DNA from: Phoronis australis
Lineage: Eukaryota > Animalia > Phoronida
Assembly (NCBI GenBank): GCA_002633005.1
Contig: NMRA01000702.1
Location: forward strand, 78,138-142,137
Length of the DNA: 64,000 nt
Reading direction: 5' to 3'
Shown here: positions 1 through 64,000 of the stretch, one piece after another
How positions within the stretch are numbered: the first letter of the stretch is position 1
How the letters are laid out: each line of letters begins with the position of its first letter
Notes under the pieces: generated by a model
The model's input: only the letters and a program-made list of their open reading frames with translations
Databases searched by the model: none
What the model was told of the DNA's origin: nothing
Program-made: the position numbers and the translations under genes

Positions 1-171
1 TGTAGTAAACAATTGGTGTCTGGAAATGATGACAGAGAATTTGTTGACAGTGAAATGAGTCAATCGGAAGAGAGAGTTGTTGAATCAGATGTTACTGAGG
101 AACCTAATGTTGAATTAAGAAGATCAACAAGGAATAGAAAACAACCTGTTAGATTTGGATATGATGACTAA
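1..171 (+). mobile_element. 3' end of LTR-retrotransposon pol ORF (integrase C-terminal tail, gypsy-like)
   Basis: Frame 1 reads ...EEPNVELRRSTRNRKQPVRFGYDD* (RRSxRxRxxPxR motif typical of retrotransposon integrase tails), followed by a polypurine tract and an LTR. Confidence 0.75.
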
Positions 172-257
172 TATGTTAGTGTGCATGTAATTGATATAGT
201 GAACTTGATTAGTTTATTTTCTTAAAAAGAGCCTACTTTATATTTTGTGAGGGAGAG

Positions 258-522
258 TGTTGTGTACTTAGTCACACAATAACAGGATGTTTGTAGGTTG
301 TTATTGTTTATGAGTTTAGTAGTTTAATTGGTATTATGTCATGCGATTCCTAGTATAGGAAGTGTGTCAGAGGTAACGCATCATATGTTGTTATGTAGTT
401 GTGTGTATATATATTGTGATGATATGTAGAATAAATCAGTTCAGTGTTCAGTTCAATTCTGTTCGTTTCACTGCGTAGTTCATGGAGTGTCTACTTTATT
501 TGACAAAGTAAGATACACAACA
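258..522 (+). mobile_element. 3' LTR (~265 bp)
   Basis: Preceded by PPT GAGGGAGAG (249-257); begins TGTTGTGTA and ends TACACAACA (9-bp terminal inverted repeat, TG..CA); internal AATAAA at ~430. Confidence 0.85.
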
Positions 523-527
523 AATAA

Positions 528-684
528 TAGGGGTGGATCCAGGATTTTTAGTTACGGAGGACCATGATAGAGTATTAGCCAGGATTTTGCCCGTCAGACA
601 TTCGCAACCGCAAATTGCCAAAAGGAATCTGGGGGAGTTTTAGGGGGCCGTGGCCCCTTTGGCCCCCCTCTTAATCTGCCACTG
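528..684. repeat. GC-rich MITE-like element (GGATCCAGGATTTT / GGCGGATTTAGGGGG family)
   Basis: Ends TAGGGGTGGATCC...ATCTGCCACTG; related ends recur at ~32741, ~50569-50863, ~54014 and ~56508, several of them next to N gaps. Confidence 0.5.
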
Positions 685-689
685 AATAA

Positions 690-1240
690 AGTTTATTTCA
701 TATCGGATGCAGGGTTACAACAACAAACAGAGGATTCAAGTTTCCGATAACAAAATTATAAAGGGTGGACTAAAATATGTACAAAGACTAAGCAGAAGAA
801 ATATTTACAAAAAATGACATAATAAATAAGGGTTGCAACAGGAACTAAAGCATGACCTTACAGAAATCACAATTGTACTCGCGCAGATTCTCGAAGTAAG
901 TCCACGATAGTTTTTCAAAGTCATGAATGTAGCTCAAGGATGCTTTCAGATAATTTGGAAGGACGTTTCATATTTTTACTCATTGGTATTTCAAGTTATG
1001 CATACTGGGGTGCACTCTAAGTACTCCTGTTGTCAGAGGTTGGTATCGCTTTCATCTATGCTAAGTGCTCTGGGCTGCCAGTCAACCGGAAAAAATGAGA
1101 TGCCAAAAAATCACCAAAATACTGTAATTTTGGCATTTTGCTCCCTAAGATCTCACCTTTACGACTGTCCCGGTCTTGGACCATCTTCGAGTATCTTACA
1201 CAAATGTTCTGGAACAGATGTTGACTCTCACTGATTGCTG
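690..1240 (-). pseudogene. Possible decayed LINE (CR1/L2-like) reverse-transcriptase 3' end
   Basis: Minus strand reads KI*NVLPNYLKASLS, resembling the WNxLPxxLK C-terminal motif; many stops; boundaries approximate. Confidence 0.3.
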
Positions 1241-2074
1241 TAAATACCCGAGTAAACTTGGAACTCTAAGTTTTTCAAAACAATCTGAAATTAAACAGTA
1301 GTTCGTGGTTCTACCTGACCTTGCACTTACGTTCAAAAGCTTATAAAATTCTTCCCGACTTATAATCGCGAATTAGGAAGCCAGGCAAAGTGAATATTCA
1401 AAGAACGTGGCGTCAGGAAAGTTGACGTTTCTGCTGTTCAATTCTTTCATGTGTTGATTTTTCTTCCAGGAAGACACTATTTATAATTGTACCGGCTGTG
1501 TCTGAAATAAGAGAAAACCGTTTTTTTTTCGTCACATTTCTTTCATCTTGAACTGGTAAAACGGTTTCGTCTTTTTGTATTAAACTCGACAAGTTTAGAT
1601 TAATTTAGGTTTTTATGTATATTGTCCTATAGAGTTATTTTATACTTTAGGAAATATTTTGAATAATTAGAATGGTTATCAGTCAAGAACTTTTCTGTTT
1701 GGCGGACCTACATACCGTCCCGACGCATCGTAGGTAAAATGTATCGCTAGGTTTTTCAGCTAAAATAGTCCAAGTTGTCTGTAGCTGGGCTCTGCAGAGT
1801 TCTTAACTATTTATGTAACTTGGACGAACCCGCTTGAGTGAACAGTTTGTAATGCATTGTGCTACCAATCATATCCGCTTGGTACCGCGATTTCCCTGCT
1901 CAGTTGACAACGCAATTTTCTGCTCAAGTGGACAGGTACGACCGCGTTCTAAAGCGAGGGAAGTTAAAGTACTTGAAAAAGACTCTGTTTATAAGTTAAA
2001 TTAGATGTGAATTGAAAGCTTCAAAAGAACCGACAGTCCTCTACTGCTCTACACAAGAATCTACATGTTGACTT

Positions 2075-3320
2075 GGCATATCAAGTCATGGTACGCTCTA
2101 AGTACGGTCTCAAGGAATAACCAACTGTCATTGTATGATTAAAGCATGAATTCAAGGAGTAACTAACTGTCATTATATACTTTAAGTATGGTACCAAAGA
2201 ATAATCAACTGCCATTGTATGCTCCAAGTGTAGTCTCAATGAATAACCAACTGCCATTGTATGCTCCAAGCGTAGTCTCAATGAATAATCAACTGCCATT
2301 GTATGCTCCAAGCGTAGTCTCAATGAATAATCAACTGCCATTGTATGCTCCAAGCGTAGTCTCAATGAATAACCAACTGCCATTGTATGCTCCAAGCGTA
2401 GTCTCAATGAATAACCAACTGCCATTGTATGCTCCAAGCGTAGTCTCAATGAATAATCAACTGCCATTGTATGCTCCAAGCGTAGTCTCAATGAATAACC
2501 AACTGCCATTGTATGCTCCAAGCGTAGTCTCAATGAATAACCAACTGCCATTGTATGCTCCAAGCGTAGTCTCAATGAATAATCAACTGCCATTGTATGC
2601 TCCAAGCGTAGTCTCAATGAATAATCAACTGCCATTGTATGCTCCAAGCGTAGTCTCAATGAATAACCAACTGCCATTGTATGCTCCAAGCGTAGTCTCA
2701 ATGAATAACCAACTGCCATTGTATGCTCCAAGCGTAGTCTCAATGAATAATCAACTGCCATTGTATGCTCCAAGCGTAGTCTCAATGAATAATCAACTGC
2801 CATTGTATGCTCCAAGCGTAGTCTCAATGAATAACCAACTGCCATTGTATGCTCCAAGCGTAGTCTCAATGAATAACCAACTGCCATTGTATGCTCCAAG
2901 CGTAGTCTCAATGAATAACCAACTGCCATTGTATGCTCCAAGCGTAGTCTCAATGAATAACCAACTGCCATTGTATGCTCCAAGCGTAGTCTCAATGAAT
3001 AACCAACTGCCATTGTATGCTCCAAGCGTAGTCTCAATGAATAATCAACTGCCATTGTATGCTCCAAGCGTAGTCTCAATGAATAATCAACTGCCATTGT
3101 ATGCTCCAAGCGTAGTCTCAATGAATAACCAACTGCCATTGTATGCTCCAAGCGTAGTCTCAATGAATAACCAACTGCCATTGTATGCTCCAAGCGTAGT
3201 CTCAATGAATAATCAACTGCCATTGTATGCTCAAAGCGTAGTCTCAATGAATAACCAACTGCCATTGTATGCTCCAAGCGAAGTCTCAATGAATAACCAA
3301 CTGCCATTGTATGCTCCAAG
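2075..3320. repeat. 42-bp minisatellite (~27 near-identical copies plus ~3 degenerate ones)
   Basis: Unit AATAA(C/T)CAACTGCCATTGTATGCTCCAAGCGTAGTCTCAATG from 2200 to 3320; degenerate copies 2075-2199. Confidence 0.97.
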
Positions 3321-3850
3321 TTTTCATCGAATAGTTGAGCGAAAATCGTCAAATTTTGAAGACTTGCAACGTTTCCGCTTTTCCTCGGCTTTAGAAATTA
3401 GAAACACAAGTTCACGAAAACGGCTTGGTGTATTTCACTGAAGCTTTCCAACTTTCATATTTATTTATCAATCTCAAAACCGCTTCTAGGAATTTTTGCA
3501 CAGTGCCATACAGGAATACTACTGCTGTTTCTTTTATAAAAATGACGCGTTTTGCGAGTTAACTAAATGATTAATCGAAATTTCCTAGCAGTGTTTTTGA
3601 AAGATATTGGCAAGCTTTCGTTTAAAGAAGGTTTCATTAAAATCGACTAAAGGGTATTTGTGTTATGTGCTGTGAATGTTCCTTTGCTACAACTGCAAAT
3701 CTGACTAAAAAGAGTGATTACTTTATAATAACAATAACAGGTAAGTATAAGTGAATTTTATAATCCCGTATTTTTCTTCTGCTAAAAAGATATATAATTT
3801 TACTTGGCACAAGCTATTTTGTCTGGTAGTTGACGTTCAAGTAACGTTCA

Positions 3851-3964
3851 TCAATAAGGTGCTACGTACATGTAACCTCAATAAGGTGCTACGTACATGT
3901 AACCTCAATAAGGTGTTACGTACGTGTAACCTCAATAAGGTGCTACATTACATGTAACCTCAAT
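3851..3964. repeat. 27-bp tandem repeat x ~4
   Basis: Unit TCAATAAGGTGCTACGTACATGTAACC. Confidence 0.9.
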
Positions 3965-5133
3965 TCTAGTTCTGAAAGTGGGTGCAGTTTATCGCCAAAG
4001 AAGTCAGAGTAGAGAGTGAAACTGGAGATTCAGAGCTGCAAATCGATGCAACTCAATAATGTAATAATGTGTATTATTCACTTTCAATTGGGCAACAGGA
4101 AGACGCGTTCAGAGAATGGTTTACACTGTTCATGGCGCTGCTGAGTAGCCTCAGCCTCACGCTATTTATGGTAATAGTTATCTCTGAATGCAAGAGATAC
4201 CGGCCTGAGAACCCTCAGAAAGCGCTGTTCGCAAGTGGCAAAAATGAGTATTGTGCGAGAGCAGCACGATACCATTAAAGAAAAATCTGCTACTCCTTCT
4301 CCAGACACGATTTTGACATCAAGTTTAAAATAATCAATTCGACTGATACTAATAATAATAAGAAGAATATGTTTTTCAAATACTTTTTCCACCTCCTCCC
4401 AATGACGTAGGCAATGCTTCTGAGTCACAGTTCAAACAAAAAGGTGATGATGTGAATGAACGACGTGATATGTTTTCTTGAACGACAGACAATGCAGAAG
4501 TCATCTCCATTTCAACGAACACTATGAAATTTCCAGTAAATCATTCTACTGCTAAAAGATATAAGGAAACGGCATAAATTAAAATCCCATTTTTGGAGAA
4601 AATTTACTAAAACCTGAACAGAAGTTGAAAGGCAAGACTTTTCTGACTAAACACAAAACACAAGGAAACGGATATTCAAATTCCCATGGGAGCGATCAAA
4701 TTCGAGAGTAAATCATGTTGGAAGAAAGGCATTAAAGTGGCGAGCAAGCCAGAACGGCTGCGGAAGAGACTTACTTCAATGTTTAGGATTGGCGTAGAAC
4801 GAAAGTAGTGTATTTTTAGCCCTCCACGAAACGCTGAACCACGTGAAAAACATCTGTCGCCGAGGTGTGACCCGACAATTCGGATGATAATACCATGAAC
4901 TGTTGCAGCAAACAATATATTGCTGTAGAGGACACAAGGGGCAACATCCCGGCGTCATGACCTTTTACTTAGTTTTTCGTAAACTATTTTATCTCTCTAG
5001 CATGGTGTGTAAATGATATTGAGGTGTATTCATGAACCACTTGGGTTGCATATATATATTTTGTGAGAAGTATAATATAAAACAGATTAATAAATAGTGT
5101 ATACTCTGGTGAATAACGAGTGTCGGCAGTGGA

Positions 5134-5239
5134 TTACCACTCACAGCTGAATTTGGCTTCAAAGGCATGTTTTGCTCTCTCGTTGGGAAGACAGTCACCA
5201 AACGCCTCCAACAAAAGAGGCTCTTTGTCAACGGAAGAG
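5134..5239 (-). CDS. EFCAB1: Calaxin exon 6
   Basis: tttcag acceptor; [34 protein letters not shown]; an alternative GTGAGT donor at 5144 is possible. Confidence 0.88.
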
Positions 5240-8200
5240 CTGAAACAAAGCGAAAAAGAGAAGCACTGTTATTAGCGCACTTTCCGTAGTTACTTCAATG
5301 GTTTCCAAACTTTGTGTTAAATACTGCGATCAACACGAGCTTGTGTTATTTTGTACTTGCCTGAAGTCTTGCAGATTAAGATAGCCATCGTGGTCCTGGT
5401 CCATTTTCTTCATGGTAATTTCCACCAAATCTTTTATCCCTTCGTCTTGGTCTTCGTCAAAAAATTGCTGAAGCAAGTTAACAAAGAAGATATGTTAAAT
5501 GAATTTCCGAGATTTGTGGACGTTTCGGAAAACGGGAAGCGACTCATTAGATATCTGGTATTCTCATTTTTATGTATCAAATTCTCCAAATTTGAACATT
5601 TCCAAAACCGGAAATCGATGCCACATTACAGTGACTTCACCGCCTTTCTCATAATGTGCCTGTAATAAAACCTTTAACATACAGTAGGCGTCTGTTACTA
5701 GCATTCAGTGTGTGCTATGTCTACAAAAATGTCATGGCATTCTTGGATTATTTCGTAGAAGTTATAATTGAGATCGACCGACAAATGATTTCTATCGAGA
5801 CGCCCGAAGCGGAAATCGAAGGTAGAGTCCCTGTACCGTCTGACACAGCGCCACCTATACTGAAAAGTGGCCCTGTGGAAACATGATGAACTACACACGG
5901 AATTCCTTGTCTGGGCATCAATTGCGCATGCTTGGTTGGAAGTTAATCGATCACATCGTCACCACTTGCAATGGCCTTCAATGCATTGTGGTTGTTTGGG
6001 TTTAGCCACGGGATCGGGGTTCTCTTGATTTTGTTTACTTCGATCACTGCCTGTTTTAATAAATTGCACCTATTCAAGTGAAAGGTGATCGCCATACCAC
6101 GTAACAGTAAACTGAAAGGGGTTTCCCAGATTTCAGCCAATGGGAATGACTGAATGTTATGACGTAGGTTTCATGATAAACCATGATAAACAACATTTCA
6201 CAGTGCTAGCTTTCGTAGCACGGTGAAAGAGTGTAGAATCTCTGTTACTCAGTCACTAGGTGGCTAGGCCGTCTTTGAGTCGGCTCATCACGAACTGACA
6301 CACAGCATGTGGAAGTCGACATTTCGTGAGTCCGCTCAAAATTTTTTCATAATTCTACTGTAAGGGAAGCAGAAGAAGTAAAGTCCAGTATCAAAAGCTG
6401 AAATGCTTCATGTTTGTCATTGCTTTTGATGCCCGATATTACAACATAATGGCATGCTTTTTTGTCAAAAAATATTGAATTCGGATTCAGAAATCGCTGA
6501 TATCTTTGTGTACAACTGTCTATTCTTATACCGATTAGCCGTCAGGGCCCTAAACATTCCGAAACTATGATCAATACAATGAGTGTTGCAGGAATAACTC
6601 CCTCACAACTCCTTCTTCATAAATATTTCTGCCCTGTGACCTCCAAAAAGAATGTCGATATTGTTGACATCAAGATTTGTAGAATTCACAAATAACGGAT
6701 TTCAAAATTTCTAAACTCCACATCCATTCATCCGAGTTCGGTCTTTTGTGTTGCTTTTTTGAACAGTATCGTATTTTGGTGGTTTATAGTCATGTGTTTT
6801 TGCAGTTGTTTTGCATGACGTTATTAACTTTCTGCATGGTTCCCAATGCGCATCATTTCTCACAACGAGCACTGAATTAAGGCGATCAACAACCAGGAGA
6901 CACGTTTACGGTATCAGAAGCACAGAGGTCGTAATTGCCCAGTGGAATTCTTGCCACGGAGTGGGACTCAACCCGTGGCTCAGCAGGAGCGGAACAAAAT
7001 ACATCGGACCGTAACTGATTTTTTTCACACACGGCAACAGAACTCCTACCACGTGAGTGTGCCTGTTTGTGGTTTTAGCTCAGATTTCGTGGAAAGGGTT
7101 TTTTGCCAGGTTATCGATCATGTGGTGCTGGTAAGCATAATGTGGAGGGTGGTTATGTATTGGTTTCCGGAGAATGGTTTCCCGTCTTCGTACATGTACT
7201 GAGCTCCTGGTAAGGCCCTATTACAAATCCTGGATACCGTGAAACCAAAAACCAATTCAAATTTTACGAAAAGCTCACGTTCAAACTAGAGAGTCGATGT
7301 CTCGTATTTTTGGTCGGGCACTCGCGGAGATTTTGGCGTTCTTCAGTCAGTCGCCATCATTTAAATCTATTTCTTGGTGGATTGCCCAGACATAATGACG
7401 TGAAGCTAGTTCAAGGAATTCCTATAAGTTGGCAAACCACGCGGATACAACAAGAATGACGATGGACTATTTTTGTGTATACATGTACATTTATAAAGAG
7501 TCACTTTCCATTTTTGGCAATGGAGTCCCGCAATTCTAACTATGGTATTCAAATGTTACTGAAAAGGATACTAAACCCGGTCTGTCCTATTAACAGGTAT
7601 TAAAATCGACATTGCCATCCAATTCCCTGAAAGAGAATAATGCTCTGTAACCCTCGACAACCCTCAAAGGTTTGGAGACATTTTTGAAAACTCCTTCTGA
7701 AGTCTGCATAACAGGCAAGTGGGGCCAACGCTTTTAGCGAATTACAAGGCAATTGTGAGGAAAAGGCCACCAACCAAGAACAATAATCTGGGATATAAGG
7801 AGTAAGAGATTTTAGTTGCTTCGTGCGTTTATCTTTCTGGAGTAGCGCCATTAGCAGGTGACAGAACGAGGCTTACCTGAAATCATCAAAACACAGTTAA
7901 GAATCCTTTTAAGTAATCATGACTTTTAAAATTGTCTACAATCTCCAAAAATCCGGTAATCCCTCCTGTGAAACAGATCTGGTAACCAGCAGGCATAAAC
8001 AGGGCAACGAGTGCGTTTGCAACCAGCAGGCATAAACAGGGCAGCGAGTGCGTTTGCAACCAGCAGGCATAAACAGGGCAACGAGTGCGTTTGCAACCAG
8101 CAGGCATAAACAGGGCAACGAGTGCGTTTGCAACCAGCAGGCATAAACAGGGCAACGAGTGCGTTTGCAACCAGCATGCATAAACAGGGCAGCGAGTGCG

Positions 8201-11200
8201 TTTTCCAAAAGCCAATGTAATTCAATTTTTCACAAAACATTTGTCTTTCGGGAATTGTGACCCCTATGTTTCTCAGCATCCTAGATCGGAGAGTCTAAGC
8301 TTACCTTTACAAGTGTCGTTTTCAGCAAGTGAAACATTTCTTCTCGTGACAGTAAACCATCTCTGTTAAGATCGTACACGTGGAAGCAGACTGCGGAAAT
8401 ACATACGTCATCAAAACGTGAAGTTTAATATTTGCAAGAAAAATGAAGAATGCGCGGACGGACTACGTACATCTATACATGCATGTGTGCACTAGAACGC
8501 GAGTGATGTTCCGAAATCATAACAGAACACCGAGGAACCTAAATAGGCAGAAGCCAGAGCTCTATTCTACCGTACTTGCTACCAAACACAAACAAGTGTG
8601 TCTGTGCATATTGCTGATGGCACACATAGGAATGGAGACGTAAAATGTGAGCTACGGTATCAAGATGTCAGTCAAAGTTTGCACGTACAGAATAGGTGTA
8701 GAACTTGACTAACCCGAAGCCACCTTACCTTAAGGCCGTTTTAGTTAGCATGCACGCAAATCCGCTAACTCGAAACCACTTACCGTCACCTTAGTATAAG
8801 GTAACCATAAATTGCATTGAACTTAAGGTAGACTCGAGCTCAACTTAGCACCATTTTATAAATGAAGTGTTTGAAAAGGCTTCATGGCAGTAGTCCGAGG
8901 GTGCACTAGTCCGAAGGTGCACTGGTCCGAAGGTGTCCACGTTTCTCTGTCACTGAATAGACGCGAAAAACTATTATTATTACTATTATTATTGTCATTG
9001 TTATTGTTATTGTTATTGCTATATTGTAAAAATAATTGTTTATCATCTACGCGCCGAACTAAAAATAGGTTATCCAAAAAAACATAGCAATAGTTCTGCC
9101 ATATCTTATCTCGGTCTCGTTGGGACATTCCCACATGAAAATGAATTCGAGATAGGATACATATGAAAATATGGCCATTGTATATATGTGACGTATTCAA
9201 CTGTGATATACATATAGGTTATCCCACATAAATAGGAACACTTCTGCGATATCCTTATTGAATTCATTTCATCTGGGAATGACCCAACTCGACCGAATAT
9301 TTATCCCATATATTTGGACTTATTTATTGCATCATCGTGGCAATACCTTGTTGCCGTGTGATCCGGCTAGTTGTTATATGACGTCATATGTATGCCAAGT
9401 ACGGTACAAAAACTGGTTAAGCTACAAGACAATCTGTGAAAGTGTTAAATGACCAGTACAGTTATATTTCGTAATAAATTCATCGGAATTTTCAGATTGT
9501 GATTTATAGAAGTTAAAGCCTTGAATCATTCAATTATATCAAAAGTTTGTCGGAAACTTAGAAACAATCCATCCGGGAATATAAAAATTGAAACATTCCC
9601 TGAACTGACTGAGTTGTCTGTAACACGGCTTTTTTGTCAGCTTTGACGAATTTCTTAGTTTTCTTGGCCTAGTTTCGTGTCTTAGGCTGGACTGCACATA
9701 GCAGTAGAAACATTTCTCTGTGTTGATCACAGAATTGGAAAATAAAGGTGGAAATTGTGCTGATTTGCAGAACTTGAAGTAAGGACTATCGCAAAGCAGA
9801 AGTTTTACGTCACGCCCGCGACGGAGAGTTAAACGCTGCGAGCAGACGATTGCTTCAGTAAAAAACACATAGTCCTACTCGTCATTAGGTCTTGGTTTCC
9901 TGTAAAGACCTTAGATCCCAGGGTAGATATATTGGATGCATCCATAACGAAACGTTTTTGTTGGATTTGAATTAGATTTTGGCAGATTTTACTAGCCGGT
10001 GACCTTAACATGTATGATGACCCAGATGGAAACTTCAGTGAGACCCAAAAATAGCCGCCTGATCACGTGCGTCGCGGAATTTTCATCGGTAAATCTTTTC
10101 TGTTTTTAGAGCATGTTTTTAGAGCAATAAAACTGCTTTTTCAAGAACGATGCCTTGAGTTAATGATTAAGGTAACCTAAATGAACCCAATAAAATTTGG
10201 CGTTGTACACGCGAATTTACTCCACCACCAGAGTGCACACCAACCGTGAAATACGGCTTCTACCGTTGAACTGCTTCTACCGTGATATACGGATTGGATC
10301 TACTTTCCCGTATATCACAGTTGAATAAGTCACATATACAATGGCCATATTTTCACGTGGGATAAGGGAAAGTAGAGTCAATCCGTATATCACGGTAGAA
10401 GCCGTATTCACCGGTAGCCGTATTTCACAGTTGGTGTGCACTCTGGTGGTGGAGTAAATTCGCGTGTACAACGCCAAATTTTATTGGGTTCAATCATTTG
10501 GGTTACCTAAATCATTAATTCAAGGCATTCCTCATGAAAAAACAGTTTTACTGCTCTAAAACAGAAAAGATTTACCGGTGAAAATTCCGACGCACGGTGA
10601 TCAGGCGGCTATTTTTGGGCCTCGCTGAAGTTTCAATCTGGGTCATCATACATGTAATTAGGTCAAAGTGAGTAAGGTCACCGGCTAGTAAAATCTGCCA
10701 AAATCTAATTCAAATCCAACCAAAACGTTTCGTTATTTGCATACAGTATATATCTACCCTGGGATCTAAGGTCTTTACAGGATATCAAGACCTAATAACG
10801 AACATATGTGTTTTTTACTGAGACAATCGCTTGCTCGCAGCGTGGCATCTCTGGCCGTGGGGTAAAACTTTTGCTTTGCGATAGTCCTTACCTCTAGTTT
10901 TGCAAATCAGCACAATTTCCCGCCGTTATTTTCCAATGTTGTGATCAACACCAGGAAATATTTCTATTGCTATGTACAGTCCAGTAGCTAAGATACGAAC
11001 ATAGACCAAGAAAACTACGAAATTCATCTAAGTTAAGATCACAAACTGCTGCAGAAAACTCAGTTCATTGAATGTTTCAATTTTCATATTCCCGGGTGGA
11101 TTACGTCTAAATTTCCTACAAACTTTTGATATAATTGAATGGTTCGATGCTTTAACTTGTATATTTCACAATCTAAAAATTCCGATGTATTTAATACGAA

Positions 11201-14200
11201 ATAAAACTTTACTGGTCATATTGACTTATTAGTATCATCGCCGTAAAACCTTGTTGCCTTGTGCTCGGGCTTGTTCTTATATGACGTCATATCTATGTCA
11301 AGTACGGTACCCAAGCAGGTTACTGAAGCCACAAGACTATCTGTGAAAGTGTTGAATAATCAATAAAGATTTTTTTCATAATAAATTGATTAGAATTTTC
11401 AGTCTGTGAAATATATAAGTTAAAACACTGAAACACTCAATAATATCAAAAATTAGTCGGAAACTTGGAGACAATCCATCTGTGAATATAAAAGTTGAAA
11501 CATTCCCTGAACAGTTTGTGCTGCAGTGTGTCGTTTTAGCTACGATGAATTTCTTAGTTGTCTTGTTTTTTTTTTGTGTCTTAGCTACTGGACTGTAAGT
11601 AGTAATAGAAGCATTCTCCGTGTTGATCACAGCATTGGAAAATAACGGTGGAAACTGTGCTGATTTGCAGAACTTGAGGTAAGGACTGTATCGCAAAAAG
11701 CAGATTTCACGCCACGACCGGCAGCGATGGAAACGGCTTTCGTTGAGACGATAGACCGAAGACTTGTTCGAGTTAATCGCTTTATTCATCTCGACCGTAC
11801 GTTCACAAGCCTACTCAGACAAAACGCCCGGCGTAATGTCTGTTATATGCTCCAGTGAAGCCTTAACTTGTGATGAACTTCTGAAACACTTCAAGCAACT
11901 GTTACACTCGTTGATTCAATAATCTGCTGTCTCTATAGCTGGCTCTCTATTGACTATCGCTGTAACTGCTGATTCTCTTCAGTGCAACTCAACTGTAACT
12001 CTCTTGTAACTAACTTTAACTGACTTTCAACTTTTTAACTGACTGTCACAAACCCGTGCTTGGTTATGTATAGTCTCATGCCAAATTCTAGAACTTTACA
12101 CCAATTCAAGCACATTCTAGAACTTTCTGGAATCTACCCAATCATTCTACAAACATAAACTAGGCTCTAGAATGTTCCAGATTACATTAAGCACTTACAT
12201 GCTAGATTCTTTGATAAGCAAATTACATCGTCTCTGACTTGACCTTAGGGGTCATGCCAATCAATAACTATCTGCAAGAACACAAAAAGAAATTATAGAA
12301 CAAAATAATTGAATTAAGAACAGAGTCAGTCCACTCCTGACAAATGATACCATTTATCTTTTTACAAATATGGCATCTTTTCACATCTAACCCGAAAATA
12401 CTTAGTACTATTTAATTTCTAAGGTGATTGGTATGTCATATGTTGTTTTAAAAGACGCATCGATGTGTCTGGTAGTCAAAGAAATTACTTAGAAATGTGC
12501 ACGCTGTGTGCAGGCGACCTATCTGTGACACATGGCGGAAAAATATTAAAACGATCCTAAATATGTTTGGTTCGGAAATAATGTATTCAATAATTTTTTA
12601 AAATTTTTTTTGGAAATTCATTGGCTATTGTGTTACCTAAATACCTAAATACGGATTTGTCACACTGAAATCGCAAAATATGAAGAAGCACAGATATTTG
12701 ACGTTACGTTGACGTAAAAATCCTTCAAGTCAGTCATTTGTGACAATCGCGTAATTCTGTGAGATGTAACTTAAGATGGCTTCGAGTTAATCACCCTGGA
12801 TAACCACTGGCTCGCTCATGCTGATCTGAAGAAAATAATTCTGGCAGCTATATAGGCGCATCGTGTGTTTTCGACCTCCTTAGGTACACGTTCAAAGTAT
12901 TTCCGCCAACTGCAAATTTCCAACAGAAGTGTAGTTCGGAAAAGAGAGAGGTTCACACGATGCCAGAAATTGTTAATCAGGAAAATACAATCAACAATGA
13001 CGGGTCCTACTCCTAAGCGAAATAATGTCCCTTAGCTGGATTTATCTAGCTTGCAGCCTTTCATGAACGTTTTTAGGATGGCCAGGTGCATTGGCCGCGT
13101 AATATGAACAGCAGCGTATCCACTTAACGCAGGTTTCCTTCATTACACTGTTTCTAATCAACGGTATTCGCACCAACGTCTCTTTTTAACTTACATAGTT
13201 TCTTTTCATCACAATTGCCTCTCAGAAAGACGGACAAACCACACACCCACTCTTCCATAGATATCATGTTATCACTATCTGTATCGAAGGCACGAAACAC
13301 TACAAAACATAAATATAGAGCACATTGTATTTTCCACAACAAACGACGTGGTGAGGTCTCTGCCGTCGTGCATCTGTAGAAGTGGTAATCGTGTCCTGAT
13401 CGATCATCGAATTATTTTTGGCATTTCCTAATAATAAATGTCTCTTATTCTCTTCTCCATTGCATTATATGATACGGGAGTAACTGCCTAATCCTTGCAT
13501 TTGGTGACCCCAGCATTAAGTCCAAAATTTCAAACCTGATCTCGAAATTTCCAGTTTTTACTGGTGTGTGTACCTCGATTCTAAGGGAAATCAAGTGCAA
13601 TGTGTAATGCGGTTAGAATAACTTGTCTAAACAGAGCAAATAACGTAAACAAGATTTTTTTACTACACTTAAATAGAGCACTTAGTAACCTACACTCTGT
13701 CAGTGTTAGGAATGGTAGCATTGTGGAATGTTGTTCAACATGGCTTATCATTGGTTAAAGTAATGAAACCAACGTCATAACATTCAGTCATTCTGATTGG
13801 TTGAAATCTGGGAACCCCATTCAATTTACGTAGTAGGGCGATCACTTTTGACTTGAATAGTTGTAATTCATTAAAACGGGTAGTGATCGAAGTAAACAAA
13901 ATTAAACCCTATCCAACGGCTTAAGCCCAAACAAGTTCAGAGCACAGAAGGCGTGCGCAAGTGATGGCGATGTCACCGGTAAACTTCCGACCAAACATGC
14001 GCATTGTTGCCCTCACACGGAATTCCGTGTGTCGTTCATCATGTTTCCACACGGAAACTTTTCAGTATAGGTGGCTCTGGGTCAGATGGTACGGTCAGTA
14101 GAGACCAGTCGTAATAAGACATAGACACCTATCGGGAATTTTTGAAACAGTCAAACTGCTAAAAATGTGACGTAGTATCACGAGATTCCACTCGCTACAT

Positions 14201-14496
14201 CTCTTTCTGAACGGTCGCACCTCTATCCATCAGCGCGTCGTCTGTGTGATCGAAGACGTTGTGAAGAACATCCCGGAATAGGTCACGTCCCATCTTTACG
14301 GTGGAGGTCGTCTTCGTCAATTCCCGATACATGATCAGAAGGGCTTCACATTCTTTCTTGGTGACTGTAAAACACCGTGACACAGACATTAGTTCTGAAA
14401 TGAACTGGACAACGTCGGAAATCGTCAAAGTTTCAACGTACAAAAGCGCACATAAATTCGCCGCATTTCCCCTGACAACTTTGTGTGCAAAAACAT
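5134..14496 (-). CDS. EFCAB1: Calaxin (EF-hand calcium-binding domain protein 1), 6 coding exons
   Basis: Exons 14496-14442 (tentative), 14364-14221, 13299-13195, 8390-8305, 5467-5361 and 5239-5134 join in phase: [143 protein letters not shown], matching calaxin motifs I recognise ([29 protein letters not shown]). Confidence 0.93.
5361..5467 (-). CDS. EFCAB1: Calaxin exon 5 (EF-hand [12 protein letters not shown])
   Basis: cttcag acceptor; non-canonical GCAAGT donor. Confidence 0.9.
5833..6210 (+). repeat. Interspersed repeat, copy 1 (inverted copy at 13714-14092)
   Basis: GCCACCTATACTGAAAAG..GTGGAAACATGATGAAC..ACACACGGAATTCC is shared in reverse complement with 13714-14092. Confidence 0.85.
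7984..8203. repeat. 37-bp tandem repeat x ~6
   Basis: Unit AACCAGCAGGCATAAACAGGGCAACGAGTGCGTTTGC. Confidence 0.95.
8305..8390 (-). CDS. EFCAB1: Calaxin exon 4 (EF-hand [12 protein letters not shown])
   Basis: ttccgcag acceptor, gtaagc donor; absent from the ORF track. Confidence 0.93.
8971..9027. repeat. (TTA/TTG)n microsatellite
   Basis: Seen directly. Confidence 0.8.
9449..11219. mobile_element. ~1.8-kb imperfect palindrome (foldback/MITE-like)
   Basis: Arm 9449-~10310 is the reverse complement of ~10365-11219 (e.g. TGGCGTTGTACACGCGAATTTACTCCACCACCAGAGTGCACACCAAC); a further direct copy of ~9345-9820 lies at ~11248-11710. Confidence 0.88.
11710..12342. mobile_element. Possible solo LTR
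   Basis: Ends CTCCTGACA; the left end CGCCACGA resembles a degenerate TGTCACGA; minus-strand AATAAA at ~11781; no clear TSD. Confidence 0.35.
13195..13299 (-). CDS. EFCAB1: Calaxin exon 3 (EF-hand [12 protein letters not shown])
   Basis: tttgtag acceptor, gtaagt donor. Confidence 0.93.
13714..14092 (-). repeat. Interspersed repeat, copy 2 (inverted relative to 5833-6210)
   Basis: Reverse-complement match read by eye. Confidence 0.85.
14221..14364 (-). CDS. EFCAB1: Calaxin exon 2
   Basis: ttttacag acceptor, gtgcga donor; TKKECEALL...TDDALMDR. Confidence 0.9.
14442..14496 (-). CDS. EFCAB1: Calaxin exon 1 (tentative)
   Basis: [21 protein letters not shown] with a GTACGT donor in phase 1, compatible with exon 2; weak homology. 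Confidence 0.45.
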
Positions 14497-16744
14497 TTGA
14501 TAATTAGTGCCTAGGAGGAATAATGTCGCCGCTCATTTTTTAACTCATTTTGACAATTTTGTGATCGACAACCAAACGCGCGGCCACAAAACAATGCCGG
14601 TGTCGCGTGAAATTTCTTCCCCGTGAAATTTCTTCCCACTCTGACCCTTTTGCGCATGCGCGGTATTGAGGGGAAGTTATTTCACGTCTAAGGCATGAAA
14701 TTTCTTCCCCCGTGAAATTTCTTCCCAAACGAAGACGGCAAAGCACAGCTGTAAAATAAGCCTAAAAATAGAAATTTACTACTTGTGTGATAATGTAACG
14801 ATTTTAGACAATTGCCATTGTTATGTTAGACATTGGTAAATGAATTGTAATTAGATTTACTTCAAATCAGTCGCCGGTCAATAGGCTTGCGCACATATGG
14901 CCTATACTTTGCGGGTTGTGATCATGCTTTTCTTTGTTTTATTGTACTCTGTAAACTGTATTATGAGCTAATATTACTTGTGTTAATAAAGCTGTCACCC
15001 TCTGTCTCGCTCTCTCTGTCTCTTTCTCTCTACTTGCGGGGAGGAATCCCGTTAGCTAGGTAGGATCGTGCCCCTAACTGCCGTGGAGCGCATCCGGACC
15101 GGGGAGTCCTCTGTTGAAAGGCAAATTAGGCATAAAAAGCTCTTTCAAAAAGTGACATTCTGTAGACTATATACTTATAATTGATTCATAAGATTAAAAT
15201 ATTTCTGAATTTCATTTCCTGGCCTGGGCGTCGCCCGACCATAGGCCCGTCGCGGCGGTGAAGACGCTCTTCGTCGTCACTCCGATCTGAGTGGGTTTTT
15301 TTCGCTTGTGCTGAATTTCCTTCAAGAATATGTCAGAAATACTCGAATGGGTAAAAATACTCGGTTGGGTATATTCCCAGTAAGGCATTATCATTTGTTG
15401 TGGTACGTAATAAGTTAAAATATTCGACGCCCACCTGTATGACCGAAGGCGATGATCCCCGAGAAAATATGCGTGTCCTGTGTGAAATAGCGTTCCTACA
15501 TCATCAAACGCATCTTTCAGAAAAGTCTTACAAAAATCTACACTAAAAAAAAACACAGAAATTGGTAACCTTGTTTTTTCCAGGAAATTCAGTTCATAAG
15601 ATTCGGAAAAAGGGAAATTTTCAAAATCGGTTTAGGAAAGCTCCACAAGCGAAATAATAAGCGAGAATCAGGAAAAAAATTAAAAACTCCAAGATCATTT
15701 TACAAAATCACACGCCGTTGGAAAAATGGACCATCACAGATACAATGGGTAAAAATTGTAGTAAAATATTTACACTTTCTTGCTAAGGAAACTGAATTCG
15801 CAGATTAAAAATCTTTGAATGCGTCCTAGCTGAGCGCGTGGCGCGCTCCGAAAATGAAGCTCGAGATCAATCCTTGATAAACAAGACTATTTTTAAGTCT
15901 GTTATATTCCATCAAGGAACTTGCAAATATATATGTAGTAGGAATTACTTACTTCATGCGGGAACAAGACGAACGAATATCCTGCGTGAATTGAAATAAG
16001 GTGCATATCAAACCATATAACAAACAGTTTTCAATTCGTAGGCCTATCAAAGATGTCTTGACAATTCGCAAAAACTAAAAATGTCGAAGAAAATTATTTC
16101 TTGACCAAAGAAATTGAAGGCCTTGGTATCTTTAGCAAAACTTGAGAATTTAGTACCCTATTTTTAATTAAACGTTTTTGCAAAATCGCAAAAACGTCAA
16201 ACTGAAAATAATTAAAACGTACTCGAAATGTGATTTTATTCTGGCTGGCACCAGAAAGACTGAAACTGACGCTTGTTTTTTTTCATACAACGAAGGCATA
16301 GGGTCCTACTCTTTATGTATGTACGGGTGTGTGTGTGTTAGTGTATATTTAAACACTGCACTATTACAGACCCCTAAATTAGTGATATTCCATCGATTTT
16401 GGCTTAATATTTAATGTTTCCCACTTATTTTCGGGTTACCAATCCAGTTTAAACATGTCCTTCAAGGAATTATCTCAGTGCAATGTAAAAATAACTGATT
16501 TTTCTATAGCCCAGAATTCTTTACAGGCCCATAAACGAAATGGACCTTACCTAGAAATGTTGTGTGACATAATTGAAGTTCAAGAATTATTACCCCCTCA
16601 ATTTTCTGTGTGGAGATTAAGTTGATTCGCCAAAGAATCCCAATCAAAAATTTTTATGACCTATAAGTTTATTGGTTAACAGTGAAACATGCTCAGACAA
16701 GTTTTCATTTATTGAGAAGTCAGTAAATATTTTACAAGAAAACA

Positions 16745-17500
16745 GGTGTTCTATAACTTGATAAAATATGAAAGCCAAAAACCTAGCATAAATGGAGCCA
16801 CAGCTACAAATCGTAAACATTTTTGTACAAACTTAGACCAAAATCGCTTTCAAAACTTCAATTTTTAGAGCTCACCTACGAAAGTTGGTACAGTGCATAT
16901 TCATCATGTCTAATGTAACTCTTGGAGACAAAACAAATGGTCTTTAACTTGGTTAACTGTGAGAAGCAAAAAGCTAACATGACTGAGGCCAATAATGAAA
17001 TTCGCACAAATTTTACTACATATTCAAACCAAAATCGCTTGCAAAATCTACAATTTTTGGAGCACATCTGCAAAAGTTGGTACAGTACATATTCATCATG
17101 TCTAATGAAAGTCTTGGAGACAAAAACACATGCTTTTTAACTTGGTTAACTGTTAGAAGCAAAAAGCTAACATGACTTAGGCCAATAATGAAATTCGCAC
17201 AAATTTTACTACATATCCAAACCAAAATCGCTTGAAAAATCTACAATTTTTGGAGCGCATCTGCAAAAGTTGGTACAGTACATATTCATCGTGTCTAATG
17301 AAAGCCTTGAAGACAAAAAAACATCCTTAACTTGTTAACTGTGAGAAGCAAAAAGCTAGGATAACTGAGGTCACAACTGAAGTCCCAAATATTCTAATAC
17401 GCAACCGCTTTCAAAATCTACAACTCTGAAATTGTATAAAATATTTTTCTCAATGTGTATTGAAAATTTAGGGACCATAAACAGATGTTCTCTTACTTAA
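16745..17500. repeat. ~192-bp degenerate tandem repeat (~3.5 copies) inside the Ginger element
   Basis: ACCAAAATCGCTT at 16837, 17028 and 17221. Confidence 0.85.
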
Positions 17501-18660
17501 TTATATACAAGAGCCAAAGAATTAGCTTTTTAGGTACCCATTTGAAAACATCAGAAGCGTGTGTGTCGTAACCTTGAAGACTTGTCCAAACAGCAACGCA
17601 GCTGGAAACGAAGAAAATCAGAAGTTAAACAGTACACGAAAAGAAATCAGCATAATATGTTGTTATGAATTTCTGATAATGTGACAATTTTCCACTTCTC
17701 TTTAAAGAGGCAAGTGAATGCTCGTCAACAATTGCTGACGTCTAGTAGAGCATTTCACTTGAACATGTGAGGAAATTTTCAGAAAAAATCACAAAATTCA
17801 CGATTTTGAATGATGCACGTGAAGGAAAACTCTGTGGTGACCACAGAGTTTCTAATGTCCGTTAAACTTATGATAAATGCACGCATGCGCTTCTAGTCAG
17901 TTTCTTCAAGTTGCTTGAGGTCTAGATCACAACTTCCAAGTACATCATTTAGCGATTCTAATCAGCCAATTTCACAAACTGTTTTTCTCCCACTAATTTC
18001 CCAGAATGCAGACTTTTAATGCGTTATCAAGCAATCAATTTCGTATCAGAAACTCTTAGTTTAAAATCTATCTTATTCAGGTATGCACCAGCAACTCCTA
18101 CATGCACACACAAATAAGGAAATAACATCATCAAAGCTGTCCGTAAAAGGTATAGGTTAGTTACATTCAGAATGTACTTCACTAGTCTTGTTATTTTTTA
18201 CTTCAAGTATGATCATAAGAATCATAAGACAGTGACAAATTTATGCAGGTGTGTAGTATAACTCCTAGACACACACATCAAACTGACATAAAACGTTAAC
18301 AGTATTTTGTTGGACATTAAATCGACTTGTAAGTATAGAAACATCTTTGCATTTGAATCCAAGAAGTCTGCTGCAATAAAGTACCTCCTGTGTGCAGATG
18401 ACATGGACAATGTTTCGTGGACACGACGTATGCTGCTGACTCCTCTTGCTTTGATGACGTAGAGCACAGACTGCATGATGGATGAAGCTACAGCCCATCA
18501 AAACAATTCACATGCATAAATACAAATAATAGATATTCACACATACCTTAGTGGTCATACAATTTGGTGGTGTAACTCCTTAAAACACATGTATAACAAA
18601 AACACATAATCAAAACTACGTGACTCATCGTTATCACAGTCAGATGTTCCATTTCAATTA

Positions 18661-18818
18661 CCGCAACATCGCGGGTTAACGCCTATGCCCGTGTAATCGC
18701 CCATCCCGATTTTTGGTCAATTTCAGTTTAAGTGCCCACTGCTTGGGTAATGGCCCACTCCATCTGTCTAAGGGTTTCCCAATTTAAGCGCCCAGGGTGT
18801 TAACCCGCGAGTTTACGG
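18661..18818. mobile_element. Tc1/mariner-pogo-type MITE nested in the Ginger element
   Basis: TA|CCGCAACATCGCGGGTTAAC ... GTTAACCCGCGAGTTTACGG|TA: TIRs with a TA TSD. Confidence 0.7.
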
Positions 18819-21138
18819 TACCTTCTTGTGGGAATAGTCAGCCTGTCAGTGACATTCGAACCAAGTAGTTATAGCAGGCGGAAATGCTCATTTCCAATCC
18901 ACCACTTGATTTTGGGAAAACTGACTAGGCCGTCTGACCCCTCCTCACCTCTCAGCATTTGTCACAGCTATTCTTGGATTGATTGCCGCTTCAAGATACT
19001 TCTCCATATGCTTATGATGAATAGCACCCATGGTGCCAGGCAAGAGAACAGATGAAACGTAATAAAACTGAAAAATAAATTGAACGATTGAAAACCTGAA
19101 CAACAACATTGGTCTTCAAAACTGCTCAATGCGCTCAATGCAAAGTAAAAAGGAAGCACAATAGAAGTCGAGATTTATAGTACCTGACTATTTGCAAAGT
19201 ATGCAAGAAATTTGCACACAAAATGAGAATATACAGAGCCCTTACACAAATGGCCTAACCACAAGCACAAGTATGAGCAAAATGGTCGCATTCCAATATG
19301 CAACATTTCTAGGTTCACGCTAGAGTTTTAAAGGTATTAAACCATTTTCAAAATTATTGGCCAAGTACTTTCTCTTTTCCCAACCCCAGCAATTGACAAA
19401 AACACAGTTACACTGAACGAAGTTTATATTTTTCATGTTATGCACAGGTTCTTTGCATAAATGTACTATAAGAAAAGACATCTGCCTTAGCAAAAAAAAA
19501 ACAACAAATTATCAACATTCCAAGATCATAAAGCAACCTATTAAGTTGGAGGGAATGTCAGCCAACATGGGTGTTATTACGATATAAAAAGTTTGGACAT
19601 GGCTCCCCCTATACCAGAGTTACTGCGTGTGTTCGCCGGTCACATGGTCATTGAAATGATGTTGACCTAAAAAAATTAGCAAGGCACCTTTCCTCTTGGA
19701 TAATTGAGGGCCCTGATTTTACACTTGTGACATTTAGCAAGCTGATTAGATATGACAGGTTGTGTATTTTGATTTGAAAGAAACTACCAGTTTCTAGTCT
19801 CGATTAATATTTGACCCGACAAATTGTGAGCTGAAATTGGTAAAGTTACTTAAAGAAAGGAGAGATTCATGTAATATGAAAATAGTAAATTTAAAGGTTG
19901 AGTTCATATTGCATGTTTGGGATATCTCAAATCAGGTCAGTTTTATGCCCTGGGTACTTTTCAACGGTATTAAAATACTTCAGACTCGCTCACACCACGT
20001 TGTGAATATAAAAAAATATTGAGAGACTGGATCGCGTTTGCTGCTGAAAAACAGTCTTCTGTTCATCGCACGACTTGATTCGAACTGACAGTGAGTAGCT
20101 AGTAGGTTTCTCTTCGAAATTAATTTTTATGGTTAAGCTGCAAAATCATTCGCCAAGTTGGCGAATGGACTTAGCTATACCGTCTCCAGTGCCACTCAGA
20201 ACTCGCCAATGGTGGCAAATGGCTAGCATGAGCCTAGACTGTCGATATTAGAATGACCTGATTATTCTAATGCAGGCAAATCCCGATCCAGTCTAGAGCA
20301 TCACCATAAGATATCACAACTTAATTTCAGGACACTGAACACATGAGAATGTGCCACTCATTATCATGAAGAAGTTTTCCGTACAAAACCCCAGTGCCGC
20401 AGATTATACTATACCGAATTGAAAGCATGCAGCAAGACAAGCTTTTGGCATCATGCTCTATGACTGCAGTCTCAGCCAGCGGCTAATGAGGTAGAATAGC
20501 AACAGCATACACACCAAAACTACAAGAGAAATTTTGCCAAGCAACGTTATGAACTTTTGCTAAACTCAAAGGAAGTCATTACAACTAGATGCGTACTAAA
20601 TGGCACAAAATTCATTAACTCTCAACAGTATATGAATGCTGAATAATACTGTACGATATTCTCTATGAGAACTAGTAACAACCAACTTAAGTGTTTACTT
20701 TAGTAAGAGCTTAAACACTGCAGGGCTTGCCTGTTAGTTTTTACTCAAATTGTTTGTTCTAATCCAGATAATTTAGAAAACTGGTACTAGTAACAGGTTT
20801 TTGGTGATTTTACCTTTATTTAAATCAAAAAATACATGGTCGCATTACTCAGCTAATTAATACCACACAGAAAAACAATTAGAAAATATATCATTTCTAG
20901 GGGGTCTACTAGGTTAGAGTAATCTGTAAATATTTTGGCTAAATGCAAAGACTAGTACAGTACTACAGCTACACTACAGGGTTTGACTTACGAATGACAT
21001 GATAACCTTGCTTAACAACAACAAACATACTTCAGTGTTATTATAGCAAATGTAGGCTCAACAGATTTCACTTAATTTTTTTAGACCAGGGTCAATAATA
21101 ATTCCAATAGAATAGGCCAATCACTTTAGTCGACTTAC

Positions 21139-21270
21139 CTAACCGAAACGGCGAAAGTCCTTGGCACAACTTCGTAAAGCCTTGCGCTGACTCTCCGTCA
21201 AAGTCAACGGATGGGATCCATTCTCTAAAAACTTCTTCACGTCACTCTCACTGTACTTGAGATCACGCAT
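21139..21270 (-). pseudogene. First exon of a Ginger/GIN-like integrase-transposase
   Basis: MRDLKYSESDVKKFLENGSHPLTLTESQRKALRSCAKDF resembles the GIN1/Ginger N-terminus (YLxxGxYP..RxxLRRxAKxF); followed by a GTAAGT donor with an in-frame TAG just before it; no intact DDE core found. Confidence 0.6.
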
Positions 21271-22987
21271 CTTTGCAAAAAAACGTCTGGAATATTCGTG
21301 TTCGTAGCAGATAACGACTCAACTGTCTCACAGTAGCGTAGAGAAGTATCTGGGAAGATATTTCACGCTCTCAAGACCGGATGCCAACCTGACCAATCTG
21401 CGCATGCGCAAAGTCGGTTGGGAAGAAATTTCACGGGGAAGAAATTTCACGCGACACCGGAAACTAGCTTAGGGGTGTGGTATGGGATACATGTAGGTAC
21501 TTAAAGAGAGATTATGCTCTGTGGCGTTGACATAAGAAGTTGGCACAGAAAACAGGTGTGCTTTGGGCGTAGACGCGAGAACCTCGCGAAAACGTATGAT
21601 TACGCAAGGCATCGCTATATATCGCTATTTAAGCGAAGTAAGTGACCACACTACTTTCCTTTGTGAGATTATTGCGTCTCCGGAACATAACCCAATTTGG
21701 TTATCAAATAGATATTATTAACTGAGGGTACTTGACAACCGTCACCCTATAATAGCAGTTACCAGCTGACCCAACTCAGTCAGGTACGTGAACCAATTAC
21801 TTGAAGGCTGGATATTGATTTCCTTGGCTTCATGCGCACAACCCTGCACTAACAGAATAAGTGGACTGCTTCGAACGATAGAGAAAGTAGGTGTGAGTTC
21901 ACATGCTTACATTGGACGAGTGAAATACAATCTGTGTCACTGATATTATTCAGCTCTTACTAACTGCAGGATATGTCGAAAACAACTACAATTACAGCGA
22001 TGCCGGGAAAAGGTTTTCGAATACTTACAGTGTGTTTTACGACTGAGCTTCTCGGCCAGTTCCGTCATCATCTTTCGTGCAATGGCCTTCGCCATTCTGG
22101 ACCCTGTTTAATTGGCAAACAAAAATAATATTAAAGCTGTCCGTGTCTTTATGACGTAAAACAATCGCTCCCATACGCGTTTACATAACAAGTTTAAATC
22201 ACTGCTTATGACGTGCACCCTTCTCCGTCTAGTGTCAACACTAAAGCCAAATTCGAAACTGTTGTGGACAGAGAGATTGAAATCAGTGGCAACAGGAAAA
22301 CACTATGCAATGAGCAGGGAGGGTGCAGAGCAAACGGAAATTTCAAATGGGTTTCGAGTGAGATGGCTAGCCAATTTGCACATGAGAGGCATATCTCCCA
22401 TTGCAATTGTGCCCCATCCCACCCCCACCCCCACCGTGGCTACGTCAGTAGTGTGCAATGTACGTGAACGTAAAAACATTCCCAGTGAGCGCTGAAGGTC
22501 TCGAAAGTTGCCATATGTTTAAATTCAACCTTTCAGTATCCATTAATTGGTTGTTTTTATTCAATGTGTTACAGAAAGCACTGCAAAATAATGATTTCGT
22601 TCTCGTCAGCCGTTGATTCAGCGACGGATTGTTTTATCAATTTACATCTGATCACATGACCCAATAAGATCTCGTAACAGGCCAAACCACTACAGCTTTA
22701 CAATACACAGGACTCGTTTTACTACTTCTATACGGGAAACAATTGGTTACTGTTCTAACAGACTGATAGTAAGAAACACACGGCTCAAAACAAGTTCTAA
22801 GTTTAGGGGAAGCAAGAACAAGCAACGTTAGACTTTAAAATAGGAGCGGAATTGTAGACCATCATAATTTTCTAGCTTCACTTTAAACCTGGTTAATGCT
22901 GTAAACAATCTTACTGAAACGTATCATGATGCCACCTTTTCCCTTTCCTGAAAGTTTTACTGCAGAACTCCGCGAAAAGTAAAGACA

Positions 22988-24640
22988 ATGAAACTAAAGG
23001 CCACGAAGACGTTACGACATTTGAACGAGACGCATGCGTCGCGAGCGATCAGTCAACTAGACTCACAGATGCAGAGGCAACTAATATTTACAGCAAGTGT
23101 TTTGGGATACGTTCCTGTAACTTCCTCTGTTTGTGAATTACCGTGGAACCCTGTACGGAGTAATTATAAAATCTCCTTTAAAGAAACTGAAATACAACCT
23201 GGACGTAATTGGCCTGATAATCAATCTCCGTCAGTTCTAGACGGCAAGACTCTGAACTACACTTGCATGACTGGTTATTACTATCCTAATGCATCAACTG
23301 ATAGATGGATGACATCCTTTGAAGCCTCGTATAACTGCAGCTCGCGGAAACCACCGGCCTCTTGTAAACGATATAAGTGTTACCCTTTCGCTGACGAGAA
23401 GCCGGTGAACGCTGAACCAATATTTCATGCCGCAGTTAATAGGTACTTGGACGATGAGAACTACAAAGCCGCTTTCATGGAAAACAACTTCACGGCCGAC
23501 ATGTATATACTATGGCACGGTGACGATAAGTATTTCCGCTGTTTTCCAGGATTTGCCTTCAACGACAGGGGAGACGACGTGTTCTCTGTCAAGTGCTCTC
23601 TACCAGTAGAGGGCGCTAGATTACCTTTGTCGCAGCCGTTACCAGGATGTCATAGGCGCTTGATATGCTCACTGCCTCTAAAAGAGTATCCTAACTTTCA
23701 ATTATCAGAAGATGTAAGGGCCAAACCTGTCGTATCTTTTTCCACAAGAATCACTGTAGTGTGTAAGCCAGGGTATCAAGTACTGGGAGGGAATTTCCGC
23801 TACACGTCAGAATGCACACATGCAAACAAAGAAGAAATTATCAAAGGTATCGTCAATCATTATTCTTCTGGTTTTGTTCCTGGTTTTGACAGATGTAAGA
23901 AGGTTTCATGTGCGCGACCAGTAACACAAAACTCATTCATGTCAGATGACGAGATGACATACACATACGGAGACAGTCTTCTAATGCGGTGTGCTGAAGG
24001 TTGGCAAAATTCTGATAAAAAACTATTCACAACCATTCGCTGCACCTACGGTAGTGAAACTGGGAAATGGGAACCAAAGGAGACAACTATCTGTCAGAGA
24101 GTTGTCACTGACTGTTCCGTGATGCTTTCTGGCACGTTGAACTACACGGCCACATTTGGAAGTAGAATTACGACAGGTGAACCGGGATCTCTGCTGATTG
24201 TCCCAGTGGGTGAACTCGTGACCTTTAAATGTGATGAAGGTCACATGTTTCCCAAGACGACAACGGATACGGTACAGGTACGGTGCAGTCCAGACAGCAT
24301 AGTCAAACTACCACAGCCATGTGAAGGCTCTAGAAACCGACCAAGCTCTCCAAATCAAGGAGATCTGAGTGAAAGTAGAAACATTGTCAGCAAAGTTGTA
24401 ACTGGCATTGTATTTGGAATTTGCGGTTTGATATTTATAGCCTGTTTTGCTGAATATTTTAGAAGGAAATTCTACAAGAAAAGAAAAGAAGATCAAACTT
24501 CGCAGCATACTATGATGGTTCAATCCCAAAGCAGGCCTTCATTAGCGCCCCGTTGTTCAGAGCGAGCGTCAGTCGCTTCTCGATGGACACTAGCATCGCT
24601 GCAGGAAAATGCCAAAACACTTATAGACACCAATCGCTAA
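22988..24640 (+). CDS. Sushi/CCP-repeat type-I transmembrane protein (single coding exon, 550 aa)
   Basis: About 6 CCP-like modules (C..P, Y.C..GY/F, C....W, P.C; e.g. YTCMTGY, FRCFPGF, VCKPGY, RCAEGW, FKCDEGH); TM VVTGIVFGICGLIFIACFA followed by basic RRKFYKKRK; possible signal peptide from Met28. Confidence 0.9.
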   Translation: MKLKATKTLRHLNETHASRAISQLDSQMQRQLIFTASVLGYVPVTSSVCELPWNPVRSNYKISFKETEIQPGRNWPDNQSPSVLDGKTLNYTCMTGYYYPNASTDRWMTSFEASYNCSSRKPPASCKRYKCYPFADEKPVNAEPIFHAAVNRYLDDENYKAAFMENNFTADMYILWHGDDKYFRCFPGFAFNDRGDDVFSVKCSLPVEGARLPLSQPLPGCHRRLICSLPLKEYPNFQLSEDVRAKPVVSFSTRITVVCKPGYQVLGGNFRYTSECTHANKEEIIKGIVNHYSSGFVPGFDRCKKVSCARPVTQNSFMSDDEMTYTYGDSLLMRCAEGWQNSDKKLFTTIRCTYGSETGKWEPKETTICQRVVTDCSVMLSGTLNYTATFGSRITTGEPGSLLIVPVGELVTFKCDEGHMFPKTTTDTVQVRCSPDSIVKLPQPCEGSRNRPSSPNQGDLSESRNIVSKVVTGIVFGICGLIFIACFAEYFRRKFYKKRKEDQTSQHTMMVQSQSRPSLAPRCSERASVASRWTLASLQENAKTLIDTNR

Positions 24641-25193
24641 CATTTGCCGGAATACATGCCGTTAACTGAAGAATCGTTGACATGTGCAGTGTACTGCTGA
24701 AAAGAACGAATTGTACTGTACATGTTCCATGATTTTTCTTCTTCCCTTTGGTTGCACACGATTGCAATTAAACAAAGGAGGAACTGCACCTCGCCATTTT
24801 GTTTCGAACTGTATTGTGCGTAAAAATTAAAGGAGAATGTCATCCTGAAAACAATGTATTTTGTATCAATTTAGATCGAATAGTTCCACTCGATAACAGC
24901 AAGTTCAGTTTTTTACATGACGGAGGTGCTGAAATTAACTAATGACTTCACAGGTTCTAACACAGTCTTTTCAACAGTTCACAACACGCCTACTGGTGTC
25001 AGCTTAACGCTTGACTCCATCGCTTTACATCAATAAATCATCAACATTCGATGCAAAAACCCTTACAAATACATTGAGTTTTTAAGCAAACGAGTTGTTT
25101 TATTTTGCTGTAATGGATTTGTAGAAATTTTGAGCGTACCTCGACATACTTACCGAGGTCGGTGCGTGTACAATAACAATGATTCGAATAATG

Positions 25194-25197
<4 letters not shown>

Positions 25198-25230
<33 letters not shown>
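25198..25230. repeat. (TA)n microsatellite
   Basis: Seen directly. Confidence 0.95.
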
Positions 25231-25234
<4 letters not shown>

Positions 25235-25772
25235 CACATACTGAATGAGAAACATTGCAATGAATCTACCTTTCTCGACTCGCCTCGGCTTTGTAACTAC
25301 TTTCTTTGTCAGAGGCCCGGGGTCGGAGTTCGTGACCTTTTAAGAAAAGCCGAGCTATTTTGTCAAATAATGCTTTTACTCAAAACCAATTGAAAATTTA
25401 AGCAAAATAGAAATAAAGTGTGTGTATAAATTAAGGCTTAGCAACTATTATAGCTTATTACACATTTTATCACGCTAAGCTTCGACCGGGAAAATATCGT
25501 CTGCTAACAAAGTAGGTTACCAATAGTAACTGAGTATAATGCTCAAGTCAAAGGATCCCGACGACACGATACCCGCATTCAAATTGGAGATGGGCGATTT
25601 ACAAGTGAGAGAACACGAGAGAAAATTTTCACTGAATTAAGATATCGTTTTTATGGAAATTATGCGTCTTATTTTCCATAGAGTATAAATGTCGGTACAA
25701 TACCCTTTGCTGAACATGCGATTGTTGTGCGTGCTCATTTAAGTATTCTACTTTCACGTTCGATGACGTTAG

Positions 25773-25979
25773 CCGTTGAGTGGTGTAGTGGTTAAGTCGG
25801 CGACTCGAAACTCTTTAGGCCCGGGTTCGAAACTGGCCTCAGTTTCCCGCCAAAATGTTGTCTCACAAGTGAGATAACCAAATGGGTTATTACCCTGTTG
25901 CATCTGCCATTCGACGCTAATATTGTGGTTTATACCACAATATTAGCCTCGAATGGCAGATACAACCGTGTAATAACCC
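25773..25979 (+). mobile_element. tRNA-derived SINE-like head fused to a 96-bp hairpin
   Basis: A-box TGGTGTAGTGG (25781) and B-box GGTTCGAAAC (~25824); near-perfect inverted repeat 25884-25979; inverted partial copy at 30730-30861. Confidence 0.65.
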
Positions 25980-26993
25980 GATAAGGCCGCCATGTTTCGT
26001 CCAAACACGAATTTGTGATTTCGAGCACTTATCGCTTTAAAACTGACTTTATCTTGTTCCCTGCTGAGACGAAGCGAAATTTCTGGATTTGCACTGTCAG
26101 TTGGTTATTCCTTGACACCGTGCTTGGAGCATACAACTACAGTTCGTTATTCCCCGAGACCATGTTTGAACCATACAATGACAGTTGGTATAAGACAGAA
26201 ATCGTGTAACTTCGTTATATTATAGCTTACAAAACAGCCACATGTTTCGCATACCGGGAGTCGGCCATTAGATTAATTAAGTTAAAAACAAAAACAGAAC
26301 AGCTGTTCAGCATGTTAGTGACCATCTCCATGTCGCACTACTGGATTATATAAAGTCTGTGACGCGGCATGGGTTTGTTGTTTGTTTATGATTTTAACCT
26401 AGGTTTTAATTATTTCAGATGTAGCTACTCCAGCGTTGGTCATACTATTTTGCTTTGCTTACTTTGCTGGGGTATCTTCAGTTGCACAACAGCATTGCTG
26501 TCATGACTCCTGCTGATTCCCATATCAAGCAATTTTCACAAGTAAAACCAGTTGTCGTTTTCGCTGATGAAAGTAACTATTTAGTACTCCGAAGAATATC
26601 TCTTCATTTCATTTATTTACGTTTTGTTTCCTTGTCTTCTGTAGATACAAGTACATTGCTTTGTGCTTAGCATACCAGTGAAATTTAATACCCCATCATT
26701 GGCACCTAACCTATTTTACCTAACTCAGAAGTCATGTTGGTAAGCACTTCAGTTCAAGGGACTCCCTAGCTATTTGGTCACTTTATTATTTGGTGAGCAT
26801 TCTGATTGTTCTACTGTATTTCACCTGCTCTGTTTGCTATTCAGTTCATGGTCTAGCTGTCACTGCTAGAAGCTCTAAATATACATCAATCAGTGATATG
26901 TTGAACCACTTTGAATTTTCCATACAACCCACAATCAGCATCGGACAATTGAAAAATGTCATCATTCGAATTTAAGGACATTTATCATGAAAA

Positions 26994-27330
26994 GACGACA
27001 TTCGTGAGTGGTCGAATGTTATAATGTATGTTGACATTTACAACTATTTGATAGAATCGAAAGCAGTTTAGGGGCAATCAATGAAAAACATTAAAAGTTT
27101 GAAATCGTTCAATTACTTTCAGAGTGGCTGCGTTGATAAGATCTTACACCATATTTGTACAAAGATATTGTGATAATTAAGTATAACGTCAGATCGTCTC
27201 AGAACATCAACAACGAGTGGCTGTCAGTCTGCATATTAAAAGCATTCAATAGTGGTGAAATACTGAAATTGCAAATGTTTGGCTGGTTTAGGAAAGATAT
27301 GCAGTCCCAATAGTGCTGTCTTGTTGAGAA
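26994..27330 (+). pseudogene. Decayed SWIM-zinc-finger transposon ORF (Kolobok-type SWIM/YqaJ accessory protein-like)
   Basis: WSNVIMYVDIYNYLIESKAV*GQSMKNIKSLKSFNYFQSGCV, then frameshifted IIKYNVRSSQ and CKCLAGLGKICSPNSAVLL, matching the DIYNYL..KAYKSL.AYN.F.SGWV..C.C.AGLG..CSH pattern; remnants may extend to ~27960. Confidence 0.7.
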
Positions 27331-28660
27331 GGTTCACAAATTGAAATAAAATAATGAAGTGGAATGTGGAACCAAAAACTCTTAATAAAATAGATACTGC
27401 ACAATATTATTGAGGACCGTGATAATGCCAGTGCTAGACGGGATGTTTTCATATCTCAACACGCATTCCAGGAACATTGTAACAAAGCATGCTTGTCTTC
27501 TTAAAAGGGACAGTTATTAGCAAAGTATTCAGTAGCAAGTAGTTATCCAAGAGAATTGCAATAGAACACCGGAATGTGCAAAATGTAAAACGTTTTACGA
27601 CACAGTCAAATTGTCAAAATGAGAAATTAGAGTTCGTGCAGCCACTACTGTTCAGCAAAGTGAGTCTGACTTGTGGAAGGACTCCTGGAAAATTATGATA
27701 AAAGCCGGGAAGTGTTGCATATCAAGTTCCTGTGAAAGTAACCACAGACGTCATTAACCTCAAGCTTGAACACTTCTATCCTAGTTTTACTGGCAGCTAT
27801 TTTACAAAGTACGAGAGTCTGAAAGAAGTGAAAGCACTGAACTGCCTCAGCAAATCATCCACTATTTCACACACTGGACTGTCAGTTGCCTCTTCAGAAA
27901 ACTAGTTAGCTCCAAGCCCTGGTGGGGATACATTGTTGGAAATAATATGCTCAGTTCTAACTTCATGGTCTACCTTACATGAACTTATATCATCAAATAA
28001 ATGACCTGGAATGAGTTAAGGCACGACGGGTTAATCACTCCCAGTACGTATTTTTGTATTACATGGGCGAATCACAAAGTAGTGCAAAGTAGAAATTCAT
28101 ACGCCTTACATTTTATCGTCTGCAAAATACTGAAACAACCAAACGCGCGCTATCCAAACAATGCCGGAATTCCGAGAAGGTAACAAGGTTATAATTGACA
28201 AATCGGGTGTCGCAAGTGTCATAAGCCCAGTCGGAAGGACATGCAAACAACTTCTTAAACGGACCCATCTTCGGTGGCGAATTCCATATCCACGTTCATT
28301 CAAACAGAGATGAATCCCAACTCAACAAACGCGGTGACACTGTCTAGCTGTGCTGGCTCAAGGTCAATTCAGTGCTCACGCGCGGGGAAGCCTTGGTGAC
28401 TGTTATTTACAAAAATTCTTTAAGTTTTAATATTACAACTTCAAAGACTATTTATTAGATTCTAACGTGAATGTTTGTTACTAAAGATGAATGCAATTTA
28501 CAATTCTTAAGCTTAAAATAAAACTATTAACAACAAGTAACTGAATTACTTTACATTGTGTAAGCTTCTTTTTAAAAAAGTTGCCTGATGTGGTTGAAAG
28601 TTTTAGACACGTCGAGTTTTTCGGCCAAACTATCGTTTTTACGGTTCATGTGAGAAAACA

Positions 28661-28800
28661 AATCCTACACGCTTCTCAGGTTTATGACATGGGCAAAACC
28701 TCTTGAAAATTTCGTCAAAATCCCTCGTCAAGCCTCTGGATTTTGACGAAATTTCCAAGAGGTTTTGCCCATATCATAAACCTGAGACGAGTGTAGGATT
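28661..28800. repeat. 140-bp near-perfect hairpin element
   Basis: AATCCTACAC..TTTCGTCAAAATCC / GGATTTTGACGAAA..GTGTAGGATT; half copies at ~51867-51930 and ~52084-52149. Confidence 0.85.
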
Positions 28801-30729
28801 CAGTACATATTACACGCAAATGCAAGTAACCGTGTTTTGTACTGGACTCGAGAAAGCAAAAACTAATTTTGTAGAGAACTGACAATGGCTTTATTATTGT
28901 AGATGTTCCGTAATTTGAAAAATATTTTGAGCAAAATGTTGCACGGTTGCGTACACTTTACTTTCAGAAATTTCGTGAACGCCTGGTTCATGAAGTTGAG
29001 GCCAAGACTTTTGTAAAGCATTTACTAATTTTACTGCTTGAAGTACTTCTGTATGTTTTTCCTTGCTTATCATCTTACCATGTATAATGACACATGTACA
29101 TGTATGCTTTGCTTTGCTTCATATACTCCTTTGGTATAAATTCCAATTTATCAAATTGTATGCCAACTTTCCCCTCAGAAAACAGCTCATTTACCACTTG
29201 GAATGAGCAATACAAAGACTGTGTGACTTAGTCCATGCCTTCCAAATGTTGACCTCTGCTCAAATCAGCACGTACGTTCATAACCCCAGCACAGACAATC
29301 AAGTAGTTTTAAACCGATTTTGTGCTTGACACTGGAATAATAGTACTCAATTTTTTTAAAGTTTAAATCTTCGTATATTGCTACCACATAAACAAATCAA
29401 GCAAGCGCACCAGCTGATATGGTTTGTTTATCTGCGCTGATTCCGTATTTATCTAACATGAGTGTAATGGCGAATTAACTACGTGACTTTAAAATGGCCC
29501 TCCCAGGACCTCGGCAGTTTCCGTATTGGCATTTGTCCATAATTAGAGCATATACTGACAGTTGGTTAGTCCTTGAGATCATGCTTGGAGCATAGTGTCA
29601 CTCTGTGATGCGTGTTTAACATCCAGGTTTTATATGCTAAACTTGCTACCTTGGACCATTTTTATGTAATCGAAACAATGGCGATTTCAAGCAGTAATCA
29701 GCCCGACGTCTTTAAGCGCATGCGCGCTTGTATATTATTGGGATGAATGAGACTTTATTTCGTCACTTTTTCAAAAATAGTGAATCCGACAAGTTTTTTA
29801 GAAATTCTTGCTACATGTGTAAAGTGAACAACTCTCACGTTAGCATTGCCAAGACGTAGATTGGTCAGGATCTGTTTAAAAATTTTTTGTGAATTTTCGC
29901 GTTCCAAGCCTCTTTAATGCGGTTAACCGTTCAGAGCCGACTTGGGCGACAACGATGCAGTTTTCCGATTTTTGCCGGAATTTCATTTTTGATCAGTGTA
30001 TTTGGAAGTTATGGTTGTCATTTTTCCTACAGAAAATGTTCGGCATTTTTTCTCTAGAAAAATCGTTCTTGGGCTTCTAAACCACACCCTTTCTCGGCGG
30101 AATCAAAACGAGACATGCTATAAGAAAATGAAACGGTGACGGACATTGAACATATTGCAACGGAGCGGAAATTGGTGTTATTTCTTTCTCATATTTTGTT
30201 TTAAGTAAGACTTTAGAAAATGTCCGATTGTTAGGTACGTCCGATTTTTTGTGCACTTCTGTAGATGACATTTGAAAAGTCAAGTTGTCAAACGCCTGCT
30301 GTTTATAGAATCTACAAACATACGCCTAGAAAACTTACCCGTAATACATTGCAAAATGATGAAATACTTAAAAATCAATTGAGCTTTGTCAGGGTCACGT
30401 GAATCTTAAAATCCTATTGATGAGGTGTCATTAAAGTTGATACGAATTATGAACACTGCTTGCGTATTACTCAGTGCCCTCGCAACTCTGAGATCCAGCA
30501 TCGTAGCAAACAATTGTGGCGTTTGAGGGATGTCAAACACTCTGGTGACCGGAGCGTAAAGCAGTGACTGCATTATGGGGGTGACTTGTCAGCCAGTGAG
30601 CTGCAAACCATTAACATTCGTTGTTTCGGAACAACTTGCCTTATAGGATGACATTGTGATTATGACAAATTATCGCGCAGTATGCTACGCCGTGCTCTGA
30701 ACGAAAACTGGAGGGGTGATAAATACATT

Positions 30730-30861
30730 TATACCACAATATTGGCGTCGATTGACAAATGCAACCGTGTAATAACCCATTTAGTTATCCCACTAGTAAG
30801 ATAACATTTTGGCGGGAAACCGAAATCGGTTTCGAACCCGGGCCTCAAGAGTTTCGTGTCG
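30730..30861 (-). repeat. Inverted partial copy of the tRNA-like/hairpin element at 25773-25979
   Basis: TTTTGGCGGGAAAC..TTTCGAACCCGGGCCT is the reverse complement of ~25817-25855. Confidence 0.8.
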
Positions 30862-32199
30862 TTATCCTCCTTATCTTGAGCCATCGTGGATTTTGGAGAA
30901 TAACGACTTCGCCATGTAATAATCTATATGTATCTTGACTTAGTGGTGACAAAAATCGTGTGCTCTTGGCTGTAAGTTATGCAATGATTTGGTATTATGG
31001 CGAGTGGCAAATGCTTTGATTTAAAGAAAAGCTAGCAGTGAAATGAGGTTAGTGGGCACTTCTTAGTTATTATGGTTTTACTGTGGTCGGAATGGAGTTC
31101 GTGCGTGTTATTTTTGGCACAATAGGCCGCTTCATTCGTACCTGTCTTAATTTCAAGTGGATCGTTTATTTTTTATTTTACTCGTCAATGCAACGCTCAC
31201 GGTAATCTAAAGCTTCCTCTATTTGTTTGCATTTTGCTCGACGACCTTCGAGTTGTTAGTTTGATTCATTGTGTTAAAGAAACACTGATGCCGTCAGTGG
31301 ACATAAGCTTCCTTTTGTGAGATAATGTGCTTTTGAGACGCGATGCATGATGCAAGTAGTAAATGTTTCGGTTTACTGACATAAAACCATCATCAATAAA
31401 ACCAAAACATTAAGTGGACAATACAATGCACGAGAAGTACTGGTAAGCGACACGGATCAAAATGTCTCTAAACCTTATGACGCAACATTCCTGTTGAGTC
31501 AGGTTTCAACATGAGCCCGTTTGAGTTCCATGGAGACCTCACAATGCACATTAATCTCATAAAAAGTCGAGTAAGTGGCGAAAACACTACTTGATAACTA
31601 ATATATACCATTAGTTCGTGAATATTTTTGGGTTCTTTGGGAACAGAAGCATATAGATTTTTCATGAAGTTAGCTTGTATCCCGGAATTCCGACTTGGCT
31701 GGTCAGCCGATGCTGAAGTGTAGGGTCATAGATTACAATGCCCCAAACAAAACGACGAATTAACGGTTCATTCAATTTTCTGGCTCATTCCCTTACCATA
31801 TGTATACGACAAACTTTTAAACCCAGACATGGGCACAGATGCCCAGAGGGCCGCTTTTCCATATGCATGTAGGTGGCGCTGTGACATAGAATAACAATTA
31901 CACTGCGAACACTTGCGTGCTCTCCCCAAGCTCGCAAGTGTAACCTCAACGCACAGTTGTATAAACCCAGGTATGAGCAGATTTACAGTATATTTTTAAT
32001 ATGTAATTACCCCAACCTCGTGCTCCGCCGAAGCGCCGCCTTTGGAGGTTAAACCTAACAAGATACCCTTCAATGATTTAGTTGAGTATAAAATAACGCC
32101 TTATTTTACTATTTATATTAGAAAATTAATGGCGTGAGTTTCTGTTTTTAACAGAACAATACATTAATAACTACAAACATACAAGCATCGACAACATAA

Positions 32200-32515
32200 A
32201 CCCTATTCACGCCGACAGGAGGCACGTTCCAAAACGAGGCTCGCTACGATAGCTCTGGTGGCTTATCCGCGTAGTTGTACTCGCGTTGCTCGAACAGCTA
32301 GAAAAAATACGGACACTCAACTGTCTGTTTTACAATCCGTAAGGACATTGGGATTCCGAAGCGTTGTTTCCTTGCCATACGCCCCGACGAAGGAAAATAT
32401 GTCCGTGTAAAATTTATAACTGTTTTCGAATCATAATTTGTCGCATCTCGGATGCCACCATAGCAACGAGGACAGGAGAATCTTCGGCCAGCCAGGCTGT
32501 GTTTTCATGACTATG
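32200..32515 (+). repeat. Interspersed repeat (second copy at ~53689-54013)
   Basis: CCCTATTCACGCCG.CAGGAGGC.CGTTCCAAAACGAGGCTCGCTACGATAGCTCTG is shared. Confidence 0.85.
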
Positions 32516-33883
32516 AGTTGAAGCGTGATACATTTTTCTTTACAAAAAGGACAGGGACCTCAATCCCTCAATTTTGGGGCCAAATATCGGCCCTATTCCC
32601 CTCTCAAAAATATTGAAAAATCACGCGAAATTCCCGGTCCCACGAGGCCTAAAAATTCCCTTAGTGATTGAAAATTTCTCTCCAACGGTTCAAATCATCT
32701 GTGACCACAGAGGTGACAATTTGAAAAAGTACAAAATCATAGGCGGATTTAGGGGGGGAGGGGGGGGCGAGCCCTGCCTCCCCCCCCCCCTTGACTGCCG
32801 CAAGCAAAATAAACGTGAAGAGGGAGGACCATACTGAGTTCGAGCTAGGACCGGTAGCTAAACGAGGGGGGAAAACACGTTCCGTTTTTTTTTTAGTCCA
32901 ACAGCAGATTTCCTGCGAGCCTGCTTTTTTATCGTGATCAAAATATATGTTTAATAACATCAAGTATTATTTCAGATCAATGACAAATCAACTGTTAATC
33001 CCGGTAGTGCCCACCTCACCAGGATCTAGGCTATGCTTGAAGCTAATAGGCCTACTCTTGATCAACAAATTAAACCAGATGTGACTAATTGCACATGACA
33101 ACAAAATACTATGAGCCACCACTTTAGAATATATCTTCAACAATACGACCAGATGACCTGGTTCGTGTAGAAAGCATTTTTATCAGCAATTTATTAGAAG
33201 AAGCGTAACCCTGCATTCACCATGATTCCTAATCCGTAACACTACGATCGCCACAATTTGGTCATGTTTACTTTTCATGTTTCGAACCTAGTTTTCCGTA
33301 AAAAATACTTATATCCTTTCGTCAGACAGCATTGACTTGTTCTTTAACTGTATTTTTCTACGTCTCTGTGGTTAATTATTGACACATTTCTTAAGATTTA
33401 ATATTCAGGTTGGACTCCAAAGACCGGCCATTTAACTCACGCAATGTAAATTTCCGCTTTGTTTATCGCAGTGAGCCTCGCTTTGGATTTTAAAGTCCGC
33501 CGCTTGAATTGGGTCTATGGGGTCTATTTCAATGAAAAGTGACTTACGTCAGGCATTTGGTCTTACGCACCACACAATTATTTCTGGAGAATAATTAAAT
33601 CACACTATAGCAAAAATTCGAAGGCTCTAAGAATATACTCATAATTGCAAGTTACTGAAAGGATTTTTATAGATTATTTCTAGAATGTGACACTCTCATA
33701 AGTACTTGGCTAAACCTTTATTCAGTAACTGCGAAGTAAGACTAAATTATGCTTCAAGAGTGACGTCATCTTTCATGGAGCAGACTCCTGAGCACTAGGA
33801 ATTCGTGTTCAGTGTTTGTTGTAGATCGTCAAACGATTTGCACAGGCGCATCACTATACAACTCTAGTTACTGCAAAGTAAAA

Positions 33884-34235
33884 CAGGGTGTCCCAAAAAT
33901 GTAATCGCATTGCCGCATAATTCAATTCCCGTGGACTAGACTTTGAGCCAATGTCCGACTACACCTTGCTAAGAAAGTTGTCGTGTGACTGTCGTTTGCT
34001 CTGTATGCAAGTCAATGGCAAACTGCTCAGTTTTGGAGAACGAAATGCTACTGAAAACTCAAACACGTCAAGAATGTGCAGATGCAATTAATTACCTTCC
34101 CAAGTTAATGCATTTGTTTCGCTTTAAAGAATTTTACTCACCTCTTCATGAAGTTATACCAGCAGACTGAGGTTGTTCCTAATACACAACCCATTTACTG
34201 GCATATGACGTCTGGTTACACTTTGGGACACCCTG
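33884..34235. mobile_element. Tc1/mariner-type MITE
   Basis: TIR CAGGGTGTCCCAAA..TGTAA / TTACACTTTGGGACACCCTG, with TA on the right flank. Confidence 0.8.
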
Positions 34236-34296
34236 TATTTGACTACCTAGCAGAGATGACTTTTACAACCTTTTAGTTGAACTAGCGATATGACCT

Positions 34297-34542
34297 TCAG
34301 AATACCAGTGATGCATTTGAAATGGCTAAAAGCACGACAGACACCACAAAAAGAAACCGGTCTATAACTGCCAACACGGTGCGCCATGTATGGCCGTGAT
34401 AAGATGATTTTGAAGTAACGATCTGTAGCGAAGAGCCTTCTTCTACGGTGGCGTCGTCCATTTCTGATAGTTCGTCGTCCTCGCCATTCTCGTGTTTTGT
34501 CTCCGTGCAAATGCACAAAATTTTGGAACGGAATCCAATGTG
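34297..34542 (-). CDS. Gene A exon 9 (M4, stop)
   Basis: HTWRTVLAVIDRFLFVVSVVLLAISNASLVF*. Confidence 0.92.
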   Translation of the reverse strand, partial: HIGFRSKILCICTETKHENGEDDELSEMDDATVEEGSSLQIVTSKSSYHGHTWRTVLAVIDRFLFVVSVVLLAISNASLVF

Positions 34543-37500
34543 CTGAAACAAAAGTTGAGTTGAGTTCTGTTGGTGCATCTGCTTGACAATTCAAATCAGA
34601 CTCCGTGGTACAGGACATAAGGTATAAGGTATAAAACCTCAATCTAATTTAAGATCGTCACAGGACCGGTTAAAAGGAATATATTGCCTAGCAACAAGAC
34701 AACACCAATCAACACTCAATGAAATTGTTATGTGTAAGACAGATATGAAATTTTGGTGCTATGAGACCTCAAGTACTTTTCATAGGCGAAGGAAGCAGAG
34801 GTCTGGGGGGCGGGGGGTGCATTTGCCCCTTCTCGTGAAGATGGAAGCAGGACCGCCCTCACCCCCCACTACTAAACAGGGATGTAGGGGATGTAAAAAG
34901 GGACCGGCAGTCGAGAAACAGAAGTCACACCAAAGCTGGATTTGCCCTTTGGGGGAAGTAAGACATTTTTATTGGGACGTTCCAGTTTGTAGTATGTTTT
35001 GCATAATTAAGTTCATATGAAAACGTACTCATACATATACGTACTTCAAAAGAGGCCGAGAAAAAAATTGTGAATCACAGATATTCCAGAGCAAATTGAT
35101 TCAGATAAAGTCATCGGTGGTTCACTTTTACCGTTTTTGATATCATGTTATTTGATATAAATGCCAGATCTTGAAGTGGGCCCGCTAACTGCATCCAGGA
35201 CTACCATTCCCTCAACGTTTTAATCTAAATGTTTTGTATAAGGGGCCAGTCACGGAGGGGAATCCAATATGGTGGAATGATTTGCTTCGTTTCCTGCAGT
35301 TCTCGGAAAATAAACCGTTTTGAAGGAAAGTAGCCTTTAAAATGTCACCCACATATCTCGTTGATGTGCTTTGGGGGTCACTGTACAAGGTTAGTGTTTC
35401 ATATTTCTTCCTCCACCTTGAATGATTTGTAAAAGAATATGATTCGTATTGTGAATCTCCCGGATGTGATGAAAGAACGCCTCTACCAATAGGGAGTCAC
35501 ATCAGCTTACCTTACGCAGACATTGAGGTAGCAGCTTGCGAGATCTGTCACTGTGCCACAAAGTATGTAAAACTGATGTTGCAGTTAAGCCAATCACCAG
35601 GATAACGAAATTCAACTCGCAAAGCTTGGCTGAAACACAATGAATGGAAATGAAACTCTCACCTTTCACAGTCCTACATCTTAATTAGACGATAGATGAC
35701 CTGTCCCGGTGGAATGCAGATTTAGGGTGAACAAGGGGGGGAGGCGGCGGTGGAATGNAAACCTTTGTTCAGGATCGTGGTGTGGTTCATGTTCTTGTTC
35801 GTGCTTTGGTTTTCATGTTCTCGCTCGTCTTCTGGTCCATGTTCTTGTTCATGTTTTGGTTCAAGTTCTGGTCCATGTTCTTGTTCATGTTTTGGTTCAA
35901 GTTCTGGTCCATGTTCTTGTTCATGTTTTGGTTAATGCTATAGTTCGTGTTCTGGTTCATGTTCTTGTTCATATTTTGGTTTATGTTCTGGTTCGCGTTC
36001 AAGTCCATGTTCTTGTTCATGTTTTGGTTAGTGTTATAGTTCGTGTTCTGGTTCATGTTTTGGTTTATGTTCTGGTTTGTATTCTGGTTCGTGTTCTTCA
36101 TGTTTTCGTACATGTTTAGGTGTGTGTACTGGTTCATATTCCGGTTCGTGTACTGCTTCATGTTCAGCTTCGTGTTTTGATTCGTGTTCTGCGGAGAACG
36201 GTTGTTTTTTAATACCGCGAAGTACCACACCTAAAGACGTCGTGGCGTGGAGTGAGTTAAATAAAAAGATTAACCACGACGCCGTCAATGTGATTCAATA
36301 CAGTTTGAAGTTTACGATTTACTTAATTACTTTGCCATTATCATGGGCGAATTGGGCAAAAAGTTTCGCCTCAGTGAAACAAAAACTCCGAGTAAACGAA
36401 ACAAAAGGTCCACAATGTCCACAGGAATTCGGCGCGGATGCACAATTCGTAGGCCTGAACCTATAGTGGCTCCGTTTTCTTACTCCTCGTTAAGTTTTTT
36501 TCAGTAAAAGGACCGAATATCGAAAAATTCGAGCCCCCCCCCTATATTTTAGGCTGAGTGCACGCATGGTTATTCACGAAGTTATCATTTAGCTGTCGTA
36601 TCTCGGCTTCCCTAACCATCTGACATCGGATTATTGGGGTCAACAAACATAGTCGATTCTGGTCTATGTGTTTTGGAAATCGAGTCGGTGATGAAGTGTT
36701 GGGGTTTTTTTTAAAAAGAGAAAATTAATACGCCTAAGACGAGCAAACTTTGCTTACCCTCGTTCACGTGCCATTGTGCAGCTTTTCAAAAAAATTGGTA
36801 CCTAGGCTGAAATTGACGTGGGCTTGTTTGTGTTTTTAGCTCAGAGAACACCAAAATGAGTGGGAGTAACGACAAAATCAACCTTTCCATTTTGGTCAGT
36901 AGCGGTAGCAAGGAATTCATTCCAATAATTGACGGAATTGTTTTTCTTTGCTCATACGGTAAATTGGCATAATTTTTTAACTTGAAATTGCAAAATCTTG
37001 TGGTGCTCACTTTTAAAGGTCCAAGTGTTAGTACAAAACACGGCACTTTGCTTCAAAAACTTTGAGATCCCGATGCCGATCCACGAGTGTCAACACGTAT
37101 GGGATCAGTAGATTCTGACTGATACCTTCAAGAAGTGGAAAACAAAAGTTATATTTACCTGTGCTGTGACTTGGGGACTTAACAAGGACCAGAGTTAGAC
37201 ACACCAATATGGCCGAACCTGACGGAAAGAATAATAATCAACTAGTTGGTTAAATATGACAAACTCAAGTAACCACCACAACGACGTGAAGTAGGTTTTG
37301 CCCACGACGATATCTCCAAGTGCAACATTAAAGCATATAATTATGGTATATCTCCTAGGCGGCAAGTGGCGGCATCCTGGGTCAGTGATTTGGTTTCCAG
37401 GAAAAACAGGTATTTTCCATGAGACATTATAACGGGGTGCTTTCTTCTATAAAATGAGCTTCCCGTCACTTTATAAAACCTCCTCGATGTAAAAACATTG

Positions 37501-40500
37501 ACTATGTTATTTCCCATTTCTATGGATTTGCACTCACAGTGCGTGTACATACAGGCTCCGAAATCATGAACAAAATCAGCCAAGAGTGTCACTGCTGTTC
37601 GCCGGCAGATGGCGCATGTGTTACTACTATTCCATTGCATACATAGGGTGTCACAGCTTAAAGCAGGGATAGATTGAGGGGGGGCAAGGGGGCCATGCCC
37701 CTGGATTTAACCCTGTGAAAGGGCCACACGCAGTTTTCGAATGTTTGCGTAAACCCTAAAAACGACATGTCAGCAGCGTTTGTTTCGTCCGTTAGTGTAT
37801 GCAGGGGCTTCGGTGTCCCTTCCAGCTAAAAATACTTATGATATTCAAAGGCACATTAGCGGATTTACCGCCGAATAACGCATTTTGGAGATTGTTGGAA
37901 CACACTTCTTAACGTTATTAGCTATGAACATAGCTATGAAACAATAAAGTTCATTTCAGCTTTGTGCGTTTAACAAAAATCAACAATTGTCGCCAATATT
38001 TGCCGTACATTCGCTGAAATTGAGACCGGTGACTTTATAGGTTAAATACGCTTAAAATACTCTGCCATTTAGCGAGGGTGGTTTTAACATCACTCAGAGA
38101 GTGTTTTATTGAGAACCCTGGGGGTACAGGTTACATTGATTTCACGCTCAGGCAGATCTCGAAAAAATCTCGTTTCTCGCCGATAATGTCCTTCCAAGTA
38201 TGGTGGTCAGAATTGACTGCAATGTTAGTTTTCTGCACGAGGTAAATGCTCTCACCTAGAATTAATTTCGCGTTTGTTTCAAACGGTAGCAGAAATATCA
38301 TGGGTATAAGCAGTACAGCACCAATGTTGAAGATAAACATTTCAGACAGCAACACCTTCACGTTGATAAGACTATCGAGCGAGTACCCAGCAAATGGGTT
38401 GTATTCTTCACGATGCATGTTCATGTAGAATATGATGTCTGGGAAAGGCTGTTGACAGCACGGGTACTTTTTGATGTTCAGCACTGCGGTAGCGTTTTCA
38501 ATGAACCACTCGTATTTAGACTTCGGAATGTAGTCCGACAGATCCACATGACCGCCATCGGTCCCTTCAAAGTGGCTCAGCGCAACCTGCAAAGGATTTA
38601 AGAATTTGTTTGCCTTAGAGGATGAGAACAATCTGGGGTGCGTTCAGTTGAACTAAGGTCTCGCAAATTTGGTGTGATCACTTTAAACCAGACAATTGTT
38701 TCGCGAGTAAGCTGGCAACCTTATTAACGTGTACTAGCACACTTCGTGGAGCGTTGAAATGCGCCCACGAATGCATTGCAAATGGTGTGCTTTTAGGATT
38801 CTTTATTTGTATCATAAAAATGGAAACTAGATGGCGCAAAAACATACAATCCATCCAAAAACAGGAACATGCCATATTTCATAAAAATCTGTCAAGGAAC
38901 TTCAGAGAAACAAAGGAAAACAGAATAAAATAAAATTGCCACTAGTGGGCACAGTTTCCGTTGGGTCCGCCTGAAAGTGGTCGTCGTCTGTTGTTATCTT
39001 CATATAAATACACTTACTAACTTTAGTAAAGATCCTGCAGTGGGTTTAAGAGATACAACTATGGGCGCAAAGCAAAACTACCACTAGGAGGCGCCACAGT
39101 AATCAGTCACCATCATCAAAGGTCGTCTTCACTGAGATCATATATGCTAATTTTCAAATGATTTGTTTGATACAGGGATGGACACCAAAAACAAGATTTG
39201 AAAACGGCAAAAGTGGCCACTAGGTGGTACAAAATACCTCGATTCTATCCAAAAACAGGCAGATAGCATCATCACACCAATAGATGCCTATATTTAAAAT
39301 TTTATGAAAATCTGTTGAGGACCTTTGAAGACACTGAGTTAAACGTAAAAAACTAAAATTGACATTAGAGGGCACAGTAGTAGTCAGATCTGTCTGAAAG
39401 TCGTCGTCATCCGTAGTCAACATCACATAAATACAATTGCTAAATTAAGTAAAGATTCAGCGAACGGTTTAGGAGATACAACCATAGGGGCAACAACAAC
39501 AAAACTGCCACTAGGAGACGCCACAGTAGTTGAAATCGTCGGAAAATCATCGTCAACCGTCCTCTTTATAGTAAGCGCATATATGCCAATTTCCACAATC
39601 ACCCTTTGAGCGATTTGGTTAACAGAGGTGTGGACGCAAAAAAGAGACTCGAAAACAGTAAAAATGGCCAATAGGTGGCGCAAACTACGTCGAATCCATC
39701 CGAAAACGGGAAGATAGTGTCATCTCACTCAAAGGTGCCTACATATTAAATTTCATGAAAATCCGTTTAGGATTTTTGAAGATACAAAGGTGAACGTAAA
39801 AAAATAAAATTGCCACTAGGGGGCACACCAGTAGTCGGATCCGTCCGAAAGTCGTCTTGCTCCGTTGCTAACATCATATAAATATACTTACTAAATTTTG
39901 TAAAGATTCTGCGAACGGTTTAGGAGATACAGCCATATGCGCAAACAAAACAAAAATGCCACTAAGAGGAGCCACAGTAGTCGAAATCGTCGGAAAATCA
40001 TCATCAACCGTCCTCTTCATAGTAAGCAAATACATGCCAATTTTCCCAATCATCCTTTGAGCGGTTTGGTTGATAGAGGGTCGGACGCAAAAAACAGACT
40101 CGAAAACAGTAAAAATGGCCTCCAGGTGGCGCAAACTGCGTCGAATCCATCGAAAAACGAGGGGATAGCGTCATCTCACTAATAGGTGCCTACATACCAA
40201 AATTTCATGAAAATCCGTTCAGGACTTTTAAAGATACAAACGTAAGCGTAAAAAACTAAAATTGCCACTAGGGGGCACACCGGTAGTCGGATCCGTCCGA
40301 AAGTTCGCTGATGCCGTCCCATTCATGAATGGAACATTTTTGCTAAATTTCATGAACGGACGCCGCCCGGACGGACGAACGGAGATGACGGCATAAATAT
40401 GTGGGCGCATAAAAATGGCTAAATTGATTGGTCATCGAGGCTTTAATGTTAAACTACCGGAGAAATTTCACTGCGCACTTTTCAACAAGCTAAGATTGTC

Positions 40501-43500
40501 TTGGATCGCCATTTTCACGAAAACATGTCCCTTTAACTACAAATTTATAGTGTTTGGGCTTTCTCCGTCAGATTTTCCACCAGTTGATCAAGAGAAAATT
40601 TTAGGGTCACTCAACTGAAGCGATTATTGAAAAATTATTTGAAAGTGCTGAAATGCGCCCACGATTGGGGAGCAAACAGTATGCTTCTAGAGCTGTATTA
40701 GTATTGAAAAATGGCACAGAATATGTCAAACCCGTCTAAAAGTGAAGATGGCATCGTCGTCTCCTCATGTTAATAAGAACCGTTTTTGCCAAATATAATG
40801 AAAATCCGTCCAGTATTTCGAAAGATATATCGGCAATTGTAAAAGGCCATCAGGGGCACATCGGTAGTCAGATCCGTCCAAAAGAAGTCAGCTGACGCCA
40901 CATTCATGTCAATACGCTTGACTCGTAAATTATACACATGGCCACTGGGTAGAGTTGAATAGGTCAAATCCGTTGGAAATGGCAACTTGACGTGGTCTCT
41001 TTAATAAAAACCTATTTCCAAAATTCCATGAGAAATCGTCATGGGACTGAAGATTCAGAGGCAAATGTGAAGTATTAAAATTGCCATTAGGGCCGGCAAT
41101 ATCCGAAGGTCGGTTTTGGTGTTCTCATCGGGAAAGCAATGCCAATTTTCATAATTGTCCTTCGACCGGTTTTCATACAAACAGACGGACACCAAAAATG
41201 GACGCCTAAACAATGAAAATGGCAGTACGGAAATGGAAGCCGTCGTCGTCGGCCTACTAACAAGCTATTTGCCAAATTTTATGAAAATGCGCCTATAGTT
41301 GAATTTCCGGTGTGGTAGTCGGATCCCTCCAAAAGTCGTTGCCATCCGTCGTCAACTCCATAGGAACAAATCAGCCAACTTTTTATGAATTTCCTCCACG
41401 CGGTTTTGGAGATACAGCAGTGGACATCGAATCACCCTTGCAGTGTGCAATCACATGGGTTTTGGGCTTAAACTTGACATGCTAAAAGAGTGTCGTTTAG
41501 GTGTGATAGCTTTCGGAAAACTGGATGGTGATTAAAATTCGTTTTTGTAAATTTTTCAATTAAAATGAAACACAAAACTAAATTAACACAATGGTTCGAG
41601 ACTCGACTTTTAAGAACAATGCTTCCGTGAAACGCTTTGATTTACTCACTCTCAGTCCATCGTATACCCACGAGCCAAATCTCAAAGGACAAACTTGGTC
41701 GTTGTACGGCTTGCCGTCGGAACTCTTGTTTATCTTGCAGTGAGATCGTAATGTCATTCTGGGTATATAAGCTACACTCCCGTCGAACAGCACTAACGCG
41801 TTCAGATCAGGATCAACATTATCCACATGGTCGACGCTGAAAAAGAATTACGTCATGTCTCTTAGCTCATCTTTCTGATACTCAAAGTACTTTATGTTCG
41901 CTGGTTGCACAAGTACAAAAGACGTGGGCGTTCACAGTTGTAACCAGTCGTACATGTAGTTTGATGTCACAATATGTTCCACAGTTGTAACCAGCTCTCC
42001 CGTATTGAATTAAAATGATTTGATGACAATTATCAACATACTCAAAAACATCATTACCATGATTATAATAATATTATTATCATTGCCATAGTCAGTGTTA
42101 TTTTTATTGTACATTATAGTTATTATTACATGAAAGGTATACCAAAAACAAAGAGGATTATAGTTCATATTATACGTATACGAAAACATTTTTAAATTTA
42201 ACTTCACCAACAGTCAGAGACGTAGATAGAAGTATTCAACAGGGGGACTAAACGCAAAAATCTTTGGCGAACGGTGGGCCACAATTGAAACCTGTTTCGA
42301 CCGAGGGAAATGCCTTTTTTCCCATGAACAGACATTAACCCAATTGCGCCCTCTCTTGGCTACGTCAATACCAACAGAAATTAGTGTGTTCACAGCGAAT
42401 ATTTAGTACAGACAATTTTCGCATCGCAGTAAATGTTCCTTAGCGTCATTTCTGATTCAGTGGTACCTCTCGACTGCGATATTTTCTGAAACACACAGTG
42501 AACAATTTCTGAAAGACATAGTTGAAATTTTGAGACTGTAGTATGAGCTCGTATCTACATATTGAGTAGGCAGAATTAAAAATTGTTACTCATTTTTAAC
42601 CCAATATTCACTGAGAACTGGAACCAGTCCCAAGCTCCTAGACAGTGATCCCGCGTCTCTGATTGGACCATACCAATGCGCGGGGTCCGATGTTCGATTG
42701 ATACCTGTTATACAACTTAATGTCTGGCGTCCACAACTTATGGGCGGCTACTGTCAGATAATGGACTCCTCCATGCTCGGATGGGTTCCATCGCAGGGAA
42801 ACGTCTTTCCATGCCTGAAGGAGATATTGACACAGTACAGAAAATCAAGAAGTATTAAAAGGTTCAATATCATTAGCTTTACTCGTGTACGGTATTGTAT
42901 TCAACAGCAGCCTGTCCGATATTAGCCTAGTGATGTGACCATTAAGCGGACAGTTGGTGCCCGATATTAGCGTAGTGATGTGACCATTAAGCGGACAGTT
43001 GGTGCCCTGTTGACTTTGTTCATGGATACTGCCTCCTAGGTAGTGGCCTGACTATGTTCATTATTTTAATAATGAACATTTGTAGTCAGTCAGGCTATTA
43101 AAATAACATTATTATCTATTTTAAGGACCTTTTATCCCCAAGCACTTGCTTCTGTCAGAACATTGCAGTTACACAGGGAATATTGTTTGCTAATTTTAAA
43201 GCGACAAGTATCCAACAACGTCAGTGGGTGGGTCTTCTTTTCGGCGTCTTATTCTGTATTCCTAGGGTCTATAGAATGGATTTGGACGGAACTGTCGGTC
43301 GGTATAACCACCAACTTCACGGGTTTACTGTTGTACATTCCTTAGACAGAGGACTACCCCCCTCTCCCCTGTTCTGTTCATTACCCAATTACAACAGCGT
43401 TTGATAACTTCTGTGCCATCTTTGACAATCTTGAGGCATGTTTAAAAAGTTCCCGGTCATGTTCGAAAACGGAGCCTCTTCGAAGCAACTCATGATCAAC

Positions 43501-46500
43501 TTTATCTACTTCGTACAGTACAAACTATTTATGATAGTATTGCGAAGTAGTGCTAATTTTAGTCCTTTTGCAGCGGCTGTAAATATGTCTTTGTTTACTT
43601 ACGTGCTAATTTTAAAGTTCGTGTTCAAATAAAACTCAGGGTCATGCTCACCAACGAAAATATTAAGCAACAAATAATGTTTCTGTGAATTTGTGAAAAC
43701 GAAGATTAGGAGGCCAAAGTACACTATGCATATGCGCCATGTTTGGCATTTTGCTTTGAGAAAACTGCGTGCTCTGGTTCAGAACAATCTCCTGCTTATT
43801 GTGAATATGTCACCATAGACGACCGTCGCCCTAACCTAAACGACCCTCGCCCTTTGCTAAACGACCATCGCGCTACCTAGACGACCATCGCCCTACCTAG
43901 ACGACCATCGCCCTATCCTAGACGACCATCGCCCTATCCTAGACGACCATCGCCCAATCCTAGACGGCCGCCGCCCTATCCTAGACGACCATCGCAGTTC
44001 TCACAAGCCTGTCTCTTTTGAGTGAAGAACCAGATGTGGTCAATTTTACTAATGCAAGTGCTTTAAATCAACAGCTATTTTTGTCAGAGAAGATGCGAGT
44101 TCAGTCCCACTTACACTGGAAAATTCCTCACCGGACCTAGTTTTCTCCGTATCGAGGCCTAGTTTCAGAACTGACGTAAGTTTTTAACAGGAACTAGTGT
44201 GGTTCTTCACGATTCCTGCCAAGTATAGCGGGTGTCGTGGTTCTTCACGATTCAGGCCAAGTATACAAACTACCCATATGTGAAAACATCTTCCATTTGT
44301 CATGTTCCCACTTTAGCCTGACTTTCTCGTACATTACTCTTTATTCTCACATCATTATGATTGCATAATATAATTCCATCTTATAACCTTCAGCCTGTCT
44401 GTAAAGCACAAGTTGACGATCTTACCAGTCTTAGCCAGGCGTGACATTCAAACATTTCATTCTTGATGTCCTAAAACAGATGAAAACACTGGGATGAAAA
44501 GTGACGTATATGAATTATTGAGACACAGGCCACATTAGAAATGTTATACGCAAGGACTTGCGAAAGATCAGCCAATGGGCTCTCTCAGAAACGATATCGT
44601 TCTTTTACGAATTTTTTTGCGTCCAAAAGACCCCTAAATGTGTCTTTTGGAAAAAGTTGGGGTTCTTTTCGTCTATGGCCGCCTCAGCACCCCGATTAGG
44701 TTTTACGTGTGCTTAAAGATGCTATGTCTTATTTAAATAGTTAAATTTGTAGCAAGCGCCACCTCGTGAATTCCTGGAGAACTGTGCGCACAAGTATCTG
44801 AAGAAAAGAAACAATTTGTAAATGAAATGCGATTTTAAAGAGAACACCACAACTGATACACTTAAGAACAAATGTGAGCATACAGAAAACTAGAAAGCCC
44901 TAGTAATTCTAAATTTTACGCAATCGTTATTTGATAGTGAAATGAACAAAATAGTAAAAACTGTGCCTTGTTTTATTAGGGTAGCGATGACATTTTACCA
45001 TACTCATTTGCGTAAAAATAGTCTCGCAAAACGAGACTTTGGCGAGATTGTAATGGTAACTGGTTCTCGGATGGTTTCCGGCACACCGGAAGACCCGGGG
45101 TTGTTTGTACTTCATTTGCTTATTCACGATTTAATGAGACATACATGAAGCATCTTTAAGAGCAAATGTTTGATTTTGTCGGCATCTTGGCCACAGTAAC
45201 AGAAGTCTGACGATGCTTCTGTTGGTAAGAGGTCAATTTAAGTATTTAAATATCAAATCGTAAAAGAATACTAACGTCTTGTTCATATTTTTACGTGTAC
45301 AAGATATGCAAGACGATACAGAAAGACTTTCCCAAATCTTTTTTCCCGTACGACACGTTAGGAAGTCTCCGTACACTGACAATCGGCATTGACGAGCAGT
45401 GACATACACGTTTAACGGAAGACTTAGTTTTATAACCATGTGCAGTGATCTATATTTTAGTTTGCTTTAAAAGGGTCCAGCAGTCTTTTAAAATAAGTCA
45501 ACGGGTACTCACGAAGGAATGCAAGCGAACAATTGACAGGCCGACTTTCACCTTGACAGGTTCATCGACAGGTGCCGGTCTGATGTCCTTGTTGTACTGT
45601 TCAAGTAAGAATGCGTAAAGTTTTCGCTCGTTCTCAACAGTTTTGGAAACGTTAGACTGCACTGAAACACAAAATGACACAATTTATCAGTTTTATTACT
45701 GCCCTGTCCATAGGGTCCACATGGCTTCGGCTTCACATTAAACAGACAACTGGTTGCGGGTATTAGTCGAGTTTCATTATGTTACAACTGACTAGCTCTT
45801 GTGCTCCTGCTCGCGAGATAAAGTTCCACGTTGCAACAGTTGACTACATAAATAAAAATACAATAACTCTCAAGATGATGGACCCCTTTTTCTAGGGTAT
45901 TGTTTTTCCAAGTCCGTTTTAATTACTGTAGAGTCATAAATCAGAATGCAATTGAGTGACCAAGTTGCAGGTAGCAGATTTTATTTATACAGTGTCCACA
46001 TCGCAAGTGCCGTCCGAGAAGGAGCCAGACCGAATGTCTTTTCTACCGTTAAAGAAAATGGATTGCGAACGCTGTCAGACGTCGAAAATGCTTTCTTATC
46101 CTCCAACCCAAAGCAGAAGGCAAATCTACATGTAGGCCTACCTTCTTAATTTGAGAATTGTGCATTCCGTGTTCGTGTTACGCCAAAAAGCACAGTTTGT
46201 TCTGCTCTGTGCCCGACTCAAGAAAGACCCCGGACCGCAGCCAAGGCCCGGTGTTTTTAAGATGCTTCCCAAAAGGCTCGTAACCAAAGATAAGCAAGGT
46301 TTTTGAAACCACAAGATTTGCCAAGTGATCAATAAAAAACAAACCATGCATCATTTCATCCGTCTCTGGTAGATTTCCATTTAAGAACAAGTAAAAAACT
46401 AACGCACCATTGGCTTAATTTTCAAAAAACAGTGGCAAGAACCAGCTGTCCTTTTTTGACCTTCAGCTCCATTCGCTTTGCGCTTGGCCAACCGGCAATC

Positions 46501-49500
46501 TCACATTAAACCATCAATGCGTCTAATCTACGTACTTGTTTTCTGCCTATTTTTCGTTTTCCATCTCACTTTACTTGTCACGGAACATAACCCCATGCTT
46601 CCAAATATCGAAACATCTTATCTCAGAAATGGGTGATTGGATTCGTATAAAACTTTCGTATGCTTTGTTTTATGCAGGGTTCTCCAAAAATAGGACTTTC
46701 ATGGTTGAATAAACCGAAAACGAAGTAGTAATTTAGAACATTGTAACGATACCCCTGAGATTTTATCTTGGTTACTGGTGTCGTTGTTTGGCTATGGATA
46801 TGCCTCCGGTTCTTTTATGCTCAACTTTATTAAAAAGACGCGGTCATGGGACCCGTGTTGTAGAAGCGTGGTATAAAGTTTTTACATTCCGAAATATATT
46901 TTTTCACCGAGTTAAACTCTACAGTTTTGTGGATAGTTGTCTAAATTAAGACTTGTCGATAAGGACTTAATGACCTAAATTCTCCAATTATATTTAAAAG
47001 CTCGTTGTCTTACGCTCGTTGTTTACGTTCGTCGTTTAACTGACGAGCGTGATACCCCCAAGCAAAATGAAACAGCAACAGTGCGAAGCGTAAGCAAACA
47101 TAACTAGGACCGGTGGTGGAGAAGGGGGCGGGATCCCTTTCCCGTTTTTTTTAAGTTAGTCGGTAGACTTTCCGAACAGAAGCCGGCCCCCCAACTTTCA
47201 GGGCGCCAGTGCACATACGGACGCGCTTTACCCAATTCCCCGAGGCAAACATATTAGGCCCCCATTATGGTACCCTAGATCGGCCACTGTACACAGCTGG
47301 AATTTACGAACGTAAGTTTACAGGCGTACACTTTGTCAGAGCTCACGTGGCCTGCGACATAATCTCTCATTGGGCATAATGATTACGCCTTTTTAAGCCC
47401 GAATCTTACGACAGTTTCCCTCCAGCAGCCAACGATACTCATAATTACCGAGACGTTGCGTACTGTGTGTAGCCACCTTCTCATAAAAAGTCCGGCTTTA
47501 TTCGTATGCGCTGTTAACCACTTTAGGCCTTACATCTAATCAATGCCAAACCTAAGTCTAGCAAGCTAGCTGTACGAAGATTAATGTCAAAATACATTTT
47601 TGTACCTAGTCGAAACTTTATGTATCGTGCGAGCTTGTTCCACGGAAAGGTTTGGCTGGTAGGCCTATTTTGTCTGGCAATTTCCTGTGCCTGTAAACTG
47701 CGACATTTTAATTTTACCACTATTACCGAACGACAGCCTTCAAGAAGTTTGTATTCATCGAGAAGGAAGGCGGTCGTACTGTACTATTGTGCGAGGTCTC
47801 ATTTTACGCGAGTGTTTACGGAATGTATAAAGTCAATCCAGGGCACTGAAGTGGGACTGAATTTTATGTTGTGTTAACAATGCCAAACTGGGTTTTTATT
47901 TGTTTTCGTTTCAAAACAGGTCACTAGCGATGAGTAGCTGAGGCGTGTGCGGTTAACCAAGGAGAACTACCAAACCACTAACTGCCAAACGGTACTTGAG
48001 ACACACTCCTTTTAGTACGAAGCTGGAATTTTCCATTCGACGCGTGGAAAATCCCCATGTACTGATGTCAACTGCAGTGCACAAAGCCCTAAAGCAATGT
48101 TATTGTTGGTAGCTACCTAAATGCGTTGTACTCGTCCATTCAATTGGTATGGGTGTGCTGTAAACGCAGAATGACAACTGTTTCGTATCCAGTGAAAGTT
48201 TTTTACATAGTAAGTCAACAATATCTGGGCTAGTTAATTACCCGAAATAGACAAATCTTAATACAAAAACTTTCCAAAATATTGCGTTTGTTGTGATAAA
48301 GATTTTCCAAATGTATGACACAGCAACAACGGACGTACTCTTTGCACTCCAACCCCAATTTANATTACGCCTTTTTAAGCCCTAATCTTACGACACTTTC
48401 CCTCCAGCAGCCAACGATACTCATAATTACCGAGGCGTTGCGTACTGTGTGTAGCCACCTTCTCATAAAAAGTCCGGCTTTATTCGTACGCGGTGTTAAC
48501 CACTTTAGGCCTTTCATCTAATCAATGTCAAACCTAAGTCTAGCAAGCTAGCTGTACGAAGATTAATGTCAAAATACATTTTTGTTCCTAGTCGAAACTT
48601 TATGTATCGTGCGAGCTTGTTCCATGGAAAGGTTTGGCTGGTAGGCCTATTTTGTCTGGCAATTTCCTGTGCCTGTAAACTGCGACATTTTAATTTTACC
48701 ACTATTACCGAACGACAGCCTTTAAGAAGTTTGTATTCATCGAGAAGGAAGGCGGTCGTACTGTACTATTGTGCGAGGTCTCATTTTACGCGAGTGTTTA
48801 CGGAATGTATAAAGTCAATCCAGGGCACTGAAGTGGGACTGAAGCTTATGTTGTGTTAACAATGCCAAACTGGGTTTTTACTTGTTTTCGTTTCAAAACA
48901 GGTCACTATCGATGAGTAGCTGAGGCGTGTGCGGTTAACCAAGGAGAACTACCAAACCACTAACTGCCAAACGGTACTTGAGACACACTCCTTTTAGTAC
49001 GAAGCTGGAATTTTCCATTCGACGCGTGGAAAATCCCCATGTACTGATGTCAACTGCAGTGCACAAAGCCCTAAAGCAATGTTATTGTTGGTAGCTACCT
49101 AAATGCGTTGTACTCGTCTATTCAATTGGCATGGATGTGCTGTAAACGCAGAATGGCAACTGTTTCGTATCCAGTGAAAGTTTTTTACATAGTAAGTCAA
49201 CAATATCTGGGCTAGTTAATTACCCAAAATAGACAAATCTTAATACAAAAACTTTCCAAAATATTGCGTTTGTTGTGATAAAGATTTTCCAAATGTATGA
49301 CCCAGCAACAACGGACGTACTCTTTGCACTCCAACCCCAATTTAGCATTCTCGGTTCTACTGCTGTGTTCTACTGCTGTGTTCTACTACTGAATTTTGTG
49401 CGAAAATAAAAGTCTGCTGCTCTTTGTTCGATTACATTTTGTTTTACGTTGATAAATGTCCAAACAGTTAACATTTGGTGACAAGCTATAAGTTTTTTTC

Positions 49501-50057
49501 TGAACTCTTGAGTGTTTACTCAAAAGTTCGAGTTTAACTCGAGATAGTACTAAAAAATTGAGCCGATCGAGTTAAATTGACGCACGTAAACCGTAATGTA
49601 CTCGAGTAGAGAATAATGGTTATTTATCTTGAGATAGCACGAAAGTCAAAAACAATCTCGAATTCGGTTTCAAGCACCACTGTAACTTAGACCTCGGGCC
49701 TTAATATGCTTTTATTGCGATGGTATTTCCAGCGACCCATTGTCACGTGACTAGACGGAACTGGTAATCCTTGTATTTACTCACTTCAAAACTTGAACCA
49801 ACTAAACAAGTTTTAAGGAAACAAATATTGACGACAATAGATGTAACTCAACATTCAACATAAACTTCGATCACCGAATAAAATGCTTTGTTTTATGTTT
49901 GTTTGAAGAGCATAAAATGACATCGTTAAAAAACACCAGAATTGCTAATAGTAATAGTGTGTCGGTGGGTCTTACCTAGGTTGTCCCAATCACACAGCGA
50001 AAGCTTTGTCAAAGACAAAACAACACAGCAATAAAATAGCAGTCGTACACACTTCAT
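34297..50057 (-). CDS. Atypical nicotinic acetylcholine receptor alpha-like Cys-loop subunit, gene A (9 exons, 442 aa)
   Basis: Exons 50057-49976, 45661-45513, 44470-44426, 42814-42705, 41836-41650, 38586-38256, 37218-37159, 35629-35511 and 34542-34297; all GT-AG and in phase, 1329 nt. Motifs: signal peptide, YNKDIRP, W.D..L.WNP, WTPDIKLYN, FGSWVYDG, YPCC, FLLP, W..V..VIDR. Confidence 0.93.
35511..35629 (-). CDS. Gene A exon 8 (M3)
   Basis: AKLCELNFVILVIGLTATSVLHTLWHSDRSRKLLPQCLRK. Confidence 0.9.
35760..36190. repeat. Degenerate hexamer satellite (GTTCAT/GTTCTT/GTTCTG)n
   Basis: Seen directly; produces spurious VLVH / NMNQ ORFs. Confidence 0.9.
37159..37218 (-). CDS. Gene A exon 7 (60 nt, M2)
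   Basis: GSAILVCLTLVLVKSPSHST; ccgtcag acceptor and gtaaat donor; same size as and homologous to the gene B M2 exon. Confidence 0.88.
38256..38586 (-). CDS. Gene A exon 6 (loop C + M1)
   Basis: KKYPCCQQPFPDIIFYMNMHR...IFLLPFETNAKLIL. Confidence 0.93.
38930..41420. repeat. ~451-bp degenerate tandem repeat array in gene A intron 5
   Basis: GCCACTAGGGGGCAC at 39812 and 40264; ORF-track duplicates offset by 451 bp; more degraded copies on both sides. Confidence 0.85.
41650..41836 (-). CDS. Gene A exon 5 (Cys-loop, loop B)
   Basis: ..SHCKINKSSDGKPYNDQVCPLRFGSWVYDGLR. Confidence 0.95.
42705..42814 (-). CDS. Gene A exon 4 (110 nt, loop A)
   Basis: AWKDVSLRWNPSEHGGVHYLTVAAHKLWTPDIKLYN. Confidence 0.95.
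43818..43995. repeat. 20-21-bp tandem repeat x ~9
   Basis: Unit GACGACCATCGCCCTATCCTA. Confidence 0.9.
44426..44470 (-). CDS. Gene A exon 3 (45 nt, loop D)
   Basis: DIKNEMFECHAWLRL; the 45-nt size is typical of nAChR genes. Confidence 0.9.
45513..45661 (-). CDS. Gene A exon 2
   Basis: ERKLYAFLLEQYNKDIRPAPVDEPVKVKVGLSIVRLHSF. Confidence 0.93.
47382..49344. repeat. 982-bp direct duplication joined at a single N
   Basis: 47382-48362 and 48364-49344 are nearly identical, with N at 48363. Confidence 0.95.
49976..50057 (-). CDS. Gene A exon 1 (signal peptide)
   Basis: MKCVRLLFYCCVVLSLTKLSLCDWDNL; GTAAG donor in phase 1. Confidence 0.8.
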
Positions 50058-50126
50058 GGCTGTTGTGGCGTGTCTGGTGGTGACGCTCTGTGTCGGAGAA
50101 TGACAGACTGGCTGTGACCGGTACCA

Positions 50127-50134
50127 CTTAAATA
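50127..50134 (-). promoter_or_regulatory. Candidate TATA box of gene A
   Basis: Minus strand CTATTTAA ~70 bp upstream of the ATG, with CAGT/CATT initiator-like motifs 20-30 bp downstream of it. Confidence 0.4.
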
Positions 50135-53100
50135 GGGTTTCGTGACCTCATGTCGCGGTCCTGTCAACACTTACGAGTTAAAGAACAAGGAACTGACGAG
50201 CAGAGTCCGCGTGAGTGGACTGTCTGCCAAGTTCGTAGATGTCCGGAGGGTACATGTAGATTATGTATACGGGGTGTACCGCTCAATAATTAGAAAGAGC
50301 TTCGAGCTAAATTCCCTTTGTAAGCGAGATTCATTTTTAGGTAAGAGACACTCCATAAAAATGGATGCAGTTGTTATTGTAGTAAAGGCTGCAGTTTAAC
50401 ATTTCTTTCACTGACTCATCCCAAGTCTTATCCTTAACCCTAACCTAGCTATGATAACTTTCCAAACTAGAAACATTAGAATTCCATTATTTTCCATTAG
50501 TAGACAATTTCAAAATTTGTCAAACTTCAAGATAACATTAATTCTTATTTATATTCGATTCTTTTTAACAGTTGCGGATTTAGGGGGGGGGGCAAGGGGG
50601 CCNNNNNNNNNNNNNNNNNNNNNNNNNNNNNNNNNNNNNNNNNNNNNNNNNNNNNNNNNNNNNNNNNNNNNNNNNNNNNNNNNNNNNNNNNNNNNNNNNN
50701 NNNNNNNNNNNNNNNNNNNNNNNNNNNNNNNNNNNNNNNNNNNNNNNNNNNNNNNNNNNNNNNNNNNNNNNNNNNNNNNNNNNNNNNNNNNNNNNNNNNN
50801 NNNNNNNNNNNNNNNNNNNNNNNNCCCCCCCCCCCCCTAACTCAAAATCCTGGATCCGCCCCTGGTTACCAGGTCTCATTCTGAAGTGATGTAAGGCACA
50901 TTCGGACTGGGATTATTTTGTTATTACACTTTGATCACGTGTCAGCCGACGAAGGAACACGCACCAGACTTCTATGGTAGCTACGCTGCTGCCGACGCAC
51001 GACGTTATATTGTAGCATTTTCGATGCATGGTAGATCAAGTTGCGGCGCTGTGTAATACAAGTTCCAGAACGACCGTGACCAAACAAGTTTTCTGAAAGA
51101 TGTCCCAACGTATTTAGTGGGACTGAGGCATGAGCTTCGAATGAGTCCTCCCCTAAAGGTAATCTTGTACTCTTGTAGTCTTGTACTCTTGTAGTTATTA
51201 TTGTACAATTATTTTTATCTCTGCAGAAATAACGTCTTTGCCCGAGAACAATCGCGATTTTACATGATAAATTAAGGATGACTTAAAACGATCTACGACC
51301 CGAAAGATGATCCAAAAGACTTAATACTTTAGACCAGCGTAAACATATATATGTTTACGTTAAGACAGAAAATCACGCTAAGACGAAAATTCAGAAAAAC
51401 AATGTTTCGTGATCACAAGTTCGTTTTTGAGCTTCATTCTTAACTTAGGCAGAAATTAAGTCGGGTTTTGATATAGGTGAACATATGCAACAAACTACGC
51501 TTTCGCTACCTGTTGCGAATTCACAAAACTAACGAGGCCATGTGTGATAACGGTTTCAAGAATAACCTTGGTCATGAAACTCTTAATGGGAATTTATTTG
51601 CATTTTGGATACAGTTGAAATCTCGCTTAGGTGAGAAGACCCTGGTATGGCTGGAAATATGTCATATGTGCAGGTAAGTCGCATTGCAGTGTCTCCGCTA
51701 CGAATCTACGATGCTTTGCCGGTTCTCAATTAGAAAGCAGGGCTACGATCTGAATTTAACACTGTTCAGGGACATTGGATAATAAAAAATCTAAACGAAC
51801 TTTAATCTTCAAAAGTTTACAATGATTACAGTCGTGAATTTTGGTCAATGAGACCAAAAAAACCTAGGGATTTCGACGAAATTTCCAAGAGATTTTGCCA
51901 ATGTCATAAACCCGAGACGAGTGTAGGATTCTCTATTACTCACACGACTGGTTATTAACACTGAGTACGTAATTTATTTATAGTAGATGGGCGAATCACA
52001 AAGAAGTGCAGAGTAGAAATCTCCATGCCTTACATTTTATCGTCTGCAAAACACTAATACCAGCAACCAAGCCTCGGGACTAATTTTGACTAAATTTCCA
52101 AGAAGAGCTTTTAGTGCCCATGTCATAAACCTGAGAGGAGTGTAGGGTTCTCTGTTTTTGACACTTAGAAGCTAATCTTAAAAGTATTGGTGAAGTTTTA
52201 GCGAATTTAGTTGCAGCCTAAAGCATGCGCGCGCACAGGGGGGCTCGAACTAGCNCGCCTCAGAGAAACAAAGAGTCCGCGAAAACAAAACAAAAGTCCA
52301 CAGGAATTCAGCGCGAATGTACAATTTATAGGTCTGAATGCAGTACCCCCTATATTTTAGGCTGGGTGCGCGCATGTAAAGTTGTAAAAACTCAATAATC
52401 CGAAATCCGACCCCCAAATAGCACAGTACACTTAGACTTGTTTTGCTTATCTAAAATAGCTCTCAAAGACGTTGATGAAATTCAGACAGCTACCGAAAAT
52501 ATACTCACAATTCAAATGACAATAAAGGCATTGTTTTTGACTTGGCCACAACATTTGTCGTTTAAACTCACACACTAGAGATCAAAAACGCATTGCTCAC
52601 GGAATCGATTGTTGGTTTCTCATTTTCATGTATCTACTAAAAATCAACTGAGTGATTGACGATTTTTGACAAGTAGAAGCTAATCTTGTAAGAAATGACA
52701 ATGCTTCACTGAACTGAGTTATAGGTTGACATTGGGAAAAGTCCATCTATCATCAGATCACCAAATAGCACTAAACGATTTGCGTTTATCTTAATTAAGT
52801 CTCAAGGATATTGATGAATGTCAGACAGCTCTACAAAGTGTTCCAAAGTGTCCTCACCATTCAAATGACAGTAAATTGTTTATTGACTTAGGAACTAGAC
52901 TAGTGGTTTAAATTCACAAACCGCAGGTGGAAAAGGAGGTTTAAGTCTTTAAATAAATCATTGTTTCATTAATCTTGAAAGGTTATTGATTTTTGCATTT
53001 CCTTGATGAATTTTTTGTTCTTCACCCCTCCCCCCGAGGAGAATCTTCCCAGTGAACATTCGGTCCATGACTGAATCGTGCGGGTGTATCTCAGTACTAC

Positions 53101-55280
53101 AAAACAAAGCATTTATCCTCACAACACAAAAATGGCTCTGCATGGGGCTTCGAGATCTCGGTACAGTCTATGGATACGTATGATATTCTTTCAAGAGCAC
53201 AAAGGTCCTGGCTGGAACTGAATACGCCGTGCATCTGAATTAATCAAATAAAGTTTACTATAGTCTTCGGCTGTAGTAACCATTGACTACAGAGTGTCAT
53301 TGTTGAAATATTGAAGAGTGTGCGTGGGTTATTACCAACAGGTTGTCTGCCAATGATTCCGTCCAATTTTATTTCGTATGAAACCCTAACTTCTAGGGCT
53401 TGTCTTCCACGGAGCAGCCCATTTTCTTAGCGGAAGATTTTTATGCGTAATTACACAGACCACCCTCATTCTGAGCCCATAGTTCTTTGCTTCCGAGAGT
53501 CAATTTATAAAACCAACACAATGTGGCGTTTTCATACCAATAAAATTGGCCCGATTTTGGATGCCTGACACCTCATCGCGCCGCGGGCTTCAGACCTAAC
53601 TCTCAAGCAGTTCGTTGGGTTTGTTGTGGGACACATTGTCGCACTAAAGTCCCCGAGGTGACAATATGTGTCGAGTGATGCAGTATAGACCCTATTCACG
53701 CCGGCAGGAGGCGCGTTCCAAAACGAGGCTCGCTACGATAGCTCTGTTAGCTTATCAGCATAGGAGTTTGTGTTTCAGTCCGTGTTGTTCCCCGAACGGC
53801 TAGAAAAAATACGGACACGCTTCACAATCTCTAAAGACGTTTAGATTCGGAAGCGTTGGGTCGTTGCCATACGCCGCGACGAAGCAAAATATGTCCGTGT
53901 AAAATAATTGTTTTCGAAAAGTTAGATCATATTTTGTCGCATCTCGGTCAGTTGTCAAGCATCAATAGTAACGACCGGAGAATGGGCCAACCAGGTTGTA
54001 TTTTCATGACTACGGATTTAGGGGGGGGGCCTAAAATTGTATCAGATCCCATTTTTGAGTTCGGGTGCGAATTGCTGACTAGCACACGTGCACAACCAGG
54101 GGGTCTTGGGGGTGAGTAAACAACGCATAGGCGCTGAATGAACCCCGTTTTCCCGTTTTTTTAGTCAACAGGTCCGCAAACCCAAGNNNNNNNNNNNNNN
54201 NNNNNNNNNNNNNNNNNNNNNNNNNNNNNNNNNNNNNNNNNNNNNNNNNNNNNNNNNNNNNNNNNNNNNNNNNNNNNNNNNNNNNNNNNNNNNNNNNNNN
54301 NNNNNNNNNNNNNNNNNNNNNNNNNNNNNNNNNNNNNNNNNNNNNNNNNNNNNNNNNNNNNNNNNNNNNNNNNNNNNNNNNNNNNNNNNNNNNNNNNNNN
54401 NNNNNNNNNNNNNNNNNNNNNNNNNNNNNNNNNNNNNNNNNNNNNNNNNNNNNNNNNNNNNNNNNNNNNNNNNNNNNNNNNNNNNNNNNNNNNNNNNNNN
54501 NNNNNNNNNNNNNNNNNNNNNNNNNNNNNNNNNNNNNNNNNNNNNNNNNNNNNNNNNNNNNNNNNNNNNNNNNNNNNNNNNNNNNNNNNNNNNNNNNNNN
54601 NNNNNNNNNNNNNNNNNNNNNNNNNNNNNNNNNNNNNNNNNNNNNNNNNNNNNNNNNNNNNNNNNNNNNNNNNNNNNNNNNNNNNNNNNNNNNNNNNNNN
54701 NNNNNNNNNNNNNNNNNNNNNNNNNNNNNNNNNNNNNNNNNNNNNNNNNNNNNNNNNNNNNNNNNNNNNNNNNNNNNNNNNNNNNNNNNNNNNNNNNNNN
54801 NNNNNNNNNNNNNNNNNNNNNNNNNNNNNNNNNNNNNNNNNNNNNNNNNNNNNNNNNNNNNNNNNNNNNNNNNNNNNNNNNNNNNNNNNNNNNNNNNNNN
54901 NNNNNNNNNNNNNNNNNNNNNNNNNNNNNNNNNNNNNNNNNNNNNNNNNNNNNNNNNNNNNNNNNNNNNNNNNNNNNNNNNNNNNNNNNNNNNNNNNNNN
55001 NNNNNNNNNNNNNGTTACTTCAAATTTTATATTTCGATTAGCGACACATTCAAGTTAACTATGTTGATTGTGGTCTGTATATGGAATAAAGCTGAAGCCT
55101 GGCATGCAAATGGAATTGGTATTTTATGATAAACTTATAGTAGTGCATTACAAGCACCTATCTAGAAGATCCCTGCTTGGCCAGTTTCGTATTGCTGTCC
55201 ACTGTCAAACCGCCAGTCTCAGTCAAGGATCGGTGCATGCAGTAACTGGAGATCAACGTATGCAGCCGAGTTATTATTAT

Positions 55281-55496
55281 TTAAAGCGCAACGTTGGACA
55301 AAACTGTTGCTACAAGGAATATGACACAAAACAATCTGTCCAAAATTAGCACAAGAGTGCGCCACGTATACAGATCACTGTATAACGTCACGTTAACGCG
55401 AATGGAATCATCGGCTGCGTGAAGTTGTGCAGAGTCATCAGTTTGAGGCTTTGCTTGTCGTAGAATACACAAGACTTTCGCGAATACGTTCACGAC
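55281..55496 (-). CDS. Gene B exon 9 (M4, stop)
   Basis: YTWRTLVLILDRLFCVIFLVATVLSNVAL*. Confidence 0.92.
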   Translation of the reverse strand, partial: VVNVFAKVLCILRQAKPQTDDSAQLHAADDSIRVNVTLYSDLYTWRTLVLILDRLFCVIFLVATVLSNVAL

Positions 55497-58400
55497 CTAC
55501 AATGCAAGAAGTCGGTGGCATTTCAAGCGACAAAAATAAAAAATTGATATAGATAAACATGTTTAACAAGCCCCCTGCAGACAGGTCCTTTTGTGTTGCC
55601 TCCTGTTGTCGTGGCATGCAAGACAACAACTAAAGATGATTCGGGGTGATAAAAGCATGCACTCTTTTGCTAGAAAATCAACAATTAAAAATACCACCAG
55701 ACTTCACCAATTCCCCCCCCACCCAAAAAACACAACAGAAGCAACAATGTGCTTATTGGCCAAATTGCACTCAATAATGATTGCGCAGAGGTCAAACTAA
55801 AATAAATAATTATTTTAATAAATAAATGTTCTTTATTATCTTCTTTATATCCGCACTGGCCTAGCGGAGTAATAGATTGAAAATGTGTGCACTGTTTAAA
55901 AGTTGTGTCTAAAATAAGCCGTGGAGCAACAGCGTTTTGCAAAATCTTCAAGAGACTGCTCATGGCTAGAAACCCAAATATCTAGCAAGCCGTTTTATGA
56001 AAGTGGCTACCGTACTGGCTCGATTAAATTCCTGGATGCTTATTTGTCCCGGTGGCAATACATGAAGACCCAGCCTTTCACGAAACCCGACACCTTTTCT
56101 TCATTTGACTAAAGCACTGTAAAACTTTGTAACCGGTATTCCTATCGAAAATAGTCCCCCCAAAAGAATTGACAAATGGCGTATTTTCGGAAATTTTCCA
56201 AAAAAGTACGCCTATGGGCGTATTTTCGGTAACCTTTTGTGCGTTTTGAAATTCTAGTGGATAGTTCTGAAATGCTCATATATGATTTGGTGTATTGACA
56301 AGACTTTATATTTTGGGATTGGGATTGATTTCACTCAAATGACTGTCGTTTAACGAGATTTTGGGTTACTTAATTGTTGGTAACAAAACGTTTTACACCG
56401 ACAGTATGAAAGACACTTTTAACGACTTTTCGAAAATACGCCTCCCTCTTCCGAAAATAGGCCTGGAAGACTTTTTGAAAGGTCGTTTTCCGAACATCCG
56501 CACATGACAGGGGCGGATCCAGGATTTTGAGTTAGGCGGAGCCAGGGCACAGGAATAACCAGAATTTCGTCACATGCTCGCACCAAGCATAAAATGTAGG
56601 GATATAGGGGGTCTTGAAGTTTTGGGTTTGTGGACCTTATTACTAAAAAAGGAAAACGGGCTTTGTTCAAGGCTGTGCACTGCGTATTCCGCCCCCCCCC
56701 CACAAGAGCCACCTAGGTGCGCGTATATACTAGCGCACCCCGAGCTGCCAATTGGAATCTGTGAGAATTTTAGGGGGNNNNNNNNNNNNNNNNNNNNNNN
56801 NNNNNNNNNNNNNNNNNNNNNNNNNNNNNNNNNNNNNNNNNNNNNNNNNNNNNNNNNNNNNNNNNNNNNNNNNNNNNNNNNNNNNNNNNNNNNNNNNNNN
56901 NNNNNNNNNNNNNNNNNNNNNNNNNNNNNNNNNNNNNNNNNNNNNNNNNNNNNNNNNNNNNNNNNNNNNNNNNNNNNNNNNNNNNNNNNNNNNNNNNNNN
57001 NNNNNNNNNNNNNNNNNNNNNNNNNNNNNNNNNNNNNNNNNNNNNNNNNNNNNNNNNNNNNNNNNNNNNNNNNNNNNNNNNNNNNNNNNNNNNNNNNNNN
57101 NNNNNNNNNNNNNNNNNNNNNNNNNNNNNNNNNNNNNNNNNNNNNNNNNNNNNNNNNNNNNNNNNNNNNNNNNNNNNNNNNNNNNNNNNNNNNNNNNNNN
57201 NNNNNNNNNNNNNNNNNNNNNNNNNNNNNNNNNNNNNNNNNNNNNNNNNNNNNNNNNNNNNNNNNNNNNNNNNNNNNNNNNNNNNNNNNNNNNNNNNNNN
57301 NNNNNNNNNNNNNNNNNNNNNNNNNNNNNNNNNNNNNNCACAAGTCAAGGCTTCGCAGCACTGGCTGGAGCATAAACAGACATTACGTCGGACGTTTTGT
57401 TTGAGTAGGCTTGTGAACATACGGTCGGGATTAATAAAGGATTAACTCGAACCAGTCTTCAGTCAATCATCGCACCGAAAGCTATTAGCACCGGTCTGTA
57501 ACAACCTGCGCCCACCCACACACGGGGAAAAACGTGACACGCTTATTCAACTCCCGGCGCTTTTAAAATCGTGCCAATACGGTACTATCTACATAATATT
57601 TTTAAGTCGATTTAATTTTGTTTATATTTTGAAGTACAAAGTGAACTTTTTCAATTTTGTAGCTTGTACAATTTGTCTTAACTGCACTTGACCGTTAGCC
57701 TTACCAAACGCACACCAGGTGGGCAAAGATGGAGTATTCAGAATACAGTTATTTTCTACAATGAGAACAGCATTTCCAGATTTTAAATGTGTGTCAAAAG
57801 TGAGCAGATAGAACGTAGTCAAAGCCTTGTTGTTACCTTATGCAAACAGCCAGGAAGGGCTCTGTTGGCGTAGTCACTGTACCACAGGTTGTGCAAGATG
57901 CTCGACACAAACATGGCCACACCGACCAGTATTATGTTAGTTTCGCACAGTTTAGCTGAAAACAAAAGCATGACACATGTTGCAAATCGGAAGAAATAAC
58001 ATATACAGGTGGAGACAGTGACTGTAGCTCCGTGATTTGAACTCGGGACTCCCGTTTGGGAGACCCTGGTTCATAACCTGGCTTTACCGGAAGATAATCG
58101 AGCTTTGCACAAAGATGTCTTCTACTCCTCTGAGCTCGGTCTTACTAGTGAATGTGAGCAGGGGAGAGAATGAGAACTTGGATATAATGCGAAAGCGACT
58201 TCTGGGGCTGTGGTTAAATATTATATATTAGGCGGATCTGGGCGCCCTCTTGTGCTGCCACTGCTGAACTAAGTGTGTCGTGTTCAGGACTCGGGCCTTC
58301 TTTTTGTTTTTGTTTTTGTACTGAGCAAGAACAGGCCAACATGACTATACATGCAAACCTTACGTTGCCTACTACTAATCCCACCACGCCCTGCCTCCAA

Positions 58401-61400
58401 TAACTTGAAGTTTCCCCGAGTCGTGAAACCTTGATGGTCACCAAGGGATGGACACAGGAGCGGCAGTAAGTGGAGTTAAGCGAACTTCTCTGTGCAATAA
58501 TTTTGTTTCGCTACAATCCTGTATACGTTTATACCAAAAATACGCTGTCGATCTGTTATTTTGTTAATGCCAAGGACCACAGAAATAGTATTCATTAAGG
58601 CTGAAACATATTTCTAACCAGCAACTTTTGTTCCTGTAAATATAACGCCGGAACGTTGGATCTCTCCTTTTAACAAACGAATATATCTCTCTTACCTATA
58701 GCCGTCCCTGGAGACCGTAACAGAATGAACGTGAGGCACACCATCGCAGTGCAAGCTATAAAATGCAAAGAGCAATTGAAAATTATACTAGTAGACGGGT
58801 GCATTTTGCTTGAGCTGAAACATCTTAGAGCGCTTAAAACGTCGTTTATTCTAAACAACGGCGTTTAAAATCTTAGTTTGTTATAACAGAACGTCAATAA
58901 ATGCTGTTCTGAACCACCTGCCAACAATACTATTTTTATATATAGACCTAATGGCGTTTCAACTAATTCCTTACGCGGGTTAGAAGTGATATTCGGGACT
59001 GGACAGGAAGAAGTGGCTCGTTATTGCTTAAGGAGCATAAAATAACGCGATTGTCAAATCGACTTATTAAGCCTTGTCTCGAGCAGTGATGAAATGACAT
59101 TAATGAACTGACATTAATTCGTAGGCAATTTTTACCAAGCAGTGAAAAATGCGTTCTAACTTCAGTAAGTAATTTGGGATCAACATTATGACTTGTAGTT
59201 GTTTAAATCAACGAGTTGGTTTTTGACAGACGATGGTTTTAAGGCAGCTTTAGGGACAGCGAAATCACGACTTTTCGTAATATCAAAACTTGTCAGCAAA
59301 TACAAGCGGTAATAATTTTCATGTTTCGCCACGATTCACATTTAAAAGTAGACATTTAAAATGATTCTAAACCACGATTTGATGATTTTACCCATAACTA
59401 CTTCCGTCTCTTGCTTTTGTATAAATGACGCTTTCCTGGCATGACGAAAGCTAAACCTTTCACTGTGTCACAGAATGCATTTGGTGGTTGGAGACGCGTG
59501 GCAAAAGATTCTGTGAGTTGTCGAAGTTGACTCAAACTTTTGAGGATTGGTGACGGTCATCATTTTGTTTCAAAGACTTAGTAAGTGTTAAGTAGGCTTT
59601 AATATCTATTAAAGGTCAAAAATACATATTTTGGACCCTATTATGAGTTCTCTCATGATATAGTTCGAGGTCATGTTACCCTGTTTTCATTATACCTATT
59701 AATATTTTCCCTCTCGACTCAAACGGAAGCAGGAATATCAGTGGTATGAACAGAATTGCTCCGATGTTGAACAAACGAATTTCGGACACGAATAACAAGT
59801 CCTCCGACAATTTTTCGTAAGGCTCGGATTCGGCGAATGATGGACTGTACGTTTGACGCTGAATCTTCAACGTAAACATCATGTACTCATACGGTTCAAG
59901 ACAACATGGGTAAAAATTTGTAGTCAAGACGCTGGTCACGTTGGAAATGGCCCATTCGTACTTGGACTTGTGTAGATATGACCTCAGTGACGCGCTCGCG
60001 TCAGTGGAGTTGCTGAGCGACACCTGGAAGAAGATTAGTTGAATGGCTCACTTCAGCTTCTCGCACAAATAAGCAATGGTATATACCATCACCACACAGC
60101 CATTAAAGAGAAAATCTAACGTTTTTTGGTGTTTGCCTAACTAAAACTTTGAATACCGGAGCTATGTCAATACCGAAGTATCGCAGAGACATGTTTAAGA
60201 TTTACACCTATCTCTTGAAATACACAACTTTGAGTTACCAGTGCTTTGTTTCCGCATGAGGCAACACATACGCTAACATTTGGGGCTTTGTTACCCAAAT
60301 GTCTAAGTGAACTTAGCCAAATAGCGACTACTCCGTCCTAATCGATGCACAAATTCATGCGGCTGCTGGAGAAATCTTATTATCTAATTTCTCTTACAAT
60401 GCCTCGATTTTAAAACTTCAAAGACGGCTAACATTTACTTTTTAATTTTAAAAACAGTCAAGTTGGTCGTTAGCCTAACGTATTGTTCGGTTGTTTGACT
60501 TAAGGAAACTAGTACGCTAAACAGGCGCGTTGGTTCACGACCGGAATTATCTCGATCAAGAGAGTCGGCCAAGCCCATGAATAGCGATTACCGGTAGTTT
60601 ACTTCAATCTGTGGCGGTGTCATCAAGCCTTTGATGAGGAGCTATGACAGAATCTTACATGGATGTCAACAAACTAGCTAGGTGTACACCTTACTTGGAT
60701 GACAACCAGCAAGAACACGCCACCTTGTGCTTGGTTGACATCCAACATCCAACACCTGCCCCACCTGGTGGTCAATTATGAAGCTATACACATGGTTGGT
60801 TAGTTGATTAACATCAAACATCCAATAGCTGCTGCACCTGGTGGTCAAACGTCACAGGCTGATACAGCTAAGGTGAAGTTAGAGTTGCTTGACATCTAAC
60901 ATCCAATAGGTGCCCCACCTGGTGGTCAAAATATGAAGCTATACAAAGGGACAGATAGTTTGTTAGTTGGTTGACATCCAATACCTGCTCCACCTGGTGG
61001 TCAAACGATCACTGGCAGATACAGGTAAGATGTAGTTAGTTGGTTGACATCTAAAATCCAATAGCCGCCCCACCAGGTGGTCCAATCACGAAGCTATACA
61101 AAGGGACAGATAGTTGGTTAGTTGGTTGACATCCAACATCCAATAGCTGCCCCACCTGGTGGTCAAATCATGAAGATATACAAAGGGACAGATAGTTGCT
61201 TAGTTTGTTGAAATTCAGCAAATTGTAATTTAATGGCTAAGAGAACAATATATTTTTAAAGGAAAAGAAATTTATTTGAAAAGTAAAACATGTTCAAAAA
61301 TAAAATGTTAAAAAACAATTTTGAAAATATTTTGTTTTTAAAATGGAAGTATTGAAAATAACAGGTGTTCGTGAAAATATCAGATATAAAACAATTAAAA

Positions 61401-63889
61401 AATATGAAAGTGAAACAGTTTTAAAACCAATATAAAATCACTATCAAATACAAAATATTTTGCTTTTTGTCTCCATTTCCAGATGATTTTAAAATGAGAA
61501 GCTGCCCTTGGCTGCTACAGTTGATGAGTTCATGTGGAGAATTTCTTGCTTACACTGGTCACTGCTCATATTCCCTCAGCCCCAGACAACTTTTACGATG
61601 CCTATTCAGCTCGCCCTTTGTATTGATGAAGATCTGAGTTAATGAAGTGGAAAGGTAATAGCTAGCACTGCCCTTTCAACGATGATACTTGTTATTTTAC
61701 CCAAGTTAGTTTCCTCTGGCACTAGTGGAGTTGCAGCTGCGGACATTGTTTAATGATTGCAACTGTGGAGAGTAGTTTTAACTTGTTATATTAAATATCA
61801 AAAACGACTAAAATTTAATTCGTTTTTAACTTGACCATGGGCCACGTCCTAATAGAACGATGGTTTTAAATATGTTTCAAACAAGTTCTTTTTATTTCAT
61901 TTTTAATGCCCCTGTCTACTTCTTTCTCTCATCGGGAAATGGTTAGTTGATATCTTTTTATTTTATTCTTAAACTTGAAGTACCAAAACAGTGGTAGATT
62001 TTGATCGCCAGCGAAACTTAATTAGTTCAGTTAATTGTGAACCCATCCCTGGACTTCCCAGATATTAGGCAGCTACACTAGACATTTCACAGCAAACAAA
62101 ACTACAATTCTAGCTTTTTGTCAAGTCATATGAAATGAGAGGGCACAATTTAAATACAAATGTGTCCTAGTTAAAAATCTTTTTAAACGAGATTGAAAGA
62201 ATATTAAAAGAATAATCCATCTGATATTGTCAACTTTGTAAATCCACAGAATATATCAATACCCAAGGTCGTTTAGCTTCAATCATACCCAATGTTTGTA
62301 GTTTTTAGCTTATTAGTTCATCGGTTTTTAAAAATCGAAATTCTTAATTGGTTATTTTTTTCCAGATGACTACCGCCATGGTGTTTGTCTTTAATGAAAG
62401 TTATTTGTTAATGCATTTTGGAAACTTGCCATTATGTACAGGCAGAGATATTTACTACAGTTTAGGGTTTGGGTGTGGGACAATGAGGTCATCACAACTA
62501 TTTCTAGGAATAGTTTTACAATTTGACCAAAAGGTGTCGACAGTAGTAACGGTACACCTAACTAGTTGGTTGACATCTATGTAAGATTCTGACATGCATG
62601 GAGCTGGTGATGAGCCGAGGAATTCGCTGGCATTCACGTAACTTGATTACTGATTTAGTTGATAATGGCCAGGCGAGCAACAATTTAAATCAAAATAGGT
62701 ATTTTACTTAAAACAATTTAAAAATCAAAAACGTTAGTTTTCTCGTTTAAGTTATGAAAACTTATGACCTGGTCAGAAACTGATCGGAGTCCTGACTTGT
62801 GGGCAACAACACAGTTGAAATGTCTTACCAAGTTTTCTAAACACTAGCTTTTTCAGAAGAATCAACGTCCACTTTGGAGAAGACAGGGTGGTACATATCA
62901 AACAAGAAACAGGAAATATTCTGTTATTTCATATACTGTGTTCTCATGATTGAGTCCCAATGTTTTCTAATACTTCGTGTGCCACAATTAATATTATGAC
63001 CAGTTTGTAAAACCGATCTGATCTTAAAAGTTTGCATCACTTAATAGGAGATTTTGTTCTTACCAAATGGCCGTTGTAAGTCCACGATCCAAGTTGCAGC
63101 TGGCACTCTTGCTCTGACAAAGCAGTTCCCATGGGCGACAGTTGTATTGCACAGTGAGTCTTCAACGTAACTCTTGGTACATAAAACACCGTGCCGTCAT
63201 AGCGAACAAGCGCCAGAGTACGAGGATCGTGGTTGTCAACGTGATCCACGCTATCGATCAGACAAAAAGCACTCTTTGGTTCGGATTTCCAAATAAAAAT
63301 AGTACCTTCCGACCCACATACATAATTGTTAATGAACACAATGTTTAATCAAGTAATAATAGCTATGAGCTGAAGACAGCACCATGACACCGCCTTCTCC
63401 TAGCTACAATCAACTACGAACTTTGAGAGGTAGTATTTAATTTCATTAGACCTTGACGAAATTAAACACAGCTACTACTTGCATGCGAATTCACATTAAT
63501 GTTTGGTTTCTTCGTACAATGCATTATACAACGGGCATTCTATCAAAAGTTGTCGTTCATCCTCAATTCTATTTCCCTTGGGAAAAATGTTTTGTACAAG
63601 AGTTATCAGCTGATGATTAGAAATCTGAATATGTTTGAATCAAGACATGATATTTAAATCAAATTCATTTCGTAGAAAGTATAGTCACGTCAACAAGTTC
63701 TACTGGCACGAATGAGTGGTGGCTACGCCTTCGGTGGAGATGGCCATCTGGGTAGAGACGTTTATTACGTGAAACTTACCTGTTGTAAAGTTTTATGTCT
63801 GGTAGCCACAATCTGTCAGCTGATATTCTAAACTCCTGGATACCACCAAATTGGTCTGGGTTCCATTTCAGTGATATATCTCTCCAACT
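55281..63889 (-). CDS. Atypical nicotinic acetylcholine receptor alpha-like Cys-loop subunit, gene B (5' exons outside window)
   Basis: Exons 63889-63780, 63250-63064, 60023-59696, 58755-58696, 57955-57837 and 55496-55281; same phases and nearly the same sizes as gene A; WLPDIKLYN, LGSWTYNG, YPCCLEPY, FLLP, W..L..ILDRLF. Confidence 0.92.
57837..57955 (-). CDS. Gene B exon 8 (M3)
   Basis: AKLCETNIILVGVAMFVSSILHNLWYSDYANRALPGCLHK. Confidence 0.9.
58023..58228 (+). mobile_element. Degenerate tRNA-derived SINE-like element
   Basis: A-box-like TAGCTCCGTG and B-box-like GGTTCATAACC at tRNA-like spacing, with an AT-rich tail. Confidence 0.4.
58696..58755 (-). CDS. Gene B exon 7 (60 nt, M2)
   Basis: ACTAMVCLTFILLRSPGTAI; tttatag acceptor and gtaaga donor. 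Confidence 0.88.
   Translation of the reverse strand, partial: LALRWCASRSFCYGLQGRL
59696..60023 (-). CDS. Gene B exon 6 (loop C + M1)
   Basis: NFYPCCLEPYEYMMFTLKIQR...IFLLPFESRGKILI. Confidence 0.92.
60730..61210. repeat. ~75-80-bp degenerate tandem repeat in gene B intron 5
   Basis: Six copies of C(C)ACC(T/A)GGTGGTC, each with GTTGACATCCAA-like motifs. Confidence 0.85.
63064..63250 (-). CDS. Gene B exon 5 (Cys-loop)
   Basis: ..THCAIQLSPMGTALSEQECQLQLGSWTYNGHL; 187 nt. Confidence 0.93.
63780..63889 (-). CDS. Gene B exon 4 (loop A)
   Basis: SWRDISLKWNPDQFGGIQEFRISADRLWLPDIKLYN; 110 nt. Confidence 0.93.
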
Positions 63890-64000
63890 CTGCAATATGA
63901 GTTACTTCACTGTTGATGAAGGTAAAGTACGGTACACAAAATTTCAAATTATTACTCTGCACGTGTAAGCGTAGAGTACTGTTGTTCCTGGGTTTTCTTC

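Follow-up and report, generated by a model that had tools for sequence, protein, structure and literature searches.

Two neighbouring nicotinic-receptor-like genes of Phoronis australis as candidate membrane-tethered acetylcholine-binding proteins with a remodelled gating interface

Do two neighbouring genes that carry the ligand pocket of a nicotinic acetylcholine receptor (nAChR) encode gated channels, or proteins that bind a ligand and leave the pore shut? The question was raised by the window, a stretch of 64,000 nucleotides from contig NMRA01000702.1 of Phoronis australis. Six-frame translation and splice-site inspection showed that the two genes, here called A and B, are minus-strand Cys-loop receptor paralogs lying next to each other. 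No third paralog piece was found in the window besides A and B. Gene A is complete: its 9 exons open with the ATG at 50057 and close with the stop at 34297, the open frame is 442 amino acids long and every intron is GT-AG; its start lies inside the span 34297..63889 to which the original prediction referred. Gene B is 5'-truncated, with 6 exons visible (63889 to 55281) and its first three exons outside the window. The features were as follows, with junction reads given for each of three RNA runs.

49976..50057, minus strand: A exon 1, signal-peptide-like start, 82 nt; junction to exon 2 with 2/0/17 reads
45513..45661, minus strand: A exon 2 (alpha1 helix, beta1); weak match to PF02931, junction reads on both sides
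44426..44470, minus strand: A exon 3, 45 nt, with Ile79 in place of the loop-2 Glu, and with loop D Trp89; sole candidate exon, junctions with 4/3/10 and 5/4/12 reads
42705..42814, minus strand: A exon 4, with loop A (Tyr127) at its end; PF02931 E 1.8e-9, junction with 1/10/8 reads
41650..41836, minus strand: A exon 5, with loop E, the C-x15-C loop (41689-41739; retains Pro, lacks Phe and Asp) and loop B Trp185; Pfam, PDB and profile comparison
38256..38586, minus strand: A exon 6, with loop F, beta9, loop C (Tyr232, Cys234-Cys235, Phe239), pre-M1 Arg250, the linker longer by 15 residues (about 38353-38409) and M1; profile and landmark comparison, read-supported variants
37159..37218, minus strand: A exon 7, 60 nt, with M2 and the shortened M2-M3 loop; GT-AG, size and phase equal to read-confirmed B exon 7
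35511..35629, minus strand: A exon 8, with M3 and the beginning of the cytoplasmic loop; variant at 35577 in all three RNA runs
34297..34542, minus strand: A exon 9, with a short acidic loop, M4 and the stop; read coverage, weak nAChR M4 match, reads running on towards 33700 (3' UTR)
63780..63889, minus strand: B equivalent of exon 4 (loop A); PF02931 E 2.9e-10
63064..63250, minus strand: B exon 5, with the C-x15-C loop (63103-63153) without Phe-Pro-x-Asp, and loop B Trp; Pfam, loose read ends at 60024 matching the exon's 3' end
59696..60023, minus strand: B exon 6, with loop C, pre-M1 Arg, the linker longer by 17 residues (about 59793-59855) and M1; RNA reads, landmark and profile comparison
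58696..58755, minus strand: B exon 7, 60 nt, with M2 and the shortened M2-M3 loop; junctions with 15/28/137 and 29/28/103 reads
57837..57955, minus strand: B exon 8, with M3; junction with 32/39/153 reads
55281..55496, minus strand: B exon 9, with a short loop, M4 and the stop; splice sites, hydrophobic segment, RNA reads

The exons that A and B have in common showed identical phases and mostly equal sizes (110, 187, 331/328, 60 and 119 nt), and the two proteins were 41% identical. Several of the intron positions presumably match those of alpha7-type genes. The A protein contained a signal-like N-terminus and four hydrophobic segments, and matched a profile of 16 canonical relatives at 224 bits. 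The Pfam family Neur_chan_LBD (PF02931) matched 7 of the 10 gene exons scanned, while no channel family was matched by Pfam on the three membrane exons scanned. M4 showed weak likeness to nAChR M4, and the profile of the M3 exon gave no nAChR match in the PDB. Two paralogs with identical intron phases, open spliced frames and four transmembrane segments had been proposed from the letters alone; the exon models, the hydrophobic segments and the RNA junctions bear this out.

RNA evidence came from three stranded runs of one study, with junction reads taken at 97% likeness. The exons of A were covered by reads in the direction expected for a minus-strand transcript, and its junctions 1-2, 2-3, 3-4 and 4-5 were each spanned exactly as modelled (19, 17, 21 and 19 reads summed). 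Junctions 6-7, 7-8 and 8-9 of B were likewise exactly as modelled (180, 160 and 224 reads summed), which places the four helices of B in the same mRNA as the extracellular part; at the 5-6 joint of B, loose ends at 60024 matched exon 5 (39 and 191 reads). Junction reads were roughly ten times as many in B as in A across the three runs. Reads thus showed 8 of the 13 junctions of A and B together, and for junctions 5-6 to 8-9 of A the support comes from splice sites, read coverage and homology to B. Exons 6, 8 and 9 of A carried read-supported variants, and 6 of the 8 coding substitutions among those listed in A were synonymous. An intron of gene A holds an expressed repeat.

Within B exon 6, and likewise from exon 7 to exon 8 of B, the RNA reads listed no further joint; the mRNA therefore carries both the long linker and the short M2-M3 region. 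Exons that would restore canonical loops, a possible source of error in the original prediction, were not among the joints listed for B exons 6-8, and the 5' junctions of A were as modelled. No in-frame GT-AG pair able to remove the pre-M1 linker was found.

Comparison of A with B gave dN 0.53 and dS 2.7 (Nei-Gojobori, 336 codons, with dS near saturation), and 0.44 and 2.8 for M1-M3. Identity by part was 70% in M1, 47% in M1-M3, 48% in the extracellular part and 23% in the pre-M1 linker (22 codons, a noisy value), making the linker the least conserved part. A and B are maintained genes under purifying selection. The changes had been held from the start not to be decay, and dN far below dS together with the RNA junctions agrees with that. 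It is extremely improbable that the genes are decaying duplicates or that the gene model is wrong: that explanation can draw on the junctions without read support (A 5-6 to 8-9 and B 4-5) and on the failure to find a close orthologue, and it is opposed by frames open over 15 exons, the excess of synonymous change, the 8 confirmed junctions, and the lack of both a linker-removing splice pair and an internal joint in B exon 6.

The ligand pocket was examined residue by residue. Both genes contained the loop A Tyr, the loop B Trp and the loop C Tyr with vicinal cysteines (CC), and A also has the loop D Trp89, all as the original prediction listed them; A has Phe in place of the second loop-C Tyr. 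By these residues, A and B keep an alpha-type aromatic pocket that is largely intact. B presumably lacks the Lys/Asp pair adjoining loop C, a pair that starts gating in muscle receptors.

The gating interface showed a different picture at several of its elements. The Cys loop has 15 residues in both genes, versus a canonical 13 with F/Y-P-x-D; of the motif, A keeps the Pro alone (K-P-Y-N) and B keeps none. In loop 2, visible in A only, the Glu is replaced by Ile79. Against the profile of canonical relatives, A was longer by 2 residues in each of the Cys loop and the beta8-beta9 loop and by 15 in pre-M1/M1, and shorter by 9 in M2-M3; B shared the two gains of 2 and the loss of 9, with its alignment breaking across the linker. 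M1 14' is Phe in both genes and not Pro, and the M2-M3 Pro lies at 19' instead of 23' in both. Other elements persist: the pre-M1 Arg and beta9 Trp are kept (Arg250 and Trp218 in A, with equivalents in B), as is the beta9 Glu-Trp. The pre-M1 Arg and the M2-M3 Pro are out of register, the Arg with respect to M1.

Seven positions are given as conserved across the superfamily in Table 1 of PMC4795631, in the portion of that paper that was available. A keeps 4 of these (Cys-loop Pro, beta9 Trp, pre-M1 Arg and M2-M3 Pro) and B keeps 3 (beta9 Trp, pre-M1 Arg and M2-M3 Pro). The same portion reports the Cys-loop Pro as 100% conserved, and it is this residue that B has lost. Three acidic partners of the pre-M1 Arg are described in the accessible text of PMC10899235, and 2 of the 3 are lost in A. 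The original prediction that both genes deviate in the same way at every gating element visible in both is thus too strong. It holds for the Cys loop, the pre-M1 length, the M1 14' Pro and the M2-M3 loop, but the pre-M1 Arg and the M2-M3 Pro are kept in both genes and the Cys-loop Pro in A. Likewise, the proposed loss of the loop-2 Glu/pre-M1 Arg pair stands for the Glu of A but not for the Arg, which both retain.

The Cys loop could be measured in 27 references and was non-canonical in 12. Ten of these 12 are without a four-helix domain (some are possibly fragments), and the other 2, both from the bivalve Solemya, have a long linker. A tick protein (P0083), not measured by the Cys-loop pattern, combines four helices with a loop that has no Pro; its linker is not long, and it lacks the CC.

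The largest departure was in the pre-M1 linker, with insertions of 15 residues in A and 17 in B. From the loop-C CC to the Pro ending M1, 57 residues were counted in A and 59 in B, versus 42-43 in 41 of 44 measurable references; 83 references were examined, of which 9 had no CC and 30 no M1 landmark. The 5' Pro of M1 in A and B is shared with 12 of the 44 measurable references. As such a subfamily trait, the Pro at the M1 end was rejected as a shifted kink proline. One reference with a distance of 68 (P0016) contains a repeated beta10 segment, retains Arg 26' as well as Pro 14', and was set aside as a probable gene-model artefact.

A rule for this region has been published. According to the sections of PMC11601209 at hand (Godellas, Cymes, Grosman 2024), one residue inserted after the pre-M1 arginines of alpha7 and alpha7-GluCl abolished currents and made the domains independent, while ligands still bound. 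Those sections also state that 72 functionally verified subunits contain no indel in a 37-residue segment around the pre-M1 linker, and that functional channels do tolerate naturally occurring indels in the Cys loop, M2 and M2-M3; the sample of 72 is biased to human and model-organism channels. The insertions of A and B fall in that segment, so the original prediction of binding without normal gating appears well supported when the insertions are read against these sections. The engineered mutants resemble A and B in having an insertion after the pre-M1 arginine and an intact pocket. They differ in that theirs are artificial and 1-2 residues long, while those of A and B are natural, selected and 15-17 residues long, with other interface loops eroded too.

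A second explanation is that the interface has been re-engineered, with the longer Cys loop, an extended M1 helix and the shorter M2-M3 loop compensating one another in a ligand-gated, possibly anion-leaning channel. The changes lie on both sides of the interface and are common to two old paralogs, the membrane domain is conserved, and the tolerated Cys-loop, M2 and M2-M3 indels of PMC11601209, as far as its available sections go, would allow it. AlphaFold on exon 6 alone (mean pLDDT 79) predicted a 10-residue loop (pLDDT 64-68) followed by one 30-residue helix, in which part of the insert extends the M1 helix. Part of the insert may therefore be structured, and a re-built contact is conceivable. 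Foldseek with the exon-6 model gave no match at E<=0.001. In M2, the -1' position is Ala (A) or Gly (B), where cation-channel nAChRs have Glu, and 17' is Lys or Arg, both of which would suit an anion-leaning pore. These features are opposed by the absence of a pre-M1 indel in any of the 72 functional subunits (PMC11601209, same sections), by a linker whose length and sequence differ between A and B, and by the loss of the Cys-loop Pro in B, and re-engineering is judged quite unlikely.

In both genes a hydrophobic residue occupies each of the pore-facing positions 2', 9', 13' and 16'. Some relatives that are otherwise canonical also have Val at M2 9' (P0032 and P0036) or lack the -1' Glu, so pore residues alone are no argument for a shut pore. 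The same hydrophobic positions weigh against a further explanation, in which ligand binding by the outer half has no bearing on the membrane half, itself a leak channel or one that responds to lipid, pH or force. It would fit the purifying selection seen on both halves around a free linker, but there is no positive sign of another stimulus, and it is considered very improbable.

The genes may instead encode accessory subunits, which would join canonical subunits in channels that still gate and would tune or damp the response, their own interface being free to drift. Against this, A and B keep the principal-face residues (loops A, B and C and the vicinal cysteines), which accessory subunits usually lose, and an M2-M3 loop shorter by 9 residues would mismatch canonical neighbours. 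In favour, the M1 and M4 motifs are conserved in A and B, interface mutations in non-alpha subunits are well tolerated according to the accessible text of PMC10899235, and the sections of PMC11601209 leave open whether all five linkers need normal length. This explanation is rated unlikely.

The reading preferred here, given a probability of roughly 55%, is that A and B are natural uncoupled receptors, that is, four-helix membrane-tethered acetylcholine-binding proteins that would bind ligand without pore opening. They would assemble as pentamers of A, B or both through the conserved membrane domain, and nicotinic alkaloids and toxins, or acetylcholine itself, would bind in the pocket. Disconnection of binding from the pore, which would stay shut, would come from the slack linker together with the erosion of the Cys loop and loop 2 and the shortened M2-M3 loop. 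The proteins might then buffer transmitter at the cell surface or intercept nicotinic ligands, and they could possibly damp canonical receptors by co-assembly. Secreted acetylcholine-binding protein (AChBP) is thought to buffer transmitter. The variable length and low conservation of the linker fit a tether. Against uncoupling, the pre-M1 Arg, the beta9 Glu-Trp, the M2-M3 Pro and the Cys-loop Pro of A persist, part of the insert is predicted to extend M1, and the 72-subunit rule is drawn mostly from human and model species. A membrane domain under purifying selection is also more than a mere anchor needs and counts against a binder-only reading; a one-helix-anchored AChBP-like protein (P0058) exists.

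A and B were compared with several known systems. The soluble AChBPs of Aplysia, Lymnaea, Biomphalaria, Capitella and spider have an intact pocket, as in A and B, and Aplysia AChBP and alpha9 were the top matches for the stretch from loop F to beta10. The AChBP Cys loop is of variable length and without the gating motif in the available portions of PMC4569296 and PMC3423370. AChBPs are secreted without a membrane domain, whereas A and B keep four conserved helices. A likeness to AChBP in the motif S-K-Y-E was rejected as a sign of descent because its register is shifted by two residues. Chimeras of AChBP and channels feature in the accessible part of PMC4586589.

The best PDB match of exon 5 was Alvinella Alpo4 (PDB 8bx5), from a divergent lophotrochozoan alpha-type group according to the available part of PMC10338036; Alpo4 lacks the vicinal cysteines that A and B keep. 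The best full-length relative (P0036, 29% identity) has Alpo4 as its own best PDB match and shares a V-C-x-T pattern in M2 with A and B. Unlike A and B, it and a Capitella protein (P0037) are normal in pre-M1 length, retain the M1 14' Pro and carry F-P-F-D in a Cys loop of 13 residues.

Two proteins of the bivalve Solemya velum (KAL5006793.1 and KAL5007574.1; P0021 and P0069), unannotated hypothetical proteins from gene predictions, were similar to A and B in the loop A, B and C aromatics with CC, a degenerate Cys loop, a long linker, four helices and the M1 5' Pro. They differed in an 8-residue Cys loop, a linker longer by 26 residues, a kept M1 14' Pro, a lost M2-M3 Pro and a full-length M2-M3 region. 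The model of P0069 was mediocre (pLDDT 64, with the linker under 50), and for this protein the ESM Atlas returned only generic nAChR clusters.

An analogy with the cephalopod chemotactile receptors had also been proposed. These (CRT1 and CRB1) are, like A and B, divergent nAChR-family members of marine invertebrates, but the analogy is not supported, since they have a remodelled pocket, a kept channel architecture and no introns (accessible portion of PMC13174522). A and B are the reverse, with the pocket kept, the interface remodelled and 8 introns in A. The available parts of PMC6896357, PMC10338036 and PMC13174522 describe how nAChR genes have expanded in lophotrochozoans, with tandem arrays and with domains in unusual combinations.

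A profile search with the exon-6 alignment against 1.84 billion representatives returned 68 proteins at E<=0.001, of which none reached 1e-10, so that library holds no close relative. A mixed-alignment search gave 14 proteins, none of them close, and word-based protein searches with single exons, which are weak evidence, gave no matches. A metagenome locus (L001) was discarded because its match lay opposite a bacterial gene, on the other strand, and was due to chance. The trees supported only the pairing of A with B and carried long-branch warnings. In the full-length tree A and B fell in a weakly supported group (84/95) with Alpo4-like, octopus alpha10-like and divergent arthropod subunits, the Solemya proteins, all 7 proteins that are TM-less or one-helix, and 8 rows of four-helix type; no named AChBP was included. 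AU tests rejected neither the grouping of A and B with Solemya (p 0.33) nor that with P0059 (p 0.50). The distinct subfamily of the original prediction would comprise two paralogs and one bivalve look-alike.

A wider proposal is tentative and judged less likely than not: invertebrates may repeatedly have evolved, or long kept, naturally uncoupled Cys-loop receptors, four-helix pentamers in which a ligand-binding ring on a slack tether soaks up acetylcholine at the cell surface or acts as a decoy, for this transmitter as for toxins of nicotinic receptors. A, B and the Solemya proteins would then be living intermediates between gated nAChRs, one-helix binders such as P0058 and secreted AChBPs.

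The full-text literature searched, with subscription journals largely outside it, contained no account of a natural receptor that combines four helices, an intact pocket and a long pre-M1 linker. For functional pentameric channels the pre-M1 length rule is put forward as having no exceptions; A and B, which are expressed and selected, break it by 15-17 residues and still keep the pocket. If a ligand evokes current from them, they would reveal a second way to couple binding to gating. If they are silent yet bind, they would be the first natural uncoupled receptor met with in this literature and a possible step towards the origin of AChBP, and would suggest what some of the orphan subunits in the large nAChR expansions of invertebrates do.

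Besides genes A and B, the tandem nAChR-like paralogs, the window contained the following features:

2107-3320, tandem repeat of a 42-nt unit (29 copies, matches 96%)
13157-14761, minus strand, exons of an EF-hand protein
22952-24637, plus strand, single-exon frame of 562 codons that contains Sushi/CCP repeats (PF00084, E 1.5e-11)
38686-41455, dispersed repeat within intron 5 of gene A
47386-49400, near-identical tandem duplication of about 1 kb in gene A intron 1, seen in reading frames

The 42-nt repeat held long open frames on both strands, the EF-hand protein may resemble calaxin/EFCAB1, and the 562-codon frame encoded a hydrophobic segment as well as a cytoplasmic tail. The intron 5 repeat had a unit of 451 nt, with 2.5 copies at 39186-40304, and was covered by strongly stranded RNA reads at a depth of >1000; these reads were mostly 90-95% alike and are therefore attributed to other copies of the repeat.

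Among the proteins recovered by the profile and follow-up searches, P0059 and P0006 were soluble and AChBP-like, with Cys loops of 36 and 69 residues, respectively, each expanded by an acidic low-complexity insert. P0058, P0025, and P0061 had AChBP-like domains with degenerate Cys loops; P0058 ended in one membrane helix and a basic tail, while the ends of P0025 and P0061 were hydrophobic and GPI-signal-like. These three are possibly binding proteins that were anchored independently.

Two unannotated nAChR-like proteins of the bivalve Solemya velum, P0021 (KAL5006793.1) and P0069 (KAL5007574.1), had intact loop A, B, and C residues, a Cys loop of 8 residues, a pre-M1 linker with 26 extra residues, and four helices; they shared the design of genes A and B.
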